Part shown: positions 1 through 34,153 of the stretch, piece by piece
How positions within the stretch are numbered: the first letter of the stretch is position 1
Layout: each line of letters begins with the position of its first letter
DNA from: a virus
Taxonomy: Duplodnaviria > Heunggongvirae > Uroviricota > Caudoviricetes
Length of the DNA: 34,153 bases
Strand: one strand, 5' to 3'
Virus record (IMG/VR): IMGVR_UViG_2874968258_000005
Made by a program: the position numbers and the translations under genes
The notes under the pieces: generated by a model
Told to the model about the DNA's origin: nothing
The model's input: only the letters and a program-made list of their open reading frames with translations
Database searches by the model: none

Positions 1-696
1 TCACTTCGGGTAAGGCTGAATCCTGAATAGCTTAGTATTTAGCCGCTTCCTTGCTCGCTTGTTCAGGAATCTGATGTAACGATATTGATTAAATTTGTGC
101 GCCACGGCCCGCTCCTTATTCGCTCGTAAATATTCGCCGCGCTTCCCTCCACGATTAATCGCATTCATCGTTATCTCGTGATACCACTCACCGTCCAGTT
201 CGTAGAATGTGCTTTCATGGCTGCCAATAAAATCAAAATTTGACGCCTGATACACAACACCTGCACGCCCGCAACGTTCGTCTGCAAAGGACTGAACCCA
301 CTCCACTGACGGATACAGTAACCTGATGGTTTTCAGCGCGTAGCTGATGGCCCGTGATTCAGAGTTGCGGGGCATGTCGTCGTGTAGCCACATGCGGTTC
401 AGTTCCATATAGCCCCGGTTATCCGTTTCAAGCACAACGCGACGCCCTGAGTTGGGGTTAAGGGCATATCCCCACTGAAGAACACCAACCAGATCACGTC
501 CACTGAATACGCCCAGATGCAACCAGGAGTTATTCACAAAACGGCGGGAATAATGCTTTGTCTGAATGATTGTGCGGGCCAGCCAGCAGGATATGGTTTC
601 AACGCGCAGCTCCCTTGAACCATAGCCGACAATCCGGCCTTCATACTCAATAACGCAGGGTTTTGTCAGAATGCGTGATTTCTTCTCTTTTCCCAC
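1..696 (-). CDS. mom: DNA modification protein Mom (adenine modification, anti-restriction)
   Basis: Last gene of the element, directly downstream of and overlapping com as in Mu. Track ORF 1..738 begins at TTG; an in-frame GTG at 696 gives a 231-aa product, the length I recall for Mu Mom. Stop TGA at 1..3. Confidence 0.75.
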
Positions 697-832
697 AATA
701 CAGCTCCGTGGGATGCTCCCGGGCACTCGATATGACAATGTAACGTTTACAGCGAGGACATTTGATTTCTATATGCTTAAAACCTCCTTTAAACAGCAAT
801 TTATTGCAATTTTTACAACGAACAGAGTCCAT
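647..832 (-). CDS. com: Com, zinc-finger translational activator of mom
   Basis: 61-aa product [14 protein letters not shown]...CPRCKR...[12 protein letters not shown] with a CxxC...CxxC zinc-finger pattern matching Mu Com. ATG at 832 preceded by GGGGGAA. 3' end overlaps the mom start region. Confidence 0.8.
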
Positions 833-906
833 AATTTCCCCCAGTGTAATAACAGGATATAGCTGCCCGGAGGGCTGGGGGTATTTAATCACACTTGATG
901 CAAACC

Positions 907-934
907 GACGATCGATATGATGCTATCGATCGTC
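907..934. promoter_or_regulatory. Inverted repeat carrying two GATC (Dam) sites upstream of com-mom; candidate methylation-sensitive regulatory site of the mom promoter
   Basis: GACGATCGATA-tgatgc-TATCGATCGTC: 11-bp perfect inverted arms, each with a GATC, about 75-100 bp upstream of the com start on the transcribed strand. Confidence 0.5.
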
Positions 935-956
935 ATAAACTATACAAACTGATTAT

Positions 957-1523
957 TTAATCGCCTGGTCTGAACGCTCTCACCTCGTCCAGTGTGGGCA
1001 ACAGAGAAAGTTGTTCTTTCATCTCCCGCTGACAGCGATAAATCTCATCGTTGCGCTCAACAATGGCCTGTATCATCGCTGTGGCCAGTTCCTCAAGTTC
1101 CTGCGTCGTCAGCTGCACCTGCTGATTATCCGCATCACTCCACGCCATATGTGTTTGTGCCGCGACAGATTTTGCCAGCATGACCACCGGGGACAGGCGG
1201 GCCACTGACGAGGCGTCAGCGTTCCACGTGCGACCGTTCCATTCAAACGTGAACGGCTTCGCCTCCTGTTCTGTGCGCCATGCTTCAATTCCCTGACGTC
1301 TGGCCTCTCTGGCCGCTTCCAGCATTTCTGGTGTCACAGTGAATGGGGCTATCTCACCCCATTTGCCGCTTTGCAGTTCCTGCCAGATTTGCTGACCCGT
1401 CGGAGCGACATCATCAGCGGTGGCTGTGTAGGGGACTGCCTGGTCCCTGTCGTCAAAAAAAACGTCACAGTCTACTGCGCCACTTTCGGTATAACGGGGA
1501 TTAATGATTTTTTTAATTTCCAC
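957..1523 (-). CDS. Tail fibre assembly protein (chaperone) for the second fibre
   Basis: Sits immediately after a fibre gene; size and position typical of Tfa. Start chosen at the in-frame GTG at 1523, preceded by GAGGAA and just after the fibre stop at 1534; the track ORF extends to 1583. Confidence 0.55.
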   Translation of the reverse strand: MEIKKIINPRYTESGAVDCDVFFDDRDQAVPYTATADDVAPTGQQIWQELQSGKWGEIAPFTVTPEMLEAAREARRQGIEAWRTEQEAKPFTFEWNGRTWNADASSVARLSPVVMLAKSVAAQTHMAWSDADNQQVQLTTQELEELATAMIQAIVERNDEIYRCQREMKEQLSLLPTLDEVRAFRPGD

Positions 1524-1533
1524 GGTGCATTCC

Positions 1534-2937
1534 TCACGATGTGCGAATAAAAAGCCCGGGCATTGCGCCAGAGACATGAGCATCCGGCACCCCGGACAGG
1601 GCGCAATATGACCCCGGTAATGAATGCTCTGAACATCCCGTAATGAAAAATTGTGGGGATGCTATATACGTTCCGGTGGGAGTACTGGGCACTGAAATCC
1701 CCACCGGTCCCAGTCGTGAGCCTCTGTATGACTGCCCCCTGACAAGTCTGATGACTTTATCACCGTCAGCTTCTCCCTGGTACGCAGCAATAATCAGCCC
1801 GCCAATGTCAGGGTCTCCCCATCTGTTGCGGACAGAGCTCGCCACGATTCTGTAAATAATATCTTCTGTGGTTATATCTATTTTCACCCAGCCAGTCAGT
1901 CTGGATATGGGCCAGTAGCAGTAGCGGGTGTGATAAATGGGGCCGTTAATGCCGTAAAAAGTAAGGGATTTGGCTCTGTACCGCGGTTCTGTTGTCTCAG
2001 GGCGTGCATCAGTCCACCGGATGCTGAGCACCCCTTCAAACCGTGTGTCGGGTATGATGCCCAGGCGGCCAGCAACGGAATACTCACCTGGCAGCGCATT
2101 CCTTACCCAGGCCAGGAAATCACTCTTAGTGTCAAAACGGATAACATCTTCAGGCAGAAAAGCACACCCAAAGCCGAATGCGCCGGGTATCGCCAGACGG
2201 CCTTTTGTCCGGTCGTAAATGTCGCTCTGTGCTTCCATCGTGGCTGCACTTTTCAGCCCCAGATTATCCCGGGACTTCTGTTGTGCCTTTTCGCCTGCTG
2301 CTGCGATTTCAGACAGATGGTTAGCCGTTTTCAGAGTGCCGGTCAGCGCAGCATCAATGTCATTTTTGGCCTGTTCTGCTGCGCGGGCATAACCTGCGGC
2401 TGCCTGTGCACGCTGACCGGATAAGACGGCGTTTTTCCCCGTGCTTTTCACGTCTTCCGCTGTGGCCTTTCTGTTCTCAGCTGTGACGGTTGCATCCTGT
2501 CGGGCTTTCTCCGCAAAACGTTGTGCATCATCACGGGCCGTTGCGGCTGCCGTCACATCCTGCGCCGTCTGCCGTGCGTTTCCGGCTGCGCTCCCGGCAC
2601 TCTGCTGCGCCTGTTGCGCCAGCTCTTCGAATTTCTTCAGGGATTCCGGACGCAGGTCAATATTAGTTGCGCCCAGAAAATCATTCAGCGAACCGTCCGT
2701 TGAATCTTCATAAACGCGGATGACACCGATTTCTGAAAGGCGCCGTGTGCTTTGTGTCAGGCGAACGCTGTACACACCCGGCAGAACGGGGAAGTCATAT
2801 TCCCCGTTCTGTGTGGTGACATGGCTGAAAACACTTTTCAGAATCCCTGCACGGTTGTGTATGGAGGTTAGTGTAATGGTTGCGCCGTCCAGCGGTTCTC
2901 CCGTGGGCGTTTTAATCACACCTTTAAGCTGCGGCAT
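1534..2937 (-). CDS. Tail fibre protein 2 (N-terminal prophage-tail-fibre-type domain, Ala/Gln-rich coiled-coil shaft, C-terminal beta-rich tip)
   Basis: 467 aa. N-terminus MPQLKGVIKTPTGEPLDGATITL..., a long AQQAQQSAGSAAGNARQTAQ shaft, and a Gly/Tyr/Trp-rich C-terminal domain. Followed by a Tfa gene. Confidence 0.65.
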   Translation of the reverse strand: MPQLKGVIKTPTGEPLDGATITLTSIHNRAGILKSVFSHVTTQNGEYDFPVLPGVYSVRLTQSTRRLSEIGVIRVYEDSTDGSLNDFLGATNIDLRPESLKKFEELAQQAQQSAGSAAGNARQTAQDVTAAATARDDAQRFAEKARQDATVTAENRKATAEDVKSTGKNAVLSGQRAQAAAGYARAAEQAKNDIDAALTGTLKTANHLSEIAAAGEKAQQKSRDNLGLKSAATMEAQSDIYDRTKGRLAIPGAFGFGCAFLPEDVIRFDTKSDFLAWVRNALPGEYSVAGRLGIIPDTRFEGVLSIRWTDARPETTEPRYRAKSLTFYGINGPIYHTRYCYWPISRLTGWVKIDITTEDIIYRIVASSVRNRWGDPDIGGLIIAAYQGEADGDKVIRLVRGQSYRGSRLGPVGISVPSTPTGTYIASPQFFITGCSEHSLPGSYCALSGVPDAHVSGAMPGLFIRTS

Positions 2938-3469
2938 CGGGACGCTCCGGCCAGTTGATGGCGTTATATGTGGCTTTATCTGTGATGGTGCTGAAATCCA
3001 TCGCCTGCAGCGATTTCGCGTAAATACGGTACGCTTTCAGTTTTTCCCGGTCTTCGTCGCTGATTAGCCCCAGCAGCAGGTCTTCTTCCCATTCCCCTGT
3101 CCGGGCACTGACCTGAGCCAGAAGGGCATCACGCTCATCTTCCGCTTTGAGTCTGTAGTCAAAGACAAATTCATCATTGCGGTAAAACCAGTAACCCGGC
3201 GCGGTAATGCGGCGGTTGGCGGTAATATCAGGAACTTCAATAACACTGGCGTTACGGGGTTCAATGCCTGTCACATCCTTACCGACCCACACCACGCGCC
3301 CGTCTCCGGTGTAAACCATTTTTATGGTGTCACTGGCAAAGTTCTTCTGTTCTTCATACCAGTTTTTGCCGTCTTCCGAAAAAAGCCAGGTGACATCATA
3401 CTGTTTTGTCAGCTGATATTGTTCCGCGGTTTTCGGATTACCTGCCGTAATATTTTTTAAATGCAACAT
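2924..3469 (-). CDS. Tail fibre assembly protein (Mu U / lambda Tfa-like) for the first fibre
   Basis: 181 aa directly after the S-like fibre. C-terminal region (...KLKAYRIYAKSLQAMDFSTITDKATYNAINWPERP) resembles the Tfa C-terminal domain. Confidence 0.7.
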   Translation of the reverse strand: MLHLKNITAGNPKTAEQYQLTKQYDVTWLFSEDGKNWYEEQKNFASDTIKMVYTGDGRVVWVGKDVTGIEPRNASVIEVPDITANRRITAPGYWFYRNDEFVFDYRLKAEDERDALLAQVSARTGEWEEDLLLGLISDEDREKLKAYRIYAKSLQAMDFSTITDKATYNAINWPERPDAAA

Positions 3470-3471
3470 TG

Positions 3472-4572
3472 TTAAATACTCGCTACGTTATACCAGGTGC
3501 CATTAATCAGTTTTTGCAGCGGTCGGTAATACACACCGTTGACGTTATCCGCTGAGTTACGGCCGGTATCCGATATCGATATCCCTGACAACCCGTGTCC
3601 CGAAGGTGAGCGAAACGTCCATGAAACGGTGTTGCTGCCAGGGTTGTAATACATTTCATAACCATACCGCACATCCTGTACCCCCTCAGTTCGATGTTTA
3701 TAGCGGGCATCGAAGTTTCCGTAGTCTGACGGTGTTACCCGTCCTGTAACGTTTACAGCTTTATTACTCTGGATACTGCCACTCTGAAAACGCAACACAT
3801 GCACGCTATTGGCATAAACATCCAGCAGGCCATCACCATTCTGTTTGAATCCGGTGTCATTATCACCAAGAACAATTGAATTCCCCCCCAGGGCGTTCTG
3901 AACGCCGATACCCAGCGCACCATTGACCTGCGAACCACCGCCAACAGACACTTTATGCGACATGGATATTTCACCCGTCCGCAGATTAATGGTGAACGGA
4001 CGCAGGGGGCCAATATCGCCATTCTCGCCCTGACCTTCACTGGTAGGGATAAGGTGCAGGCACTCTTCCGAACGACGAAAAATCAGGCCAAAAGCTTCGT
4101 TGAAAATCCTCAGCGCATTAACACCACGGATTTTCAGCTCTCCTGTCATCGTGCCGCCTGATTGTTTTATGACTTTCAGTGCATCTGCAAAATCTGTTGC
4201 ACTCTCTTTGCCGAGAATACCGCGCACAAAAGCACTGAGCGGTGTTAATGCCATTGTGTCTTTGCCGGTAAAATACGGGAATGTATTATTCTGACCGGTT
4301 AATCCGGCAATAGCACCGGCTGAACCACTGTTCGTAATAAACAGCTTTTTCAGCGCCGTCATAATCTGGTTGGTTGTGTTTTTATCCGGTTTGATATTTG
4401 CCTGCCGGAGTATTTCCAGTAATTCAGACTGAATAATATTAAACCAGTCCGGCCCCGGATAGGTGGGCGGAATACCGTTCCCGCCTTCGGTGAAATAAAG
4501 CGTTGTTTTGCTTAATTCTGCCGCGACAGGTGGCATTACCGGCACACCCGTCGGGTTATCCACATAAAACAT
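3472..4572 (-). CDS. Tail fibre protein 1 (Mu S-like, conserved N-terminal baseplate-attachment region)
   Basis: 366 aa. N-terminus MFYVDNPTGVPVMPPVA...YFTEGGNGIPPTYPGPDWFNIIQSEL is typical of Mu/P2-type fibre N-termini. Position is right after the baseplate genes. Confidence 0.7.
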   Translation of the reverse strand: MFYVDNPTGVPVMPPVAAELSKTTLYFTEGGNGIPPTYPGPDWFNIIQSELLEILRQANIKPDKNTTNQIMTALKKLFITNSGSAGAIAGLTGQNNTFPYFTGKDTMALTPLSAFVRGILGKESATDFADALKVIKQSGGTMTGELKIRGVNALRIFNEAFGLIFRRSEECLHLIPTSEGQGENGDIGPLRPFTINLRTGEISMSHKVSVGGGSQVNGALGIGVQNALGGNSIVLGDNDTGFKQNGDGLLDVYANSVHVLRFQSGSIQSNKAVNVTGRVTPSDYGNFDARYKHRTEGVQDVRYGYEMYYNPGSNTVSWTFRSPSGHGLSGISISDTGRNSADNVNGVYYRPLQKLINGTWYNVASI

Positions 4573-4575
4573 AAA

Positions 4576-5160
4576 TTATTCTCCGGTGTAATAATATTCA
4601 TATTCCGTGCCCGCCAGCCGGTAATGCTTCAGCAGGCATTCCAGCTCGCGGGTCCGTTCGCTGATTAATGGTGTCATGACGCCATCAATACAGGTAAACC
4701 GCCCGGCATCTTTACCCGGGACGTTCACTTTCAGCATCCAGCGATACCGCGCCGGATGCAGCGGATACATGCAGTCGCGCAGACAGTGGTGCGGCAGAAC
4801 GGCTGTCACCTTAATGGTGAAGCCCAGCGCCGCTGCTGCGGCTTCAGTCTGCCAGGTTGCCAGCCCGCCCCTGCGACGGTATTTCTCCACCACGGCACGG
4901 CGGCGGGCTTCCCTGGTGGTGGGGGCAATTCCGCATTCCGGCAGCGCCAGATACTGCTCCCACTCCGGCAGCAGCCGGAGCGTGGTTTCCGGGCGCATCT
5001 CCACATGCAGACGCGAGGCGTCGTATTCAGTGCGGTTTAAACGTTCTGCAAGCGCCCTTAAAAAGCGGTTTAAATCCGCGTCGTTATCACGCGGCCATGC
5101 CTTACCCCGTGGCATGACCTGTTGCAGTGCGGCCAGCCATTCCGTCACGCTGTGAGCCAT
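4576..5160 (-). CDS. Baseplate/tail protein, Mu gp48-like (DUF2313, P2 gpI-like)
   Basis: 194 aa between the baseplate J-like gene and the fibre gene. Family assigned by synteny and sequence character. Confidence 0.55.
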   Translation of the reverse strand: MAHSVTEWLAALQQVMPRGKAWPRDNDADLNRFLRALAERLNRTEYDASRLHVEMRPETTLRLLPEWEQYLALPECGIAPTTREARRRAVVEKYRRRGGLATWQTEAAAAALGFTIKVTAVLPHHCLRDCMYPLHPARYRWMLKVNVPGKDAGRFTCIDGVMTPLISERTRELECLLKHYRLAGTEYEYYYTGE

Positions 5161-6221
5161 GTCGCCTCCCCGATGGTGATAAGCTCATCCACATCACTGG
5201 TGGTGTCCTCCCCGATGTTAAGGAAGTAATCCGTGATGCCGGACGTCATACCGATGGCCGTGCGCAGCGAGGACACCGGCAGCGTCTGACCGGGTGCCAG
5301 TGTCTTCTGTAACGCGGTCAGGTTTGCCCGGACGGCGCTCCTGTTCGCTAGGCTGTCCGGTGTCAGACGGATGGATATGCTGACTTTCTTCAGCCTGACC
5401 TGTACCGGCCAGACCTCAATGCCGCCCGGTTTGCCCACCATCACGCCCGTGGCCGGGTGTTTGTGGCAGAACAGATACTGCTCCATTGTCTTCAGATCTT
5501 CGCGGGTTGGCACGATGTTTTCCCGGTCATCATAAAGCCATGCCAGCCCGACCGTGCCGGGGCCGTGCCATGCATCCCACGCCCACGCGCGGCTGACGCC
5601 CGGCACTTCACGCGCCCATATCACGTAGTCATGCAACGCGCCGCCTGTCGGTGGATTGCGGCGCACATACAGCAGACGGTCCAGCAGCGCTGCGATGGAT
5701 TCAGTGTCTGCGCCACCGGTGATGCCACCTTCAGCCACCGCGCCTGTGCTGGCCGTTCCGGGCAGCGGGGACAGCAGGGTGAGTACGGCACCGGCAGCAA
5801 GATTGCCCGCCACACCGGCTTCTTCAGCCTGCACGATGACGGTGACCTCGCCGTCCTGCACCTCGCCGGACGTGAGTACCTGATACACCTGGTTCGTGTC
5901 GGACTGCATCCGGGTTTCTGCCGGAAGGGGGGACTGACTGGTGAAGGTCACCCGCCCGCTGGCAAAGGTGGCCTGCTTGCGGATAACCCCTTCATACTTT
6001 GCTGTTTTGATAATGGTTTCATCATCAGACGTGGTGGACGGGATTATCTGGTCCTTAATCCAGCTCTGATGGTCGTATAAATCCCGGACCTGACTGCTGA
6101 ATGACACGTTCAGCGCCTGCTCAACACTGACAGGCGGCAGCTTTTGCAGGCCGAGTTCATACGCAATATCTTTTTCGCCGTCGGCAATCAGTTTGCCCAG
6201 CGTGGGGATTTCATACGGCAT
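5145..6221 (-). CDS. Baseplate J-like protein (Mu gp47-like)
   Basis: 358 aa in the baseplate block. Length and position as for Baseplate_J family proteins. Confidence 0.65.
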   Translation of the reverse strand: MPYEIPTLGKLIADGEKDIAYELGLQKLPPVSVEQALNVSFSSQVRDLYDHQSWIKDQIIPSTTSDDETIIKTAKYEGVIRKQATFASGRVTFTSQSPLPAETRMQSDTNQVYQVLTSGEVQDGEVTVIVQAEEAGVAGNLAAGAVLTLLSPLPGTASTGAVAEGGITGGADTESIAALLDRLLYVRRNPPTGGALHDYVIWAREVPGVSRAWAWDAWHGPGTVGLAWLYDDRENIVPTREDLKTMEQYLFCHKHPATGVMVGKPGGIEVWPVQVRLKKVSISIRLTPDSLANRSAVRANLTALQKTLAPGQTLPVSSLRTAIGMTSGITDYFLNIGEDTTSDVDELITIGEATWLTA

Positions 6222-6663
6222 TAATGGTGGCCTCCCATCGACGGGTGATTTCGATTCTGAGTGTGGTTTTGTCCGGGCGGGTTAACACCACCAGAAAGGC
6301 AATACGGTCAGGAATGATGATGCTGGCCGTGACGGTGGCGTTACGGGTGTAACCGGCATGCAGAAGCGGCTGCATGGACAGCCGCGCGTAATCTTCCACG
6401 CGCAGGCGGACATCTTCCGTCAGCTTTTCACGCTCAAGCAGCCACAGGCGGGAACCCCACGAAAAATCGTTGTACGTGTCGCCCGGCCAGCCGCGCGGGT
6501 CGCCGGAGCCGTCAGGAATGACATCATCGTCATCAGCGCGGGCATCGGTGAAAAGGCAGATAAGAACCTGAGTGACCAGCCCCTCATCCCGTGAGAGGCC
6601 GTTATGGGTGACGGTGATGTCACCCCGTGAGAGCATGTTATTCCAGCGGATTTCTGTCGTCAT
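6211..6663 (-). CDS. Baseplate wedge protein, Mu gp46-like (GP46 / P2 gpW-like)
   Basis: 150 aa in the baseplate block, overlapping neighbours by 4-11 nt. Confidence 0.6.
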   Translation of the reverse strand: MTTEIRWNNMLSRGDITVTHNGLSRDEGLVTQVLICLFTDARADDDDVIPDGSGDPRGWPGDTYNDFSWGSRLWLLEREKLTEDVRLRVEDYARLSMQPLLHAGYTRNATVTASIIIPDRIAFLVVLTRPDKTTLRIEITRRWEATINAV

Positions 6664-7196
6664 ACGGGCGGTGATGTCTTCTCATTGTCGCCGTCCTTAT
6701 GAATGTGTTCGCTGAATGATTTACCCTTGATTCTGACATCTTCAGTAAATTCACAGGGACCGACGAATTTCATTTGTTTACCGATAATATTCAGCAATTC
6801 GTCGGCGGTGAGATTTACCGTTTTCCCTGAAACGTCTACCTGTTCTCCTGTGATTTCAATGACGCCGTTTTCCTTCAGGGTGATGTGTGATTTGCCGTCC
6901 CGGTGATACACCCTGACATCGCCGGGGGACAGTCCTTTCGGGCGACATCGCTTGTCTTCCACCGCGATGGCAACCAGCCCGTCACGCCGTCCGCCAACGG
7001 CCAGCACAATGGCTTCAGAACCTTCCGGCGGAACGGACGTAAACCCGTAGTTCTGGAAGCGTTCCACGTCGTCATCGGTGGCATCTGCCAGCGTCTGAAT
7101 TTGCAGGTTCTGCCGTGCCAGACCGTCAGACACCAGGCGGACAACAGCGCGGTCAACCATCAGTCGCAGGCGGCGGGCAATTGCGTTTAATCCCAT
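6660..7196 (-). CDS. Baseplate spike/assembly protein V-like (Mu gp45-like)
   Basis: 178 aa following the hub gene, with features typical of gpV-type spikes. Confidence 0.6.
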   Translation of the reverse strand: MGLNAIARRLRLMVDRAVVRLVSDGLARQNLQIQTLADATDDDVERFQNYGFTSVPPEGSEAIVLAVGGRRDGLVAIAVEDKRCRPKGLSPGDVRVYHRDGKSHITLKENGVIEITGEQVDVSGKTVNLTADELLNIIGKQMKFVGPCEFTEDVRIKGKSFSEHIHKDGDNEKTSPPV

Positions 7197-8257
7197 GTGG
7201 CCACCGCCTTTGTTTTTTTCGTCTTCGCTTTCATTTCCGGCATGTCCAGTGATTCAGGCGGAACCAGCGCCAGAACCGTCATCCTCCCCTGTGCGCCATC
7301 CGTCCATGTCACCCCGGATATCAGCCAGGTGGTTTTCAGGTTCTGAATGCTGTCGTCGATATCGACAAGGCGGTTGGTCTGCCACAGCGGGCCGCTGTCG
7401 CCCTGTTCGCGCCAGCCTGCCACCGTGATTTCCGTCGTGCGGGACTCTCCCAGCATCCGGGCTTTGTACCATTCCCCGCGAATGCTGGCCCCGCCCACGG
7501 TCAGGCTGTCTTCATTGACCAGAATGCGCGGGCGGTAACGGTTAATTTCCGGGTCTTCGGTGATGTACTGGCGACCGCCCACCATCGGGGCAGGCTGGCT
7601 GTCCCACAGTTTGCCACCGGCACTGGTGGTGCCCTTGATGATGTACTGGCTGTTACGCTCCCGCCAGCTGAAGCGCCCACGGGCGGCGAGGATATTTTTT
7701 CCCAGCACCAGTGACACGCCCGCGCGAACGGAAGAGGCGCGGGTGATAATCAGGTTACCCGCGCCGTCAGACGTCAGCAGAACGCCGCGCTGTTTTGCCA
7801 GCCGGTCGAGCAGTTCAAAGCCCGTTTCACCCTGTTCCAGAACGACAGACGCAAATGCCTCCCCGGTCGGGGTTTCCGTGATGACGGTTATCCCGAACGG
7901 GCGGCAGACATCAGCCGCCACCTGTTCAAGCCGCACGCCTTTCCATTTCCCGGACGAATGCACCACAGAGCAGTCCACCAGGTCGCCGGTTTTATCGCGC
8001 CCCATGACGCGAATCTCCACGTTTTCAGCGTCATAGCCGGGAATAAAATCATCGATATACCCCGTCAGCACGGTATCCGCGCCCAGCCTGACCGTGCAGG
8101 GTTGCCCCTCACGAATCACGCGCGGTGCCGCCGCTGACCAGCGGGTTGTCACACTGAGTTCAAACTCACCGGCAATCGCCTTCAGGGAACGGCTGACGGA
8201 CATTTCCGTCCAGCCTTCCCACAGTTTGCCGTCAACGGTAAGAATCACGGATTCCAT
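7187..8257 (-). CDS. Baseplate hub protein, Mu P / P2 gpD-like (late control D family)
   Basis: 356 aa between the N-like gene and the spike gene. Confidence 0.65.
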   Translation of the reverse strand: MESVILTVDGKLWEGWTEMSVSRSLKAIAGEFELSVTTRWSAAAPRVIREGQPCTVRLGADTVLTGYIDDFIPGYDAENVEIRVMGRDKTGDLVDCSVVHSSGKWKGVRLEQVAADVCRPFGITVITETPTGEAFASVVLEQGETGFELLDRLAKQRGVLLTSDGAGNLIITRASSVRAGVSLVLGKNILAARGRFSWRERNSQYIIKGTTSAGGKLWDSQPAPMVGGRQYITEDPEINRYRPRILVNEDSLTVGGASIRGEWYKARMLGESRTTEITVAGWREQGDSGPLWQTNRLVDIDDSIQNLKTTWLISGVTWTDGAQGRMTVLALVPPESLDMPEMKAKTKKTKAVATWD

Positions 8258-9531
8258 CAGTCGGTGATCTCCACAGGTTGCGTCGGCAGGATGAATGACG
8301 GATGACGCAGGCGGTTACGCTGCACGATTTCATCCCGTCGGCGTGTGTCACCATGCTCGCGCCATGCCAGCAATGCGGCAGAGGTGGTTGTGGTCAGCGT
8401 CACCTGCCGGGTTTCCGGCAGACGGGCGGCACGCTCGCGGGCATCCGTAATCACGGCCTGCCGTAAATCGCGCAGCGTTCGCCACAATGTCCGCTGGTTG
8501 TTTTCCACCGCCGCCACCGCCTGCTCATGCAGTTCAGCCGCCAGCGTGTCACCGGCAGATAACGCCGCATCACGGGTATCGAACGTCATCGAGGCCACGG
8601 CACTGGCCTGTCCCAGCAGGGCTCCCAGCACAACCACCTGGCGGAAGTCGTCAATGTTCTTTTGCAGGCTGTCAGATACCGGCTGATAATCCGGTGACAG
8701 CCCGATGGCAAAGCCGGGGTTGCCGTCTGCCACGCTGCCGGGCTTCACGGTGATATCTTCCGGCAGTGCGCCGGTGGCAATCTGCCTGGCACGTTCTCCG
8801 GCCCACTGGTTGCGTAATGTCGTGTAAACCGCCAGTGCTTCGGGTGGTTCCGTCACAAGGCCCGCAATATCTTCCACCCGTGCTGACAGCTCACTGACCA
8901 GACGCCCCGGTGTGGCAATGAGAGTTCCGGCCATCGCCTTAAAATGCTTCAGCCTGTCCATCCACTGATTCAGTGCTGCCGGTAACGTGGGCAGGTTAGC
9001 CACAAGGTTTTCCATATCGGCCAGAAAACTGTCGGCCATGTCACCCAGCCCGTCGAGTGCGCCGAACCAGTCGCCATCGTCAATGGCGGCTTTCACCGCA
9101 TCAATGCCTGTCAGCACTTCCTGCTGCGTGTTATCCGCCGCAGACGGGAACAGGCGCTCGCCTGCCTCAAACACTTCAAAGGTGACATACGCAATGCCGT
9201 CTTCCTCCGTGCTGAGGCGATGGGTGACCTTGCCAACCTGTACGGTCTGTATCCCGAACCACGGGTGGACAAGCTCGCCGGGGCCGGGGGTATTGAGCGC
9301 ATCTAAAAGGGCGTTTAAATCATCCCGGAAGTTTTTACCTGGCAGCTTTGCGTTAATCTGCTGTTGCCCCGGAACGGCCCCGTTATCATCCGTCCAGGCG
9401 GTTTCACGCCGGGGATAAGCACGGGGAATGGCACGACGACCACCGGTGCCCTCCGTATCCACCAGAAAGAAGGGGACGCCACGAAACGAGGCGTCGCGCA
9501 GCCCGTCCCATTTACCGTTGCTCGTTGTCAT
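8257..9531 (-). CDS. Mu N-like protein (DNA circularisation protein family), tail/baseplate associated
   Basis: 424 aa directly after the tape measure gene, as for Mu gene N (gp43). Confidence 0.55.
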   Translation of the reverse strand: MTTSNGKWDGLRDASFRGVPFFLVDTEGTGGRRAIPRAYPRRETAWTDDNGAVPGQQQINAKLPGKNFRDDLNALLDALNTPGPGELVHPWFGIQTVQVGKVTHRLSTEEDGIAYVTFEVFEAGERLFPSAADNTQQEVLTGIDAVKAAIDDGDWFGALDGLGDMADSFLADMENLVANLPTLPAALNQWMDRLKHFKAMAGTLIATPGRLVSELSARVEDIAGLVTEPPEALAVYTTLRNQWAGERARQIATGALPEDITVKPGSVADGNPGFAIGLSPDYQPVSDSLQKNIDDFRQVVVLGALLGQASAVASMTFDTRDAALSAGDTLAAELHEQAVAAVENNQRTLWRTLRDLRQAVITDARERAARLPETRQVTLTTTTSAALLAWREHGDTRRRDEIVQRNRLRHPSFILPTQPVEITD

Positions 9532-18633: not shown

Positions 18634-20197
18634 GAGCAGTGTCTCCCAGCGCACGCGCCTTAAAGCACACCTCCGCCAGTTGCAGGGCAAAGTCGTCCGC
18701 GTTCAGCGTTTCCTGAAGCTCAGGCAGGCGTTTCAGAAAGTCATCAAAACTGTCGCACTCCTGCGCCAGTGTCAGCACCGGGTTCGTGAACGCCTCGCCG
18801 GTTTTCTGCCAGTCACGCAGGGCATCATCCACCATCTGTGCCAGTTCGTCGGGGTGTTCCCTGTTCAGGGCGACGCGCTCGCGGTTCATCGCCATATCAC
18901 CCGGCATCCCGGCGGAAACCGGATGCAGAACATCAGCCCCTTCGTCTGGCTCAGCCAGGCCGAACCGGTCCCGCAGCTCCGATTCCTGAACCCGCATCCC
19001 CCGGTCAATCAGCGGCACCAGAGCATCCGTCAGCGCCTTCAGATCTTCGGCTTCACTGATACGCAGAACAACACGGGGGTAGTGCGCCTGTGGCCCGTAG
19101 TTGGCCTCGATGTAGGGCCGCACCAGATATTCATTCAGCGTGTTAGCCAGCTGTCGCGCGTCCCAGCGCACAATGTCCATGCGCACCTGATTGTGCACGT
19201 CCGCCTGTGAACGCGAACTGCCGTTATCCGTGGTCATGGTCTGCCCCAGCACAGCCTTACTGATTTGCGCATCGCACCATTCCGCCATTTCACGGAACAG
19301 TGCGCCGCCGTTATTCCGGCTGGCGGTTTCCTGCATCTCCAGTTGCATGGACTGCGGAATGGCACACCCGGCATCCGAGGCAATGGAGGCAATCGCATCA
19401 ATCAGCACGCGGATTTGCTCCTCCGTGGCGTTGGGACCGTATTTCCCCACCGTAACCGGAATGCCGAATTTTTCCGCAAATGCCCACCAGTCGCGCACGG
19501 TAAAGGATTTCAGCATGTACATCACAGCCACCAGACGGGCCAGACCGTTACGCAGCGGCAGACCGGATTTCAGACGCGGCTGGTGAACAATGAATTTTCC
19601 CGGTGTCAGCGGTACGCCATCCACCGGTTCATCGTCCGTCAGCAGGCGGAACTGGCGCAGCGTGGGCTTTTCGGCTTTCAGAAAACGGGGATCAACCCAC
19701 TCATAATCACGGGGCATCCAGTGGTTGTTGCGGGTGTCCCACAGGATTTCACAGACCGCCACGCCTTTTCCCAGCCCGTCGAGCAAATCAAACATCAGTT
19801 CGGGGATTTGCGGGGCTTCCATCAGCGCACGGATGGCGTCCGCCAGCTGCACGTCGGCATCGTCATCACTGGCGGCCACCACCACCGGTTCGATACCTGC
19901 CACTGTCAGCTTGCGGGTGCGCAGCACCGAGGCGTAATGCAAATCACGTTCTTCCATCTCTTCGGCAAGGATAAAAAAATCACGCGTGATGCCGTCGGCG
20001 GCATTGCGCAGAATGCCTGCCAGCCTGCCGGGGTTCAGCCCGGAGGCGACGCTGATACCCGGCGAGGCCGGACGCACACCGGCATGACGCGGACGGGCCT
20101 GTGCTTCGTTGAGCGCCTCTTTTTTCAGCGTGTCTTCCTCACCGGTTGCCGGATTCAGCAGACGGCGAACGGCCCCGGCCAGTTGTTTCAGGTTCAC
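18626..20197 (-). CDS. Portal protein (Mu H / gp29-like, DUF935)
   Basis: 523 aa immediately after the large terminase, start overlapping the terminase stop. Confidence 0.85.
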   Translation of the reverse strand: MNLKQLAGAVRRLLNPATGEEDTLKKEALNEAQARPRHAGVRPASPGISVASGLNPGRLAGILRNAADGITRDFFILAEEMEERDLHYASVLRTRKLTVAGIEPVVVAASDDDADVQLADAIRALMEAPQIPELMFDLLDGLGKGVAVCEILWDTRNNHWMPRDYEWVDPRFLKAEKPTLRQFRLLTDDEPVDGVPLTPGKFIVHQPRLKSGLPLRNGLARLVAVMYMLKSFTVRDWWAFAEKFGIPVTVGKYGPNATEEQIRVLIDAIASIASDAGCAIPQSMQLEMQETASRNNGGALFREMAEWCDAQISKAVLGQTMTTDNGSSRSQADVHNQVRMDIVRWDARQLANTLNEYLVRPYIEANYGPQAHYPRVVLRISEAEDLKALTDALVPLIDRGMRVQESELRDRFGLAEPDEGADVLHPVSAGMPGDMAMNRERVALNREHPDELAQMVDDALRDWQKTGEAFTNPVLTLAQECDSFDDFLKRLPELQETLNADDFALQLAEVCFKARALGDTAHA

Positions 20198-21729
20198 AGT
20201 AAACCTCCCTCATTTTTCAGGCCGCGTGTCAGCTTCATCTGGCGGCGCGCGTTGCCTTCTTCCGGTTTCGCCGGGCGGTTCAGGCGGTGCAGCTCGTAAC
20301 GGTGGCAGTCATCTTTACTGGCAAGGAAGCCCAGGAAAATAGCCACAGCGGCGTCGCCGTGACGCTTGCGGCCATCACTGCCTTTAGTACGGGCATCGTC
20401 AATACCGGGAACGCCACGCAGTAACTGAATGGCCCCGAGGTCATTGATCACATCTTCATGCTTCGGAAGGATCAGCTCATCATCTTCAAACGCCGCACGG
20501 AAACGGGGCATGTTTTCGCGGTAGAACGCCACGGACAGCATCACCTGTTCCACCTCGTCGCCGTATCGTTCTGCCGCCTGTTCTGCCAGATACTGACCAT
20601 TACCCCGCGCATCCATTTTGATACCGTCACGACGGGGCAGACGATCGCAAAGCCAGAACAGCACCTGCTCCTGCTGTTTAAACGGCACATTGGCAAGCTC
20701 AACCAGAAACGGCACCTCGCGGGTGGTGTCGTCGTTCACCGTCACCGGGGCCAGCACGGTCAGGTCACCCGAACGCGCAAAGTCTTCCCCCAGACAGTGG
20801 CGCAGATTCTTCGGGAGTTTTTCCAGCTCAGGGCGCACCACCGTTTCCAGCCATTCCCTGATCTCTGCCCGGCGCTGGCCTTCCGTCAGTGCGTTAAATT
20901 CCGGTGTGCCGGTAAAGCGCAACACTTTTCCGGTGCCACGGGCCGCACGTTCACGCAGTGAGCGGGGGATATACGTGCCGCCGCCGTTTTTCGGGACGCA
21001 GTAATACTCCTCCAGCGCATCTTCGCGGGTGGCGGTATTTCGCAGCAGGCCTTCTTTCCATTCCACCTCGGCTTCCGGTGACCACACCATGCCGCGCACC
21101 TGACAGATACGCCGGTACAGCCCGTCATTACAGGCGTCATCCAGCGTGATGGTGTGAATACGGTAATCTTTTTTGCCCGCGCGGCTTTCCTGAATCAGCT
21201 GGTTAAACGGGTTGTCCACGCCGTCATGGGTGGAGATAAGGCGAACCTTACCGCCCCACGTGGTCAGTGGTGTGACCGCCTTGAGTACCTCATCCAGCTT
21301 TTCATGAAACGCCGCTTCGTCGATGGTGACATTCCCCTGCATCCCGCGAATGTTGCCCGGATTACTGGACAGCGCCTTGACCTTAAATCCGCTGGCGAAG
21401 TACACGACGAACGTCAGAATGTCCTTGTCTTCGTCGGTGATCACTTCCTCGCGGATTTCTTCCGCGGCTGCATTAAACGCTTTTGCCCACATCGCCACGG
21501 CGTCGATAAATTCGCGGGCCATCTCCTTGTTCGAACCGATGTAAAAGTGATCGCGCCCGCCGTTTTCCTTCTTCAGTGATGCGGTCAGTGCCGCATCTGC
21601 CGCTTCCGCCCAGGTTAAACCGGTACGGCGCGATTTTTCGGCGATTTTCAGTTTTGAATCATCCGCCACCCAGCGTTTCTGATACGGCAGCAGAACATCG
21701 GATTCACTGAATGCGTTCATCTGTGTCAT
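20194..21729 (-). CDS. Terminase large subunit (Mu gp28-like)
   Basis: 511 aa with an N-terminal ATPase-like region and a C-terminal nuclease-like region (DARGNG). Confidence 0.85.
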   Translation of the reverse strand: MTQMNAFSESDVLLPYQKRWVADDSKLKIAEKSRRTGLTWAEAADAALTASLKKENGGRDHFYIGSNKEMAREFIDAVAMWAKAFNAAAEEIREEVITDEDKDILTFVVYFASGFKVKALSSNPGNIRGMQGNVTIDEAAFHEKLDEVLKAVTPLTTWGGKVRLISTHDGVDNPFNQLIQESRAGKKDYRIHTITLDDACNDGLYRRICQVRGMVWSPEAEVEWKEGLLRNTATREDALEEYYCVPKNGGGTYIPRSLRERAARGTGKVLRFTGTPEFNALTEGQRRAEIREWLETVVRPELEKLPKNLRHCLGEDFARSGDLTVLAPVTVNDDTTREVPFLVELANVPFKQQEQVLFWLCDRLPRRDGIKMDARGNGQYLAEQAAERYGDEVEQVMLSVAFYRENMPRFRAAFEDDELILPKHEDVINDLGAIQLLRGVPGIDDARTKGSDGRKRHGDAAVAIFLGFLASKDDCHRYELHRLNRPAKPEEGNARRQMKLTRGLKNEGGLL

Positions 21730-22307
21730 ACACTAATCCCCAGAATTTCACGTTTGATGGTGTCAGCCGCACCGCCTGACAGACCGCCCGCTCTGACCAG
21801 CTCTTCGGTTTTCTCTGCCATTTCCTGCGCAAACGCATCGCGGATTGCTTTTTCGCGTTTATGGCTGGTCATGGCTGCCGCTTCCAGACGCTGGGCAACC
21901 AGCGCCAGTTGCCCCAGCGCCTTCGGTGCAACAGGTTTGTCGTCTTCTGTCATCGACATGGACGTTTCAAAGGCCAGCGTTTTTACAAACTCCATCAGCA
22001 GCCTGCCGACGTCTGACGTCGGCGCGGAACCCAGCTTTGCCGCCCAGACTTCGGCCATTTCGCGGGAGGCACGGATTTTTGCCCCGACTTTTTCCATGCG
22101 GCTGGCATAGCGGTTTAAGCCCGTCCGGCTTAACTGCATCTCCCCCGGCAGGTTGTGTTCGTCAATCAGGGCATTGATGGCTTCGCGGATTTCTTCCTGC
22201 GTGTGCCGCTTTTCCCGCAGCATCTGGTGTAACTGCTCACGGATGCTGTCCGGGAGTAAATCCACTTTGGAAAGACGGCCACGGGTGGGGCGTTGTTCAT
22301 TTTCCAT
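21726..22307 (-). CDS. Mu gp27-like protein (DUF3486), putative small terminase / DNA-recognition subunit
   Basis: 193 aa, helical and charged, directly upstream of and coupled to the large terminase (ATGA overlap). Confidence 0.5.
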   Translation of the reverse strand: MENEQRPTRGRLSKVDLLPDSIREQLHQMLREKRHTQEEIREAINALIDEHNLPGEMQLSRTGLNRYASRMEKVGAKIRASREMAEVWAAKLGSAPTSDVGRLLMEFVKTLAFETSMSMTEDDKPVAPKALGQLALVAQRLEAAAMTSHKREKAIRDAFAQEMAEKTEELVRAGGLSGGAADTIKREILGISV

Positions 22308-22584
22308 CTTCTGTCCTCTGTGTTTTCAGACCAGCGTATATTTCTTCACGAACGGACTGAATATCCTTACCTGGCAGCTTCCACAGCCGCGCACATGCCG
22401 GTGATGACCGCAGGGCGCGTTTCATGGGGGTATCCGGTGCATCCGGGTTCCAGGGCTTTCCTGTATGTTTTTCGTATGCACGGACAATGGCGTTTTGCTC
22501 AATGTCTGCCAGCACAAGGCAGTACGCCAGCTGCCGCACGACGGCCCGTTCTCCACGACTTAACGGCTTCAGTTTTCGGGCCAT
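22297..22584 (-). CDS. Mu gp26-like small protein
   Basis: 95 aa upstream of the gp27-like gene by synteny. Confidence 0.4.
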   Translation of the reverse strand: MARKLKPLSRGERAVVRQLAYCLVLADIEQNAIVRAYEKHTGKPWNPDAPDTPMKRALRSSPACARLWKLPGKDIQSVREEIYAGLKTQRTEDGK

Positions 22585-22586
22585 GT

Positions 22587-22880
22587 TCAGTCCCTCGCAC
22601 GGGGTTTTTTAACGCCCGGCACACCGGACAGGCCGTTTGCCACATCCTCGCCGCTGCCGGTGATTTCAGCCACGTAACAGCCGCCCACATCAGACAGACG
22701 AACCAGCCCCTGCTCGCGCAGCCATGCAAGCTGGGTGCGCACCACATCACGGGATACCTTATGACCGTAGGCCTGAAGGCAGGTCTGCAACACGGATTCA
22801 TTCGCGCTGTCGCCACAGTCCAGCAGGGAACGCAGCAACACCAGACGACGGTCTTCAGTGAGGATCTCTTTCATCGCCAT
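22587..22880 (-). CDS. Small winged-helix-like DNA-binding protein (function unknown)
   Basis: 97 aa with a helix-turn-helix-like segment (...VSRDVVRTQLAWLREQGLVRL...). Confidence 0.4.
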   Translation of the reverse strand: MAMKEILTEDRRLVLLRSLLDCGDSANESVLQTCLQAYGHKVSRDVVRTQLAWLREQGLVRLSDVGGCYVAEITGSGEDVANGLSGVPGVKKPRARD

Positions 22881-23185
22881 TAATTTTTTTCCTTTAATTC
22901 GTTCTCTAATAACAAATCGCTGATGCGGGATACCTGGCGGATGGATGGCCCCAGCTCTTTGATTTCACCCCGCAGGTTGCTGATATCCAGTTGCAGGCGG
23001 TGAAATTCATTGCGGTCGGGTAGCTGATTCACCAGGCCTTCCATCACCGACACGCGGGAACGCAGCGAATCAAACTCTTCGCGTTTGACGTAAGTCTTCG
23101 CCAGAATCAGCTGAATCAGGTTTATTGCTGTCATCAACAGCGCCCATAAAACAGGCCAGTTGGCCCGGATCACTTCCCAGGACAC
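22880..23185 (-). CDS. Membrane-anchored coiled-coil protein (i-spanin-like topology; lysis-associated?)
   Basis: 101 aa with an N-terminal hydrophobic helix (WPVLWALLMTAINLIQLIL) and then a coiled-coil. Confidence 0.4.
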   Translation of the reverse strand: MSWEVIRANWPVLWALLMTAINLIQLILAKTYVKREEFDSLRSRVSVMEGLVNQLPDRNEFHRLQLDISNLRGEIKELGPSIRQVSRISDLLLENELKEKN

Positions 23186-23397
23186 GTCTTCCTCCTGTGT
23201 TCCCGCGCCTGCTGGCAGTCAATACAGGTCACCACATCCGGCAGCACCGCAAGGCGCTGTGCCGGAATAACGTTCCCGCAGTCATTGCAGAAGCCCCGAC
23301 TGTGGGGTGCTTCTTTTATCCGCATCAGCCAGGCGTTAACGACGTCCTGACGTTCGTTTAAAACCACTTCACTGATGCGGTCGGTTTCATCGGTCAT
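23170..23397 (-). CDS. TraR/DksA-family C4 zinc-finger protein
   Basis: 75 aa with CNDCGNVIPAQRLAVLPDVVTCIDCQ, a C4 zinc-finger spacing typical of phage TraR/DksA-like proteins. Confidence 0.6.
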   Translation of the reverse strand: MTDETDRISEVVLNERQDVVNAWLMRIKEAPHSRGFCNDCGNVIPAQRLAVLPDVVTCIDCQQAREHRRKTCPGK

Positions 23398-24002
23398 TTC
23401 GGCCCCGCTGATATTTTGTGACAGCTCGATTTGCTGTAACGGGCAAAGCCGTCAAGGGTTCTTACCCCGAGATAGCCCAGCGCCGGGGTAAACAACATCA
23501 GCGTGATATCCCAGTCCGGTGACGGCATATGCAGCGTGATACCGTTCGCACCGGCAACCGCACCGGCAATCTGGCCACAGGAGAGCAACAGCACATAGGC
23601 CAGACTGCTGTAACAGGACAGACGGGCCAGCAACGGGCGCGTCTGGCGCACATAGCTGTCCGTGGCGTTGTCACCGTTGCGGATGGTTTCCTGTTGTTCG
23701 TGGTGAGCGGCCTGCTGGTCAGCCAGCACCAGCTTCTGCCGCTCCACCTCCAGCTGTTGCAGCTGGACTTTCAGGGTTTCCAGCTGCACCAGTTGCTCCG
23801 GTGACAGCATCACCAGTTTTTGTTCCAGAATGCGTTGCTGTTCAGCCACCGGCAGGCTTTCCCGGACGCTTTCCACCATACCGGCCACCGAGTCAGCGGC
23901 GGCAGATGTGCTGCCACCAAACCAGCGCCCGACGGAACGAATCAGCCCCGGCCCGGCTTTCAGCAGAACGGAGGCGATGCCTGAAAGGGTTAACGGGTCC
24001 AT
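23394..24002 (-). CDS. Coiled-coil protein with C-terminal transmembrane segments (lysis-cluster membrane protein)
   Basis: 202 aa with a central LQQLEVERQKL-type coiled-coil and hydrophobic C-terminal helices. Confidence 0.45.
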   Translation of the reverse strand: MDPLTLSGIASVLLKAGPGLIRSVGRWFGGSTSAAADSVAGMVESVRESLPVAEQQRILEQKLVMLSPEQLVQLETLKVQLQQLEVERQKLVLADQQAAHHEQQETIRNGDNATDSYVRQTRPLLARLSCYSSLAYVLLLSCGQIAGAVAGANGITLHMPSPDWDITLMLFTPALGYLGVRTLDGFARYSKSSCHKISAGPK

Positions 24003-24400
24003 GAATCCCCCTTATGAAAACGGCGCTGATGTTTATAAAGTGCCGCACAAAAGATACCGCCCAGCCAGAACGCCAGCTGATAAGGCTCCTTCAGATAAAG
24101 AAGGCCGAATGTCAGCATGAAAAAACCAACGGCCCAGACCACCCATGACCACACGACAATTCGAAGGGAGGCGGCCCGGAAACGCCTTTTGGGTTGCAGG
24201 CGATAAGGTACGTTGCCCAGCTGGAAACTGTGAATCAGGCAGAGTGTCGCGCCGTATGCCAGCACCATGACCGCAAACGCCTGCCATCCGGCAAAACAGC
24301 TCGCCAGAAAAAGGACTGCCGACAGCCCCAGAAACGACCACTGGCACAACATAAAGCGGGAGTAAATAACGCGAACAAAAAGACTATTCATTCTGTGCAT
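23990..24400 (-). CDS. Small polytopic membrane protein (about 4 TM helices), holin candidate
   Basis: Start taken at the internal ATG near 24400, preceded by an AAGGA RBS. Four hydrophobic helices; lies downstream of the endolysin. Confidence 0.45.
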   Translation of the reverse strand: MHRMNSLFVRVIYSRFMLCQWSFLGLSAVLFLASCFAGWQAFAVMVLAYGATLCLIHSFQLGNVPYRLQPKRRFRAASLRIVVWSWVVWAVGFFMLTFGLLYLKEPYQLAFWLGGIFCAALYKHQRRFHKGDSWTR

Positions 24401-24611
24401 TGAGTTTTTCCTTGTACTTCTGGCACTGCCAGAAAATGTCCCGTGTATCCACGGTGTTCCAGCCACGCATGTAGTGGCTGGCGTGTGTGCCGTCATGACC
24501 GGTATAGTCCAGCGGTTTCGGGGGCGGACCTCCGGCCATACGATGTAAAACCTCCTGACGCAGGCGGTCACGCCGCCCGGCTCTCAGCGAGGCATCCCAG
24601 CCTTTGCCCAT
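24384..24611 (-). CDS. Hypothetical 75-aa protein translationally coupled to the endolysin gene
   Basis: ATG 1 nt after the endolysin stop (TGAtATG). Confidence 0.35.
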   Translation of the reverse strand: MGKGWDASLRAGRRDRLRQEVLHRMAGGPPPKPLDYTGHDGTHASHYMRGWNTVDTRDIFWQCQKYKEKLNAQNE

Positions 24612-24612
24612 A

Positions 24613-25200
24613 TCATCCCCGCGTGACGGACGACACGTTGTCGATAATTTCCAGACAGGCGTCGGTCACTTTCTCCATGCGGTTAAACCAGCCGTTCAGG
24701 TATTTGCCCTGGGCAGGTTTGGATTTGATGATGTCGGCATAAAAGCGGGAACGACGGACAATGCAGCGGGTCAGCAACCAGTCCGGGGTGGACAGGCTCA
24801 CTGCCTTACGGGTACGCGGACCGATGATGCCGTCAGCATCCACATCAGCGGCTTCCTGCAAAATCCTGATAGCTTTTTTAACGCCATGCTGAACCGCCGC
24901 ATCGAACACAAACATCGCCACGCCATCAGGCCACTGGTCACATCCGGCAGGCAGCCAGTAATCGCGCCAGTAAATCTGCGCGACCTGTTCGCGGGTTAAA
25001 TCCCTGATGCGGGTATCCGGTTTACCGTCGCCGCTGACATCGGTTTTGCCGTCAATCACACCGTCGCGGCGGTCAGAAATGCCGTATCTGGTTTCGCCGC
25101 CACGGTCAGTGGGGTCATTGACATAGACGCCTTCGATATCGGGACGCAGAATAAAATTCAGCGCATACTCAAAGGCCGGGGAGAATTTTTGATTTTCCAT
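24613..25200 (-). CDS. Endolysin, GH108-type muramidase with C-terminal peptidoglycan-binding domain
   Basis: 195 aa. N-terminal ...FEYALNFILRPDIEGVYVNDPTDRGGETRYGI... is the GH108 signature region. AGGTG RBS. No SAR or signal-anchor segment. Confidence 0.8.
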   Translation of the reverse strand: MENQKFSPAFEYALNFILRPDIEGVYVNDPTDRGGETRYGISDRRDGVIDGKTDVSGDGKPDTRIRDLTREQVAQIYWRDYWLPAGCDQWPDGVAMFVFDAAVQHGVKKAIRILQEAADVDADGIIGPRTRKAVSLSTPDWLLTRCIVRRSRFYADIIKSKPAQGKYLNGWFNRMEKVTDACLEIIDNVSSVTRG

Positions 25201-25211
25201 AAAAGCACCTG

Positions 25212-25240
25212 TGAAGCAGATTTAAACGTGGTCTGCTTCA
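25212..25240 (-). promoter_or_regulatory. Stem-loop immediately upstream of the endolysin RBS
   Basis: TGAAGCAGA-(11 nt)-TCTGCTTCA, ending 2 nt before the AGGTG RBS. Confidence 0.3.
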
Positions 25241-25255
25241 TGGTGCCGGAGGCAT

Positions 25256-25281
25256 AAAAAAAGCCGGATTTACCGGCTTCA
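25256..25281 (-). terminator. Intrinsic terminator after mor (candidate end of the early/middle transcript)
   Basis: Same GAAGCCGG-TAAAT-CCGGCTTC + U7 element as at 17704-17729, about 5 nt after the mor stop. Confidence 0.6.
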
Positions 25282-25285
25282 TTGA

Positions 25286-25735
25286 TTAAGGACGTCGTGG
25301 CGGACGACGAACGGGGTGAGGCAGGTTCGGGGAGTGGTAAAACAAATCCGGCTGGTATTTATTACACTCCAGACGCCGCATCCGCTTGATGGCCTTGTAG
25401 ACGGTTTTATACGTCACCCCGTAACGCTGAACCAGTTCAGGAATATTATGGCCGTTAAAATCACGCCAGATACGCATATCCCGGACAAGATTCTCCAGAA
25501 TATTCCCCCTCGGAACATAAACCTGCATCCCGCCGATATAGCGACAAATCGCCACAACCAGCTCAAGGGAATGGGCAGGGTCTGCGCCAATCCGGGCCAG
25601 CTCTTTACGCAGCAGTGCGTTCAGTTCAGAAAGTAACGCCGGATAAGCCGTGTTTTCCTGGTAATCGTTAAGGTATTCCAGAACGCTGTCGTCCCGGAAG
25701 TCTTCGAATAAATCCTGCTCTTTCATCTGTTTCAT
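25286..25735 (-). CDS. mor: Mor/C-family transcription activator (Mor-like)
   Basis: 149 aa with ...YPALLSELNALLRKELARIGADPAHSLELVVAICRYIGGMQVYVPRG...WRDFNGHNIPELVQRYGVTYKTVYKAIKRMRR, matching the Mor/C family as I recall it. Coupled to gemA upstream, as in Mu. Confidence 0.75.
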   Translation of the reverse strand: MKQMKEQDLFEDFRDDSVLEYLNDYQENTAYPALLSELNALLRKELARIGADPAHSLELVVAICRYIGGMQVYVPRGNILENLVRDMRIWRDFNGHNIPELVQRYGVTYKTVYKAIKRMRRLECNKYQPDLFYHSPNLPHPVRRPPRRP

Positions 25736-26283
25736 ACAGCAATTCTCCCGCTGTTTCGTGCGCGGGCATATGCACTGGTCAGTGCATCATAGCCGCGCAG
25801 CTTCCGCCCGGTTTCGCTCACAGGTAAAGGCACACCATGTCGGGCAAAGGCTTCCCGGATGCAGCGCATATGCCACTGTTTGAGCGTTTCGAGCACAACA
25901 TGCAACGATTCCCCGTGACACCAGGCCAGCGTGGAAACACCCTGACCGCCATTACGTCTGGCCGTCAGGCGTTCAACGTATTTGTCCAGCGCAGCGTCGC
26001 TGATATCGGAGACGAAACCATCAAGGAACATCTGCTGCCAGATTTTATAAATCTTCTCGCGCGGTGTGACATGCCCCTTAAAGCGACGGCGGGGATGTTT
26101 TTTCTGCTTCTTAAAACCGCGCTCTTTCATGGCATCGAGCACACGTTCCAGTTGTGCAACGGACAGCTCGCGGCAACTGGTTTTGCCCGTGTGCTGCACC
26201 AGAAAGGCGCGGTAAGTGTCATCGTCGAGTTGTAGATCACGACGGGCGACATGAATTAATTTAATCAGGGATGTGCGATTCAT
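25732..26283 (-). CDS. gemA: GemA-like regulatory protein (DUF1018)
   Basis: Start at the internal ATG giving 183 aa (MNRTSLIKLIHVARRDLQLDDDTYRAFL...). Directly upstream of mor. Confidence 0.7.
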   Translation of the reverse strand: MNRTSLIKLIHVARRDLQLDDDTYRAFLVQHTGKTSCRELSVAQLERVLDAMKERGFKKQKKHPRRRFKGHVTPREKIYKIWQQMFLDGFVSDISDAALDKYVERLTARRNGGQGVSTLAWCHGESLHVVLETLKQWHMRCIREAFARHGVPLPVSETGRKLRGYDALTSAYARARNSGRIAV

Positions 26284-26290
26284 TATCGTA

Positions 26291-26324
26291 CCTCCAGAAA
26301 AGGGGGCGGTGCGGCAACACCGCC
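26291..26324 (-). promoter_or_regulatory. Hairpin plus U-rich tract in the gemA leader (attenuator/terminator-like)
   Basis: Minus-strand GGCGGTG-uugccg-CACCGCC followed by CCCCUUUUCUGGAGG, the last part being the gemA RBS. Confidence 0.35.
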
Positions 26325-26356
26325 AGAATCCACTCACTAAACAGAGGAAACTTTTT

Positions 26357-26623
26357 ATGAAAAACAGTGAACAGCCTTATGATGTTGCAGGGTATGTCAT
26401 TGCCTCAAGGTTGCTGATACTCCTTGTCAGAAAGGGGCTAATTACCGCAGAAGAAGGCAAAACGATCCTCGAAGCCGCAGCAAGCGGAGCGGCAGAGGCT
26501 CCGGCATTGAGAACAACGAATAATCCCATCCTGCAAATATCACAGCTAATCACTGATACCATCAGTTTGTTAGACCAAGATTCTGATGAATATCAAAAGC
26601 CTCAGCCATCTGAGCATCCGTAA
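26357..26623 (+). CDS. Candidate opposite-strand small gene (89 aa) inside the early operon
   Basis: ATG at 26357 preceded by AGAGGAAA at 7-nt spacing. Occupies an otherwise non-coding gap, convergent with the minus-strand gene ending at 26562. Confidence 0.3.
   Translation: MKNSEQPYDVAGYVIASRLLILLVRKGLITAEEGKTILEAAASGAAEAPALRTTNNPILQISQLITDTISLLDQDSDEYQKPQPSEHP
26377..26562 (-). CDS. Candidate small hydrophobic protein (61 aa), translationally coupled to the upstream gene
   Basis: ATG overlaps the upstream stop (TGATG). Hydrophobic stretch GLFVVLNAGASAAPLAAASRIVL. Competes with the + strand ORF at 26357..26623. Confidence 0.3.
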   Translation of the reverse strand: MVSVISCDICRMGLFVVLNAGASAAPLAAASRIVLPSSAVISPFLTRSISNLEAMTYPATS

Positions 26624-26876
26624 GAATATCTTTATTTGATAGTCCCAGCCTGCGACGAATGTATTCCTCGCGGGCTGCTTCATTTTGTAGCGCCACGGCA
26701 GCTTCCACCTGGTTCATTTCACGGTTGATAATGCTCCGGACTTCTCTGGCGGTGAGGTCATGCTCAATACCATATTTAACAATATCATGCATACGTTCCA
26801 GCATCCTTAAATTAGCCATGACGTCATCAATATTAACTGGTGTGAATTTCATTTCTTTATTCTCTGGTTTATTCAT
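26562..26876 (-). CDS. Hypothetical early protein (104 aa, charged and helical)
   Basis: Start at the internal ATG with an AGAGG RBS. Low-GC segment. Confidence 0.5.
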   Translation of the reverse strand: MNKPENKEMKFTPVNIDDVMANLRMLERMHDIVKYGIEHDLTAREVRSIINREMNQVEAAVALQNEAAREEYIRRRLGLSNKDILTDAQMAEAFDIHQNLGLTN

Positions 26877-26905
26877 TTCGTAATACCTCTTCGCAATAAA
26901 AGATT

Positions 26906-27052
26906 TCATTGGGATAACGTTTTTGTATGCGCTCCATCACCTGCATACATGTCTGCTCTGTGGGCCAGATTTTTTTCCGTTACCGGAATGGCATCGCAGG
27001 CATCATTTCCGCAGGTGCCAACCAGCAGGACAAAGCCAGTTGACTTAATCAT
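26906..27052 (-). CDS. Candidate small protein (48 aa, Cys-containing)
   Basis: ATG at 27052 with an AGGAA RBS; overlaps the upstream gene by 8 nt. Confidence 0.3.
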   Translation of the reverse strand: MIKSTGFVLLVGTCGNDACDAIPVTEKNLAHRADMYAGDGAHTKTLSQ

Positions 27053-27584
27053 GCTCGCTGATTTCCTGTGTTTCCGCCGGAACCGGTGAATAATCAAGAA
27101 TGAGATAGCGCAGGACGTGGTCGGTGATATTCCAGCCACTGGAGCCACAAATAAAACGACCCAGCCGGATATCGATATAAGCCATCACAAAACGGGGCAT
27201 TCCCTGTTTACACATCTCGTCATCCACTTCAGCAACGATGTAAACCGACTCGCAGGTCAGTACGCCTGTCGCAAATTCTTTTGCCAGTGCCGGAATGGCA
27301 TTGCCTTCCAGCCAGGGCAAAGAGCGGCGGAACGTGCACCATTGCGCACCATCAACATCGGGGTGCTCCGTTGAATTTCGCCCGGCAGGCGGCTCTGCCC
27401 GGGAGCGCGGAACGTCGTAAAAGCCGTTCAGTTCAGTCAGCACTCCGGCATCAACCGCATCACGCAGGAAATACACCATTGCAGAGACCGGCATCCTCAT
27501 TTTGTCCGCCAGAACACCACAGGTCAGACGTCCGTAAGCCCGTAATAATGTGCTGACACCGTTCAGAACTTTTGCATCAATCAC
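27045..27584 (-). CDS. Hypothetical early-region protein (179 aa)
   Basis: ORF packed tightly between neighbours on the operon strand. Confidence 0.5.
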   Translation of the reverse strand: MIDAKVLNGVSTLLRAYGRLTCGVLADKMRMPVSAMVYFLRDAVDAGVLTELNGFYDVPRSRAEPPAGRNSTEHPDVDGAQWCTFRRSLPWLEGNAIPALAKEFATGVLTCESVYIVAEVDDEMCKQGMPRFVMAYIDIRLGRFICGSSGWNITDHVLRYLILDYSPVPAETQEISEHD

Positions 27585-27587
27585 CGG

Positions 27588-28136
27588 TTATTCCTCCGTC
27601 AGTGCCACAAATTCAGAATGTTTAATGCGCTGGCATTCGGCAGGAACCGGTCCCTTAACCTCACCATCCAGCAGGCACACCTCAAACAAAATGCCGAATC
27701 CGTCACGGCTGTGGTGCATCGTCCAGACTGATTTGAGATCAAACATGTTGGGTACAACATCAACCCCGAGTTCATTACACAACCAGACCGGGAATGTGGG
27801 ATATTTCCGGAGTTGCTCTTCATGTTCCTGAATAAGCGTCGCATTGTTTCGGCCTTCCGGTGTTGTTATATCCGGTACAACGCCATAAAACTGAAATCCA
27901 CCAATAAACAGTCCGTCTGATTTACCACGCCATAATTCCGGCGCTAATTGATTCATCCAGATACATTCAACCCGTTCATACCCTCTGTTACTGACAAGGG
28001 AAACACCGTCTGCGCCAAACGCACGCTGCAATGAGCAGATGATTTTGTCACGCTTAACAGAAACATCTTTCAGCCAGCGAATCGTATAACCGTTAGCGGC
28101 TGCGTCACTCAGTTTAAAATAAGCATATGCTTTCAT
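27588..28136 (-). CDS. Hypothetical early-region protein (182 aa)
   Basis: Start at the ATG preceded by GAGGAA (MKAYAYFKLSD...). Directly downstream of gam. Confidence 0.5.
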   Translation of the reverse strand: MKAYAYFKLSDAAANGYTIRWLKDVSVKRDKIICSLQRAFGADGVSLVSNRGYERVECIWMNQLAPELWRGKSDGLFIGGFQFYGVVPDITTPEGRNNATLIQEHEEQLRKYPTFPVWLCNELGVDVVPNMFDLKSVWTMHHSRDGFGILFEVCLLDGEVKGPVPAECQRIKHSEFVALTEE

Positions 28137-28233
28137 ATTCATTTCCTCTGGTCCTGATTCAGGCGCGAGCAATCCCCTGACGCATCGCGCCATAATTAAA
28201 AGAAAGTGAATTAATTAAATATTCGTCGTGGTA

Positions 28234-28758
28234 TTAAATACCGGCATCCTGTTCAAACGGAATAATAGAAAAATCTTCAATGCCTGATTTAACTGTAATT
28301 CCGGCGACACCTGCGACTGCTTTCGGCTCCAGTAAAATCGCTTCCTTGTTGATTTCCTGTTTCGTGCGAATAAAGCGTTGAAGGCCAAGACGCTCCAGTG
28401 TTTCCATCACCGCATCCACACCGCGAATACTTACTGATGGTGGGCGCTGACGCCATGACACATCACCGGTTACCAGGTTTGCCGTCTTCACCTTGCCGCC
28501 GTTCGTCAGTTCGTCACGGTTCGCTTCACACCATCCCTGAACGCCTTTTGAAAGGGTTTCGATACTGGTTTTAAGCGGTGCAATCTGTGAGGCGTATTTC
28601 TCCGTAATCTCAGCGATAGCGTCATTCATTTCCGTTTCAAGTCGTGCTGCTTCGCGTTGCAGGTCCCCAATCCGGCGGATATCACATACCACGGCATCGC
28701 GGGATTGCGGAACATAAGCCGCTGCGGCGTTCCTGATTCGTTTTGCGGGTTTAGCCAT
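28234..28758 (-). CDS. gam: Host-nuclease inhibitor protein Gam (Mu Gam family, DNA-end binding)
   Basis: 174 aa, the same length as Mu Gam, with MAKPAKRIRNAAAAYVPQSRDAV...WCEANRDELTNGGKVKTANLVTGDVSWRQRPPSVSIRG... Confidence 0.85.
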   Translation of the reverse strand: MAKPAKRIRNAAAAYVPQSRDAVVCDIRRIGDLQREAARLETEMNDAIAEITEKYASQIAPLKTSIETLSKGVQGWCEANRDELTNGGKVKTANLVTGDVSWRQRPPSVSIRGVDAVMETLERLGLQRFIRTKQEINKEAILLEPKAVAGVAGITVKSGIEDFSIIPFEQDAGI

Positions 28759-28776
28759 AAATAAAGCTCCTGTTAA

Positions 28777-29064
28777 TTAATATTCACTGTATACAATGCC
28801 GGATACAGCACGATTGCTTAATTCCATCTTTTGGGCTATCACATGAATAGCCAGCCCTTCTTTATAAAGTTCACGGCATAAATATTTGTCGTGCTCACTG
28901 ACCTGGTATGCACACAACGATATTCCGTGCCTTCTGGCATGTGCCTGTAGGGCGGTTGGGGCAACTTTCAGTTTTTTCGCCATTTCCTCGACGGTCATTT
29001 TTCCGACACTGGCTTCGATAAATTCCCGGTCTTCGCGTGACCAGCGTTTACGATTACACGTCAT
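28777..29064 (-). CDS. Small DNA-binding protein with two helix-turn-helix-like segments
   Basis: ...RKRWSREDREFIEASVGKMTVEEMAKKLKVAPTALQAHARRHGI... AT-rich segment. Start taken at the internal ATG; the track ORF begins at 29076 (GTG). Confidence 0.5.
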   Translation of the reverse strand: MTCNRKRWSREDREFIEASVGKMTVEEMAKKLKVAPTALQAHARRHGISLCAYQVSEHDKYLCRELYKEGLAIHVIAQKMELSNRAVSGIVYSEY

Positions 29065-29076
29065 TCCGGTCACCAC

Positions 29077-29496
29077 TCAGTACAACAGAGGCTCGCGCAG
29101 TGATGCCGGAATATGCCGCAGCGATAACTGAACCGCTTTCAGGACAAGCGAGGAATAACAGCAGCGCGCCCAGCCTTTTGCCATTAACCGGTAATCGCGC
29201 CAGATACGCTGCCACATTTCACGGGCTTTCGGGTCTGACGCGCAGATGTATTCGCGGTCCATGACGTATTCCCATAAATCCACATTGAAGGCATTGCCAA
29301 ACGTAATGGCGCGGAATACCGCCTCTCCGCAATAACGCGCACAAATGCTGTAATGGTCAAATGCAATCAGGTAAGTCTTTTCGCCATACCCCTCAACTTC
29401 GCGCGCACAAATAAATTCGCGCAAGTCTCCACCATTGTTATTACGCTCTTTAATCCGAATTAATGCCCGGATTTCATTTCGGATTTTGACGTTCAT
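29077..29496 (-). CDS. Hypothetical early protein (139 aa)
   Basis: ATG with an AAAGGAA RBS. AT-rich segment between kil-like and gam. Confidence 0.45.
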   Translation of the reverse strand: MNVKIRNEIRALIRIKERNNNGGDLREFICAREVEGYGEKTYLIAFDHYSICARYCGEAVFRAITFGNAFNVDLWEYVMDREYICASDPKAREMWQRIWRDYRLMAKGWARCCYSSLVLKAVQLSLRHIPASLREPLLY

Positions 29497-29510
29497 TGTC
29501 AGCGTTCCTT

Positions 29511-29774
29511 TCAGTGGCATGTTTTTTCAACAGCCATTTCAGTGACACGGCCACCGGTGATGACACTATCGTTTTTCAAAATCTCGATAGCTTCATGGGC
29601 TGACTCATTAATTATTTTCTGGCTTTTATTAAGCACCAGTAACGCCACCATGCCAGCAAGTGTACCCTCATCACCGTCCAGTTCCGCACTACCGTCCACC
29701 GCAATGCTGGTGCGCAAATTCAGTCCTTTAATTCCAGATACTGTATTTTTAATTTCAATAATTACTTTTGCCAT
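29511..29774 (-). CDS. Hypothetical early protein (87 aa)
   Basis: ATG preceded by GAGGA (MAKVIIEIKN...). Confidence 0.45.
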   Translation of the reverse strand: MAKVIIEIKNTVSGIKGLNLRTSIAVDGSAELDGDEGTLAGMVALLVLNKSQKIINESAHEAIEILKNDSVITGGRVTEMAVEKTCH

Positions 29775-29806
29775 TTTGTTATTCCTCACAAATAAATAAG
29801 CCGTTA

Positions 29807-30034
29807 TTAACGCCAGATAATCTGGCAGCCATTAAGGCGGGCCGTCCATACTGAACGGGCAACCCCTGATTTATGCTCCATAATCCTGACAGCGTTTCTG
29901 ACCAGCTCCGGTGGTGGGCAGGTGATTTCAAGTACCGGACGCGCCACGCCGAGATATGATTCATTTACGTGACTCCCGTGCGCCTGTAACCAGTTCTGCG
30001 CATCCGTTGCCATTTTTATATTTCGTGACATCAT
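29807..30034 (-). CDS. Kil-like small protein (first gene after B)
   Basis: 75 aa in the position of Mu kil (74 aa). Assignment is by synteny and size only. Confidence 0.4.
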
Positions 30035-30049
30035 GGTTTATGTCCTTTA

Positions 30050-31000
30050 CTACCAGTTCAGTAACCTGGGGTTGCTGTAAGCCTCCTTAAAAGCCGCTTT
30101 AATGTGACTTTTATTCAGGGATGTGCCTGCACCTTTTGCCGCCAGCCACGCATGATTCAGTGTGTGAGTTAATACACGCAATCCCCCGGGCTTTTCGGCT
30201 ACCCTCATCAGCAGGTCCAGCTCATCTTCCTGTGTTACTCCCCATGCTTTGGCTACAGCCATCACATCGGTCTTTTTTACTTTGCGCAGTTGTTTTGTCA
30301 TGGCAAAACGGCTGAACAGACGGGCCAGTTCATCAGTCCCACGACGGGTGGCATCCGCCATCTGTTTCGGGTTGCCAATTAAAACCATCCCCACGCCAGT
30401 GGCATCCTGAATGGCGCGTAATTGCTCCAGACCATCCACACTTAAGTGATCAGCTTCATCAATAATCAGAAGGGGGTTAACACGGCCACTGGTTTCTTTA
30501 CCACCACCCAGTTTTCTGCGAATGGCGCGGGTTATATTCCCCTTATTTCTTCCCGGATTATTAATTTCCAGCGCATATGCTATTTCAAGGAGGCATTCCG
30601 TTACGCTCGAATGTGCCGGAGCAAGAGTCACCATCCAGGCATTAGCTGTCCTGCGACAATATTCCCGGGCAGCAAAGGTTTTTCCGACACCCGGTACGCC
30701 AACAACGACACTGATAATCCCGAGTGAGCGCACTGTTTTAAACAGCTCATGCAAATCACAAAATGTCTGGGTCTTCACAACACCAGGGGTACCTGACAAG
30801 TTCTGTCCCTTCTGCCAGACCTGATACCATTTCTGTAATTTGTCATGCATACCTTCGACATTACCGTTGTACTCTCCTTTACGCAGAGCCGAGAGTGTTG
30901 CCGGAGACATTCCGGCTTCATCAGCAATATCTTCCTGAGACTTGTCGCCCTCGTTAATCAAAGCGTTAATAGTGTTGAAAACATCATCAATATCAGTCAT
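30050..31000 (-). CDS. B: Transposition ATPase / target DNA activator B (MuB)
   Basis: 316 aa with Walker A GVPGVGKT and Walker B LLIIDEADHL. GAGGAA RBS. Directly downstream of A. Confidence 0.9.
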   Translation of the reverse strand: MTDIDDVFNTINALINEGDKSQEDIADEAGMSPATLSALRKGEYNGNVEGMHDKLQKWYQVWQKGQNLSGTPGVVKTQTFCDLHELFKTVRSLGIISVVVGVPGVGKTFAAREYCRRTANAWMVTLAPAHSSVTECLLEIAYALEINNPGRNKGNITRAIRRKLGGGKETSGRVNPLLIIDEADHLSVDGLEQLRAIQDATGVGMVLIGNPKQMADATRRGTDELARLFSRFAMTKQLRKVKKTDVMAVAKAWGVTQEDELDLLMRVAEKPGGLRVLTHTLNHAWLAAKGAGTSLNKSHIKAAFKEAYSNPRLLNW

Positions 31001-31044
31001 AGTATTTCCTCGGTTATTTCAAATCAGCTTTGTTTCCTTTATTT

Positions 31045-31073
31045 AACAGTCCGTTCCCGCGGACTGTTTTTTT
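31045..31073. promoter_or_regulatory. Hairpin in the A-B intergenic region
   Basis: AACAGTCCG-ttcccg-CGGACTGTT followed by T7 on the + strand. Confidence 0.35.
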
Positions 31074-31075
31074 AT

Positions 31076-33172
31076 TCAGGCCAGCGGATCATCTTCTTCC
31101 TGCATGGCAAAAAGTTTTTGCATCCCCAGCCGGAAATCGCGTTCAAATTCTTCGTCATGCTCTTCTTCATATTCCGGTTGCTGAACTGCCACCACATTAC
31201 CAACCGGGCGATAAACATTACTCAGCCAGGGTTCAGCCTGTTTGTGTTCCAGAATCTGAATACCTTCATCTTCAGCATCACGAATTTTTTCCTCAGCGCG
31301 TTTGCGCATTCCTTTAATACGCTGCTGTTGTTTGTGATATTCAGCACTGACAGCAAAGGCTGCGCGTTTATTGCCGTTCCATATCGCCTCACAGATAAAG
31401 CTGCCGTCCTTGCGACGTACCGTAATTCGCTCGGCGTCATGAATGTCATAACTGATAAGCACTTTGCGACCGTGTTCGTCACGCAACTCCGGCGCGTAGT
31501 AAATATTGTTCAGCCACTGAATTTCGCAGCGTCTTACCGGTCGTTCCACCATTGGGCGGAACATGTCGCGCAGCTCAAGATCACTCAGCCACTCAATTTC
31601 GGTGTCTTCTTCTGCCAGGCGTTTTTTTCTGAACTCTGTCGGGCTGTAATGCCGTCCGTTCGGTTTCATCGGCAGCTCAGAATGCGGGCGGTTGTTGTAC
31701 CATTCCACGCCTTCACGAATAGCCTCAATAAGCTCCGCCCACGATGGCAGCTCGCGCATTGCCGCTTTCTGGCGGTCGTTCAGAGGCTTGTCCTGTTGCA
31801 GGGCGTTAAACGCTGAACGCAGATCACGGTTAAGTACACGCAACGATTCCCGGTCAGCACCCTTGCCAAAATAGGTGCGATACCTCCTGGCTATACGCAT
31901 CGGCAGTGTCCGGTTCAGGCGTTCAATAATGCCGCGTCCCTGTGGATTACCGGCAATACCGGTAGGGTGTTTAATCCCCAGGCGTGGCAGAATACCCACG
32001 ACCTCTTTGTCCAGCATGTCAGCCGTTTCACCGGAACCGTTATCCGAGTAATACAGGAACGGTTTTCCGTGGTTGCGAATGCCGTGCTGTATCGCACCGG
32101 CAACGGCGAACACGTTTTCGGCAAGGTCAAGACTCCAGCCAACAACAAACCGTGTTCCACCATCGATCACAAACGTGACTTCCGGTGAGAATGGACGCCC
32201 GTGGATCGGATGCGCACATTTCAGCTTCATACCGTGACCGTCACCAATCCAGACATAATTCACCGGCATAGCTGTCCAGTCGCGGCGGGTGAATCCTTCA
32301 AGCTGACGGTATTCACTGCCGGTAACGCGCCCTTTTTGTCTCACCACTTCCGGCAGTTTTTTCATGGCATACCGGACAACATCATAGGAAGGCATCACCT
32401 CCAGCATGTACGGTTCGTCCGCATGGCGACGCTGCCATTCTGCGACAAAATCCTCGTAGGCTTCTGACATGGGTCTGCCGTTCACCTGCCGATACTGCGC
32501 CAGAAATTCAGGCAGCCAGCTGATTTCTTCCGGTTTTATTTCGTCGCGTTTTCCCGGTGCCAGTAACAGCAGCCGTTCGGCGGCGTTCTGCGACTGGTTG
32601 TATTTCAGAACCCACTGGTAAAGTGGATCGCGGCTGATAGTACGATTAGCGCCACGTTTTGCATTGGCGTTAACTGCGGCCTGTTGCAGGCGCTCCGGCA
32701 GCTCACCTTTACGGGCTTTTTCAACAAGAAAGTTAATGGCTTTCAGTCGCCCGAGGTTACCGGCGCTTTCCAGCTTCAGCACTTCCACCACCAGCGCAGC
32801 TCTTGCTTCAGATACCCGGCGCTGGTTTTCGGTCAGCGCATTCAGGCGTTCTTCCATCAGTTGTGGAGAACCGCGATATGCTTCGATTGCCTGGACAGCG
32901 TCAGGATTGCGTGTTTTTCTGGTAACAGCTTTCACTTCAGAAACATTGTTCTCTGTAGCCACCAGCTGTTCCACATAGCGTTCACGCAGTGCCTTTCGTG
33001 TTATTTCAGGCAGACAATCAATGTGGTACTCAATGGCTTTTGTGCCTTCCCGACGGCGACTAACGTCACCAAGATCACGAGAAAAACGCTGTAACGCCTG
33101 TCGGATGCCTTTTGTGGTGGCTGGCATTCCTGGTACGCCGAGCAGGTCATTTACGGTAACGTACGACTGCAT
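31076..33172 (-). CDS. A: DDE transposase A (MuA family)
   Basis: N-terminal winged-helix region (...GTKAIEY...) and DDE core (...WIGDGH..., ...YSDNGSG..., ...GNPQGRGIIERLNRTL...). ATG 1 nt after the ner stop (TGAtATG); the track ORF extends to 33241 from a GTG. Confidence 0.9.
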   Translation of the reverse strand: MQSYVTVNDLLGVPGMPATTKGIRQALQRFSRDLGDVSRRREGTKAIEYHIDCLPEITRKALRERYVEQLVATENNVSEVKAVTRKTRNPDAVQAIEAYRGSPQLMEERLNALTENQRRVSEARAALVVEVLKLESAGNLGRLKAINFLVEKARKGELPERLQQAAVNANAKRGANRTISRDPLYQWVLKYNQSQNAAERLLLLAPGKRDEIKPEEISWLPEFLAQYRQVNGRPMSEAYEDFVAEWQRRHADEPYMLEVMPSYDVVRYAMKKLPEVVRQKGRVTGSEYRQLEGFTRRDWTAMPVNYVWIGDGHGMKLKCAHPIHGRPFSPEVTFVIDGGTRFVVGWSLDLAENVFAVAGAIQHGIRNHGKPFLYYSDNGSGETADMLDKEVVGILPRLGIKHPTGIAGNPQGRGIIERLNRTLPMRIARRYRTYFGKGADRESLRVLNRDLRSAFNALQQDKPLNDRQKAAMRELPSWAELIEAIREGVEWYNNRPHSELPMKPNGRHYSPTEFRKKRLAEEDTEIEWLSDLELRDMFRPMVERPVRRCEIQWLNNIYYAPELRDEHGRKVLISYDIHDAERITVRRKDGSFICEAIWNGNKRAAFAVSAEYHKQQQRIKGMRKRAEEKIRDAEDEGIQILEHKQAEPWLSNVYRPVGNVVAVQQPEYEEEHDEEFERDFRLGMQKLFAMQEEDDPLA

Positions 33173-33173
33173 A

Positions 33174-33425
33174 TCACGACACCTTCCTGATAAATCCATC
33201 GTTACGATACCGGCTGGGCCAGATGATTTCTGGCGGTACACCTATAGCGTCAGAAATTACGCGTTCGTATTTTTTGTTTGGTGTGCGAACTACCGCTTTC
33301 AGTGAATCCTGAGCATAACCAGCATGGAGTGAAAGCTCCCGGAAGGAAGACCACCCGTTATCTTTGAGCGCCAGCTGAATCTTCAGCGAAGGCCAATCGC
33401 GGTCACTATCTTCTCTTTGTCTCAT
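33174..33425 (-). CDS. ner: Ner-like DNA-binding regulator (Ner/Nlp family)
   Basis: 83 aa with ...DW...IWPSRY... motifs. Divergent from the repressor and immediately upstream of A. Confidence 0.8.
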   Translation of the reverse strand: MRQREDSDRDWPSLKIQLALKDNGWSSFRELSLHAGYAQDSLKAVVRTPNKKYERVISDAIGVPPEIIWPSRYRNDGFIRKVS

Positions 33426-33589
33426 CTTTCCTTTAACCTACAAAATTACCCGCGCGGATATCCGGTCGGATATCCGTATGGATAAAGATTAAGATACCAA
33501 AGATTCCTTGTAAAGGGTTCTTTGGTGTTTTTATGGTTTATTTTTTAATTTCATTATTTATCAATGAATTAGATAGGAAGGAACCAAGA
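33426..33589. promoter_or_regulatory. Divergent operator/promoter region between repressor and ner (early promoter, operators, possible transposition enhancer)
   Basis: Tandem 10-bp perfect palindromes CGGATATCCG at about 33455-33464 and 33467-33476, plus a partial third copy. The remainder is AT-rich. Confidence 0.5.
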
Positions 33590-34153
33590 ATGAGAAAAGC
33601 ACCCCAAGGTTCTTTTCCTGCCGATGGAAAAGAACCGATTATCGAAAGAATCTTTAGGTTAGTAGAACGATACCCTTCAAGAAATGCGGCTGCTCGGGCA
33701 TGGGGGATCAATGAAGGCACTTTAAAAAATTATTACAACAGGCGGGATTACGCACCGATACCACGCCCGCATCAGTTAAAAAAGATAGCAGAAAGCGAAA
33801 ATGTTACCTTGGAATGGCTCATGACGGGAGAGGGTGATGTTGAACTAAAAGATTCCAAAGAACCCAAAAAAGAGAATGCGGATAATGTTGATGCTCAAAT
33901 TCTAATGTTCTTGTCATTTCTTAAACCACAAGAAAAACAACAAGTAGCTGATGTTCTTGGGAGAAAAGGAGCGGAGCAATTACTCATTCTTCTGGATGAG
34001 CACATCCAAGAGTTGCACGCTCTAGTTGGAGTTCGTAGAGCCATAGCGTTAAGCCTTGGTAATTTGCCAGACGAAAAGGTTAGAGAGATTTACGCGTTGT
34101 CCGAAGCTAAGGGCGATCACTTAAATCTACCTCAGAAAGCAGCCAGCGCATAA
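33590..34153 (+). CDS. Prophage repressor (c-equivalent), XRE-type helix-turn-helix
   Basis: Start at the ATG preceded by AGGAAGGAA (the track ORF begins at 33533). HTH ...NAAARAWGINEGTLKNYYNRR... and the ...VTLEWLMTGEG... motif typical of XRE/CI-type repressors. AT-rich. Divergent from ner. Confidence 0.65.
   Translation: MRKAPQGSFPADGKEPIIERIFRLVERYPSRNAAARAWGINEGTLKNYYNRRDYAPIPRPHQLKKIAESENVTLEWLMTGEGDVELKDSKEPKKENADNVDAQILMFLSFLKPQEKQQVADVLGRKGAEQLLILLDEHIQELHALVGVRRAIALSLGNLPDEKVREIYALSEAKGDHLNLPQKAASA

Follow-up and report, generated by a model that had tools for sequence, protein, structure and literature searches.

The stretch of DNA analysed here (34,153 nucleotides; hereafter, the window) is 100% identical to CP032523.1:2532939-2567091, a GenBank record in which this exact sequence is already present and routinely annotated. 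The window opens with TCA, the mom stop codon in reverse complement, and its final three bases, TAA, end the plus-strand repressor ORF, so that the sequence-only reading, in which the window was considered to span a near-complete Mu-like transposable prophage from one stop codon to the other, was exact as to the boundaries. Apart from the repressor gene, the genes described below lie on the minus strand. The large minus-strand ORFs were assigned by comparison with PHROGs or Pfam, and every one of them matches the family expected from the Mu plan.

The repressor (33590..34153, plus strand; 187 aa) belongs to PHROG 3037, transcriptional repressor (E 1e-43). Sequence comparison reveals no similarity to Mu c, and the protein is best regarded as a putative functional analogue of Mu c, with which its gene shares position and orientation. 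The divergent c/ner control region (33426..33589) contains, according to a repeat search, 3 tandem 12-bp palindromic units, TAYCCG..YGGATA (33447-33485), which, judging from their position, are candidate operators. As the repressor and Mu c are unrelated, a shared operator and enhancer like that of the Mu model is unsupported in this element. The adjacent ner-like early regulator (33174..33425) matches Pfam HTH_35 (51.5 bits) and is 35-41% identical to Mu Ner.

The transposition genes follow. Gene A (31076..33172) encodes a DDE transposase of 698 aa that matches Pfam Mu-transpos_C (66.5 bits; cutoff 21.7) and HTH_Tnp_Mu_1 (30.6 bits; cutoff 23.3), and the core of which aligns with residues 265-644 of MuA at ~25% identity (E 5e-10). 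The candidate catalytic residues are D311, within a GDGH motif, D377 and E417, the latter two aligning with the DNG and ER motifs of retroviral integrase cores. Because this transposase is so distant from MuA, the biochemistry of Mu may not be transferable to it in detail. The adjoining gene B (30050..31000) encodes an AAA+ target-capture ATPase (Pfam Phage-MuB_C, 83.2 bits, and AAA_22) that is 41% identical to MuB over 305 aa. The semi-essential early region (25732..30034; PHROGs 286, 6075, 1949, 2260, 491, 323, 3690, 10252 and 2743) comprises gemA, gp14/gp12/gp11-like genes, a DUF5420 gene, gam (28234-28758), gp9/gp8/gp7-like genes and kil (29807-30034), and its kil-gam-gemA block is shared with Mu at 72-95% amino acid identity (tblastn). 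Unlike Mu, with its two-step cascade of Mor and then C, the element has a single Mor/C-family transcription activator (25286..25735; Pfam Mor, 104 bits), the only gene in the window matched in tblastn by either Mu Mor (61%) or Mu C (32%).

The late region opens with an endolysin of the glycoside hydrolase family 108 type (24613..25200; PHROG 315 and the RefSeq name in a near-identical copy); no homologue of Mu lys was found in the window by tblastn with the Mu protein. Next come small late genes (22297..24611; PHROGs 8988, 436, 736, 54, 1544, 12596 and 2121), including gp26-like, DUF2730 (gp25 family), TraR/DksA zinc finger and gp18-like ones, some of which probably encode holin or lysis accessory proteins. 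The DUF3486 small terminase subunit (gp27-like), the terminase large subunit, the DUF935 portal and the F-like minor head protein (17869..22307; PHROGs 426, 2, 113 and 220) are 31-50% identical to Mu gp27, gp28, gp29 and gp30. They are followed by a 214-bp non-coding gap (17655..17868) with a terminator-like hairpin, near the centre of the element and at the same relative position as the central gyrase site of Mu; sequence comparison with that site yielded no significant similarity, and a gyrase-site role for the gap is suggested by position only. Beyond the gap, the head protease/scaffold (gpI-like) and the major head protein of the gpT family (15785..17654; PHROGs 328 and 371) are 28% and 37% identical to Mu I and T, respectively, and precede the head-tail joining genes (13649..15713; PHROGs 208, 490, 26, 195 and 10420), which encode DUF2635/gp38-like, gp37-like, G-like virion morphogenesis and gp36-like proteins and one small protein. 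The tail genes comprise the tail assembly chaperone, tail tube and tail sheath (11411..13649; PHROGs 508, 185 and 165; sheath 41% identical to Mu L), the tape measure protein (9531..11324; PHROG 973, E 5e-128), a baseplate block (4576..9531; PHROGs 203, 6, 180, 177 and 184) with collinear 29-41% matches to Mu gp48, gp47, gp46, gp45, P (gp44) and N (gp43, DNA circularisation), a tail fibre with a Mu S-like N-terminus (3472..4572; PHROG 6859; 39% identical to that of Mu S) and a tail-fibre assembly protein similar to Mu U/U' (2924..3469; PHROG 136; 47% to Mu U'). A second tail-fibre gene (1534..2937; Pfam phage_tail_N, 102.8 bits; PHROG 2636), encoding a prophage tail fibre N-terminal domain, occupies the place of S'/U'/gin in Mu, on the same strand as the first, and a DUF4376 protein (957..1583; Pfam DUF4376; PHROG 1141) is probably a chaperone or distal part for this second fibre. 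The region ends with com, the translational activator of mom (647..832; PHROG 13819 gpCom, E 2e-41; 71% to Mu Com), which overlaps the start of the DNA modification gene mom, as in Mu, and with mom itself (1..696; 231 aa; Pfam Mom, 253.9 bits), the product of which is 94% identical to Mu Mom.

The general plan and the gene order from repressor to mom are thus those of Mu (Muvirus mu), D108 and Shigella phage SfMu. In tblastn, the matches of the window proteins to the Mu genome are strictly collinear from Mu 1.1 kb to 36.6 kb, and, within this span, PHROG and RefSeq names and tblastn identify a Mu-type head and contractile-tail set in Mu order, matching gp27 through gp49. The proposal that gene content and order follow Mu therefore stands as far as collinearity is concerned but does not extend to every gene: the separate C gene and homologues of Mu c and Mu lys are missing, the G gene is positioned differently, and the endolysin is of the GH108 type. 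Furthermore, whereas Mu has gin and an invertible G segment, this element has neither, its two tail-fibre modules lying on the same strand, and Mu Gin yields no tblastn match in the window at E <= 1.

At the nucleotide level, 18.7% of the window aligns with Mu DNA in blastn, at 65-90% identity. The usual genus threshold is ~70% genome-wide nucleotide similarity, and the element is below the similarity expected for phage Mu itself or for the genus Muvirus.

The identity of the window to CP032523.1 made it possible to recover its flanks. The tips of the element lie 126 bp past the mom stop and 274 bp past the repressor stop, so that the whole element, which sits within mhpT, measures 34,553 bp. 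That the ends fall outside the window, as had been surmised, is borne out by the 9-mer TTCAAGATA, which is absent from the window but occurs 6 times in the adjoining 126 bp and 274 bp. These copies, 3 per end and inverted between the ends, all lie <150 bp from the tips and nowhere else in 40 kb, against an expectation of 0.09 per strand. The repeats are located at 18, 89 and 141 from one tip and at 18, 40 and 75 from the other, a spacing similar to that of the L1-L3 and R1-R3 sites of Mu, and are putative transposase sites, with binding by A suggested by the junction sequences. Extension of the flanks thus recovered transposon-type ends, but not the Mu-type ends that the sequence-only reading anticipated: the repeats show no sequence relation to MuA sites, and the tips are 5'-TATGACTAGG...GCGCGCTTTA-3', i.e., TA...TA, as opposed to the TG...CA of Mu. 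Although the adjoining host DNA differs among the 6 repressor-side and the 8 mom-side flanks, the terminal TA is invariant.

A short direct repeat of host DNA, which had also been expected, is present, although it is 4 bp long rather than the 5 bp of Mu. At mhpT, the duplicated sequence is CACT; when the flanks are joined with a single CACT, the element is removed exactly and mhpT is intact, with 300/300 bases matching the gene in a single piece in many E. coli genomes. A 4-bp duplication was found at all 6 junction pairs (CACT, TTTC, TGAA, ATTC, GATA and CAGG). Conceivably, the boundary could have been misplaced by one or two bases, so that the ends would in fact be canonical (TG...CA, with a 5-bp duplication): the repressor-side tip reads TATGA..., with TG two bases inward, and 2 of the 6 pairs, CACT and GATA, have a fifth base that would by chance allow a 5-bp repeat, were the terminal A counted as host DNA. 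In the other 4 pairs, however, the fifth base is incompatible with 5 bp, the terminal TA stays constant across the different flanks, and no CA occurs close to the mom-side tip ...GCGCGCTTTA. Moreover, the empty site corresponding to the FDAARGOS_943 copy lacks TA and shows an overlap of exactly 4 nt, authentic Mu in E. coli W, analysed as a control by the identical procedure, yields TG...CA and 5 bp (GCGGC), and, in an independent GenBank record, a Mu-like phage with a 76%-identical transposase carries a submitter-annotated 4-bp 'duplication due to insertion'. Canonical Mu ends are, therefore, already largely refuted and very improbable. Both the cleavage position and the stagger of 4 bp are as implied by the junction sequences.

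The same repressor or Mom protein is encoded by copies at no fewer than 11 unrelated chromosomal sites, one genome carrying two such copies, and, therefore, insertion of the element was by transposition. Consistently, no integrase family was detected among the 51 ORFs scanned against PHROGs, and there is no att junction at the flanks of the element, the kind of junction that would have spoken against a Mu-like mode of insertion. Random insertion with a short target duplication, along with 3 repeats per end, is common to this element and Mu. These observations bear on the possibility that the prophage is chimeric, combining a Mu-type early region with late genes taken from an unrelated myovirus that does not transpose, and that it integrated by another route. 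In favour of such an origin, the G+C content is mosaic, the early region and the mom end having 44-54% vs 51-62% for the late genes, and close similarity to Mu (80-94% at the amino acid level) is confined to the kil-to-gemA block and com-mom, the late genes being 28-50% identical. Yet, the late genes are collinear with those of Mu and are members of families specific to Mu (gpT head, DUF935 portal, DUF3486, gp436, DUF2635 and DNA circularisation N), and Klebsiella phage Kp4866-3, the closest phage for the late half, encodes a Mu-type transposase that is 56% identical. Because Mu-like relatives exist for both halves, early and late, the objection that they might stem from unrelated phages does not apply, and a non-Mu integration route is rejected by the transposon-type junctions; we consider a chimera of this kind the least probable of the alternatives, scarcely credible.

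A less remote, albeit still unlikely, alternative is that the prophage is Mu-like but cryptic, an immobile remnant that neither transposes nor produces particles. The window lacks 156 bp at 22304-22307 relative to FDAARGOS_943, PGAP flags one small early ORF as frameshifted in near-identical copies, and Shigella flexneri genomes hold a truncated, IS-cut c-ner-A remnant of the same element. Against this, the same 156-bp segment is missing from a second full copy, the major ORFs are all intact, with the essential-type genes at full length, both ends and the duplication are preserved, and the spread of copies over many sites, including two in one genome, argues for recent movement. Taken together, gene content, collinearity with Mu and the recovered flanks confirm the Mu-like transposable prophage first proposed from the window, and we estimate at roughly 0.93 the probability that the window comprises the entire coding portion of a temperate, Mu-like transposable phage integrated into the chromosome of Escherichia/Shigella. 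As such, this is a common type of element, intact-looking, Mu-like prophages being frequent in E. coli and Shigella.

The same element is present in E. coli FDAARGOS_943 (NZ_CP065615.1), VL40 (NZ_CM177011.1) and STEC346 (NZ_CP091044.1), with the same ends, TTCAAGATA repeats and 4-bp duplication but at other sites (the yehI/molR region, cusS-vgr and a racemase gene). The FDAARGOS_943 and VL40 copies are, respectively, 99.8% and 99.5% identical to the window in the early 9 kb and 98-99% identical elsewhere, whereas the STEC346 prophage, which differs in the immunity region and tail-fibre tips, is ~93% identical over 83% of the window. More distantly, vB_YpM_5 and vB_YpM_6, plaque-forming isolates of Mu-like phages of Yersinia/E. 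coli (PMC10434027), encode a transposase 81% identical to that of the window, have the same tips, TATGA...GCGCGCTTTA, and share 86% identity with the early region over half its length; a 4-bp duplication is likewise seen in an E. coli prophage that has ends of this type. Unlike the window element, vB_YpM_5/6 have TTTGATAC-type end repeats, retain a hin/gin invertase and G segment, and carry Mu-type late genes. Similarly, among the Sp18-like Mu-like phages of Shiga-toxin-producing E. coli (PMC10132054), Mu_JNE082796 (in LC727881.1) is the source of the 76%-identical transposase and submitter-annotated 4-bp duplication mentioned above and has TA-3' at the mom-side tip, but differs in its TG repressor-side tip, TTTGATAC-type end repeats and length of ~40 kb. 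It aligns with 15% of the window, essentially the B-A-ner region only, so that, judged on Mu_JNE082796 alone, the window element would fall outside the Sp18-like group. Transposable prophages of Leptospira also have TA...TA tips instead of TG...CA, and the question has been raised whether such ends exist in other bacteria (PMC8705779). The likeness lies in the tips: the Leptospira prophages, from an unrelated host phylum, have a 6-bp duplication, and the window element, with TA tips but 4 bp, is outside this type. The window prophage and the lineages of vB_YpM_5/6, Mu_JNE082796 and Kp4866-3 probably form an enterobacterial Mu-like branch, the transposase of which acts with a TA-3' end and a 4-bp stagger, a combination of which we found no description in the literature searched.

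By homology to Mu, the life cycle of the prophage would proceed as follows. The repressor would hold the divergent ner-A-B early operon off; upon induction, A would bind the end repeats, nick the 3' ends after ...TA and, with B, join them to target DNA, the strands of which are cut 4 bp apart, and the element would replicate through repeated transposition. The single Mor-family activator would then switch on the lysis, head, tail and com-mom genes, and DNA would be packaged by the headful mechanism from integrated copies, with Mom modifying the packaged DNA.

The main point of note in this element is the TA/4-bp chemistry of its ends. Prophage callers that cut at gene boundaries drop precisely the 126-bp and 274-bp ends that hold the proof of transposition, and a search rule of 'TG...CA plus a 5-bp repeat' would miss this lineage. 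A natural, apparently active relative of MuA whose tips are TA and whose stagger is 4 bp provides a comparison for transposition biochemistry, which could help to reveal the roles of the conserved CA dinucleotide and of target-bending geometry. Finally, an enterobacterial TA/4-bp branch, if true, would answer the question, posed for Leptospira, of whether TA-ended transposable phages exist outside that genus.

Exact matches to the proteins encoded at the two extremities of the window, the repressor and Mom, both lie in GenBank record CP032523.1, at coordinates that span exactly 34,153 bp, and the retrieved loci flanking the element in that chromosome (L004 and L015) overlap the window with zero mismatches. 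Extension of both flanks, as the sequence-only reading had proposed, reveals transposon-type ends outside the window: the complete element measures 34,553 bp, including 126 bp past the mom stop and 274 bp past the repressor stop, and its tips, in the window orientation, are 5'-TAAAGCGCGCAAAATTATTCAAGATAG ... CCGGTTATCTTGAATAAATTACCTAGTCATA-3'. The two bordering stretches of host DNA read ...GGCGACACT and CACTGGGTTT..., one per side. Rejoined through a single CACT, the flanks form a 300-bp sequence that matches, at 100% identity and in one piece, the intact mhpT of many Escherichia coli genomes; thus, this is a clean, simple insertion.

The details of the ends, by contrast, depart from the Mu-type terminal dinucleotides and the 5-bp direct repeat that had been anticipated. 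In the Mu orientation, the element reads 5'-TATGACTAGG...GCGCGCTTTA-3', with TA at both 3' ends, whereas Mu has CA at both. On the mom side, the seven outermost bases align without gaps to the Mu right end (TAAAGCG versus TGAAGCG); the TA tip therefore appears to reflect a C-to-T substitution in the penultimate base and not a displaced boundary. The target duplication is 4 bp long in all 6 assembled junction pairs, a set that leaves out the repressor-side junctions of the two copies in NZ_CP065611.1: CACT in mhpT for the window's own element, TTTC in the yehI/molR region for the copy in E. coli FDAARGOS_943, TGAA at cusS-vgr in VL40, ATTC in a racemase gene in STEC346, GATA in rlmB in TD225-C4, and CAGG in fliH in STEC388. 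A 5-bp repeat is excluded by the neighbouring base in 4 of these pairs, and the 5-bp and 6-bp readings, in which the boundary is moved by one base at either end, were rejected because they yield no direct repeat in the informative pairs. At the FDAARGOS_943 site, moreover, uninterrupted genomes align to both flanks with an overlap of exactly 4 nt. The same procedure applied to the authentic Mu prophage of E. coli W, as a control, returned TG...CA tips and the 5-bp repeat GCGGC.

Related phages share these features in part. In LC727881.1, a Mu-like phage with a transposase 76% identical to that of the element is bracketed by a 4-bp repeat (GATG) that the submitters independently labelled "duplication due to insertion"; this phage ends in TA-3' on the mom side, like the element, but has TG on the repressor side, unlike it, and the same combination is found in Klebsiella phage Kp4866-3 (transposase 56% identical). 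The plaque-forming phage vB_YpM_5 (81% identical) has the tips TATGA...GCGCGCTTTA and repeats of the TTTGATAC type. The end chemistry that the junctions imply, with TA tips and a 4-bp stagger, is well supported at the sequence level. In STEC388 (NZ_CP041425.1), the position predicted for the mom-side junction proved to be occupied by a lambdoid prophage, the real partner junction being 0.9 Mb distant: the 2 halves of fliH lie that far apart, each adjoining one end of a related prophage (L034 2020-2080 and L038 330-350). The separated halves carry matching CAGG repeats, suggesting that a large segment between two Mu-like copies has been inverted in that genome.

The expectation of Mu-type ends with repeated sites held for the arrangement of the sites but not for their sequence. 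The 9-mer TTCAAGATA occurs 6 times in the 40 kb comprising the element and its flanks, always less than 150 bp from a tip. Counted from the respective tip, the copies lie at 18, 89, and 141 on the repressor side and at 18, 40, and 75 on the mom side, and those of one end are inverted relative to those of the other; 0.09 copies would be expected per strand. In Mu, L1-L3 and R1-R3 each consist of a tip site and two inner sites, with wide spacing at the left end and tight spacing at the right. The spacing of TTCAAGATA matches this layout, although its sequence is unrelated to the MuA sites; we infer that these repeats are putative binding sites of the transposase. Between the mom stop and the innermost repeat, a T run preceded by a G+C-rich hairpin (AACAGCGGCATTAACCGCTGCTTTTTT; window-equivalent -45 to -15; L015/L001 3807-3835) is likely to be the mom terminator, located within the end region.

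The element is thus a precise, duplication-flanked insertion with transposon-type ends, and many sites are occupied. Among copies encoding the same repressor or Mom protein, the constant tips border 6 distinct host flanks at the repressor end and 8 at the mom end; with the three paired sites counted once, these amount to at least 11 insertion sites. One genome, NZ_CP065611.1, holds two copies; another copy resides inside a P2-like prophage, with the GPL and GpR tail genes adjoining the junction (L008 3565-6564, AAKB02000001.1); and 2 more E. coli chromosomes carry, at other sites, copies with identities of 99.8% and 99.5% in the early 9 kb and of 98-99% elsewhere. No integrase family was found among the scanned ORFs of the window (PHROG/Pfam). 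Together, the duplication-flanked ends, the many sites, and this lack of an integrase bear out the interpretation as a Mu-like transposable prophage. The intact ORFs and ends, and the different-site copies encoding identical proteins, argue that the lineage moved recently.

A related early region is present in roughly 320 E. coli genomes. When the genome contigs were scanned with the transposase, just two loci proved close, the few others being very distant, and the scan added no information on the ends. Chromosomes of the Shigella flexneri type (L003, L005, L006, and L010; e.g., CP000266.1) retain a conserved remnant of the element, consisting of the repressor, ner, and A followed by an IS3-family insertion and adjoining a ubiD-like gene near rpoS. 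Given that the repressor protein is present in more than 4,000 blocks of the collection, this remnant is very widespread; remnant Mu-like prophages are known from S. flexneri (PMC4406740). In LC727881.1, the related Mu-like phage sits within an Stx2c phage. Relative to the FDAARGOS_943 copy, the window is devoid of 156 bp at 22304-22307; in STEC346, this segment contains a 159-nt ORF. The segment is absent from VL40 as well, indicating a natural indel.

The window is coding nearly throughout on the minus strand, with a single plus-strand ORF at the far right, and it indeed runs from the mom stop to the repressor stop, its first three bases being a stop codon in reverse complement and its last three a stop codon. 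Scanning of its 51 ORFs against PHROG and Pfam recovered the full phage Mu repertoire. The minus strand encodes Mom (1-696); Com (647-832); two tail-fibre modules (957-4572); baseplate genes, tape measure, tail chaperone, tube, and sheath; head-tail joining genes, a gpT-family major head protein, protease, an F-like protein, and a DUF935 portal; the large terminase and DUF3486 small subunit; small late and lysis genes, with a GH108 endolysin; one Mor-family activator, GemA, several Mu "semi-essential" early genes, Gam, and Kil; the MuB-type ATPase B (30050-31000); the Mu-type transposase A (31076-33172); and a Ner-like protein (33174-33425). The repressor (33590-34153, plus strand) is transcribed divergently. 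Matches of the window proteins (tblastn) are strictly collinear along the Mu genome, from 1.1 kb to 36.6 kb, so that the gene content and order read from the sequence were correct. Rfam and tRNA scans of the window gave no matches.

In the transposase A (698 aa), Pfam recognises the N-terminal DNA-binding domain and the C-terminal transposase domain of Mu, both above cutoff, although the identity of A to MuA is only about 25% (E 5e-10 for the core and 3e-4 for the N-terminus); B is 41% identical to MuB. In alignments with retroviral integrase cores, the SDNG and IIER motifs of A (D377 and E417) fall on the second Asp and the Glu, and GDGH (D311) likely provides the first catalytic Asp. Among sequenced phages, the closest transposases are those of vB_YpM_5/6, Mu-like phages inside STEC Stx phages, Kp4866-3, Tongde, Pseudomonas VW-6B, Mannheimia 3927AP2, and SuMu. 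The repressor shows a weak CI-type helix-turn-helix signal (Pfam), and no similarity was detectable either to Mu c or to the N-terminal part of A itself. Because the repressor is unlike Mu c while A keeps a Mu-type N-terminus, homologous repressor and transposase domains reading one operator/enhancer are unsupported, and Mu-style sharing of these sites may not apply here. The interval separating ner from the repressor gene contains three palindromic 12-bp units in tandem (33447-33485; pattern TAYCCG..YGGATA; TACCCGCGCGGA TATCCGGTCGGA TATCCGTATGGA), which are candidate operators for Ner or the repressor.

Further departures from Mu concern the fibres, late control, and overall DNA similarity. 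Instead of the inverted S'/U' genes and gin of Mu, the element carries a second fibre gene on the same strand, its product having a "prophage tail fibre N-terminal" domain, and then a DUF4376 gene; 957-4572 contains two complete tail-fibre-plus-chaperone modules in tandem and no invertase. vB_YpM_5, Tongde, and Sp18, by contrast, have an invertible segment with hin/gin at this position. With no Gin homologue in the window and the second fibre gene on the same strand, host-range switching by inversion is unavailable to the phage. Mor (61%) and C (32%) of Mu both match a single gene (25286-25735; 149 aa), which necessarily makes the middle-to-late cascade simpler than that of Mu. The endolysin is of the GH108 type. 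Only 18.7% of the window aligns to Mu at the DNA level, namely, the kil-to-gemA block together with com-mom (83-90% identity) and dispersed segments of the late region (65-75%). The G+C content is 44-54% in the early region and at the mom end and mostly 55-62% in the late head and tail genes, suggesting modules of different origin. Judging from these comparisons, the genome is a mosaic; Mu-like relatives were found for each half, as opposed to a derivation of the halves from unrelated non-transposable phages. Near the element's centre, a 214-bp non-coding gap (17655-17868) contains a strong hairpin resembling a terminator (coding strand, GAAGCCGGTAAATCCGGCTTTTTTT); the strong gyrase site of Mu occupies the same place, but the two show no sequence similarity. 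RefSeq names one Mom homologue "tRNA(Gly)-dependent adenine aminoacyltransferase Mom" (L002 36602-37297, NZ_CM177011.1), and family members are still labelled "hypothetical protein" in other records.

By homology to Mu, the repressor would silence the ner-A-B operon. After induction, A would assemble on the 6 end repeats, nick past the terminal A of ...TA, and transfer the ends into B-bound target DNA with a 4-bp stagger, the genome being amplified by repeated replicative transposition. The Mor-family activator would then switch on the late genes, and headful packaging would start from the repressor end, carrying host DNA along; Com would permit translation of Mom, which would modify the DNA.

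Duplications of 5 bp in Mu and 6 bp in B3 have been described, as have Leptospira prophages with TA-TA ends and a 6-bp repeat, the occurrence of which in other bacteria was left for investigation (PMC8705779). The Mu-like phages of STEC have been called Sp18-like and occupy variable locations (PMC10132054; PMC2669165). Published accounts of SfMu, SuMu, the Yersinia Mu-like phages, Sakai Sp18, and CC119 STEC do not state end sequences or duplication length, and our literature search yielded no paper in which enterobacterial Mu-like phages are said to have TA tips or to duplicate 4 bp; the sole record found of such a duplication is the GenBank feature in LC727881.1. The finding is real, and the element is an ordinary Mu-like transposable phage whose sequence was already on record, in a lineage distinct from Mu/D108/SfMu and from the Sp18-like phages. 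Its TA tips and the 4-bp stagger implied by the junctions are the one point that raises it above routine interest.

Follow-up and report, generated by a model that had tools for sequence, protein, structure and literature searches.

An intact Mu-type com-mom operon with a perfect GATC palindrome upstream in a Mu-like prophage of Escherichia coli

The mom operon of bacteriophage Mu is the textbook example of a toxic anti-restriction function kept under several layers of control, namely Dam/OxyR, an activator and Com. Transcription of mom in Mu strictly requires the activator C besides the Dam state. The Dam/OxyR control has been attributed to three GATC sites of Mu (as cited in PMC7549136 and PMC3378877), and PvuI digestion of the Mu mom promoter (Pmom) was reported to release an 18-bp fragment (PMC3378877). 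GATC sites also lie inside the OxyR contact elements of agn43 (flu) in E. coli K-12 (PMC13337833, PMC4872104), and the gtr and opvAB switches of Salmonella carry GATC pairs in OxyR half-sites at which methylation blocks OxyR (PMC2909390, PMC4856963). For abolishing methylation, a GATC-to-CATC substitution was chosen that leaves the OxyR consensus unaltered (PMC2909390).

The stretch of DNA analyzed here, 34,153 nucleotides in length and referred to as the window, was 100% identical to the genome of E. coli strain VL40. The region considered is the com-mom operon at the right end of an E. coli prophage that is Mu-like and transposable, and the explanation by three layers of control, taken as a whole, is likely to be correct. 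The com-mom anti-restriction module proposed in the initial annotation was borne out, as Mom and Com were 96% and 71% identical to the Mu proteins, in agreement with Pfam and PDB matches. The operon was intact and of Mu type, and the finding is correct but largely ordinary, since the GATC palindrome is the counterpart of the Dam/OxyR control site of Mu itself. The comparison covered 60 com-mom loci, consisting of the window, Mu, SfMu and about 57 others drawn from E. coli genomes, IMG/VR, Scandinavium and an unclassified enterobacterium; a Mom-based scan contributed three loci in genome contigs and 44 in IMG/VR. The features of the operon are listed in Table 1. In Mu the gin gene and the G segment are located upstream of the operon, whereas neither was present upstream of it here.

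Table 1. Location of the com-mom features in the window
Feature	Position	Strand	Details
mom CDS	1..696	-	GTG 696-694 to stop 3-1; 231 aa; from the ORF list
com CDS	647..832	-	ATG 832, stop 647-649; 61-aa Cys4 zinc ribbon
Predicted translation-inhibition hairpin (TIS), stem UCCCACGG / UUGUGGGA	691..713	-	MFE and centroid folds
Predicted Com-binding hairpin GAGUGCCCGGGAGCAUCCC	710..728	-	hexaloop with CC(N)2-3GAG, closed by a C-G pair; stem of 4 bp
com core promoter and leader	833..876	-	contains com Shine-Dalgarno GGGGGA 842-837
Candidate activator box TTAAATACCCCC	877..888	-	aligned position of the Mu C-binding site
Degraded promoter-proximal OxyR dimer site ATCGTCGGTTTGCAT	898..912	-	5/10; overlaps GATC II and former site III
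11-bp perfect inverted repeat, 6-nt spacer	907..934	.	homologue of GATC I and II in the Mu mom operator
Candidate promoter-distal OxyR dimer site ATAGTTTATGACGAT	929..943	-	8/10 of ATAGnTnnnAnCTAT; overlaps GATC I

The 11-bp perfect inverted repeat with one GATC per arm, noted in the initial annotation, was present as described. Its arms, GACGATCGATA (907-917) and TATCGATCGTC (924-934), were complementary at 11 of 11 positions and carried GATC site II (913-910) and site I (931-928, both read on the minus strand), 18 bp apart. Alignment with the Mu mom promoter placed the palindrome base for base on the Dam-sensitive region of Mu, as the homologue of its GATC sites I and II. These two sites and the ATAG element preceding them occurred in Mu with identical spacing, and the pattern TATAG-N7-CGATCGA-N10-TCGATCG was invariant in both Mu-type and window-type promoters, the 18-bp spacing being kept in 59 of the 60 loci. 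Two palindromic sites had been contrasted with three dispersed ones in Mu; two sites were indeed found here, but the three in Mu cannot be called dispersed, starting 109, 91 and 78 nt upstream of the com ATG. Mu sites I and II, also 18 bp apart, belong to an imperfect form of this palindrome, which has seven paired bases, a mismatch and one more pair against the perfect 11 bp of the window. The real difference from Mu is the loss of site III, where GATC is replaced by CATC (900-897), together with the perfection of the palindrome. The two remaining sites are located at -99 and -81 relative to the com ATG, approximately 10 bp closer than their Mu counterparts at -109 and -91.

The repeat was also evaluated statistically. 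The 34-kb window contained only three perfect inverted repeats with arms of 11 bp or more and a spacer no longer than 20 nt, against approximately 0.17 expected by chance according to our own estimate (34153 x 21 / 4^11). GATC was depleted three-fold (43 sites against 121 +/- 11 expected), although the 18-bp closeness of two sites is not significant in itself, because 43 sites give approximately 0.9 neighboring pairs at 18 bp or less. In addition, six of the 11 arm base pairs are symmetric because CGATCG is self-complementary, and two such words automatically form an inverted repeat. Neither the arm sequence nor the whole promoter box had a second copy elsewhere in the window. The comparison among loci was more informative. 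The common promoter variant, labeled here class B, comprised 29 of the 60 loci including the window, and was characterized by CATC in place of the third GATC, by replacement of the C-activator site and core promoter of Mu, and by a phage with a single Mor homologue and no C gene. In the 121-column alignment of 19 distinct class-B upstream sequences, 48 columns varied, and the two longest invariant runs coincided exactly with the arms, TATCGATCGTC and CGATCGATA. For 20 chosen columns, the probability of complete invariance is approximately 1e-5, a test that was picked after seeing the data, and part of the conservation reflects recent common descent because the class-B sequences are closely related. 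The comparative conservation nevertheless provides strong sequence evidence that the repeat exceeds chance.

The homology with OxyR-bound sites was examined in registers anchored on agn43 and Mu, using individual dimer sites in place of a generic 37-bp consensus. The latter scored 12/20 in the window and 12/20 in the same register in Mu, but its discriminating power was low because approximately 5% of random 171-nt stretches of the window also reach 12/20. The agn43 operator was collinear with the window element, with ATAG-N7-CGATC followed by CGATCG 18 or 19 bp further on, and the exact words CGATCGATA and TATCGATCGT were common to both across the two arms. The scores of the distal and proximal dimer sites, out of 10, were 8 and 5 in the window, 7 and 7 in Mu, and 8 and 8 in agn43. 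A distal score of at least 8 was reached by only 0.01% of the 15-mers of the window, and the TATAG of this candidate was invariant in both promoter classes. The proximal candidate scored 5/10 in class B, whereas every three-GATC lineage as well as agn43 was in the range of 6-9/10, so that class B may lack a complete OxyR tetramer site. A third GATC 13 bp downstream of site II was absent from all 29 class-B loci and from a two-GATC lineage of Scandinavium (L017). In the latter, site III is replaced by CTAT, the OxyR consensus itself, and the site scores 9/10, so that two-site operators are compatible with OxyR sites. The known switches also differ from the window element in several respects. 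The agn43 operator has three GATC sites, one more than the window element, in which the second dimer site is also weak; the agn43 operator lies downstream of the promoter and sets a heritable ON/OFF state of a host adhesin, whereas the window element is upstream of a phage late operon. In the Salmonella gtr and opvAB switches, four GATC sites form two pairs and OxyR has alternative sites for activation or repression, and no sequence homology of the window element to them was found.

From this homology we infer OxyR binding and Dam dependence in the following form. The inverted repeat would be the conserved promoter-distal part of the mom operator, to which host OxyR would bind and repress transcription as long as sites I and II are both unmethylated; their methylation by Dam would prevent this binding. 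The CATC at site III removes a Dam target, and as the proximal dimer site is weaker, repression may be weaker or may need only two methyl groups. Judged from sequence, such Dam/OxyR control of com-mom is plausible and, on balance, favored.

A different interpretation is that the operator is vestigial in class B, OxyR repression having been lost and com-mom being Dam-independent, driven by a phage activator or by read-through together with Com. The low score of the proximal dimer site, the disappearance of the third GATC from 29 of 29 class-B loci and the replacement of the core promoter agree with such a loss, as does the position of com, only 124 nt downstream of a late tail-fibre chaperone gene on the same strand. 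The arms and TATAG are, however, the most conserved parts of class B while their neighbors vary, which argues for ongoing selection. Prophages in which three different genes precede the cassette have its boundary, where the homology between them begins, exactly at TATAG, and the 9/10 score of the two-GATC Scandinavium lineage with its CTAT also speaks against decay. A vestigial operator is rather improbable.

Two other roles of the palindrome appear very unlikely. As an RNA hairpin that terminates or processes the late tail-fibre transcript, with GATC being incidental, the repeat would be well placed, starting 22 nt past the stop codon of the chaperone gene; its predicted fold was stable (-17.4 kcal/mol, z = -4.1) and formed in the predicted read-through RNA folds of three class-B loci. 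No U-run follows the repeat, however (GGUUUGCAUC), and a terminator scan of the minus strand was empty. Mu and other lineages have a mismatched stem of 7-8 bp but still keep the GATC cores and their spacing, the outer-arm changes are uncompensated (GGCG... in L006, AACG... in L011 and L029), and the same sequence follows gin in Mu but tail-fibre genes here. Equally doubtful is the palindrome as the operator of another symmetric DNA-binding protein, of phage or host origin and methylation-sensitive or not. Such a protein would account for the perfection of the class-B palindrome to 11 bp, past the shared cores, and for the variable loop between invariant arms, as expected for a dimer site; moreover, the center of the repeat is not the canonical ATAG-N7-CTAT dyad of OxyR. 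Against it, the arm sequence is without a second copy in the window, the arms match the OxyR-bound GATC sites of agn43 word for word, and the symmetry of six of the 11 arm positions comes merely from the self-complementary CGATCG.

The activation layer was different from that of Mu. The initial annotation had described a two-level control by Dam and Com; the Com target is conserved, but the account omitted the activator C, whose site is replaced in this operon. The C-binding dyad (TTATGCCCCAATAA), the T6 run and the TAAGAT -10 element of Mu are replaced by GTGATTAAATACCCCCAGCCCTCCGGGC... in the window. The aligned position of the dyad (TTAT-N6-ATAA in Pmom) reads GTGATTAAATACCCCC and lacks it, with a resemblance in ATACCCCC alone remaining. 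No gene for this activator was found in the window by tblastn or by phmmer without speed filters on all six-frame ORFs. The sole Mor/C-family protein of the window, encoded at 25286..25735, was 61% identical to Mor and 32% identical to C, and a second class-B prophage likewise had only one Mor/C-family gene. With one Mor-family activator and no C, late activation by the Mor homologue or another phage factor may therefore be supposed, but naming any specific activator is tentative.

The box at the aligned position of the C-binding site is one candidate for an activator target. TTAAATA was the third-longest invariant run in class B, and AATACCCC occurred in three copies on the coding strand (885, 9294 and 17854) compared with 0.35 expected, one of them inside a coding region. 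The TTAAATACCCCC box recurred in a head-gene intergenic region, and it resembles the ATAACCCC element common to the four C-dependent late promoters of Mu, the comparison being based on published late-promoter oligonucleotide sequences (PMC4461284). The proposed box differed between two class-B prophages, reading TAAATACCCC in one and TAAATATCCCC or TAAATCCCCC in the other. A Mor-type site, AAGCCGGTAAATCCGGCTT, was rejected as the activator site of com, since its copies were located at 25261 and 17709 and the region upstream of com has TAAAT alone in common with it. The core promoter and leader formed the most variable stretch within class B. Two -10 candidates there, TATATC (861-856) and TATTAC (851-846), were also rejected, being poorly conserved or too near the Shine-Dalgarno sequence. 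A sigma-70 promoter scan of positions 600-1100 found neither a -10/-35 match nor a transcription start, but it is uninformative because the experimentally known Pmom of Mu was missed too. An Rfam search of positions 560-1020 at a permissive threshold gave no match.

These features might also be combined into a rewired com-mom cassette of this widespread prophage type, which would have given up the C-dependent, three-GATC promoter and in which the single Mor-type activator of the phage, or another factor recognizing the TAAAT..CCCC box, acts with a two-GATC gate that has one strong OxyR dimer site and the perfected palindrome. We regard this combination as unlikely; if true, the operator could differ from that of Mu in being an agn43-like heritable ON/OFF switch in lysogens or, alternatively, the site of a different methylation-sensitive repressor. 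The same reading would let the CCCCC box, when present in read-through RNA, base-pair with the Shine-Dalgarno sequence of com, with com being translated only from transcripts of its proper promoter. This pairing is only an idea, because the changes in the divergent loci L011 and L029, inspected by eye for covariation between the box and the Shine-Dalgarno sequence, were not compensatory.

In contrast to the promoter, the translational layer agreed closely with Mu. The initial annotation had described com as a zinc-finger gene whose 3' end overlaps the mom start, and the product was indeed a Cys4 zinc ribbon (Pfam Zn_ribbon_Com, E 2.5e-7), annotated as a Com family protein in VL40, with Cys6, Cys9, Cys25 and Cys28 all aligning with cysteines of Mu Com. 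The overlap was 50 nt (647-696), and the same overlap, a GUG start inside the TIS and the Com hairpin motif are found in Mu, SfMu and D108. The predicted Com-binding hairpin differed from the native Mu 19-mer GAAUGCCUGCGAGCAUCCC (PMC6483171) at three of 19 positions, with one A-U pair of the stem changed to G-U and the other two changes falling on loop positions designated N. Both elements that the Com target needs (PMC6483171), CC(N)2-3GAG and a closing C-G pair, were present. The stem-loop at the mom start was predicted together with the Com target, both conserved as in Mu. The TIS was predicted to bury the GUG start and half of the mom Shine-Dalgarno sequence (GGAG 707-704), and its stem sequences were identical to those of Mu, only the loop being different (AGCUGUA vs AGAAACA). 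The fold with both hairpins was predicted alike for the window, Mu and the class-B consensus, the Com-binding hairpin was conserved in 15 loci, and the stems were invariant in 14 intact loci. The z-score of the global fold of 111 nt around the mom start was not significant; the local two-hairpin model alone is supported, because of the identity with Mu. According to this model, the mom GUG and half its Shine-Dalgarno sequence would be locked in a hairpin until Com, itself a product of this mRNA, binds the small hairpin next to it and opens the start site. Such Com-dependent translation of mom is very likely, judging from the modeled folds.

As a known kind of system rather than a new one, the operon makes a modest comparative point, in that it shows which controls survive movement of the cassette between Mu-like phages. 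Kept on transfer are both RNA hairpins as well as the ATAG element with the pair of upstream GATC sites, and what can be exchanged is the core promoter together with the activator site and the third GATC. The natural two-GATC variant is suited to asking how many methylation sites OxyR control needs.

The effector of the operon was also well preserved. The GTG at 696, proposed earlier as the mom start, corresponded to the start annotated for Mu_53, also a GTG, and to the one that PGAP called in the source genome. The identity with Mu Mom extended without gaps over 231 of 231 residues (tblastn and BLASTP), and Mom matched the Pfam family Mom (PF25680, E 1.4e-75) and the structure 8bv8 in PDB (E 5e-153). 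By its near-identity to Mu Mom, the protein is probably an enzyme of the GNAT fold, with Gly-tRNA(Gly) as the donor of the glycine that it transfers to the adenine N6 of DNA. It would thereby turn adenines of the phage DNA into N6-carbamoylmethyl-adenine, a modification expected to shield the packaged DNA from restriction. The gene was full-length without inactivating changes, and the catalytic residues H48, Y49, R101, S114, D139, R141 and Y149 were all kept, corresponding to H58, Y59, R111, S124, D149, R151 and Y159 in the numbering of the 241-aa Mom (PMC13219725), from which our list was taken with a shift of 10.

The initial annotation, a com-mom module with a GATC-containing inverted repeat upstream, proved correct, and its interpretation by analogy with Mu essentially right; the element belongs to a very well-known system. 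It goes beyond the textbook case in three respects: this copy has a two-GATC form of the promoter that is common among its relatives, the activator site and core promoter are replaced, and the phage backbone lacks C and gin.

The window matched the VL40 chromosome, from an E. coli strain of human stool in Thailand, with 100% identity, and shows a Mu-like prophage in reverse complement. Position 1 falls on the final base of the mom stop codon, and the host T6SS gene vgrG starts approximately 114 bp beyond. Set against phage Mu (AF083977), the window proved to be a mosaic, as seen when 25370-30034 is compared with the remainder. The kil-gam part showed approximately 90% DNA identity and com-mom 88%; gemA and mor were approximately 73% identical, and the structural (head and tail) proteins mostly showed just 28-50% protein identity. 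This strong mosaic relation implies that Mu-like phages have exchanged the com-mom cassette as a module. Neither gin nor an invertible G segment was found in the window, and two tandem sets of tail-fibre and chaperone genes stand upstream of com (957-4572). The second set was 86-88% identical in DNA to the genes for side tail fibres in phiP27 and Rac-SA53.

The zinc-finger nature proposed for the com product was confirmed by four cysteines (6, 9, 25 and 28), a match to Pfam Zn_ribbon_Com and 71% identity to Mu Com. Mom aligned with Mu Mom without gaps at 96% identity, and had matches in Pfam (Mom family) and the PDB (8bv8). The mom start proposed earlier, GTG 696, was aligned to the annotated GTG start of Mu_53, follows GGAG 7 nt upstream as in Mu, and agrees with the PGAP call in VL40. 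In Mu and most relatives a longer 241-aa Mom begins at an ATG, which corresponds to GTG 726 in the window; loss of those 10 residues is reported to be tolerated (PMC13219725). The residues reported as essential or important, H58, Y59, R111, S124, D149, R151 and Y159 in the 241-aa numbering (PMC13219725), all had counterparts in the window Mom (H48, Y49, R101, S114, D139, R141 and Y149).

Positions of the com-mom genes and related features in the window
Feature	Position	Strand	Remarks
First tail-fibre/chaperone set	4572..2936	same as com	S/U-like
Second tail-fibre/chaperone set	2937..957	same as com	DUF4376 chaperone
com	ATG 832 to stop 649-647	minus	61 aa
mom	from GTG 696	minus	231 aa
Inverted-repeat arms	907-917; 924-934		GACGATCGATA; TATCGATCGTC; 6-nt spacer; GATC at 910 and 928
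Other perfect inverted repeat (11-12 bp, short loop)	11352-11380		gap before tape-measure gene
Other perfect inverted repeat (11-12 bp, short loop)	33608-33636		early control region
Distal OxyR dimer site, scored	943-929
Proximal OxyR dimer site, scored	912-898
Predicted Com-target hairpin	728-710	minus	GAGUGCCCGGGAGCAUCCC
Predicted TIS hairpin	713-691	minus	UCCCACGG-AGCUGUA-UUGUGGGA
Mor/C-family gene	25286..25735
Terminator-like 19-mer, then T7	25261-25279; 17709-17727		AAGCCGGTAAATCCGGCTT; after mor; before protease (I) homologue
Octamer AATACCCC	885; 17854; 9294	minus (coding)	upstream of com; head-gene F-I gap; within N homologue
Octamer AATACCCC	14132; 17743	plus

The 11-bp perfect inverted repeat with one GATC in each arm was present exactly as the initial annotation had placed it. 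Perfect repeats of such size and geometry numbered three in the window, while approximately 0.17 were expected by our own estimate. GATC was under-represented three-fold across the prophage (1-34153): it occurred 43 times, where dinucleotide-preserving shuffles predicted 121 +/- 11. Even so, 43 sites should yield roughly one neighbouring pair no more than 18 bp apart by chance, and the self-complementary CGATCG accounts for six of the 11 arm positions. The case for a function of the repeat thus rests on comparison rather than on the window alone.

Alignment with Mu and SfMu placed the repeat on the first two of the three GATC sites of the Mu mom promoter (Pmom), the aligned stretches being ATATAGAAAACGACGATCGAATCAATTAAATCGATCGGTAATACAGATCGATTATGCCCC in Mu and GTATAGTTTATGACGATCGATAGCATCATATCGATCGTCGGTTTGCATCAAGTGTGATT in the window. 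Two sites in a palindrome had been correctly described for the window, but the description of the Mu sites as dispersed did not hold, as Mu sites I and II belong to the same palindrome in a less perfect form (CGATCGA-AT / A-ATCGATCG) and are likewise spaced 18 bp. This spacing is independently seen in the 18-bp fragment released from Pmom by PvuI (PMC3378877). In Mu, methylation of the three GATC sites blocks OxyR binding, and mom transcription is thereby permitted (Sun and Hattman 1996, cited in PMC7549136; reviewed in PMC3378877).

We compared 60 com-mom loci. Besides the window, Mu and SfMu, the set took in 12 from E. coli genomes or plasmids, 43 from IMG/VR and two from other enterobacterial genomes. 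They fell into two main promoter classes, here named A and B, and five further lineages. Class A, the Mu type (26 loci, 12 distinct sequences), had GATC starting at -109, -91 and -78 relative to the com ATG, and the upstream gene was gin in the five annotated loci (Mu, SfMu, N1286 and PEC422 among them). Class B, the window type (29 loci, 19 distinct), had GATC at -98/-80 or -99/-81 with CATC at the third position, downstream of assorted tail-fibre or chaperone genes. Among the further lineages, L018, L059 and L060 showed an 18 + 13 bp GATC pattern, L058 had a displaced first site, and L017 from Scandinavium had two sites with the third replaced by CTAT. The element TATAG-N7-CGATCGA-N10-TCGATCG was invariant across classes A and B. 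Homology among class-B cassettes with differing upstream genes starts at about TATAG, and this point is the left boundary of the functional unit. A direct repeat, GATTAAATA in the minus-strand reading, brackets the operator at 882-890 and 954-962, 72 bp apart, and its upstream copy overlaps the chaperone-gene stop codon.

The agn43 Dam/OxyR operator of E. coli (L064, 296-366, upstream of K-12 agn43 in cryptic prophage CP4-44) was collinear with the mom operators, with ATAG-N7-CGATC followed by CGATCG after 19 bp and again after 13 bp. Its sites II and III hold the exact words TATCGATCGT and CGATCGATA which make up the window arms. This collinearity and the common words of 9-10 nt raise the possibility that the operators share ancestry rather than having converged. 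OxyR dimer sites were scored in the agn43 register against the consensus ATAGnTnnnAnCTAT quoted in PMC2909390, whose final element is printed there as CATAT but was scored as CTAT according to ATAG-N7-CTAT. The distal and proximal sites scored 8/10 and 5/10 in the window, 7/10 and 7/10 in Mu, 8/10 and 8/10 in agn43, 8/10 and 7/10 in L018, and 8/10 and 6/10 in L059; the proximal site, the only one scored in L060 and L017, reached 7/10 and 9/10, respectively. A score of at least 8 was reached by just 0.01% of window 15-mers. The distal half of the window operator is thus fully preserved and the proximal half degraded. The change from GATC to CATC at the third site is the same substitution made on purpose in PMC2909390, where it removes the Dam target and leaves the OxyR consensus unaltered.

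The weak proximal site makes a vestigial operator the most serious rival reading, but within class B the arms were selectively conserved, which speaks against it. Of 121 columns 48 were variable, concentrated in the first two loop bases, the CATC-TGTG interval and the presumed spacer/-10 region; the two arms, at 11 and 9 nt, were the longest invariant runs, ahead of TTAAATA, GCCCTC and TATAG. That the repeat acts as an RNA hairpin or terminator is very improbable, as it has no U-tract, the terminator scan found none at the repeat, and the stem is not upheld by compensatory changes. We regard a site for another symmetric protein as about equally improbable, since the arms have matches among OxyR-bound sites elsewhere and no second copy of the arm sequence was found in the phage. 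Dam/OxyR control of the window com-mom is plausible on these comparisons and somewhat favoured, though not assured.

Downstream of the operator the window and Mu part ways. Mu carries TTATGCCCCAATAA (the site of the late activator C), a T6 run and TAAGAT, in place of which the window has GTGATTAAATACCCCCAGCCCTCCGGGC. The C-site assignment agrees with the promoter oligonucleotides in PMC4461284. The sole Mor/C-family protein encoded in the window shared 61% identity with Mor and 32% with C, and a second class-B prophage (L065) with other tail fibres likewise had a Mor-only backbone. The presence of just one such gene suggests a one-activator cascade. The 19-mer after mor is the counterpart of Mu AAGCCGGTTAATCCGGC, beneath the annotated middle promoter and terminator of Mu, and was absent upstream of com; the second prophage showed the same arrangement of the 19-mer and the lone gene. 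The octamer, enriched on the coding strand (three copies against 0.35 expected), resembles the ATAACCCC element of Mu C-dependent promoters, corresponds to TAAATATCCCC and TAAATCCCCC in the second prophage, and may be a late-promoter box. These observations give a slight indication that the window com-mom is still an activator-dependent late operon. The consensus promoter scan was uninformative because the same scan missed the real Pmom of Mu. It seems unlikely, if conceivable, that com-mom has been rewired to a Mor-type or other activator gated by the two-GATC operator, in place of the C-dependent three-GATC promoter. Beside the ner homologue, three overlapping imperfect palindromes built on CGGATATCCG (33446-33485) probably form the early operator region.

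A CCCCC box upstream of com (875-887) has its complement, GGGGG, in the com Shine-Dalgarno region (832-844). This pairing appeared in minimum-energy folds of the read-through RNA of three class-B loci, but not of Mu, and could silence com on read-through transcripts; no compensatory changes were found in a divergent relative.

Com recognises CC(N)2-3GAG in a hexaloop closed by C-G, adjoining the translation-inhibition hairpin (TIS) with the GUG start, and its native Mu target is GAAUGCCUGCGAGCAUCCC (PMC6483171). The window target differed at three positions, one changing a stem A-U pair to G-U and two in loop positions not fixed by the motif, and the TIS had the same stem as Mu with a different loop. 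Local stem-loop prediction at the mom start, proposed earlier as a check, yielded one two-hairpin fold shared by the window, Mu and the class-B consensus, with energies from about -10.5 to -10.8 kcal/mol. The stem was kept in every copy other than that on plasmid pEc-CD45-2 (L010, NZ_CP182221.1), a decayed class-B cassette with mom truncated, its GTG changed to GTA, and com and the operator intact. This cassette adjoins IS elements on the plasmid.

Follow-up and report, generated by a model that had tools for sequence, protein, structure and literature searches.

A tandem two-fibre locus without a recognizable inversion system in a Mu-like transposable prophage lineage

Fibre systems related to the locus

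The closest described counterpart of the locus analysed here is the L54–L57 region of phage phiP27 (NC_003356), in which a short S-like fibre, a Caudo_TAP chaperone, a fibre with a PF08400 domain and a 188-aa DUF4376 protein are encoded, in this order, after a Mu-like baseplate module (homologues of gp44–48). The same four genes follow one another in the same order in the 34,153-nt stretch of Caudoviricetes DNA from IMG/VR that we analysed (hereafter, the window), and their products are, respectively, 58, 73, 37 and 67% identical to L54, L55, L56 and L57 (blastp, essentially full length). Unlike phiP27, which is an integrase-type Stx2e phage, the phage represented by the window is transposable and carries com-mom, and the anchor of the second phiP27 fibre belongs to another subtype ('MSVVISG'), being 38% identical. 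No functional characterisation of phiP27 L56 or L57 was found in the literature searched.

The four genes occupy the same slot as the G segment of Mu, between gp48 and com-mom, and the first fibre and its chaperone (fibre 1 and Tfa1) are homologous to S and to U/U', respectively. By contrast, whereas the G segment combines the S/U and S'/U' pairs with Gin and gix sites, the locus in the window contains neither Gin nor gix, there is no inverted second gene pair, and the second fibre (fibre 2) is unrelated to S'. The affinities of fibre 2 lie with two other fibres. Like it, the Stf of lambda (Ur-lambda), an accessory, non-essential adsorption fibre (PMC12617516), begins with a homologous collar domain (~40% identity) and continues into a coiled-coil shaft that ends in an exchangeable tip; unlike in lambda, the phage in question is a myovirus, the downstream chaperone is a DUF4376 rather than a Caudo_TAP protein, and the C-terminus bears no relation to the gp37-like tip of Stf. 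In the Vibrio myophage XM1, a simple contractile-tailed phage, gp40 (PDB 7kjk) contains a homologous Ig-like N-terminal domain and a coiled coil, and is present as six trimers on the neck (PMC10457771), but its C-terminus is a Det7-like tailspike, as opposed to the fibre-like one in the window, and its gene is not located beside a baseplate fibre gene. Finally, PF14301 (DUF4376) proteins of ~190 aa are encoded immediately downstream of fibres in Alteromonas V22 (gp27) and A5 (gp9) and as the partner of the H-fibre in C. jejuni CJIE1; those of V22 and CJIE1 have been shown experimentally to be required chaperones (PMC7289586, PMC7882524). The link between these proteins and the one in the window is at the Pfam-domain level only, and their cognate fibres are unrelated to fibre 2.

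Gene content of the fibre region and the inversion machinery

In the list of open reading frames of the window, the four genes all have minus-strand orientation and fill the interval from the gp48 wedge gene to com-mom, which confirms the two tandem, co-directional fibre/chaperone pairs of the original prediction. The block directly follows the gene for a gp48/YmfQ-family baseplate wedge protein (4576..5160, minus strand; PF10076 Phage_Mu_Gp48, E 3e-30; 32% identical to Mu gp48). Fibre 1 (3472..4572, minus strand), a short, Mu S-like baseplate tail fibre of 366 aa, aligns with residues 1–127 of Mu S (39% identity, E 8e-23) and with residues 258–503 (30% identity), spans phrog_6859 end to end, and matches PDB entries 5yvq_A (E 1e-34) and 9ki1. 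It combines a Mu S-type N-terminal anchor (approximately aa 1–130; the distal part begins at about aa 215) with a gene position directly after the gp48 homologue. The docking site of the Mu fibre N-terminus is loop 133–155 of gp48 (PMC11915804), and by homology, gp48 of the window would be the docking platform for fibre 1; given that it is S that docks on gp48 in Mu, fibre 2 would not compete for this site. Immediately downstream of fibre 1 is the gene for Tfa1 (2924..3469, minus strand; 181 aa), a tail-fibre assembly chaperone of the Mu U/U' type (PF02413 Caudo_TAP, E 3e-26, 92.7 bits, cutoff 22.1) that is 41% identical to U and 47% to U', and matches Mu U in PDB 5yvq_B (E 8e-39). These profile and structure matches agree with the proposed S-like fibre and Tfa at 2924..4572.

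Fibre 2 (1534..2937, minus strand; 467 aa), the start of which overlaps the end of the Tfa1 gene by 14 nt, shows no similarity to fibre 1 (best E 6.4) and has a different N-terminal domain, PF08400 phage_tail_N rather than an S-like one (residues 4–129, E 2e-29, 102.8 bits, cutoff 26.6), as had been anticipated. Its anchor (aa 1–95; 2653..2937, minus strand) is an Ig-like 'collar' domain of the lambda Stf/XM1 gp40 type. Residues 3–90 match the lambda Stf N-terminus (PDB 9e7m, E 2e-9), the best solved homologue by E-value, and residues 3–184 match the Ig-like domain and coiled coil of the XM1 gp40 collar spike (PDB 7kjk_A3, E 5e-8). This match to solved collar domains, one located at the tube/tip junction (lambda Stf) and the other at the neck (XM1 gp40), is new here. 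The anchor is followed by an Ala/Gln-rich shaft (aa 96–230; 2248..2652, minus strand), presumed to be a trimeric coiled coil from its composition and its alignment with the coiled-coil region of XM1 gp40, and by a distal, receptor-binding region (aa 231–467 plus the stop codon; 1534..2247, minus strand), which, in the comparison with known receptor-binding proteins that had been proposed, resembles phage receptor-binding proteins and fibres.

The last gene of the block, within the open reading frame 957–1583, encodes a DUF4376 protein (PF14301, E 7e-16, 59.1 bits, cutoff 25) that shows no similarity to Tfa1 (E 1.8). Given the PF14301 match, the second chaperone is not a lambda-type Tfa: the expectation that fibre 2 has its own Tfa stands insofar as fibre 2 is followed by a presumed chaperone gene of its own, but this gene is not a Tfa homologue. 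Most likely, translation starts at the GTG at 1523 rather than at the ATG at 1583, yielding a protein of 188 aa (957..1523, minus strand); this GTG lies 10 nt after the fibre 2 stop codon and is preceded by GAGGA 7 nt upstream, and DUF4376 homologues mostly are 187–191 aa long (n=1738). By analogy with the systems described above, the protein is presumed to be a dedicated fibre 2 chaperone. That the second chaperone belongs to a different family, one experimentally validated in other systems, is also new. Beyond the module boundary (647..956, minus strand), a 124-nt spacer (833–956) with two GATC sites separates the block from com (647–832; Pfam Zn_ribbon_Com), and then comes mom (1–738; Pfam Mom match), in line with the predicted placement of com-mom right after the second pair; Com and Mom are 71 and 94% identical, respectively, to their Mu counterparts.

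Across the whole 34 kb, tblastn with Mu Gin gave a best E of 1.9, and no resolvase or integrase Pfam domains were detected in the 19 other open reading frames scanned, consistent with the reported lack of a serine recombinase. In the search for flanking crossover sites, neither the Mu gix sequence nor a degenerate gix/hix pattern was matched even when up to 3 mismatches were allowed, and there were no significant inverted repeats, the longest in 1–6500 being ≤25 nt with 72–93% complementarity, which is chance level. Only one Tfa homologue is encoded, in one orientation, with no alternative fibre end or chaperone on the opposite strand. Neither fibre/chaperone pair is disrupted; the genes of the block are spaced by 2–10 nt or overlap by 14 nt, in a single orientation, and no terminator signal above background was found. 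Thus, as originally proposed, and in agreement with the 18 relatives considered below, the locus is very probably a fixed dual-fibre module rather than a switch. Given that fibre 2 has its own anchor and is unrelated to S', both fibres can be made together, not alternately as in Mu, and because the four genes are translationally close-packed, every virion should carry both fibre types.

Conservation and exchange of the cassette

Fibre 1, Tfa, fibre 2 and com-mom are found in this order in all 18 IMG/VR relatives of this tail type that we sampled, none of which carries gin; in most of them, DUF4376 follows fibre 2. By contrast, about 24 Mu-proper loci contain an inverted Tfa pair, nearly all together with a full or truncated gin. 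This tail type is present in 54 of 5426 complete E. coli genomes, compared with 46 of 5426 for Mu itself, and the dual-fibre arrangement is annotated by PGAP in many genomes. The structural proteins of the phage are only 27–50% identical to those of Mu. The phage belongs to a separate Mu-like lineage to which the dual-fibre layout is ancestral, and is not a Mu whose G segment had been replaced, as first suggested. The arrangement is real and probably functional, but it is already widespread in prophages of Escherichia and Shigella and in the published phage phiP27.

The block common to unrelated tail types extends from inside fibre 1 to the end of DUF4376; in fibre 1, the resemblance to an unrelated prophage sets in only near window position 3927. 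Within the lineage, the fibre 2 anchor is 78–96% identical, compared with 32–95% for Tfa1 and 40–82% for the fibre 1 C-terminus. Moreover, the fibre 2 anchor is 98% identical on the unrelated tail module of an ipaH prophage, and phiP27 and pPE4, whose only common element is the fibre cassette, share the other N-terminal domain subtype at 99% identity. The fibre 1 anchor is tied to its tail type whereas the distal part is exchangeable, and, a point not made before, the fibre 2 anchor travels with the cassette between unrelated myovirus tail types. Host range would change by horizontal swapping among prophages, not by inversion, the exchanged cassette consisting of the distal fibre 1 half, Tfa, all of fibre 2 and DUF4376.

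Position and function of the second fibre

Taken as a whole, the locus is best explained, with the balance of probability slightly in favour, as a host-recognition module with two constitutively produced fibres, in a lineage of Mu-like transposable prophages without G inversion. The four genes would be co-expressed as part of the late tail operon, in which they come right after those for the baseplate wedge. The S-like N-terminus of fibre 1 would sit on the gp48 wedge loop, as six trimers, and its tip would be folded by the U-like Caudo_TAP chaperone. The Ig-like collar domain of fibre 2 would bind the outside of a hexameric virion ring and would be followed by the coiled-coil shaft and by an exchangeable receptor-binding C-terminus folded by the DUF4376-class chaperone. 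Such a fibre would probably serve in reversible primary adsorption or in host-range extension, similar to lambda Stf or the T5 L-shaped fibres.

Where fibre 2 attaches can be approached from its solved homologues: the N-terminal domains of lambda Stf assemble on the gpV/gpM rings into a 12-mer collar (PMC12617516), and those of XM1 gp40 bind the neck proteins gp4 and gp5 (PMC10457771). Given that the tube of a myovirus is covered by the sheath and that the only solved myovirus homologue, XM1 gp40, is on the neck, a collar at the head-tail junction is the most likely site, and we place fibre 2 there tentatively, as a position that seems quite possible yet falls short of probable. In sequence, the neck proteins of the window (13815–14426 and 14423–14968) match neither XM1 gp4/gp5 nor any other neck protein of solved structure in the PDB. 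With regard to reach, a fibre of ~467 aa, by our estimate roughly 25–30 nm long, would be too short to contact the cell surface alongside a Mu-length tail, which speaks against adsorption from a neck anchor. Anchored at the baseplate, the same fibre would be long enough to do so. Indeed, a side fibre close to the baseplate, as in lambda, attached to the lowest sheath ring or the wedge periphery and working beside fibre 1, would fit the closest solved homologue, the Stf N-terminus at the tube/tip junction, as well as the location of the fibre 2 gene inside the baseplate/fibre gene block. However, the counterparts of the gpV/gpM rings in a contractile tail lie hidden beneath sheath and wedges, as in the Mu structure (PMC11915804), the one myovirus homologue of solved position is at the neck, and the occurrence of 98–99% identical anchors on tail types whose baseplates are unrelated speaks against contact with one particular baseplate, so that we consider this placement rather unlikely.

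Wherever it is attached, fibre 2 is probably a functional accessory fibre. Across the lineage, the dN/dS of its anchor is 0.12–0.33, at dS of up to 0.9. DUF4376 has a dN/dS of 0.16–0.33, and for Tfa1, compared with L005, the value is 0.07. The shaft has been replaced wholesale in relatives, with dS saturated there, and fibre 2 length in relatives varies from 347 to 1040 aa. Purifying selection thus acts on the anchor, whereas shaft and tip are exchanged. Among close alleles, fibre 2 has a dN/dS close to 1, at 0.98 overall and 1.27 for the C-terminus, which is compatible with either diversifying or relaxed selection. The dS of fibre 2 relative to a copy in an unrelated prophage is 0.03, compared with 0.35–0.37 for the flanking genes. 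The idea of a recently acquired module thus holds for the shaft and tip, and perhaps for the fibre 2 allele in its entirety, whereas the anchor is conserved lineage-wide.

Some of these observations would also be expected if fibre 2 and DUF4376 were hitch-hiking or decaying cargo in a defective prophage, of no use to the phage and kept whole only by luck or by gene conversion with other prophages in the cell as donors. In particular, the low dS suggests recent conversion, up to 8 related places occur per genome, the partner prophage L009 has an IS66 insertion in its tail genes, and the dN/dS relative to the nearest alleles is close to 1. Furthermore, fibre 2 is truncated to 156 aa in 3 relatives (L016, L020 and L044), indicating that it is dispensable, at least for prophage persistence. 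Nevertheless, the fibre 2 gene is not the pseudogene remnant that had been considered, since its 467-aa frame is intact and has full-length homologues. Moreover, those genes of the window that have Mu homologues showed no frameshifts, the anchor and DUF4376 are constrained, and all 18 relatives, as well as phiP27, an inducible phage, keep the layout. Together, these points make the cargo scenario improbable. The host record is a Shigella-type genome, in which many prophages decay, a circumstance that weighs against a functional fibre 2.

Branched receptor-binding complexes are known in other phages (G7C, CBA120), and attachment of fibre 2 to fibre 1 or Tfa1 would explain why the fibre 1 distal half, Tfa1, fibre 2 and DUF4376 move jointly, as the block common to unrelated tail types implies; yet the solved homologues bind ring proteins, not fibres, and the constancy of the anchor while Tfa1 and the fibre 1 C-terminus vary leaves no constant partner inside the cassette, so this arrangement is highly improbable.

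A broader, more speculative reading, less likely than not, is that the Stf-type collar domain is a tail-type-independent adaptor, making a whole accessory fibre (anchor, shaft, tip and chaperone) mobile between unrelated contractile-tailed phages. In the present phage, it would form a ring of neck fibres, so that the lineage would display, at the same time, two receptor-binding organelles at opposite ends of the tail instead of having a phase-variable host range.

These findings do not overturn the current understanding, given that accessory fibres, the modular exchange of fibres and chaperones of the DUF4376 type had each been established before, and the novelty is modest. They imply, nevertheless, that G inversion is a feature of the Mu-proper clade rather than of enterobacterial Mu-like phages in general, and that a sister lineage, equally prevalent in E. 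coli and Shigella, uses a fixed fibre pair. For the prediction of host range and the engineering of phages and tailocins, the useful point is the portable anchor of fibre 2, with its 98–99% identity on unrelated tail types. If this anchor does bind any neck or tube ring, it could be used as it stands to equip a myovirus with a second specificity.

The fibre block and the search for an inversion switch

The window, read in reverse orientation, holds a Mu-like transposable prophage in which the fibre block follows the baseplate genes, with all its genes encoded on the minus strand. The gp48/YmfQ wedge gene (4576–5160, 194 aa) is followed by fibre 1 (3472–4572, 366 aa), its chaperone Tfa1 (2924–3469, 181 aa), fibre 2 (1534–2937, 467 aa), a DUF4376 gene (957–1583 and 208 aa as the longest ORF), com (647–832) and mom (1–738), coordinates that bear out the original prediction of two co-directional fibre/chaperone pairs on one strand, followed by com-mom. 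Fibre 1 is a shortened homologue of Mu S, with 39% identity to S over the first 127 residues and an alignment to S 258–503 over the last 236; it also matches PDB 5yvq_A (E 1e-34). Tfa1 belongs to the Caudo_TAP family and has 41% identity to Mu U and 47% to U′. Fibre 2 shows no relation to fibre 1 (best E 6.4), and its opening domain is PF08400, ‘prophage tail fibre N-terminal’ (E 2e-29). The second fibre had also been assigned its own Tfa; it does have its own downstream gene of a chaperone class, but the product is a DUF4376 protein (PF14301), not a Tfa homologue, and the start codon, too, probably has to be moved. The start is likely the GTG at 1523, giving 188 aa: GAGGA lies 7 nt upstream, the codon lies 10 nt past the fibre 2 stop, and 188 aa is the modal length among 1738 database relatives. 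Fibre function depends on a DUF4376 protein encoded immediately behind the fibre gene in Alteromonas phages V22/A5 and likewise for the H-fibre of C. jejuni CJIE1 (PMC7289586, PMC7882524); the dN/dS of 0.16–0.33 of the window protein indicates constraint. The genes of the block are separated by gaps of 2–10 nt or, in the case of Tfa1 and fibre 2, overlap by 14 nt; no terminator-like signal above shuffled background was found in the block, and the promoter scan yielded signals at background level only.

CP032523.1 is 100% identical to the window across the compared 8.9 kb, and identical fibre proteins among the database entries carry the label Shigella sonnei. In the public gene calls of the source record, fibre 1 has only 225 aa (source region 4789–5466, corresponding to about 3472–4149 of the window); that DNA nevertheless contains an intact 366-aa ORF including the S-like N-terminus, and the short call is an annotation start-site problem. 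Upstream of com, the 124-nt spacer contains two GATC sites (910–931), spaced by 18 nt and set in TCGATCG-type palindromes, a pair that recalls the Dam/OxyR-controlled Pmom region of Mu.

The predicted lack of gin or any other serine recombinase held as well. Mu Gin has no match in the six-frame translation of the window (best E 1.9), 19 further ORFs contain no recombinase domain, and neither the Mu gix site nor a degenerate gix/hix pattern occurs in the window at up to 3 mismatches. The inverted-repeat scan around the fibre genes recovered short, imperfect repeats, and a hidden inversion system was rejected on these concordant negatives. An exact 15-nt direct repeat, TGTAACGTTTACAGC, occurs in com (739–753) and in fibre 1 (3745–3759); its coding-strand sequence includes CTGTAAAC, a portion of the Mu gix half-site, its chance expectation is about 0.02–0.04, and a 94%-identity megablast block (1015–3750) that the window has in common with ipaH-type prophages ends at the fibre 1 copy. 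Given their direct orientation and different reading frames (RCKRY in com, AVNVT in fibre 1), the copies were rejected as a crossover trace, and the repeat is probably a coincidence. Because the Gin, recombinase and gix searches were all negative, the initial observation is confirmed except that the second ‘Tfa’ is a protein of another kind with, probably, another start codon, and the lack of an inversion system supports a fixed dual fibre rather than a switch.

A lineage trait rather than a local event

Aligned with Mu, the window presents as a strong mosaic. Its head, tail and baseplate proteins are 27–50% identical to those of Mu, mom (94%), gam (91%) and gemA (79%) are nearly Mu-identical, and com is 71% identical; MuA and the Mu repressor, lysozyme and gp37 have no tblastn match in the window at 1e-4. 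The endolysin gene (24613–25200, minus strand) encodes a GH108 domain with PG_binding_3 and is not a homologue of Mu lysozyme.

A Mom-anchored scan of genome contigs returned only 3 loci, and the census was instead drawn from 44 IMG/VR loci fetched with Mom as the anchor and typed by tblastn. Where the tail genes are those of Mu proper (about 99% identity to Mu for gp48 and the S N-terminus), the locus has the inverted U/U′ pair together with gin, the latter truncated or deleted in a few. The 18 loci whose tail genes are of the window's type (gp48 identity of 91% or more) all share the order fibre 1, Tfa, PF08400 fibre, com-mom, in most cases with DUF4376 after the PF08400 fibre, and gin was detected in 0 of the 18; the loci of a third group contain one S-U pair each. 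A survey of 5426 complete E. coli genomes gave 54 with the tail genes of the window and 46 with those of Mu, and PGAP already annotates all four genes there. In the published Stx2e phage phiP27, four homologous genes (L54–L57) likewise follow a Mu-like baseplate, at identities of 58, 73, 37 and 67%. The dual-fibre layout belongs to the lineage as a whole and is no local event, and its description as a replacement of the Mu G segment is right only in part, the layout being shared across a separate lineage with structural genes far from those of Mu.

Frozen G segments are found inside Mu proper: gin is truncated to about 55 aa in four otherwise Mu-identical prophages (L032–L034 and L036), absent from L038 and L043, which keep both U and U′, and L035 has a single S-U pair. 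On the source chromosome (L058 9722–13404), about 0.8 kb separate the mom end of the prophage from the mhp (3-hydroxyphenylpropionate degradation) genes, and a near-identical prophage in E. coli VL40 adjoins a T6SS vgrG/rhs locus, different neighbours being expected for random transposition.

A portable anchor with an exchangeable shaft

Comparison of the whole window by tblastx with an unrelated ipaH-carrying myovirus prophage, with a DUF3383 sheath and a DUF2612 wedge, revealed similarity only at 972–3927, a stretch that takes in the last third of fibre 1, Tfa1, the complete fibre 2 with its N-terminal anchor, and DUF4376. The anchor comes in two subtypes with only 38% identity between them, and either is found at 98–99% identity on at least 2 unrelated tail types: ‘MPQLKG’ in the window's lineage and one ipaH-type prophage, ‘MSVVISG’ in phiP27, phage pPE4 and another ipaH-type prophage, with pPE4 and phiP27 having only the fibre cassette in common. 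The N-terminus of fibre 1 is always specific to the tail type, that of fibre 2 never is. By these identities, the anchor is portable between tail types.

Across the lineage, the N-terminal 95 residues of fibre 2 are conserved under purifying selection (dN/dS 0.12–0.33, dS up to 0.9), whereas shaft and C-terminus have been exchanged completely (dS saturated), with total lengths of 347–1040 aa. Three loci retain a 156-aa fibre 2 in which only the anchor is left, with com directly after, recalling the stf frameshift of lambda PaPa; in E. coli STEC719 (L004 3507–6084), a 301-aa fibre 2 is followed by an SGNH/GDSL hydrolase gene replacing DUF4376. The AF2 model of the C-terminal 252 residues (mean pLDDT 74) matches tail fibres of coliphages Av-05 and Goslar in BFVD (E about 1e-10 to 1e-11), so that, as modelled, this part resembles phage receptor-binding proteins and fibres. 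The dS of fibre 2 is 0.03, against 0.35–0.37 in the flanking Tfa1 and DUF4376, a gap suggesting that the fibre 2 allele passed between prophages very recently, by transfer or gene conversion; related places number up to 8 per genome. Recent acquisition, as originally proposed, is right only in part: it fits the shaft and tip and perhaps the whole fibre 2 allele, but not the layout.

Where fibre 2 might dock

The anchor matches two solved structures, lambda Stf residues 1–94 (9e7m, E 2e-9) and XM1 gp40 (7kjk, E 5e-8). Twelve copies of the lambda Stf domain form a collar at the gpV/gpM ring junction that bears four side fibres (PMC12617516), and in the Vibrio myophage XM1, eighteen N-terminal domains of the gp40 ‘collar spike’ bind the neck proteins gp4 and gp5 (PMC10457771). 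The Mu fibre docks by its N-terminus onto a loop of gp48 (PMC11915804), and because that N-terminus is present in fibre 1 and not in fibre 2, the two fibres cannot compete for one site. In the simplest reading of its portability, the collar domain would bind a structurally generic ring and, as the exposed rings of a sheathed tail are those of the neck, might dock there. Neck docking of fibre 2 is the reading that we tentatively favour, at close to even confidence.

The window neck (13649–15402, minus strand) has a Mu G-like gene (14423–14968; Phage_tail_S/‘Neck1’) between the gp36 adaptor (14965–15402) and a gp37-like terminator (13815–14426; phrog_490), followed by a 66-aa gp38-like ORF (13649–13849), an order unlike that of Mu, where G lies upstream of the protease gene. 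The sheath gene is at 12174–13649. Searched against PDB sequences, the window neck proteins match no solved protein. The ipaH-type tail module was rejected as an XM1-like vehicle for carrying over the neck location: the sheath of the module matches Pseudomonas E217/Pa193 instead, and no match was found for the terminator.

A baseplate-proximal position of fibre 2 is rather unlikely. That fibre 2 is a non-functional copy is improbable: relative to its two nearest alleles, its dN/dS is 0.65–0.98 (1.27 in the C-terminus, with only about 40 substitutions), compatible with diversifying or relaxed selection, but the ORF is intact, full-length homologues exist, and the anchor is under purifying selection across the lineage; decay is conceivable for this one copy and unlikely for the lineage as a whole. 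Attachment to fibre 1 or Tfa1 is highly improbable, given that the anchor is constant within the lineage while Tfa1 varies at 32–95% and the fibre 1 tip at 40–82%.

On sequence grounds, the module is a real, conserved and probably constitutive dual-fibre module without an inversion system, predicted to combine a baseplate fibre of the Mu type and an accessory fibre of the lambda Stf type, each served by a different class of chaperone. Its novelty is modest because the arrangement is already present, uncharacterised, in public phage and bacterial annotations. We found no discussion of PF08400 fibres on Mu-like phages in the literature searched. The most interesting point that the module raises is the place where a portable collar domain docks on a myovirus.

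Follow-up and report, generated by a model that had tools for sequence, protein, structure and literature searches.

The lysis genes of phage Mu comprise a SAR T4-type lysozyme (gp22) and a two-component spanin (gp23/gp23.1), but no holin. Mu gp25, a "releasin" of the DUF2730 family, has no holin-like lethality or growth effect on its own and acts via the basic N-terminus of the membrane-tethered SAR endolysin (PMC9239132). Members of this family are defined by an N-terminal transmembrane (TM) helix, an N-out/C-in topology, two basic residues at the membrane boundary, and a gene position no more than five genes 3' of the endolysin (PMC9239132). Chamblee et al. (2022) posed the question of whether DUF2730 is needed for lysis in Mu-like phages with soluble endolysins. 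The pairing of GH108 enzymes with DUF2730 was already tabulated there (Table S1), and the GH108-type examples are marine Vibrio phages. A second point of reference is the gene transfer agent RcGTA, in which rcc00555 (endolysin) and rcc00556 (holin, PF11351) are required for lysis (PMC5026251).

Here, the same architecture as in the Vibrio phages is found in a prophage of E. coli, a host for which plasmid co-expression, prophage deletions, and spherical-cell assays in Mg2+ are standard methods. In the joint reading that we favor and regard as reasonably probable, an intact Mu-like prophage of E. coli has its lysis cassette in region 22587-25200 on the (-) strand, together with the first genes of a block shared with Mu, with orf202 as the hole-former, orf136 as its modulator, and a TraR-type protein that binds RNA polymerase. 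The parts of the cassette are largely ordinary and recognizable, and no known gene for breaking the outer membrane is among them. The system could reveal the first phage holin of the GTA holin family and the way in which a myophage gets through the outer membrane without spanins; otherwise, the result is a better annotation of an ordinary prophage.

Gene order and comparison with Mu-like phages

The window, that is, the whole stretch of 34,153 nucleotides that was analyzed, contains the following features in and next to the cassette, listed in the direction of transcription.

25253..25280, (-) strand: intrinsic terminator hairpin GAAGCCGG-TAAAT-CCGGCTTT with a T7 run, immediately past the stop codon of Mor (terminator scan, RNA fold)
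25204..25247, (-) strand: two-tier hairpin in the endolysin leader, with an outer stem that pairs the Shine-Dalgarno sequence AGGTG at 25206-25210 (RNA fold)
24613..25200, (-) strand: soluble endolysin, GH108 muramidase with PG_binding_3, 195 aa (Pfam, PHROG, PDB, and NCBIfam matches)
24384..24611, (-) strand: orf75, conserved small basic soluble protein, 75 aa (annotated by PGAP; starts 1 nt past the endolysin stop)
23990..24400, (-) strand: orf136, inner-membrane protein with four TM segments, 136 aa, candidate accessory holin or antiholin (hydropathy, charge distribution, phrog_12596)
23394..24002, (-) strand: orf202, GTA_holin_3TM-like fold, best holin candidate (PF11351 profile, AF2, Foldseek, gene position)
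23170..23397, (-) strand: TraR/DksA-family C4 zinc-finger protein, 75 aa (PF01258, TIGR02419, alignment to F TraR; ATGA overlap with orf202)
22880..23185, (-) strand: DUF2730 protein of the Mu gp25 "releasin" family (PF10805; N-terminal TM helix and cytoplasmic coiled coil predicted)
22587..22880, (-) strand: orf97, Mu gp26 homolog of the VpaChn25_0724 family, winged-helix-like (61% identity to Mu gp26; NF050184, 2.2e-35; phrog_436)

The genes lie downstream of Mor on the (-) strand and follow each other with tight overlaps in one operon, in the order GH108 endolysin, orf75, orf136, orf202, TraR homolog, DUF2730, and gp26 homolog, after which the terminase genes begin. With Mu, the locus shares the order of Mor (62% identity), a gp24-like four-cysteine slot, gp25/DUF2730 (27%), gp26 (61%), and gp27 (46%), as well as a terminator after the activator gene. 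Mu gp24 has four cysteines in a C-x2-C-x17-C-x2-C spacing identical to that of the TraR open reading frame, and the two are linked with an hhalign probability of 53%. In contrast to Mu, the locus encodes a soluble GH108 enzyme, orf75, orf136, and orf202, no spanin, and a single Mor-family gene without a separate C. The original prediction that the cluster differs from that of Mu is thus borne out between the endolysin and orf202, both included, but not for the TraR slot, DUF2730, and orf97, which correspond to Mu gp24, gp25, and gp26 in this order. Nor does the TraR gene sit in the middle of the lysis cluster, as had been stated: it opens the Mu-conserved block that runs into the terminase genes.

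Judging by gene order and protein similarity, the same module is found in Mu-like phages of Vibrio, Shewanella, and Klebsiella. Vibrio myophages (e.g., 1.028.O._10N.286.45.B6, MG592412) and Shewanella vB_SspM_MuM16-2 have the same succession of Mor, GH108 plus PG_binding_3, orf75-like, orf202-like, TraR, DUF2730, gp26-like, gp27, and TerL genes. They differ from the prophage in protein sequence (28 to 60% identity), in the missing gene for the four-TM protein orf136, and in a gene for a secreted protein that separates Mor from the endolysin and has no counterpart at this place in the prophage. The module is kept in 65 IMG/VR contigs, and the prophage architecture is carried by about 50 of the 5,426 complete E. 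coli genomes; megablast against phage genomes gave no near match.

Endolysin and leader hairpin

The endolysin had been described as a GH108 muramidase with a peptidoglycan-binding domain and without a signal anchor, and the profile searches agree. Glyco_hydro_108 (PF05838) is matched with an E value of 2e-23 (83.1 bits against a Pfam cutoff of 21.2) and PG_binding_3 with 2e-17, also above the Pfam cutoff. Furthermore, the protein matches the endolysins of phrog_315 (1.5e-53), and its match to the structures 2is5/2ikb (E = 5e-20) aligns the E-G-x-Y...GGET motif; in the alignment to 2is5, the N-terminal motif of the catalytic domain (E-G-G-Y/GGxT) reads EGVYVNDPTDRGGET against EGGYANHPKDPGGET. 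The match to NF040573 ("holin-associated N-acetylmuramidase", 7.6e-20) is under the cutoff. The N-terminus (MENQKFSPAFEYALNF) is polar, and the Kyte-Doolittle mean stays below 1.4 in every 19-residue window of the enzyme; neither a signal peptide nor a SAR domain or TM segment is predicted. Since the enzyme is soluble, a hole-former is needed, as the original prediction had it.

Upstream of the endolysin, the AAUCCGGCUUUUUUU element is kept in enterobacterial loci, and the leader folds into the two-tier hairpin listed above. The fold of segment 25190-25290 has a free energy of -35.4 kcal/mol (z = -4.8), and none of 200 shuffled sequences was as stable. This architecture recurs in 31 distinct relatives, whose inner stems come in at least 10 sequence versions, with a median z of -3.7. 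The covariation argument is based on the folds of the individual sequences; MAFFT combined with RNAalifold gave no consensus for the leader hairpins, the variable stems being misaligned. With default filters, a covariance model of the E. coli-type hairpin recovered only a few divergent copies, and no Rfam family was matched. By pairing the Shine-Dalgarno sequence, the hairpin probably prevents translation of the endolysin on transcripts that read through from the Mor operon. The inner palindrome was also considered as a Mor-type activator site and rejected: its center precedes the ATG by only about 30 nt, and transcription would start inside the gene.

Candidates for the hole-former

Only three small membrane proteins, orf136, orf202, and DUF2730, are annotated across the whole prophage. 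Their topologies were assigned from Kyte-Doolittle hydropathy and the positive-inside rule, without a trained predictor. All three had been described from the sequence before, and each description fits: the small four-helix membrane protein downstream of the endolysin is orf136, with four hydrophobic segments; the coiled-coil protein with C-terminal TM helices is orf202, with long helices and a pair of TM segments at the C-terminus; and the protein with an N-terminal membrane helix and a coiled coil is DUF2730 (E = 9e-30). The general description of a holin, a small membrane protein, expressed late, that has one or more TM segments and a charged C-terminus, fits both orf202 and orf136.

In orf202, an N-terminal helix of weak hydrophobicity is followed by a coiled coil of about 100 aa, predicted to be cytoplasmic, by two strong TM helices near the C-terminus, and by a C-terminal tail with a charge of +5. 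The protein matches PF11351 (GTA_holin_3TM) with an E value of 0.0027 and 18.7 bits, which is under the gathering threshold of 24.8. Among 81 members of its family, however, 35 match PF11351 (best E value, 8.4e-9), and no other family was matched more than once. The AF2 model has a pLDDT of 90.9, and its top Foldseek match in BFVD is annotated "Holin of 3TMs" (E = 2e-7, 31% identity). These intermediate sequences and the fold connect orf202 to the GTA holin family PF11351 as a peripheral member. The original prediction named no holin. Like RcGTA, the prophage pairs a muramidase with an approximately 200-aa membrane protein of the same broad family, and a spanin is described for neither system. 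The likeness ends at the chromosomal two-gene locus there as opposed to the phage late operon here, at the score of orf202 below the Pfam threshold, and at orf75 and orf136, which lie between endolysin and orf202 in the prophage.

The position of the gene carries the argument further. Genes of the orf202 family follow endolysins of four types (GH108, DUF5675, Amidase_2, and M15 peptidase) in unrelated phages, and orf202 is therefore the best holin candidate. Directly 3' of the endolysin, orf202-like genes are found with GH108, Amidase_2, and M15 enzymes; an orf75-like gene lies between the two in the prophage, in the Vibrio/Shewanella Mu-like phages (GH108 or DUF5675), and in L079, and orf136 is an additional insertion in the prophage. 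In minimal Mu-like relatives, the GH108 gene is followed by the orf202-like gene without orf75 or the four-TM gene, and the orf202-like protein and DUF2730 are the sole membrane proteins available for the export of a soluble endolysin. In our model, orf202 would accumulate in the inner membrane with an N-out/C-in orientation and a large cytoplasmic coiled-coil loop, and at a set time it would form holes through which the cytoplasmic muramidase reaches the wall.

orf136 is predicted to be N-in/C-in and has a basic C-terminus (+5 tail). PGAP places its start so as to give 136 aa, and the mechanical 193-aa reading frame from 24571 is an over-extension. The protein itself occurs in E. coli only; Klebsiella-type relatives carry versions with 30 to 40% identity, and the homologs have a fixed slot and keep an LGN(V/L)P(Y/F)RL loop. 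A similar gene is absent in the Vibrio, Shewanella, and metagenomic relatives examined. From this distribution, orf136 is seen as a fast-evolving, enterobacteria-only partner. It may modulate the timing of lysis in a lineage-specific manner as a co-holin or antiholin, possibly with a dual start (M1-H-R-M4). A match to phrog_2121 shared with orf202 raised the idea of orf136 as a paralog of the TM domain of orf202, which was dropped at an hhalign probability of 0.3%.

One could also assign the roles the other way around, with orf136 as the true holin and orf202 as another lysis factor, for instance an antiholin or a substitute for the missing spanin in the outer-membrane or late step. orf136 is indeed closer to a textbook holin, being small, with four TM segments, N-in/C-in, with the +5 tail and the possible dual start, and adjoining the endolysin; its quick divergence in sequence with the topology kept is typical of holins. 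Moreover, the Janthinobacterium phage Donnerlittchen already has a separate LydA-type holin, and its orf202-like gene comes after this holin and the endolysin, in the usual position of spanins. As in the RcGTA lysis locus, no spanin is described for the clade of the present prophage. However, the Vibrio, Shewanella, and metagenomic relatives combine the same soluble GH108 enzyme with an orf202-like protein and have no orf136-like gene, which excludes orf136 as the holin of the module at large. Furthermore, the prediction places most of orf202 in the cytoplasm, a layout hardly to be expected of a protein that bridges the periplasm. We consider this exchange of roles unlikely and retain orf202 as the favored hole-former.

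Outer-membrane step and the block shared with Mu

In the original prediction, no lipoprotein o-spanin was obvious. Six-frame lipobox scans of the cluster and of the whole window gave no credible candidate for an o-spanin or u-spanin; on the coding strand, no lipobox reading frame anywhere in the window had a credible signal peptide. A spanin pair elsewhere would have spoken against that prediction; neither an i-spanin nor an o- or u-spanin gene is found anywhere in the prophage. A small, strongly cationic amphipathic peptide of the disruptin kind is not evident, either. [quoted passage not shown] One of the spanin-less phages is phiKT, which likewise has no i-, o-, or u-spanin gene; its disruptin gp28 differs from orf75, which is only mildly basic and has a predicted three-helix fold.

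Two candidates within the cassette were rejected. An internal GTG at 23651 in orf202 ("MRQTRPLLARLSCYSSLAYVLLLS|C..." followed by the C-terminal TM segment) might start a mini u-spanin, but it is in frame with orf202 and would leave a periplasmic linker of only about 15 residues; the cysteine of the in-frame "LLLSC" is absent in the Klebsiella homolog. An i-spanin has an N-in/C-out TM helix and a periplasmic coiled coil; DUF2730 is not one, because its coiled coil is cytoplasmic by the positive-inside rule, and the Mu data point the same way. With no spanin or known disruptin encoded, rupture of the outer membrane may be passive or caused by an unrecognized component. A more far-reaching proposal is that the whole Mu-like clade (E. 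coli, Klebsiella, Vibrio, and Shewanella) lyses without spanin or disruptin, with the outer-membrane step performed by orf202 or orf75, a general, SAR-independent role of DUF2730 in lysis or packaging, and endolysin translation gated by the conserved Shine-Dalgarno hairpin; as a package, this is unlikely.

orf75 carries a net charge of +4 (pI 9.6), and its AF2 model consists of three helices (pLDDT 82). Homologs hold the same position in the Vibrio, Shewanella, and Klebsiella phages, and PF26867 is precomputed on 18 close homologs. Fold and sequence searches against PDB gave no significant match. A resemblance to the ribosome modulation factor (RMF), suggested by the look of the sequence (MKRQK..., W..GW), did not hold up: the hhalign probability was 1.2%, the PDB profile search returned noise only, and RMF appeared in Foldseek at an E value of 6.7. 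P0283 (176 aa), with PF26867 and similarity to orf136, was considered as a natural orf75-orf136 fusion and discarded, as its sequence resembles a frameshifted product.

The zinc-finger reading frame had been called TraR/DksA-type, and it is a full-length TraR homolog: residues 2 to 70 align to residues 2 to 70 of F TraR (5w1s_M; E = 2e-6). It matches zf-dskA_traR (PF01258) with an E value of 1.8e-11 (44.3 bits, cutoff 24.9) and TIGR02419 with 2.7e-15 (56.7 bits, narrowly under the trusted cutoff of 59.7), and its cysteines are C37, C40, C58, and C61. With the F-plasmid TraR/lambda Orf73 family, it shares the C4 zinc finger at a length of 75 aa, close to the roughly 73 aa of the TraR subfamily, the acidic tip (D3/D6), R48, and the C-terminal helix region. 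It differs in DETDRI for DxxDxA, in L49, and in its location in a late lysis/packaging operon instead of an early or regulatory region. By the criteria of PMC9239242, the DxxDxA region (D3-E-T-D6-R-I8) keeps both aspartates, and A8 is replaced by isoleucine; R48, which contacts the rim helix, is kept and is invariant in five homologs from the module, and R49, which contacts β' Si3, is replaced by leucine. All phage TraR homologs tested bound RNA polymerase, among them P2 Orf82 and Gp34 with an imperfect DxxDxA, and homologs with imperfect motifs were active, albeit weaker (PMC9239242). [quoted passage not shown]

The protein could instead be a structural or packaging-linked zinc-finger protein and no modulator of RNA polymerase, as may be the case for Mu gp24, which is syntenic and has the same cysteine spacing, yet no Pfam match to zf-dskA_traR. 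The late operon, which differs from the setting of lambda orf73 and P2 orf82, the loss of A8 and R49, and the absence of the gene from some relatives would fit such a role. Against it stand the Pfam score well above the cutoff, the alignment to F TraR that covers the acidic tip and R48, and the binding of RNA polymerase by P2 Orf82 and Gp34, and we regard it as quite improbable compared with a TraR-type RNA polymerase binder.

The DUF2730 protein matches PF10805 with 103 bits (E = 9e-30, cutoff 24.9) and Mu gp25 with 27% identity (E = 9e-11). Its TM helix (residues 10 to 29) is followed by KTYVKR (K-x-x-x-K-R), the predicted topology is N-out/C-in, and the gene is the fifth after the endolysin, within the five-gene range of the family (PMC9239132). 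It is a family member, but the SAR-freeing mechanism of Mu cannot apply, because the cognate endolysin is predicted to lack a SAR domain. A releasin-type export or trigger factor adapted to the soluble enzyme, with orf202 and orf136 as accessories, is highly improbable, although DUF2730 is kept in every relative examined: Mu gp25 has no holin-like effect and needs the basic N-terminus of a SAR endolysin, which is absent here, it is hard to see how a folded 21-kDa enzyme would be exported by a single TM helix with about 9 residues in the periplasm, and the DUF2730 gene travels with gp26, gp27, and the terminase genes, not with the swappable endolysin segment. By its matches, orf97 is not recognizable as a lysis gene. 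The original prediction had overlooked orf75 (24384-24611), the affiliation of DUF2730 to the Mu gp25 family, and the synteny with Mu gp24-gp25-gp26.

Gene map of the lysis region

A near-complete Mu-like transposable prophage, encoded on the minus strand, spans the window; com/mom lie at its left end, and the genes for repressor and transposase at its right. Chromosomal prophages in E. coli FDAARGOS_943 and VL40 share 99% identity with the window, and no match to it was found among deposited phage genomes at the megablast level. The 3.8-kb lysis region (window 22000-25800), used as a query, was matched in 50 of 5,426 complete E. coli genomes, mostly at 90-95% identity. The full gene list was taken from the PGAP annotation of the VL40 prophage copy, and family assignments were supplemented from PHROGs and NCBIfam. 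The genes are transcribed toward decreasing coordinates, and nearly all gene junctions are overlapping (ATGA, TAATG, or 13-17 nt) or leave gaps of only 1-2 nt; hence, the genes form one translationally coupled operon.

Features of the lysis region and its flanks, in order of transcription (orf numbers give the length in amino acids)
25732-26337, minus strand: GemA (Pfam GemA)
25286-25735, minus strand: Mor (Pfam Mor)
25204-25280, minus strand: intrinsic terminator followed by a two-tier hairpin, in the 85-nt Mor-endolysin gap
24613-25200, minus strand: endolysin, GH108 and PG_binding_3, both above Pfam cutoffs
24384-24611, minus strand: orf75, PGAP coding sequence without a Pfam match in a library lacking PF26867
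23990-24400, minus strand: orf136, four transmembrane (TM) segments
23394-24002, minus strand: orf202, helices and two C-terminal TM segments
23170-23397, minus strand: TraR-like protein (zf-dskA_traR, E = 1.8e-11)
22880-23185, minus strand: DUF2730 protein (PF10805, E = 9e-30)
22587-22880, minus strand: orf97, homologue of Mu gp26
22297-22584, minus strand: orf95, phrog_8988, unknown function
21726-22307, minus strand: gp27 small terminase (Phage_Mu_Gp27)
20194-21729, minus strand: TerL, terminase large subunit by PGAP annotation

Comparison with Mu and with related prophages

The lysis cluster had been predicted to differ from that of Mu, and this holds for one part of it. No Mu protein matches the endolysin, orf75, orf136, or orf202, whereas orf97 is 61% identical to gp26, the DUF2730 protein 27% to gp25, and the neighboring gp27 and Mor proteins 46% and 62% to their Mu counterparts. 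Therefore, the truly differing segment is endolysin-orf75-orf136-orf202, which stands in place of Mu lys-gp23/23.1, and the TraR, DUF2730, and gp26 genes are part of a backbone common to both phages. The Mor-family gene (25286-25735; 32% identity to Mu C) is the only one in the whole prophage; no separate C homologue was found there, although com and mom are present, which suggests a regulatory cascade shorter than that of Mu.

Over its whole length, the TraR-type zinc-finger protein of the original prediction can be aligned to F TraR; its gene belongs to this Mu-shared backbone. Judged by the functional residues of Gopalkrishnan et al. 2022 (PMC9239242), the protein keeps D3, D6, R48, and the four cysteines, with A8 changed to Ile and R49 to Leu. 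Mu gp24 (3025-3219 of the Mu locus, L007), annotated as hypothetical and without a Pfam match, takes the place of the TraR-like gene immediately before gp25, and its cysteine spacing, C-x2-C-x17-C-x2-C, is the same. Its hhalign match to the TraR zinc finger is weak (probability, 53%; E = 1.4e-4), and gp24 is possibly a degenerate zinc finger of the TraR type.

The cassette architecture is known and already published, and the cassette in the window is a new member. The module is also present in Vibrio phage 1.028.O, Shewanella MuM16-2, Vibrio ZX4290 (with the endolysin replaced by a DUF5675 protein), Klebsiella Kp4866-3, and 65 IMG/VR contigs. A minimal form, consisting of Mor, GH108, orf202-like, TraR, DUF2730, gp26, and gp27, was found in a more distant metagenomic Mu-like contig, and another such contig lacks TraR. 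Outside Mu-like phages, orf202-family genes lie directly 3' of a GH108, Amidase_2, or M15 endolysin. In enterobacterial members, the slot between orf75 and orf202 always holds a 4-TM gene of ~130 aa, whose identity to orf136 falls from 99% to 30% while topology and an LGN(V/L)P(Y/F)RL loop are kept; in the Vibrio and Shewanella members, this slot is empty. Between Mor and the endolysin lies a variable "moron" site. It is empty in the window (25201-25285), and relatives (loci L013-L069, ~3180-3800) carry there either a protein of 160-175 aa with a signal peptide or one of ~108 aa with three TM segments, none of them spanin-like.

The original prediction had overlooked orf75, a basic soluble protein (72-90 aa in the phage clade) that is always found directly 3' of the endolysin, from E. 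coli to Vibrio. Its homologues carry a precomputed PF26867 assignment, and AF2 predicts a three-helix protein for which no significant structural match was found.

Candidate holin and passage through the envelope

The endolysin is, as predicted, a GH108 enzyme with a peptidoglycan-binding domain and without a signal anchor; it contains no hydrophobic segment. Against the GH108 structures 2is5 and 2ikb, it gives an alignment with E = 5e-20 that preserves the E-G-x-Y...GGET motif, and the NCBIfam model "holin-associated N-acetylmuramidase" matches it as well. Enterobacterial GH108 endolysins have an Asp/Gly-rich insertion, DGVIDGKTDVSGDGKPD (window 25012-25074, residues about 43-63), which neither 2is5 nor the Vibrio and Shewanella homologues have; by its residue pattern, it resembles a calcium-binding loop of the DxDxDG type.

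Such an enzyme needs a route through the inner membrane, and we consider it somewhat probable that orf202 is the holin through which it would cross. An exhaustive phmmer search returned 135 relatives of orf202. Of the full-length ones, 35 of 81 match PF11351 (GTA_holin_3TM; best E = 8.4e-9), and no other family was matched more than once; orf202 alone scores under the PF11351 threshold. In RcGTA, lysis depends on both rcc00556, the founding member of this family, and the endolysin rcc00555 (PMC5026251). The AF2 model of orf202, built from the relatives' alignment (pLDDT, 90.9), has as its top viral fold matches proteins named "Holin of 3TMs" (E = 2e-7); no relatives were found in the PDB. The two C-terminal TM segments follow ~120 mostly helical residues, the N-terminal helix being Gly/Ala-rich and weakly hydrophobic (mean hydropathy of ~1.2, calculated by hand). 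From the charge distribution, an N-out/C-in topology with a cytoplasmic coiled coil of ~100 residues is predicted. To these links of family, fold, and neighborhood to lysis comes the fact that relatives without orf136 have only orf202 and DUF2730 as membrane proteins, and Mu gp25, of the DUF2730 family, has no holin-like activity (PMC9239132).

The same relatives argue against the main rival, in which orf136 is the holin, even though it has textbook holin traits: four TM helices, a predicted N-in/C-in topology, and a basic tail. Its start (window 24389-24400) reads M1-H-R-M4, with AAGGA 8 nt ahead of the first ATG, and a divergent E. coli allele starts with M-W-K-K-V-M; this arrangement resembles the lambda S motif with two starts for holin and antiholin, and M-H-R-M may be such a dual start. 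Alternatively, orf136 could be a partner of orf202, as co-holin or antiholin. Another possibility is that orf202 works at a later step of lysis, in line with the gene order in Janthinobacterium phage Donnerlittchen, which is LydA-type holin, M15 endolysin, and orf202-like gene. In that unrelated siphophage (locus L074, 1708-2962), the orf202-family gene occupies the usual spanin position, and a spanin annotation is absent.

The third membrane protein, foreseen as a coiled-coil protein with an N-terminal membrane helix, is present and was further identified as a DUF2730 protein. Its single TM segment is followed by KTYVKR, so that an N-out/C-in topology with a cytoplasmic coiled coil is predicted, which rules it out as an i-spanin. 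Mu gp25 is the "releasin": a cytoplasmic protein, tethered to the membrane, by which the SAR endolysin of Mu is released. DUF2730 genes also occur in many Mu-like phages with cytoplasmic endolysins (Chamblee et al. 2022, PMC9239132); Table S1 of that study includes Vibrio myophages in which a GH108+PG_binding_3 enzyme is accompanied by a DUF2730 protein of 100 aa.

Consistent with the expected lack of a lipoprotein o-spanin, searches for lipoboxes in all six frames, over the cluster and over the whole window, revealed no credible coding-strand lipoprotein, and neither a spanin nor an obvious disruptin is encoded in the prophage. Such a spanin gap is common to ~15% of phages of Gram-negative hosts (bioRxiv 10.1101/515445). 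The only small membrane proteins in the annotated prophage are orf136, orf202, and DUF2730. Since their membrane helices are present and no canonical holin/spanin pair was found elsewhere in the annotated prophage, the observation of a distinct cluster stands, and its interpretation was partly right.

Hairpin in the endolysin leader

The outer stem of the two-tier hairpin between Mor and the endolysin pairs the Shine-Dalgarno sequence of the endolysin gene (z = -4.8). All 31 distinct relatives examined, Vibrio and Shewanella phages among them, have a hairpin in the corresponding place ahead of the endolysin start, with a median z of -3.7 and a few weak folds (z of about -0.6 to -1). In the MFE folds, pairing covers all or most of the Shine-Dalgarno pentamer in 13 of 31 sequences and part of it in most others. 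No Rfam family matches the hairpin, and Mu has no compact equivalent. Among the relatives, the inner stem occurs in at least 10 unrelated versions, and there is co-variation between the outer arms; the recurrence of one architecture with unrelated stems suggests selection on structure. The hairpin possibly silences read-through transcripts, as a similar hairpin reportedly does for early read-through transcripts of T4 gene e (McPheeters et al. 1986).

Follow-up and report, generated by a model that had tools for sequence, protein, structure and literature searches.

We find that a Mu-like prophage of Escherichia coli carries a single transcriptional activator of the Mor/C family and that its late operons are most likely switched on by this activator directly, in a two-tier lytic cascade as opposed to the three tiers of phage Mu. 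In the window, by which we mean the whole 34,153-nucleotide stretch of DNA analyzed here, there is one activator gene, an ortholog of Mu mor; two copies of a promoter element are homologous to Mu Pm; and late-gene Mor boxes are found only in phages that lack C.

The window extends from the repressor to mom, with all phage genes on the minus strand. Its early part reads ner-like, transposase A, B, early genes, gam, gemA and mor. After an 85-bp gap come a GH108/PG_binding_3 endolysin, a 75-aa ORF, two membrane-protein ORFs, a TraR/DksA ORF, a DUF2730 (Mu gp25) gene, a 97-aa ORF and a DUF3486 (gp27-like) gene, and the order closes with terminase, portal, head and tail genes, com and mom. Mu has gemA, mor, gp18, gp19, gp20, C and lys at the corresponding place. 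Positions 24000..26400 are 100% identical to a prophage of E. coli FDAARGOS_943, and 77 of 5,426 complete E. coli genomes contain related copies of this segment. In the matching genome record (L005) the prophage closes with com and a mom-like gene, and host DNA adjoins the latter directly, which leaves no room for a C gene beyond the window. The same record marks one early ORF as frameshifted. Coordinates of the features discussed below are collected in Table 1.

Table 1. Genes and regulatory elements of the window, in the direction of transcription; promoter elements are predictions.
Feature	Position	Strand	Evidence or remark
gemA (gp16 family)	25732..26337	-	Pfam GemA 7e-33; gemA-mor synteny same as Mu
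mor, 149 aa, last gene of early operon	25286..25735	-	Pfam Mor 4.3e-30
Intergenic region between mor and endolysin	25201..25285	-	terminator + Mor box, core promoter, second hairpin
Mor box AATGA-AGCCGG-TAAAT (5-6-5), predicted -51..-36	25268..25283	-	aligns with Mu Pm Mor site
Predicted intrinsic-terminator hairpin + T7, ending early operon	25256..25280	-	stem 25280-25273/25267-25260, T7 25262-25256
Second hairpin	25204..25247	-	5' arm: -10 hexamer, -7..+1; 3' arm: Shine-Dalgarno AGGTG 25210..25206
-10 hexamer CACCAT, 22 nt past Mor box	25240..25245	-	same position as Mu Pm TATCCT
GH108 endolysin, first gene of lysis Mor-box operon	24613..25200	-	Pfam Glyco_hydro_108 2e-23, PG_binding_3 2e-17
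Mu gp18/E18 ortholog (75-aa ORF after endolysin)	24384..24611	-	67% identity, 7e-36
TraR/DksA zinc-finger ORF, inside late lysis operon	23170..23397	-	Pfam zf-dskA_traR 1.8e-11; PHROG 54
Mu gp26 ortholog ('winged-helix ORF')	22587..22880	-	61% identity, 4e-42
Second Mor box AGTGA-AGCCGG-TAAAT, 5' of head protease gene	17716..17731	-	exact repeat; PWM 30.8 bits
Second copy of hairpin + T7	17704..17728	-	terminator scan
-10 hexamer CATACT, 22 nt after Mor box	17688..17693	-	spacing as at lysis site
Head protease/scaffold gene (Mu I equivalent), first of second Mor-box operon	16698..17654	-	phage protease in matching genome record
Weak third candidate Mor box GGGAA-AACGG-TAAAT, in baseplate V gene	6813..6828	-	23 nt, TATTAT; 19.3 bits

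The activator aligns with the Pfam Mor profile over positions 3-107 of 107 (104.3 bits, E = 4.3e-30) and matches PHROG 532, 'late transcriptional activator', at 8.5e-41; mor and gemA overlap by 4 nt, as they do in Mu. When Mu Mor, Mu C and the window Mor served as phmmer --max queries against every six-frame ORF of 30 aa or more (639 in all), the mor ORF alone was returned, with the next match at E > 1, and a Mor+C profile HMM run over the six-frame ORFs recovered the mor ORF at 1.5e-68 and its next match at E = 2.7. Together with Pfam, these searches rule out a second Mor/C paralog among the six-frame ORFs and bear out the original prediction, made from the DNA alone, that only one family member is present; an HMM search of all ORFs was the check it had proposed. 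Two ORFs situated between mor and the hairpin in relatives were also considered and rejected: a 159-aa ORF (relative L002) has a signal-peptide-like N terminus and no Mor match, and a 110-aa ORF in Klebsiella phage Kp4866-3 (L004) gives no tblastn match to Mor or C.

Identity of the protein to Mu Mor is 61%, compared with 32-33% to Mu C, and its recognition helix (TYKTVYKAIKRMRRL) is nearly identical to that of Mu Mor (TFNTVYKAIRRMRRL) and unlike that of Mu C (SQPQIYQIIARQRKL). Residues G68, G69, Q71, Y73, P75 and G77, in the region of the beta-strand linker (GG..Y.P.G), are invariant in the alignment of the window Mor with Mor and C; the conserved residues of the family are listed in PMC2582627. 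Sub-threshold matches to HTH_28 and HTH_23 at residues 94-121 indicate a C-terminal helix-turn-helix. The C terminus of the window protein carries QPDLF, the C-terminal clamp-binding consensus of the family that is present in MuC (PMC12867686), at a position where Mu Mor has QPSLL. Judged by its sequence, recognition helix and gene position, the window activator is a Mor ortholog, and the possibility that the annotated mor is really C, with mor itself missing, therefore does not apply.

The gap between mor and the endolysin measures exactly 85 bp, from the mor stop TAA (25288..25286) to the endolysin ATG at 25200 on the minus strand, and both of the hairpins that had been proposed within it fold. 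The first consists of GAAGCCGG-TAAAT-CCGGCTTT followed by T7, giving an 8-bp stem and a 5-nt loop. Its folding energy is -12.6 kcal/mol (z = -4.5; 0/200 shuffles fold as well), a terminator scan also flagged the hairpin with its T7, and the two are invariant in 10 related loci and Mu. As a GC-rich stem-loop followed by a U run, hairpin 1 is a predicted intrinsic (Rho-independent) terminator. We take the hairpin after mor in Mu to be terminator t9.2, a designation not found in the literature searched. An Rfam scan of 17400..25600 gave sub-threshold chance matches only. The original prediction had called this hairpin a terminator, which its features support; that description leaves out a second identity, as the same DNA is the ortholog of the Mor site and promoter of Mu Pm.

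This second identity emerged from numbering Mu Pm on the Mu sequence with published primer coordinates. Primer JM1 spans -87 to -48 of Mu Pm (PMC4390567, Table 1), and a primer named 'Mu Pm nt9163' covers the same bases as this numbering (PMC9239132). On the JM1 numbering, Mu Pm has its Mor site AGTAA-AGCCGG-TTAAT at -51..-36, followed by CCGGC, T7 at -30..-24, the -10 hexamer TATCCT at -13..-8 and +1 at Mu nt 9224; the Mor site of Mu is therefore the left arm and loop of the post-mor hairpin. The window matches this layout base for base through the Mor box, CCGGC, T7, the 10-nt spacer and the -10 hexamer, and homology with the Mu Pm numbering places the predicted start at the A at 25232, with seven bases between it and the hexamer. 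The half-sites differ at 3/10 positions (AATGA/TAAAT in the window, AGTAA/TTAAT in Mu), the dyad symmetry of the window box is weaker than that of Mu, and CACCAT matches TATAAT at three positions only. Within the hexamer, the A at position 2, the T at position 6 and the G that comes next are invariant in the 10 loci and Mu.

A 20-nt position weight matrix (PWM), trained on 14 distinct boxes of relatives with both the window and Mu withheld, gives the window sites 31.0 bits (25268..25283) and 30.8 bits (17716..17731) against a shuffle maximum of 18.5, and on the Mu genome it ranks Mu Pm first (27.0 bits), with none of the Mu C-dependent promoters in its ten best matches. A sigma-70 -35/-10 pair was not found at either Mor-box site of the window. 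In both, a 16-bp 5-6-5 element takes the place of the -35 at a fixed distance from the -10, and both are predicted Pm-type promoters. The lysis promoter is the positional ortholog of Mu Pm, because a gp18 ortholog comes after the endolysin in the window and a GH108 gene directly follows Pm in some phages that carry Mor and C; gp18/E18 is the first gene of the Mu middle operon.

The second copy of the element precedes the head protease gene. The 19-mer AAGCCGGTAAATCCGGCTT occurs exactly twice in the window, at 25279..25261 and 17727..17709 and both times on the coding strand, for a chance expectation of 0.01. Here the predicted start, again from homology with the Mu Pm numbering, is the G at 17680, and a dyad (CCGTCG/CGACGG, 17684..17663) follows the -10 and overlaps the Shine-Dalgarno sequence GGAG. 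The gene, which begins at 17654, is matched in related loci by Mu I as tblastn query, and the promoter occupies the position of the C-dependent PI of Mu. The core promoters are homologous (Mu, CCGCAAACTGAC; window, CCGCATACTGAC), and the homology between the Mu G-I gap and the window gap covers the region around the annotated gyrase cut site as well as the core promoter. The part that differs between Mu PI and the window protease promoter is the activator box.

We compared this arrangement across two sets of relatives. The first comprised 12 sequences from six genera: the window, phage Kp4866-3 and ten genome loci from Pluralibacter, Raoultella, Klebsiella, Serratia, Kluyvera and Brenneria. 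All 12 have one Mor/C gene; a Mor box precedes the lysis gene in 12/12 and the protease gene in 10/12, at fixed spacing to conserved -10 hexamers (in the relatives, CAnnAT at the lysis site and (C/G)A(C/T)ACT at the protease site). The right arm of the hairpin and the T run have decayed in the protease copies of several relatives while the Mor box is kept, which indicates that promoter function is separable from terminator function.

The second set contained 80 IMG/VR loci, 60 with a single activator and 20 with Mor and C. Among the single-activator loci, a Mor box lies before the GH108 endolysin in 59/59, before gp18 in 0/57 and before the protease gene in 53/54, and the Mu-type lys is absent. 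The Mor+C loci have it before the GH108 endolysin in 7/7, gp18 in 13/20, the protease gene in 0/13 and the Mu-type lys in 0/20, their sole Mor box being that at Pm. The head-promoter Mor box thus goes with the absence of C. A two-step cascade run by one Mor-like protein, the first of the alternatives originally put forward, is well supported by this comparative evidence from Mor boxes at 80 loci. What did not stand is the treatment of a missing C gene as unusual, since Mu-like phages outside Muvirus normally lack one: with the window Mor as tblastn query, 76 of 50,697 phage records were matched, of which 62 have one family member and 14 have two at a cut-off of E <= 1e-3, which a divergent second copy could escape. 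The 14 are all Mu, D108, SfMu or Mu-like Yersinia/Escherichia phages. The single-activator layout is therefore common in Mu-like phages and the majority state, and only Muvirus genomes carry both Mor and C.

A search for a motif shared by the late promoters, which had been suggested as a further check, succeeded for the endolysin and the protease gene, with the Mor box before each; no Mor box was found by the PWM at com/mom, and no convincing one for the tail genes. The com/mom region shares the GATC-rich palindrome of Mu, and its promoter, at about 960..832, has a -10 (TATCCT) without a -35; lacking a Mor box, this operon may need another factor. The best candidate for a third box, read as 6828..6813, lies within coding sequence and is retained as a weak candidate only: it scores 19.3 bits against the shuffle maximum of 18.5, the homologous position in Kp4866-3 scores 16.9 bits, and the bases that are conserved code for the peptide GKTVN, a coding constraint that may account for their conservation. 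A convincing third promoter for the tail genes did not emerge, nor did terminators above chance from the protease gene to the tail fibers, and one transcript may therefore suffice for this region. Exact C boxes (TTAT-N5-6-ATAA) are absent before the late genes, with one chance-level match in the window at 29871 in the early region; Mu has eight, Pmom included.

We weighed the direct action of Mor against other ways in which the late genes might be expressed. The original prediction had offered a non-homologous late activator, either the winged-helix ORF or the TraR/DksA ORF, as its second alternative. The window does have a TraR-family zinc-finger gene for which a comparison with Mu gp24 found no counterpart in Mu, the com/mom promoter without a Mor box may respond to some other factor, and an early ORF (28777..29076) gives weak helix-turn-helix matches. 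However, the TraR and gp26-like genes both lie downstream of the Mor-box promoter, within the operon that is to be switched on; the TraR product is therefore not the factor that switches on that operon, and the winged-helix ORF, being the ortholog of a gp26 that coexists with C in Mu, is no substitute for C. The matches of the early ORF are sub-threshold, and a Pfam scan of the early region for further regulators yielded only a Ner-like helix-turn-helix, Gp11 and this one weak hit. Because the Mor boxes at the late promoters already account for activation, we regard a takeover of the role of C by TraR/DksA, a gp26-like protein or an early helix-turn-helix protein as very unlikely.

We find it similarly improbable that the repeats represent nothing more than an intrinsic terminator used twice, with the late genes reached by read-through or antitermination from the early promoter or else from unrecognized promoters. 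Such an explanation would fit the perfect GC-rich hairpins with T7 in both window copies and the weak -10 hexamers. It does not fit the protease copies of relatives, which often lose the right arm and T run and keep the Mor-box half and the spaced -10; the homologous Mu sequence is, moreover, an experimentally defined Mor-dependent promoter, and an element that only ends transcription should not go with the absence of C in the way that the protease box does across the IMG/VR loci. There is, finally, scarcely any chance that the prophage is a defective Mu derivative whose late genes cannot be expressed after deletion of C. That it is a prophage, with a frameshifted early ORF in the matching record, would be in keeping with such a history, but the architecture is seen again in 60 viral contigs, in 10 genomes spanning six genera and in Klebsiella phage Kp4866-3, which GenBank lists as a complete genome with an UNVERIFIED flag. 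Nor would loss of C by simple deletion place a Mor box at the protease promoter, at the site of the C box in Mu.

The second hairpin of the gap adds a further layer. Folded as 25250..25201 and paired over 25247..25204, it reaches -21.2 kcal/mol (z = -5.95); RNA beginning at the predicted +1 (25232) reaches only -5.7 kcal/mol (z = -0.5). Since its 5' arm lies upstream of the predicted start, this hairpin can form only in read-through RNA. A dyad sits at the same place in 23/23 of the related promoters first examined, Mu Pm included, with stem sequences that differ; in Mu Pm, GTGATGA at -7..-1 pairs with TCATCAT at the gp18 start, and Mu PI also has a dyad at the post-hexamer position. Across 73 distinct promoters, median energies of read-through RNA and of RNA from the predicted +1 are -18.3 and -5.6 kcal/mol at the lysis/gp18 site and -13.0 and -2.3 kcal/mol at the protease site. 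In 57/73 promoters the read-through form leaves the ribosome-binding site less accessible, a count without a length-matched control, and the difference at the lysis promoter is modest (0.45 against 0.52). Folding of 50-nt windows shows more structure at these promoters than at other gene starts (median -12.3 versus -9.1 kcal/mol, p = 2e-4). RNAalifold found no compensatory pairs in the protease-promoter stem, where divergent members align out of register; covariation being uninformative, we relied on independent folds instead.

With the start taken from Mu homology, the second hairpin might conceivably block translation of read-through transcripts by pairing with the Shine-Dalgarno region. More speculatively still, the terminator/Mor box, the -10 hexamer and the following dyad could form one conserved insulator module that lets only Mor-initiated transcripts be translated. 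The first hairpin would end the upstream transcript, the same DNA would recruit Mor to begin a new one, and the dyad would exist solely in RNA that escaped termination, where it would pair with the ribosome-binding site. If correct, this would be an unrecognized feature of classical Mu, given the dyads at Mu Pm and PI. It is also possible, though we would not count on it, that the second hairpin is a 5' stabilizer of the late mRNA or a tandem second terminator and not a read-through lock. Stem-loops at the 5' end are a common means of mRNA stabilization, and the stem in the window is followed by CUUUUAU. Against these readings, the Mu Pm numbering puts +1 just past the corresponding 5' arm, and relatives do not conserve the U run that follows the stem.

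Returning to the direct cascade, the mechanism that we infer, including Mor binding, the transcription start points and their timing, is as follows. Mor, the last early gene product, would bind a 16-bp box centered about 43.5 bp upstream of the start of two Pm-type promoters that lack a -35. Promoter 1 would drive the lysis and packaging operon (endolysin, gp18-like, membrane proteins, TraR, gp25, gp26, terminase onward), and promoter 2, before the head protease gene, could drive the head and tail genes. The segment 25283..25256 would thereby be used twice: at the RNA level, its hairpin and U7 would end early transcription; at the DNA level, the left arm with the loop would serve as the Mor site and the T run with the next bases as promoter spacer, so that Mor-dependent transcripts would begin about 24 nt downstream of the terminator. 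This provides a testable wiring diagram, from Mor to the lysis/packaging and head operons, for a common group of enterobacterial Mu-like prophages, and is of use in annotation and in explaining how a regulatory cascade acquires a further tier. The presence of a single activator will not surprise specialists, since single-activator Mu-like phages are the majority and already in print.

In Mu and in the window alike, gemA and mor are followed by a near-identical element, AAGCCGGT(A/T)AATCCGGCTTTTTTT, with a 5-6-5 box, 22 nt to the -10 hexamer and no -35, and the Mor proteins are closely alike in overall identity and recognition helix. The difference lies in what is driven: gp18-gp19-gp20-C is transcribed from Mu Pm, and the C protein in turn activates Plys, PI, PP and Pmom, the late promoters, whereas in the window, which has no C gene and a box of Mor type, the Pm-type promoter would drive the endolysin and late operon directly. 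At the protease promoter, the position, the homologous core (CCGCA-ACTGAC) and the dyad after the -10 hexamer are those of Mu PI, with a second Mor-box copy in place of the C box. The predicted 16-bp element of the window is centered at -43.5, the same geometry as the activator element of C promoters (PMC2582627). The three-tier cascade of Muvirus is marked by a second Mor/C paralog and exact C boxes at late genes, and the window has neither.

Phages that lack C have been described in Pasteurellaceae: Mannheimia 3927AP2, phiMhaMu2 and Haemophilus SuMu, like the window, carry a GH108 lys immediately after mor and no C, in a report that contains no promoter analysis (PMC4553209). Their Mor proteins are only distant relatives of the window Mor, those of the Pasteurella phages matched by tblastn being about 30-33% identical to it, and the distant single-activator Pasteurella phage AFS-2018a has a different 26-nt motif common to its endolysin and protease upstream regions. 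A published account of Mor boxes at the late promoters of C-less phages was not found in our incomplete coverage of the literature.

Yersinia phages vB_YpM_5 and vB_YpM_6 (both isolated) and IMG/VR contigs such as L066 share with the window the order mor, Pm, GH108 endolysin and gp18-like gene; the endolysin, which sits between Pm and the gp18-like gene, is 71% identical to that of the window. They differ in also having C, Plys and a Mu-type endolysin further downstream, and Mor+C relatives of this kind have no Mor box before the protease gene. Because gp18 follows the endolysin in the window and a GH108 gene follows Pm in some Mor+C phages, the Mu middle operon has the appearance of the leading part of an ancestral late operon, driven by Mor and divided by a C-Plys-endolysin module, and on this reading the protease promoter would have been retargeted from Mor to C.

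The lysis operon of the window is syntenic with the middle operon of Mu, since the 75-aa ORF that follows the GH108 endolysin gene is the counterpart of gp18/E18, the first gene of the Mu middle operon. In some Mu-type phages that carry both Mor and the second activator C, a homologue of this endolysin (71% identity) lies directly 3' of Pm, the Mor-dependent middle promoter, within the middle operon. A Mu-type endolysin is also present after C in these phages (the IMG/VR contig L066 and Yersinia phages vB_YpM_5 and vB_YpM_6), which therefore have two endolysin genes with different activators.

Close relatives carry an additional ORF between mor and the terminator/Mor box. In E. coli strain 54214 its product is 159 aa long and begins with a signal-peptide-like segment, and in Klebsiella phage Kp4866-3 it encodes 110 aa. 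Neither additional ORF is related to Mor or C, and the Mor box (a 16-bp predicted Mor site) still adjoins the endolysin gene in both genomes.

A weak third Mor-box candidate has TATTAT 23 nt to its 3' side, and its position is conserved in Kp4866-3, but the candidate falls inside the codons of a conserved peptide, GKTVN. The com/mom regulatory region retains the GATC-rich palindrome of Mu (GACGATCGATA..TATCGATCGTC) and has a -10 element without a -35, and we found neither a Mor box nor an exact C box (TTAT-N5-6-ATAA) within 832..960. In this region ATACCCCCAG resembles ATAACCCCAG of PI, a C-dependent promoter of Mu, but lies 3 nt nearer the hexamer.

At its C terminus the window Mor carries QPDLF and then a tail rich in Pro and Arg (YHSPNLPHPVRRPPRRP). 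For MuC, QPDLF has been reported as the C-terminal clamp-binding consensus (PMC12867686). Mu Mor has QPSLL at this position, and relatives vary among QPDLF, QPPLF and QYSLF. The Mor box of the protease gene is preceded by three TTTT(T)GAAG repeats, which align with the surroundings of the annotated gyrase cut site of Mu (Mu 17879/17880), and this alignment suggests that a central gyrase site is conserved.

The FDAARGOS_943 record contains two places matching the window. The L003 copy is 100% identical to it across 24000..26400 but has ~160 bp more in the interval separating the gp27-like gene from its upstream neighbour ORF, so the window does not correspond exactly to that copy along its full length.

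Coordinates of features in the window and in related genomes
Feature	Location	Strand	Detail
com/mom regulatory region, upstream of com	window 832..960	minus	GATC-rich palindrome as in Mu; -10 TATCCT
Weak third Mor-box candidate, within baseplate V gene	window 6813..6828	minus	19.3 bits
Three TTTT(T)GAAG repeats	window about 17740..17800	minus	
~160-bp length difference	window about 22285..22310 vs L003 18148..18286		
75-aa ORF	window 24384..24611	minus	67% identity to Mu gp18/E18
3' end of mor	window 25286..25330	minus	QPDLF + Pro/Arg-rich tail
Additional ORF, strain 54214	L002 4310..4789		
Additional ORF, Kp4866-3	L004 7958..8290		
GH108 homologue after Pm, Mor+C phages	L066 10385..12395; vB_YpM_5, vB_YpM_6 (MT374853, MT374854)		
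26-nt motif copies, AFS-2018a	L019 3108..3133 and 10318..10343		

In the distantly related Pasteurella phage AFS-2018a, which has a single Mor, a common 26-nt motif, TCTTTAAA(C/G)CACTTTAAAATC, lies just upstream of the endolysin gene and of the head peptidase gene, with terminators that are separate from the motif and located elsewhere. Its two-promoter logic is the same as that of the window, but the box differs.

Follow-up and report, generated by a model that had tools for sequence, protein, structure and literature searches.

Comparative evidence for an opposite-strand gene of the Mu gp15 family in the accessory early region of a Mu-like prophage of Escherichia coli

In the stretch of viral DNA analysed here (34,153 nucleotides, referred to as the window), the segment 26284-28233 between gam and gemA very probably represents the distal accessory, or semi-essential, part of a Mu-type early region, in which a plus-strand gene encoding an 88-aa protein of the Mu gp15 family is real and the 61-aa minus-strand ORF that competes with it is not a gene. 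The window as a whole is, by sequence comparison, a Mu/SfMu-like prophage of E. coli: its DNA matches a prophage of E. coli FDAARGOS_943 at 100% identity, and 27088-28233 matches SfMu at 92.9%. The early genes lie on the minus strand; four of them fall in the segment (the 182-aa gene, the gp11 homologue, a frameshifted 60-aa gene and the gp14 homologue), together with the single opposite-strand gene (Table 1). All the genes of the segment had prior annotation in Mu-type phages and, outside the opposite-strand question, it is ordinary Mu accessory DNA. Besides the choice between the two strands, the corrected gene models give the gp14 homologue 104 aa and treat a 48-aa ORF as part of the frameshifted 60-aa gene. 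The clash of strands recurs in the database entries for the model phage Mu, where RefSeq carries the opposite-strand gp15 (Mup15) and the updated GenBank record AF083977.1 the early-strand Mu_54. On that conflict the diverged alleles described below provide an argument, from sequence only, that favours the opposite-strand gene.

Table 1. Features of the gam-gemA segment in the window
Feature	Position	Strand	Basis or remark
GC-rich dyad/hairpin GGCGGTG-N6-CACCGCC	26305-26324		between the 88-aa gene and gemA
Shine-Dalgarno (SD) of the 88-aa gene, AGAGGAAA	26342-26349	+	read from sequence
88-aa gene, Mu gp15 (Mup15) / SfMu gp16 family	26357-26623	+	phrog_8747, tblastn, conserved position
61-aa ORF, Mu_54 counterpart	26377-26562	-	regarded as a by-product of the 88-aa gene
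104-aa gene, Mu gp14 homologue	26562-26876	-	blastp, phrog_6075
Frameshifted 60-aa Cys-containing small gene	26869-27052	-	PGAP flag and intact relatives
179-aa gene, Mu gp11 homologue	27045-27584	-	Pfam, PHROG, blastp
182-aa gene	27588-28136	-	identical to SfMu gp11; distant DUF5420 relative

The first-pass annotation of this DNA had pointed to a plus-strand ORF with a good ribosome-binding site, and this is confirmed, the SD lying 7 nt 5' of the ATG; homology, intactness and conservation make this ORF the better candidate of the competing pair for a real opposite-strand gene. Its product matches phrog_8747 over residues 1-86 of 88 (E=7e-26), shows 52-54% identity in tblastn to Mu, SfMu and Yersinia Mu-like phages (54% over 87 aa for Mu, E=1e-18), reaches E=8e-30 against Mu gp15 in a blastp search of a small local database, and is annotated by PGAP as WP_072035588.1. 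The closest known relatives, Mu gp15 (NP_050619.1) and SfMu gp16 (YP_009152202.1), are likewise 88 aa long and 52-54% identical over the full length; both are annotated opposite to the early operon, between gp14 and gemA, with conserved SD and ATG and a 62-nt overlap with the 3' end of gp14. The window gene is a diverged allele, giving no DNA-level match by megablast, and its product is more acidic (pI 4.6 versus 5.8). A third lineage is found at the same site and in the same orientation in Salmonella prophages, with 86 aa and 44-50% identity depending on the method.

Across these three lineages, which are about 50% identical, the gene is intact, with position, orientation, ATG and SD kept. 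Its layout, between gp14 and gemA, pointing away from gemA and overlapping the 3' end of gp14 by 56-62 nt, is constant in the window, Mu, SfMu, E. coli prophages and Salmonella prophages; in the window the overlap covers the last ~20 codons of the gp14 homologue. A purine-rich SD stands 4-9 nt 5' of the ATG in the Mu (AGAGAGGA), Salmonella (AGAAGG) and D108 (AAAGGAAA) versions, embedded in diverged flanks, and the intergenic DNA upstream carries indels between lineages with ATG and SD constant. The alignment contains 24 invariant residues, 21 of them within the first 37 positions; residues ~38-58, the central segment, are strongly divergent, also among close relatives.

The competing minus-strand ORF had been described as hydrophobic and translationally coupled to the gene upstream. 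Its ATG does overlap the stop of the gp14 homologue in TGATG, and the product is moderately hydrophobic, with a GRAVY of 0.96 and a best 19-residue Kyte-Doolittle mean of 1.66, the Mu counterpart being less so (1.04). Like Mu_54 (AAF01092.2), to which it is 40% identical over 48 aa, it lies on the early strand and begins at the gp14 stop. It is in Mu_54 that the proposal of a real minus-strand gene, with the plus-strand ORF as an accidental antisense frame, finds its annotated form: AF083977.1, revised by experienced annotators, has Mu_54 at 7960-8127 and no opposite-strand gene there. This proposal, which also draws on the coupling and on the common orientation with the early operon, is nevertheless highly improbable in view of the comparative evidence. 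In the Salmonella-type loci L025-L030 the homologous minus frame has an internal stop and lacks the ATG, and the 86-aa plus-strand ORF is intact. Neither length (61 versus 55 aa) nor the C-terminus nor hydrophobicity is conserved, no SD precedes the ORF in the window, and no family rises above noise in Pfam, PHROGs, NCBIfam or PADLOC. Over the same 61 codons of window and Mu, the plus frame retains 32 identities and a BLOSUM62 score of 155, against 25 and 88 for the minus frame, and the plus frame is better conserved, in both identity and BLOSUM score, in every inter-lineage pair. Simulated evolution with selection on the plus frame yields a score difference of +63 +/- 17, compared with +67 observed; with selection on the minus frame, none of 600 runs reaches the observed value. 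As read from these comparisons, protein-level selection acts on the plus frame and not on the antisense frame.

Whether the open minus frame calls for an explanation of its own was addressed by synonymous-codon shuffles of the plus-strand gene. In the shuffled gene the mean stop-free length of the antisense frame is 60-70 codons, and a run at least as long as the observed one arises with P=0.21 in the window, compared with 0.86 in Mu and 0.87 in the Salmonella type; the open minus frame is not beyond chance expectation, and owes its openness solely to the scarcity of Tyr, His and Gln codons in gp15. The ATG-initiated ORF of the window is, however, longer than in 97% of the shuffles (P=0.026, its length being matched in just 2.6%), and because of this length and of the TGATG coupling it may be translated in the E. 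coli lineages. When the minus-strand protein is held fixed instead, 53% of shuffles leave the plus frame open across it, so that an open plus frame is weak evidence by itself. Polymorphisms within lineages were considered as a further discriminator and are uninformative, because the third codon positions of the two frames coincide. On the balance of these comparisons, the 61-aa minus-strand ORF is judged not to be a gene.

An antisense overlapping pair, in which the minus-strand ORF would be expressed from the early lytic transcript and the plus-strand ORF in the lysogen, has a precedent among transposable phages: in the early region of Pseudomonas phage Fc02, the overlapping genes olg1/olg2 and gene 10 occupy opposite strands and are active at different life-cycle stages (PMC9936078). 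Each ORF is also open, with plausible initiation signals, in the two E. coli lineages. Such a pair is improbable here, since the minus-strand ORF is not kept in the Salmonella lineage, its conservation equals the expectation for an unselected antisense frame, and its very existence is expected by chance.

It has also to be asked whether either small ORF codes, since the conservation of 26284-26623 might reflect regulatory DNA or RNA, such as a semi-early promoter, a terminator or an antisense RNA. An invariant hairpin does adjoin the ORFs. On the early strand the dyad of Table 1 is followed by CCCTTTTCT and then by the gemA ribosome-binding site; its stem is invariant in the window, Mu, SfMu, the Salmonella type, D108 and the gp15-less Yersinia phage vB_YpM_3, with varying loop and flanks, it falls within the stretch annotated as 'semi-early promoter' of gemA in Mu AF083977.1, and it was scored terminator-like on the minus strand. 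The predicted fold of the early-strand RNA, moreover, pairs the complement of the gp15 SD and ATG with the SD and ATG of gemA (z = -2.4). A purely regulatory account of the region is still barely credible. Third codon positions have taken more inter-lineage substitutions (33) than the other two (22 and 17), the ORF keeps its ATG, its SD and a length of 86-88 codons even at ~50% protein identity, and the Rfam search matched no family. The hairpin remains in phages that lack the ORF and is for this reason a feature separate from gp15. Two roles for the dyad were rejected: a Mor-type activator site, as the known Pm dyad differs in sequence, and a target for gp15 as a DNA-binding regulator, as the model of gp15 has long bundle helices and not a compact HTH, and the dyad is kept without gp15.

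The remaining genes of the segment are likewise known from Mu-type phages. Minus-strand ORFs of 182, 179, 104 and 48 aa are present where the first-pass annotation had put them; its statement that they have no obvious family does not hold, every ORF having a counterpart in Mu or SfMu by blastp, Pfam and PHROGs, with PF25754 Gp11_C, phrog_2260, phrog_1949, phrog_6075 and phrog_8747 as the families assigned. It had named two findings that would speak against an undescribed function, homology of all ORFs to known Mu early proteins and absence of plus-strand expression; the first of these was obtained. For the 182-aa protein, Pfam returned no family at E<=1 and so no match to the DUF5420 model (PF17457). 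RefSeq names an identical protein 'DUF5420 family', and the window protein shares 27% identity and phrog_2260 with a Salmonella prophage protein that does match PF17457; a distant relationship to DUF5420 is the best description. Its structure is predicted with confidence and has no PDB neighbour and no informative structural match, and sequence searches of the PDB with the 182-, 179- and 104-aa proteins gave no matches. The 179-aa protein is 80% identical to Mu gp11 and 82% to SfMu gp12, and matches PF25754 Gp11_C (E=3.3e-39, 133.6 bits versus a cut-off of 27) and phrog_1949 (E=1.9e-96).

The 48-aa ORF (26906-27052) is not a gene in its own right, being the truncated product of the frameshifted 60-aa gene. 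PGAP labels the gene 'frameshifted' at an identical E. coli locus, and the intact 183-nt version, with one A fewer, is found in the relatives L014 and L033; the additional A lies within an A7 run (26970-26976). The N-terminal part matches phrog_16556 (E=6e-7), and blastp revealed no similarity to Mu gp13. The gp14 homologue, 72% identical to both Mu gp14 and SfMu gp15, has an upstream ATG that would give 115 aa; L014 and L033 use the 104-aa start, and the alignment with phrog_6075 (E=1.5e-42) begins at residue 17 of the 115-aa reading. The protein is of 104 aa.

The segment had been seen as a low-GC island of the accessory early genes. As an accessory and variable part of the early operon it is borne out, since relatives differ in the genes that they carry between gam and gemA: the DUF5420-like gene is missing from L033, gp12 is missing from the window, and SfMu and the Salmonella prophages carry additional genes. 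The low GC is equally real (0.479, in the lowest 5% of 1950-nt windows, versus 0.546 for the whole window and 0.58 for the late genes). It does not set the segment apart, because the remainder of the early region has a GC of 0.499 and windows starting at ~29.5-29.7 kb, reaching ~31.6 kb, are as low, which makes low GC a trait of the whole early region; within the segment it ranges from 0.408 (gp14) to 0.533 (gp11). Horizontal acquisition of an island with anti-defence or host-manipulation genes would agree with the base composition, with the variable content typical of an accessory hotspot, with the adjoining Gam, a known nuclease inhibitor, and with a 182-aa protein that is confidently modelled and has no PDB neighbour. 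It is unlikely all the same: beyond the shared base composition of the early region, gp11, gp14 and gp15 are long-standing in Mu itself and not recent imports, PADLOC and NCBIfam models gave no matches among the ORFs of the segment, and no sequence or fold similarity was found between these ORFs and known anti-phage defence or anti-defence proteins, including structural likeness to any known inhibitor. Of the first-pass interpretation, the real opposite-strand gene and the accessory region thus stand, and the lack of families, the 48-aa gene and the distinct island do not.

Searches beyond Mu-type phages leave the gp15 family tiny, and it yields no functional lead. A word-indexed search found two close matches only; an exhaustive HMMER search of 1.8 billion representatives returned five true relatives and two long proteins taken as spurious, one of which was inspected and is repetitive; a profile search recovered proteins of E. 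coli and Salmonella only, and a scan across one genome per species gave no matches. A SHOCT-like domain (PF22746) was rejected, the match covering residues 23-40 only at 17.5 bits against a cut-off of 27 (E=0.0032). A search of the available literature, its results dominated by mouse Mup genes, returned nothing on the function of gp15, gp11, gp14 or DUF5420. Since vB_YpM_3 lacks gp15, the gene is taken to be dispensable for plaque formation.

The window protein has no transmembrane segments, and its AF2 model consists of three helices (pLDDT 75.5), without an informative fold match. A small, soluble, acidic three-helix protein of this kind would suggest action by binding another protein. Transcription of gp15 would run against the strong early promoter Pe, so that the protein would be made mainly while Pe is repressed, which would make it a prophage-state accessory, or 'moron'-like, gene. 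A protein-binding product of such a gene is a tentative reading, drawn from gene orientation alone. No Mu gene apart from the repressor is known to be read leftward; if expressed in the lysogen, gp15 would join it as the only other one, and would be a defined candidate for an unassigned early-region function.

[quoted passage not shown] No ORF of the segment could be matched to sot, arm or cim, and any link to them is speculation. Prophage morons and opposite-strand exclusion genes (Fc02 olg1/gene 10, HK97 gp15) offer an analogy of layout only, that of a small gene running against the operon direction in a temperate phage, as the window gp15 has no sequence or fold similarity to them. The flanking promoter and terminator of phage morons, too, were not found at gp15: a promoter scan of the plus strand detected no sigma-70-like promoter 5' of the gene, the aligned intergenic regions upstream showed only poor hexamers when inspected by eye, and for the sole downstream terminator-like site on that strand (26951-26965) shuffled sequence folds just as well (z=+0.4).

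A broader and rather doubtful reading is that the slot upstream of gemA is a conserved opposite-strand site in Muviruses devoted to conflict proteins made in the lysogen, with the DUF5420-like neighbour as a second effector. The slot would hold fast-diverging, small, acidic helical proteins, namely gp15 in its three lineages and a 119-aa ORF of D108, which would be made with Pe off and take part in conflicts between phages or between phage and host; superinfection control, for example the never-assigned 'cim', or inhibition of a host factor are possible roles. The neighbour, with its confident fold and no PDB relative, could be a further undescribed effector.

The D108 member of the slot, shared with Mu_3F6 (phrog_38610), is unannotated in the RefSeq record of D108, so that this phage carries an unannotated gene in the gp15 position. 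Like gp15, this opposite-strand ORF has the same slot and orientation, its own SD and the adjoining hairpin, and overlaps the 3' end of gp14. The two have a ~45-residue core in common through phrog_32893 (E=5e-7 for the D108 ORF and 4.5e-8 for gp15), and their direct relationship is remote (hhalign E=0.003, 22% identity over 37 columns); the D108 protein differs from gp15 in a 30-residue acidic N-terminal extension and has a pI of 4.3.

The DNA identity of the window to the Shigella phage SfMu (92.9% over 27088-28233) and to Mu, D108 and the Yersinia Mu-like phages (81-88% over the same stretch) identifies it as a Muvirus prophage, and over 26284-27100 it matches a prophage of E. coli FDAARGOS_943 at 100% DNA identity. 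The early genes lie on the minus strand in the order B-like ATPase, kil region, gam, the segment 26284-28233, gemA, mor and endolysin. In the terms of the Mu literature, the segment is part of the "semi-essential early region"; it is ordinary Mu-type accessory early DNA. All the ORFs and signals listed in the first-pass annotation (182, 179, 48, 104, 88 and 61 aa) are present where it placed them; the statement that they have no obvious family was wrong, since each has an annotated family member in Mu or SfMu. The segment was also described as a low-GC island, and its GC content (0.479) is indeed below that of the window (0.546), but the rest of the early region stands at 0.499 (late genes, 0.58), windows starting at ~29.5-29.7 kb are equally low, and values within the segment range from 0.408 (gp14) to 0.533 (gp11), so that the island is weaker than described. 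Overall, that annotation was mostly right in what it observed and only in part in how it interpreted it.

Features of the early region between gam and mor (window coordinates)
Feature	Position	Strand	Remarks
mor	25286-25735	-	
gemA	25732-26283	-	
GC-rich dyad	26305-26324		GGCGGTG-N6-CACCGCC
88-aa ORF	26357-26623	+	preceded by AGAGGAAA; Mu gp15 family
61-aa ORF	26377-26562	-	ATG overlaps upstream stop as TGATG
104-aa ORF	26562-26876	-	72% identity to Mu gp14
60-aa gene	26869-27052		Cys-containing; broken in the window
48-aa ORF	26906-27052	-	truncated product of the 60-aa gene
A7 run	26970-26976		one extra A
179-aa ORF	27045-27584	-	80% identity to Mu gp11; PF25754 Gp11_C present
182-aa ORF	27588-28136	-	identical to SfMu gp11 (RefSeq: DUF5420 family)
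gam	28234-28758	-	

The competition between strands at the 88-aa ORF is real and is present in phage Mu as well, where two records of the same phage carry different genes. The 88-aa protein shares 52-54% identity with Mu gp15 (Mup15) and SfMu gp16 and matches phrog_8747 (E=7e-26); as a diverged protein of this family it is a modest novelty. RefSeq NC_000929 places Mup15 (88 aa, 7896-8162) on the strand opposite to the early operon with a 62-nt gp14 overlap, and the same 62-bp overlap in SfMu is the largest of its genome according to the SfMu authors (PMC4406740). In GenBank record AF083977.1, as revised, the opposite-strand gene is missing and its place is taken by early-strand Mu_54 (55 aa, 7960-8127), the counterpart of the 61-aa ORF of the window (40% identity over 48 aa). 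The protein accession of Mu_54, AAF01092.2, falls between those of gp14 and GemA, from which we infer that the product was swapped at the revision, which is acknowledged in PMC9239132. According to the same paper, transmembrane domains are encoded in Mu only by genes 19, 20, 23 and 25, so Mu_54 was not taken for a membrane protein. The plus-strand gene is called by PGAP in all inspected E. coli prophages except that of E. coli 06-00048, where the gp15 ORF (locus positions 458-724) is uncalled yet intact, with one amino-acid change, and the gp14 homologue is called four codons longer, a case of inconsistent automatic annotation.

The two frames are in a register in which position 1 of a minus codon faces position 2 of a plus codon and the third positions fall together, so that ordinary synonymous/non-synonymous counting cannot separate the ORFs; SNPs within lineages did not discriminate between them either. 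An exhaustive search recovered gp15 in three lineages, namely that of the window, that of Mu/SfMu and one of 86 aa in Salmonella prophages (44-50% identity to the window protein, depending on method), in all of which the gene lies on the opposite strand between the gp14 homologue and gemA, overlapping gp14 by 56-62 nt. In each of them the plus-frame ORF is unbroken; the homologous early-strand frame of the Salmonella type lacks an ATG and is interrupted by an internal stop. Between the window and Mu, the 61 codons shared by both frames retain 32 identities (BLOSUM62 score 155) in the plus frame vs 25 (88) in the minus frame, and the plus frame is the better conserved in every inter-lineage pair. 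When evolution was simulated until the nucleotide divergence matched that observed, the score difference was +63 ± 17 under selection on the plus frame (observed, +67) and -23 to -60 under selection on the minus frame, where none of 600 runs attained the observed value. Moreover, when the gp15 protein was held fixed and its codons were shuffled synonymously, the antisense frame ran without a stop for 60-70 codons on average; the stop-free runs actually observed are unremarkable (P=0.21, 0.86 and 0.87), the sole unusual value being the length of the ATG-initiated minus ORF of the window (P=0.026). The ATG and purine-rich Shine-Dalgarno (SD) sequence of the plus gene are conserved, and indels in the intergenic DNA upstream exclude longer readings of 116 or 134 aa. 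From integrity, conservation, simulation and chance, together with the conserved start and the PGAP calls, we conclude on sequence grounds that the gene is the plus-strand ORF and that its minus-strand rival is a by-product, which may be translated at a low level in E. coli lineages. This constitutes a new, sequence-based case against the Mu_54 gene model of the current Mu GenBank record.

The gp15 family has very few members, all from Muviruses of Escherichia, Shigella, Salmonella and Yersinia. Of its 24 invariant positions, 21 lie within the first 37 residues; the middle (~residues 38-58) changes fast even among close relatives, and the acidic, Pro-rich tail overlaps gp14. Among relatives with ~94% identical DNA, 14 of the 22 sites that vary are non-synonymous, and they gather in the middle of gp15 (26471-26530), which suggests relaxed or diversifying selection on this part. 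The protein (pI 4.6; D108-type protein, 4.3) is modelled by AlphaFold as three long helices (pLDDT 75.5); no transmembrane segment, no PADLOC or NCBIfam hit and no Pfam match above threshold was found, nor a sigma-70-like promoter upstream or a convincing terminator downstream. Transcription of gp15 would run against the early promoter Pe, and the gene would be best expressed when Pe is repressed, i.e. in the lysogen, as the first-pass annotation had envisaged for an opposite-strand gene. This orientation, the only mechanistic argument, resembles that of morons and of the opposite-strand exclusion genes of the Pseudomonas transposable phage Fc02 (PMC9936078), and it is conceivable, if rather unlikely, that gp15 is a lysogen-expressed, moron-like gene.

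Of 5426 complete E. coli genomes, 56 carry the locus. D108 and Mu_3F6 lack gp15 and have a 119-aa ORF in the same place and orientation, annotated in Mu_3F6. In D108 (NC_013594.1) it lies at record positions 7853-8212 (2154-2513, minus strand, of locus L031) behind the SD AAAGGAAA, inside a 376-nt gap left unannotated by RefSeq between gp14 and gemA; this unannotated gene in D108 is a further modest novelty. The 119-aa ORF matches phrog_38610 and phrog_32893, the latter being the second PHROG of gp15, through which the two are, by profile comparison, remotely related (hhalign against the gp15 core, E=0.003). The Yersinia phage vB_YpM_3 also lacks gp15, with the hairpin of the GC-rich dyad and gemA coming immediately after its gp14 stop (TGATG...), and since this phage forms plaques, gp15 is dispensable for plaque formation. 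In its locus (L032, 2600-2668) the gp14 stop TGATG abuts the sequence that follows the gp15 start in Mu, as if the DNA between short TGATG repeats had been deleted; the gp15 part overlapping gp14 survives as the gp14 C-terminus.

The GC-rich dyad is invariant in all phages compared, with varying loop and flanks. On the early strand it resembles a weak intrinsic terminator directly before the gemA ribosome-binding site, and in Mu it falls within the annotated semi-early promoter stretch; the Pm/t9.2 dyad has a different sequence. Folding of the early-strand RNA of 26278-26362 (minus) predicts that, around this hairpin, the gemA SD/ATG base-pairs with the complement of the gp15 SD/ATG (predicted MFE -25.2 kcal/mol, z=-2.4), and comparable pairing is predicted for Mu and Salmonella-type loci. 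Such pairing could keep gemA masked from translation when transcripts read through, or may be no more than a consequence of two divergent initiation regions lying face to face.

Among the early-strand ORFs, the 182-aa protein belongs to phrog_2260 and shares 27% identity with a PF17457-positive Salmonella protein, without itself reaching the Pfam DUF5420 model (PF17457), and the 104-aa start of the gp14 homologue is the one used by relatives. The 60-aa gene is intact and conserved in two relatives (L014 and L033), with respect to which the extra A of the A7 run breaks it, leaving the 48-aa ORF; PGAP flags it as "frameshifted" in the identical FDAARGOS_943 locus, and the extra base could reflect a real pseudogene, homopolymer slippage or sequencing error. 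A weak terminator-like site on the plus strand has this A7 run as its T-tract. In three Salmonella loci (L025, L026 and L030) a second opposite-strand ORF (111 aa; 3052-3387, locus plus strand), with no family in Pfam or PHROG, occupies the gemA-mor gap; in the same loci, from ~7703 to the locus end, a 212-aa DUF3164 (PF11363) protein is encoded upstream of the DUF5420 gene, a position held by a PF07352 Gam in Salmonella loci L027 and L028.

Follow-up and report, generated by a model that had tools for sequence, protein, structure and literature searches.

The region between ner and a divergently transcribed repressor gene raises two questions: which protein reads the palindromes found there, and how far does this control region depart from that of Mu? 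The locus controls the choice between lysis and lysogeny in a Mu-like transposable prophage, and is an ordinary variant of a known design. The window (the whole stretch of DNA that was analysed, 34,153 bases) probably carries, to judge from its sequence, a Mu-type immunity switch composed of independently recombining modules, in which the palindrome array would be the operator of Ner and a chimeric repressor would act at operators of its own.

Genomic context

B, A and ner lie in that order on the minus strand, with the repressor gene divergent on the plus strand and an intergenic region of 164 bp between ner and the repressor. As in Mu and D108, repressor and ner diverge at the left end, with A and B beyond ner, and a Ner homologue is encoded as the first early gene. 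The genes and domains concerned are:

33174-33425, minus strand: ner, encoding 83 aa, at the head of the early operon ner-A-B (Pfam PF13693 HTH_35, PHROG 769)
33590-34153, plus strand: repressor gene, 187 aa (Pfam, AlphaFold model, hhalign, PHROGs)
33626-33844, plus strand: repressor residues 13-85, N-terminal Cro/CI-type helix-turn-helix domain (AlphaFold model, Foldseek, Pfam)
33881-34114, plus strand: repressor residues about 98-175, C-terminal all-helical domain homologous to the C-terminal domain of Mu and D108 c, the homology reaching to about residue 180 (hhalign, PHROGs)

The repressor is labelled 'hypothetical protein' in RefSeq. Its start codon is the ATG at 33590 and not an upstream ATG at 33533, in agreement with homologues and with the RefSeq record of an identical prophage. 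In E. coli FDAARGOS_943 the repressor stop is followed by ~270 bp with no annotated gene, and then by a hypothetical protein and an IS5 transposase. A megablast search of the region against the phage collection gave no matches, and relatives were obtained by protein search and from E. coli genomes. Among 5,426 complete E. coli genomes, 193 contain a related ner and array, most of them O157/STEC; Shigella and Salmonella also have members of the repressor family.

A preliminary description of this DNA correctly stated that the repressor gene is more AT-rich than the transposase; the values are 43% and 53% GC, respectively. The GC fraction is 0.431 in the repressor gene and 0.269 in the intergenic DNA on its side, compared with 0.526 in transposase A, 0.488 in ner and 0.546 in the whole window. 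However, AT-richness is not special to this cassette, because the c genes of Mu (0.423) and D108 (0.430) are equally AT-rich. Those of the relatives examined fall between 0.415 and 0.446, and all are AT-rich relative to their own transposases. With 42-43% GC in the c genes of Mu and D108, AT-richness is ruled out as a sign of foreign origin.

The repressor

By fold and profile comparison the repressor is a domain chimera, with a Cro/CI-type head on a Mu-type tail, and is not wholly foreign. In the AlphaFold model the N-terminal domain consists of five helices (residues 17-25, 31-38, 42-50, 60-70 and 74-79; pLDDT about 90), a fold shared with the 434, P22 c2, 186 CI and P2 C repressors, and is joined to the C-terminal domain by a low-confidence linker. 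The best PDB fold matches observed with Foldseek are 434 Cro, P22 c2, 186 CI, P2 C, TP901-1 CI and SinR, with TM-scores on the target of about 0.7-0.76 and an rmsd of 2.2-2.8 Å (0.72-0.76 and 2.3-2.8 Å for 434 Cro and P22 c2) and with weak whole-model E-values. Neither the Mu repressor nor a MuA domain occurs among the 50 Foldseek matches listed. The sole Pfam match is to PF07022 (Phage_CI_repr), at an E-value of 0.0047 and 17.7 bits, below the 22-bit gathering cut-off; this profile is matched by 17 of the 21 members of the repressor family at E-values up to 0.01 (best 1.3e-5). Against PDB sequences, a profile search with the repressor gives weak helix-turn-helix matches only (E 0.16 or worse).

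The DNA-binding domain of Mu and D108 c is instead PF02316 (E 3e-54 and 4e-51, respectively), a winged helix common to Mu c and MuA. This profile matches neither the window repressor nor any of the 21 family members in Pfam searches. In contrast to Mu, it is found in the window transposase (N-terminus, E 4.9e-7) and not in the window repressor, the head of which has no homology to the enhancer-binding domain of the transposase. The Cro/CI-type five-helix domain would stand in place of the MuA-like winged helix of Mu c, and the earlier assignment of the repressor to the XRE/CI type is upheld.

Kinship with the Mu and D108 repressors along the whole length of the protein, which the preliminary description had named as grounds for rejecting its proposal, is found for one half of it. 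The C-terminal domains are homologous (hhalign probability 96.1%, E 3.1e-9, 81 columns), whereas the N-terminal domains are unrelated (probability 0.1%). PHROGs agree independently: repressor residues 87-184 match PHROG 7148, the Mu c family (E 6.5e-12), and Mu c residues 69-163 match PHROG 3037 (E 8.5e-5). The latter is the family in which the window repressor is already catalogued (E 1.3e-43, with residues 2-184 aligned to positions 3-188 of the 189 in the profile). The C-terminal domain matches no solved structure. Unlike lambda-type SOS-inducible repressors, the protein has an all-helical C-terminal domain, and the S24 peptidase (autocleavage) domain is absent from the repressor and its family in Pfam searches. 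The C-terminal tails, through which ClpXP controls repressor stability in the Mu and D108 c family, are of the K-A-G or K-x-A-S-A type in the repressor family and KKAV in Mu and D108 c, a resemblance only. Oligomerisation and protease sensitivity are understood to reside in the C-terminal domain of Mu c, and by analogy a similar role may be inferred for that of the window repressor.

The palindrome array upstream of ner

33446-33485, no strand assigned: candidate Ner operator array (repeats, in-register conservation, co-segregation with ner, position as in D108)

The window contains exactly two copies of CGGATATCCG, one at 33455-33464 and the other at 33467-33476, with starts 12 bp apart and a gap of 2 bp. 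Allowing at most one mismatch, the window contains 7 matches versus 0.89 expected from shuffles, and 0 of 100 shuffles reach 7. These are the two perfect 10-bp palindromes of the preliminary description, and its partial third unit corresponds to the half-site GGATAA at 33480-33485, which is in phase. A TTACCC hexamer at 33446-33451 mirrors GGATAA, so that the entire element forms a ~40-bp imperfect palindrome, with GGATA-type half-sites phased at 12 bp. The array lies 21-60 bp upstream of the ner ATG, and the two perfect palindromes 30-51 bp upstream.

Over 15 non-redundant loci the hexamers of the array are kept in register, while the spacers are more variable. The central dyad is complementary in 83% of cells and shows compensatory A-T/T-A swaps (AU/UA at 9:4). 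Its covariation score and percentage paired are equalled by 0 of 500 shuffles, and all slid controls score far lower; two pair-count measures do not stand out against the 500 shuffles. For the outer 6-bp inverted repeats (TTAYCC-N4-GGATAW), covariation does not rise above that of shuffles. In Yersinia phage vB_YpM_5 (locus L032) the two central units are direct, not inverted, repeats.

As in D108, a dyad-symmetric element lies 25-55 bp upstream of the ner ATG, in the leader downstream of the (predicted) early promoter Pe. In the D108 sequence this is an 11-bp perfect inverted repeat at 25-54 bp, presumably the Ner site that was reportedly footprinted by Tolias and DuBow in 1985. The window Ner is 34% identical to D108 Ner and matches PF13693 HTH_35 (E 1e-13), the Mu Ner structure 1NER (E 5.6e-7) and the structure of EnrR (7F9H, E 7.9e-6). 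EnrR, a homologous Ner-family protein of Edwardsiella piscicida (PDB 7F9H; PMC9023278), has been crystallised with DNA, two of its protomers lying close together on a short CTATAG palindrome, the AT core of which resembles the GATATC core of each window palindrome. However, its target sequence differs, and by our own alignment its base-contacting residues R47, N51 and R55 correspond to D, A and T in the window Ner, so the EnrR binding mode is not transferable residue by residue. Unlike the window Ner, EnrR is a chromosomal, nucleoid-associated regulator outside any phage switch.

The pairing of the two units may also indicate a function in RNA. In this case the 5' end of the ner-A-B transcript would fold, through the palindromes, into a 9-bp stem-loop that stabilises or attenuates the transcript, with or without DNA binding by Ner. 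With the Pe start predicted at about 33479, the palindromes would span roughly +4 to +25 of the transcript. The hairpin has a predicted folding energy of -16.4 kcal/mol, and complementarity of the two units is kept by compensatory changes across relatives. However, the same covariation is expected from a dyad-symmetric protein site. The fold is also unexceptional (z-score -1.25; equalled or bettered by 24 of 200 shuffles), the outer stem pairs are broken in half of the relatives, the direct repeats of L032 cannot pair, and there is no Rfam match. A role as RNA is accordingly considered unlikely.

A mosaic junction separates the array from the repressor

The region is a recombinational mosaic, as previously described, with a junction at about 33486. 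Between the window and the prophage of E. coli 06-00048 (L002), identity is mostly 90-100% through B, A, ner and the palindromes, with dips to 77-88%, and drops to 47-68% from about 33486 to the end of the window. Ner is 98% identical between the two and A 94%, compared with 42% for the repressor, and the array is identical. Loci L110 and L111 have identical Ner proteins and different repressors, and their arrays are equal except for one spacer base. Loci L004 and L033 are 98% identical in A and 55% in Ner, and their arrays differ, with GGATATCC twice in the former and GGATAACC/GGTTATCC in the latter. The window and L004 are 84% identical in Ner and 51% in A, and both contain GGATATCC twice. 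In three informative recombinants the array co-segregates with ner and not with the repressor or A; the palindromes follow ner.

The preliminary description had left open whether the palindromes are bound by the XRE-type repressor or by Ner. They are good candidates for operators, lying in the repressor-ner intergenic region with the dyad symmetry of sites bound by dimeric Cro/CI repressors. However, they fall on the ner side of the junction, and in both the window and L002 the same array accompanies repressors with N-terminal domains only 50% identical and different recognition helices (EGTLKNYY in the window, NTLQSYF in L002). The different repressors of L110 and L111 likewise face nearly the same array, and it is a second set of inverted repeats, described below, that does change with the repressor. 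Based on these observations, assignment to the repressor seems very improbable, and the array most likely binds Ner. Co-segregation with ner could be plain linkage, because the array is only 30 bp from the gene. A scan of IMG/VR for GGATATCC-N4-GGATATCC returned 60 loci; it yielded no new recombinants, because the 4 that adjoin ner are all from one phage lineage and the rest are in unrelated contexts.

In Mu the operator region doubles as the transposition enhancer (PMC3820752), as the preliminary description noted, because repressor and transposase share a DNA-binding domain. The array might by extension be the enhancer, or part of it, and the window transposase does keep a Mu-type N-terminal winged-helix domain (PF02316, aligning with MuA residues 1-56), but this seems very improbable: L004 and L033 have different array variants in spite of transposases that share 98% identity, or 99% within the N-terminal 75 residues, whereas the window and L004 share GGATATCC twice with transposases only 51% identical. 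An enhancer in this phage need not coincide with the repressor operators, because the repressor no longer shares the domain of the transposase.

Early promoter and candidate repressor operators

33486-33491, minus strand: candidate Pe -10 hexamer TAATCT, also the approximate ner/repressor module junction (promoter scan, column conservation)
33509-33514, minus strand: candidate Pe -35 hexamer TTTACA, at the centre of O1 (promoter scan, column conservation)
33530-33557, plus strand: weak candidate repressor promoter Pc, TTTATG, 16-bp spacer, CATTAT (7 of 12; read from sequence, low confidence)
33496-33526, no strand assigned: O1, candidate repressor operator, inverted repeat ACCAAAGATTCC ttgtaaa GGGTTCTTTGGT (repeats, relatives, side of junction)
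33595-33616, no strand assigned: O2, inverted repeat AAAAGCACC ccaa GGTTCTTTT, overlapping the repressor start
33628-33636, no strand assigned: third half-site AAAAGAACC beside O2 (repeat search)

A stricter promoter and terminator scan of 33300-33750 found no sites, and the assignment of Pe is based on a laxer scan together with positional conservation across loci. Of 18 loci, 9 have a sigma-70-like promoter in identical alignment columns (-10 at 50-55, -35 at 73-78, spacer 17; scores 8-10 of 12), and 5 more have one within 1-3 bp of these columns. The window's own match is weak (8 of 12); relatives have TTGACA, TTGATT or TTGAAT at the -35 column. The predicted -10 is immediately upstream of the array. 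The Pc candidate is below the listing threshold of the scan (8 of 12), and better Pc-like versions occur at similar columns in relatives, such as TTTATG-16-TATTAT in L035.

The repressor operators are likely to be separate inverted repeats of GGTTCTTT-type half-sites, namely O1 and O2. These repeats, at 33496-33526 and 33595-33636, are likelier operators that the first reading of the sequence had missed. O1 is on the repressor side of the junction. Most relatives have an inverted repeat of their own at the O1 columns, and its half-site follows the recognition helix of the repressor: NTLxSY(F/Y) repressors are accompanied by TACC/GGTA half-sites in 6 of 6 loci, and xTLxNYY repressors mostly by GAAC/GTTC or GGTG. 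At O2, relatives have the same 9-bp arms with a 4-bp spacer and a half-site altered to fit their own O1. O1 and O2 match better within a locus than between loci (permutation p 0.0036). All four AAAGAACC octamers in the window fall within 33516-33864. Dyad symmetry of the candidate operators, and the overlap of one of them with a promoter -35, are features in common with Cro/CI (XRE) repressors.

O2 and the third half-site (33595-33636) overlap the first 16 codons of the repressor gene, and the O2 half-sites coincide with conserved codons (K-E-P and G-S-F residues), so their conservation is partly due to coding. The spacers of O1 (7 bp) and O2 (4 bp) also differ, which is awkward for a single binding mode.

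A possible regulatory scheme

Comparison with relatives suggests a pairing of proteins with sites, and a regulatory logic, in which three modules would recombine separately from one another: one made up of the transposase genes, one of ner together with its operator, and one of the repressor together with its operators. The repressor would bind inverted repeats of GGTTCTTT-type half-sites. At O1, centred on the Pe -35, it would shut off ner-A-B, and at O2, over its own start, it may act in autoregulation or cooperative binding. The array would lie just downstream of the predicted Pe start, within the ner leader, where Ner may bind the GATATC cores as closely packed pairs. Accumulated Ner would then throttle early transcription, as Ner does in Mu and D108.

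In Mu, Ner represses both promoters. In contrast, no repressor promoter in the window is near enough to the array for repression by Ner.

Relatives and related systems

In sequence, the candidate operators of the window and its putative Ner site have no relation to their counterparts in Mu and D108, and the window transposase is only about 25% identical to MuA. Closer relatives of the repressor are the members of PHROG 3037 ('transcriptional repressor'), which include the repressors of Yersinia phages vB_YpM_5, vB_YpM_6 and Tongde, the 'C repressor' of Pseudomonas phage VW-6B, and proteins of Mu-like prophages of STEC, Salmonella and Shigella. The window repressor is 37-56% identical to them over 73-95% of the protein. 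These loci have the same ner-repressor architecture, and their intergenic lengths cluster at 160-164 bp. No experimental characterisation of PHROG 3037 repressors is apparent in the searchable literature. The window repressor differs from the other members in its recognition helix (INEGTLKNYY) and in its candidate operator half-site (GGTTCTTT), which together would imply a distinct immunity specificity.

Implications

It is possible, although rather doubtful, that the repressor of this lineage of Mu-type phages, having lost the DNA-binding domain that it shares with the transposase in Mu, can no longer stand in for the transposase at the enhancer. In that case immunity would act on transcription only, or the enhancer would have moved to DNA inherited together with ner and A, or two unrelated domains would compete for overlapping DNA. 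If this were true, the observed separate reassortment of A, ner and repressor would be possible only through that uncoupling.

The understanding of Mu-type regulation is unchanged by these results. They show that Mu c is modular, with an exchangeable DNA-binding head and a C-terminal domain that is kept, and they yield a map, open to experimental test, of an immunity switch that had not been annotated before, in which one set of sites is predicted to belong to Ner and another to the repressor. The pairs of half-site and recognition helix predict at least four immunity specificities, which may be of use in prophage annotation and in the prediction of heteroimmunity.

Gene layout

The final 4 kb of the window contain, in reverse orientation, the left end of a transposable prophage of the Mu type. 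The genes are arranged as follows.

30050-31000, minus strand: B, with a MuB C-terminal domain and an AAA domain
31076-33172, minus strand: A (transposase), with a Mu transposase C-terminal domain, an rve core and a Mu-type N-terminal DNA-binding domain
33174-33425, minus strand: ner
33590-34153, plus strand: repressor, 187 aa

Both edges of the window coincide with stop codons, the right one with that of the repressor and the left one with that of a minus-strand ORF (1-738). The window appears to have been trimmed to gene boundaries, with the prophage ends (attL, attR) lying outside it. An essentially identical prophage in E. coli FDAARGOS_943 (99.9% over 33100-34153) has no annotated gene in the ~270 bp past the repressor stop.

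The c-ner-A-B block is divergent from Mu throughout. A shares only ~25% identity with MuA, and at the DNA level Mu, D108 and SfMu cease to be similar at ~30035, just before B. The semi-essential region (26030-30035) is 84-91% identical at the DNA level to SfMu, Mu, D108 and Yersinia Mu-like phages, while past 30050 only the Yersinia phages vB_YpM_5 and vB_YpM_6 stay similar (87% over B and the greater part of A, up to ~32590). The breaks at ~30035 and ~32590 indicate that the transposition genes are a mosaic module apart from the immunity cassette.

A chimeric repressor

The N-terminal domain of the repressor is predicted to form five helices (pLDDT ~90), and its best PDB fold matches are all of the Cro/CI type (434 Cro, P22 c2, 186 CI, P2 C and TP901-1 CI). 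PF07022 (Phage_CI_repr) is the sole Pfam family for the repressor; 17 of 21 relatives match it, and the window protein is sub-threshold. The Mu and D108 repressors (c) are instead strong members of PF02316, the Mu-type DNA-binding domain, to which the N-terminus of the window's own transposase also belongs. The XRE-type head proposed in the preliminary description, unlike that of Mu, is thus borne out. The AT-richness noted there is also present (43.1% GC in the repressor gene and 26.9% in the repressor-side intergenic DNA, against 52.6% in A), but it is not diagnostic, since the same GC gap between c and transposase exists in Mu (c 42.3%), D108 (43.0%) and every relative examined (41.5-44.6%).

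An alignment of the repressor family (A1, 21 sequences) and one of Mu/D108 c (A3) were each cut into halves and compared by hhalign. The C-terminal domains are homologous (probability 96.1%, E 3.1e-9, 81 columns), whereas the N-terminal domains are unrelated (probability 0.1%); cross-comparisons of opposite halves were also negative. Full-length alignment with Mu or D108 c, the counter-reading in the preliminary description, therefore holds for the C-terminal half and fails for the N-terminal half. PHROG 3037 ("transcriptional repressor") covers the repressor along its full length (E 1.3e-43), and PHROG 7148, the family of Mu c, covers residues 87-184 (E 6.5e-12); reciprocally, residues 69-163 of Mu c match PHROG 3037. 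The repressor is thus a chimera, with an exchanged DNA-binding head and a retained Mu-type tail.

No S24 peptidase domain is present in the repressor, so that induction by RecA-stimulated autocleavage, a route reported for some Mu-like phages (PMC8541194), is not expected. By analogy with Mu, the repressor may depend on proteolysis acting through its tail.

Mosaic junction

Compared with a prophage of E. coli 06-00048 (L002), the window is mostly 90-100% identical (with dips to 77-88%) across B, A, ner and the palindromes, but identity falls to 47-68% from ~33486 through the window end, and the two repressors are only 42% identical. A second, independent pair of STEC prophages (L110 and L111) encodes an identical Ner protein and diverges directly after the palindrome array into different repressor cassettes. 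Both comparisons uphold the description of this region as mosaic.

Several further observations concern the distribution of these segments. A 136-kb plasmid of E. coli 06-00048 (pCFSAN004178P_01, 1-3586) carries the chromosome's ner, array and repressor cassette again with identical protein accessions, the copy being either another Mu-like insertion or a duplication from the assembly. A ner-plus-array query matches 193 of 5,426 complete E. coli genomes; in 189 records, mostly O157/STEC, the match is confined to 33391-33486 (the ner 5' end and array, ~77%), a stretch that matches far more genomes than the remainder of the query. Among the E. coli genomes, one and the same Ner is paired with no fewer than two repressor types. 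In E. coli STEC388 (L004), Ner is mostly of the window type but has a Tongde-like C-terminal tail (…SRYQTVSRIQKAS), and the transposase is 98% identical to Tongde's, placing a recombination junction within the 3' end of ner.

The palindrome array and its likely ligand

The tandem palindromes and partial third reported earlier are present: CGGATATCCG occurs exactly twice in the window (33455-33464 and 33467-33476), followed in phase by GGATAA (33480-33485), with the mirror-image TTACCC at 33446-33451. Eighteen loci (E. coli, Shigella, Yersinia phages, a Pseudomonas phage and other Enterobacterales) were aligned in register from the ner leader; the ner-repressor intergenic length is 160-164 bp in most. 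The array consensus is TTAyCC-N4-GGATAw-N6-GGwTAT-N6-GGrTAA, with conserved hexamers and more variable spacers. The two central units keep their mutual dyad symmetry through compensatory changes (GGATATCC/GGATATCC in the window type, GGATAACC/GGTTATCC in the Tongde type). In this dyad 83% of cells are complementary, with an AU/UA swap at one position (9:4). Its covariation score and percentage paired were reached by none of 500 shuffles, and slid controls scored far lower; two pair-count measures were not outstanding against the 500 shuffles.

Pairwise comparison of Ner, A, repressor and array

Window and L002: Ner 98%, A 94%, repressor 42%; array identical
L110 and L111: same Ner protein, different repressors; array equal but for one spacer base
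L004 and L033: Ner 55%, A 98%, repressor 40%; array of a different variant
Window and L004: Ner 84%, A 51%, repressor 44%; GGATATCC twice in each

In these comparisons the array tracks ner only, although at 30 bp from ner linkage alone could produce the co-segregation. A 5' RNA hairpin is a minor rival to a Ner operator: one is predicted at -16.4 kcal/mol, but its fold z is only -1.25, its outer pairs are not conserved, the units in vB_YpM_5 are direct repeats, and there is no Rfam match. The palindromes stand as candidate operators, but their assignment to the repressor is contradicted by the two pairs that share Ner and array yet differ in repressor. A transposase enhancer is likewise contradicted, since L004 and L033 have 98% identical A and different array variants. 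The palindrome positions, GC contrast, and fold and Pfam checks show the preliminary observations to be correct; the feature is real, and its interpretation was partly right.

A Ner operator has a counterpart in D108, where an 11-bp perfect inverted repeat, reportedly the footprinted Ner site, occupies the equivalent place 25-54 bp upstream of the ner ATG. In the crystal structure of EnrR, a Ner-family protein, two protomers pack closely on a compact CTATAG palindrome (PMC9023278), a plausible model by analogy for a Ner pair on each GATATC core. On IMG/VR contig 3300025293_001225, two CTATAG motifs (GAGCTATAG...CTATAGAGC) lie ~30-75 bp upstream of the ATG of a distant ner, whose product is 49% identical and has a different recognition helix. 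CTATAG is also the palindrome in the EnrR crystal, which suggests that short palindromes with an AT core precede ner across the family in general.

Candidate repressor operators and promoters

The repressor side of the junction contains a different set of sites.

33486-33514, minus strand: candidate early promoter Pe, from positional conservation (-35 TTTACA 33509-33514, 17-bp spacer, -10 TAATCT 33486-33491)
33496-33526: O1, candidate repressor operator, an inverted repeat centred on the Pe -35
33595-33616: O2, candidate repressor operator, 9-bp arms with a 4-bp spacer, overlapping the repressor start
33628-33636: third half-site, overlapping the repressor start

The sigma-70-like minus-strand promoter falls in the same alignment columns in 9 of the 18 loci and lies no more than 1-3 bp off in 5 others, reading TTGACA-17-TATGCT in some relatives; from this conservation we take it to be Pe. 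O1 falls beyond the junction, towards the repressor, and has half-sites that vary with the repressor. The recognition helix NTLxSY(F/Y) is accompanied by AAAATACC/GGTATTTT in 6/6 loci; among repressors with xTLxNYY, most have AAAGAAC/GTTCTTT or GGTGTTTT variants. The O2 geometry recurs in relatives, with a half-site matching each one's own O1. Similarity of O1 and O2 is higher within than between loci (permutation p 0.0036). This is a weak test, and coding constraint partly confounds O2. The window has four AAAGAACC octamers in its 34 kb, all of them in 33516-33864. The repressor probably binds repeats of the O1/O2 type.

The prophages of Shigella flexneri SFBU1023 and E. coli ECMA0423 are 98-100% identical to the window in A, ner and the repressor gene. 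Within 33480-33580 their substitutions cluster in the O1/promoter stretch, where 60-nt windows drop to 92-93%, with four T-to-C changes in the O1 palindrome (ACCAAAGATTCCTTGTAAAGGGTTCTTTGGT to ACCAAAGACTCCCTGCAAAGGGCTCTTTGGT); the repressor has one change, H61Y. The cluster may reflect operator evolution or gene conversion.

No convincing repressor promoter was found, the lone candidate being TTTATG-16-CATTAT (33530-33557, 7/12 match). Between O1 and O2, TATCAATGAATTA (33559-33571) agrees with the IHF consensus, WATCAANNNNTTR; Mu has an IHF site in the corresponding interval. Conservation of the window's motif is partial, relatives having tcAATTrGATA.

Proposed switch and implications

Repressor on O1 would occlude the -35 of Pe and keep ner-A-B silent, and O2 may serve in cooperative binding or autoregulation. 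Upon induction, Pe would start transcription at ~33479, and accumulating Ner would occupy the array, which lies at about +1 to +35 of the ner leader, and limit early transcription, as Ner does in Mu and D108.

HTH-type instead of Mu-type repressors have been documented in Mu-like phages (PMC8541194, PMC4378225), and the repressor family already exists as a PHROG, with a "C repressor" annotation in phage VW-6B. What may be new is the explicit demonstration of a head swap on a repressor with a Mu-type tail, the assignment of sites to two separate sets, and the reassortment of three modules; for a temperate-phage immunity region each of these is unsurprising. Of the consequences, the most interesting concerns the enhancer. 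The Mu repressor is homologous to the enhancer-binding domain of the transposase and can hence compete at the enhancer, whereas the window repressor lacks this homology.
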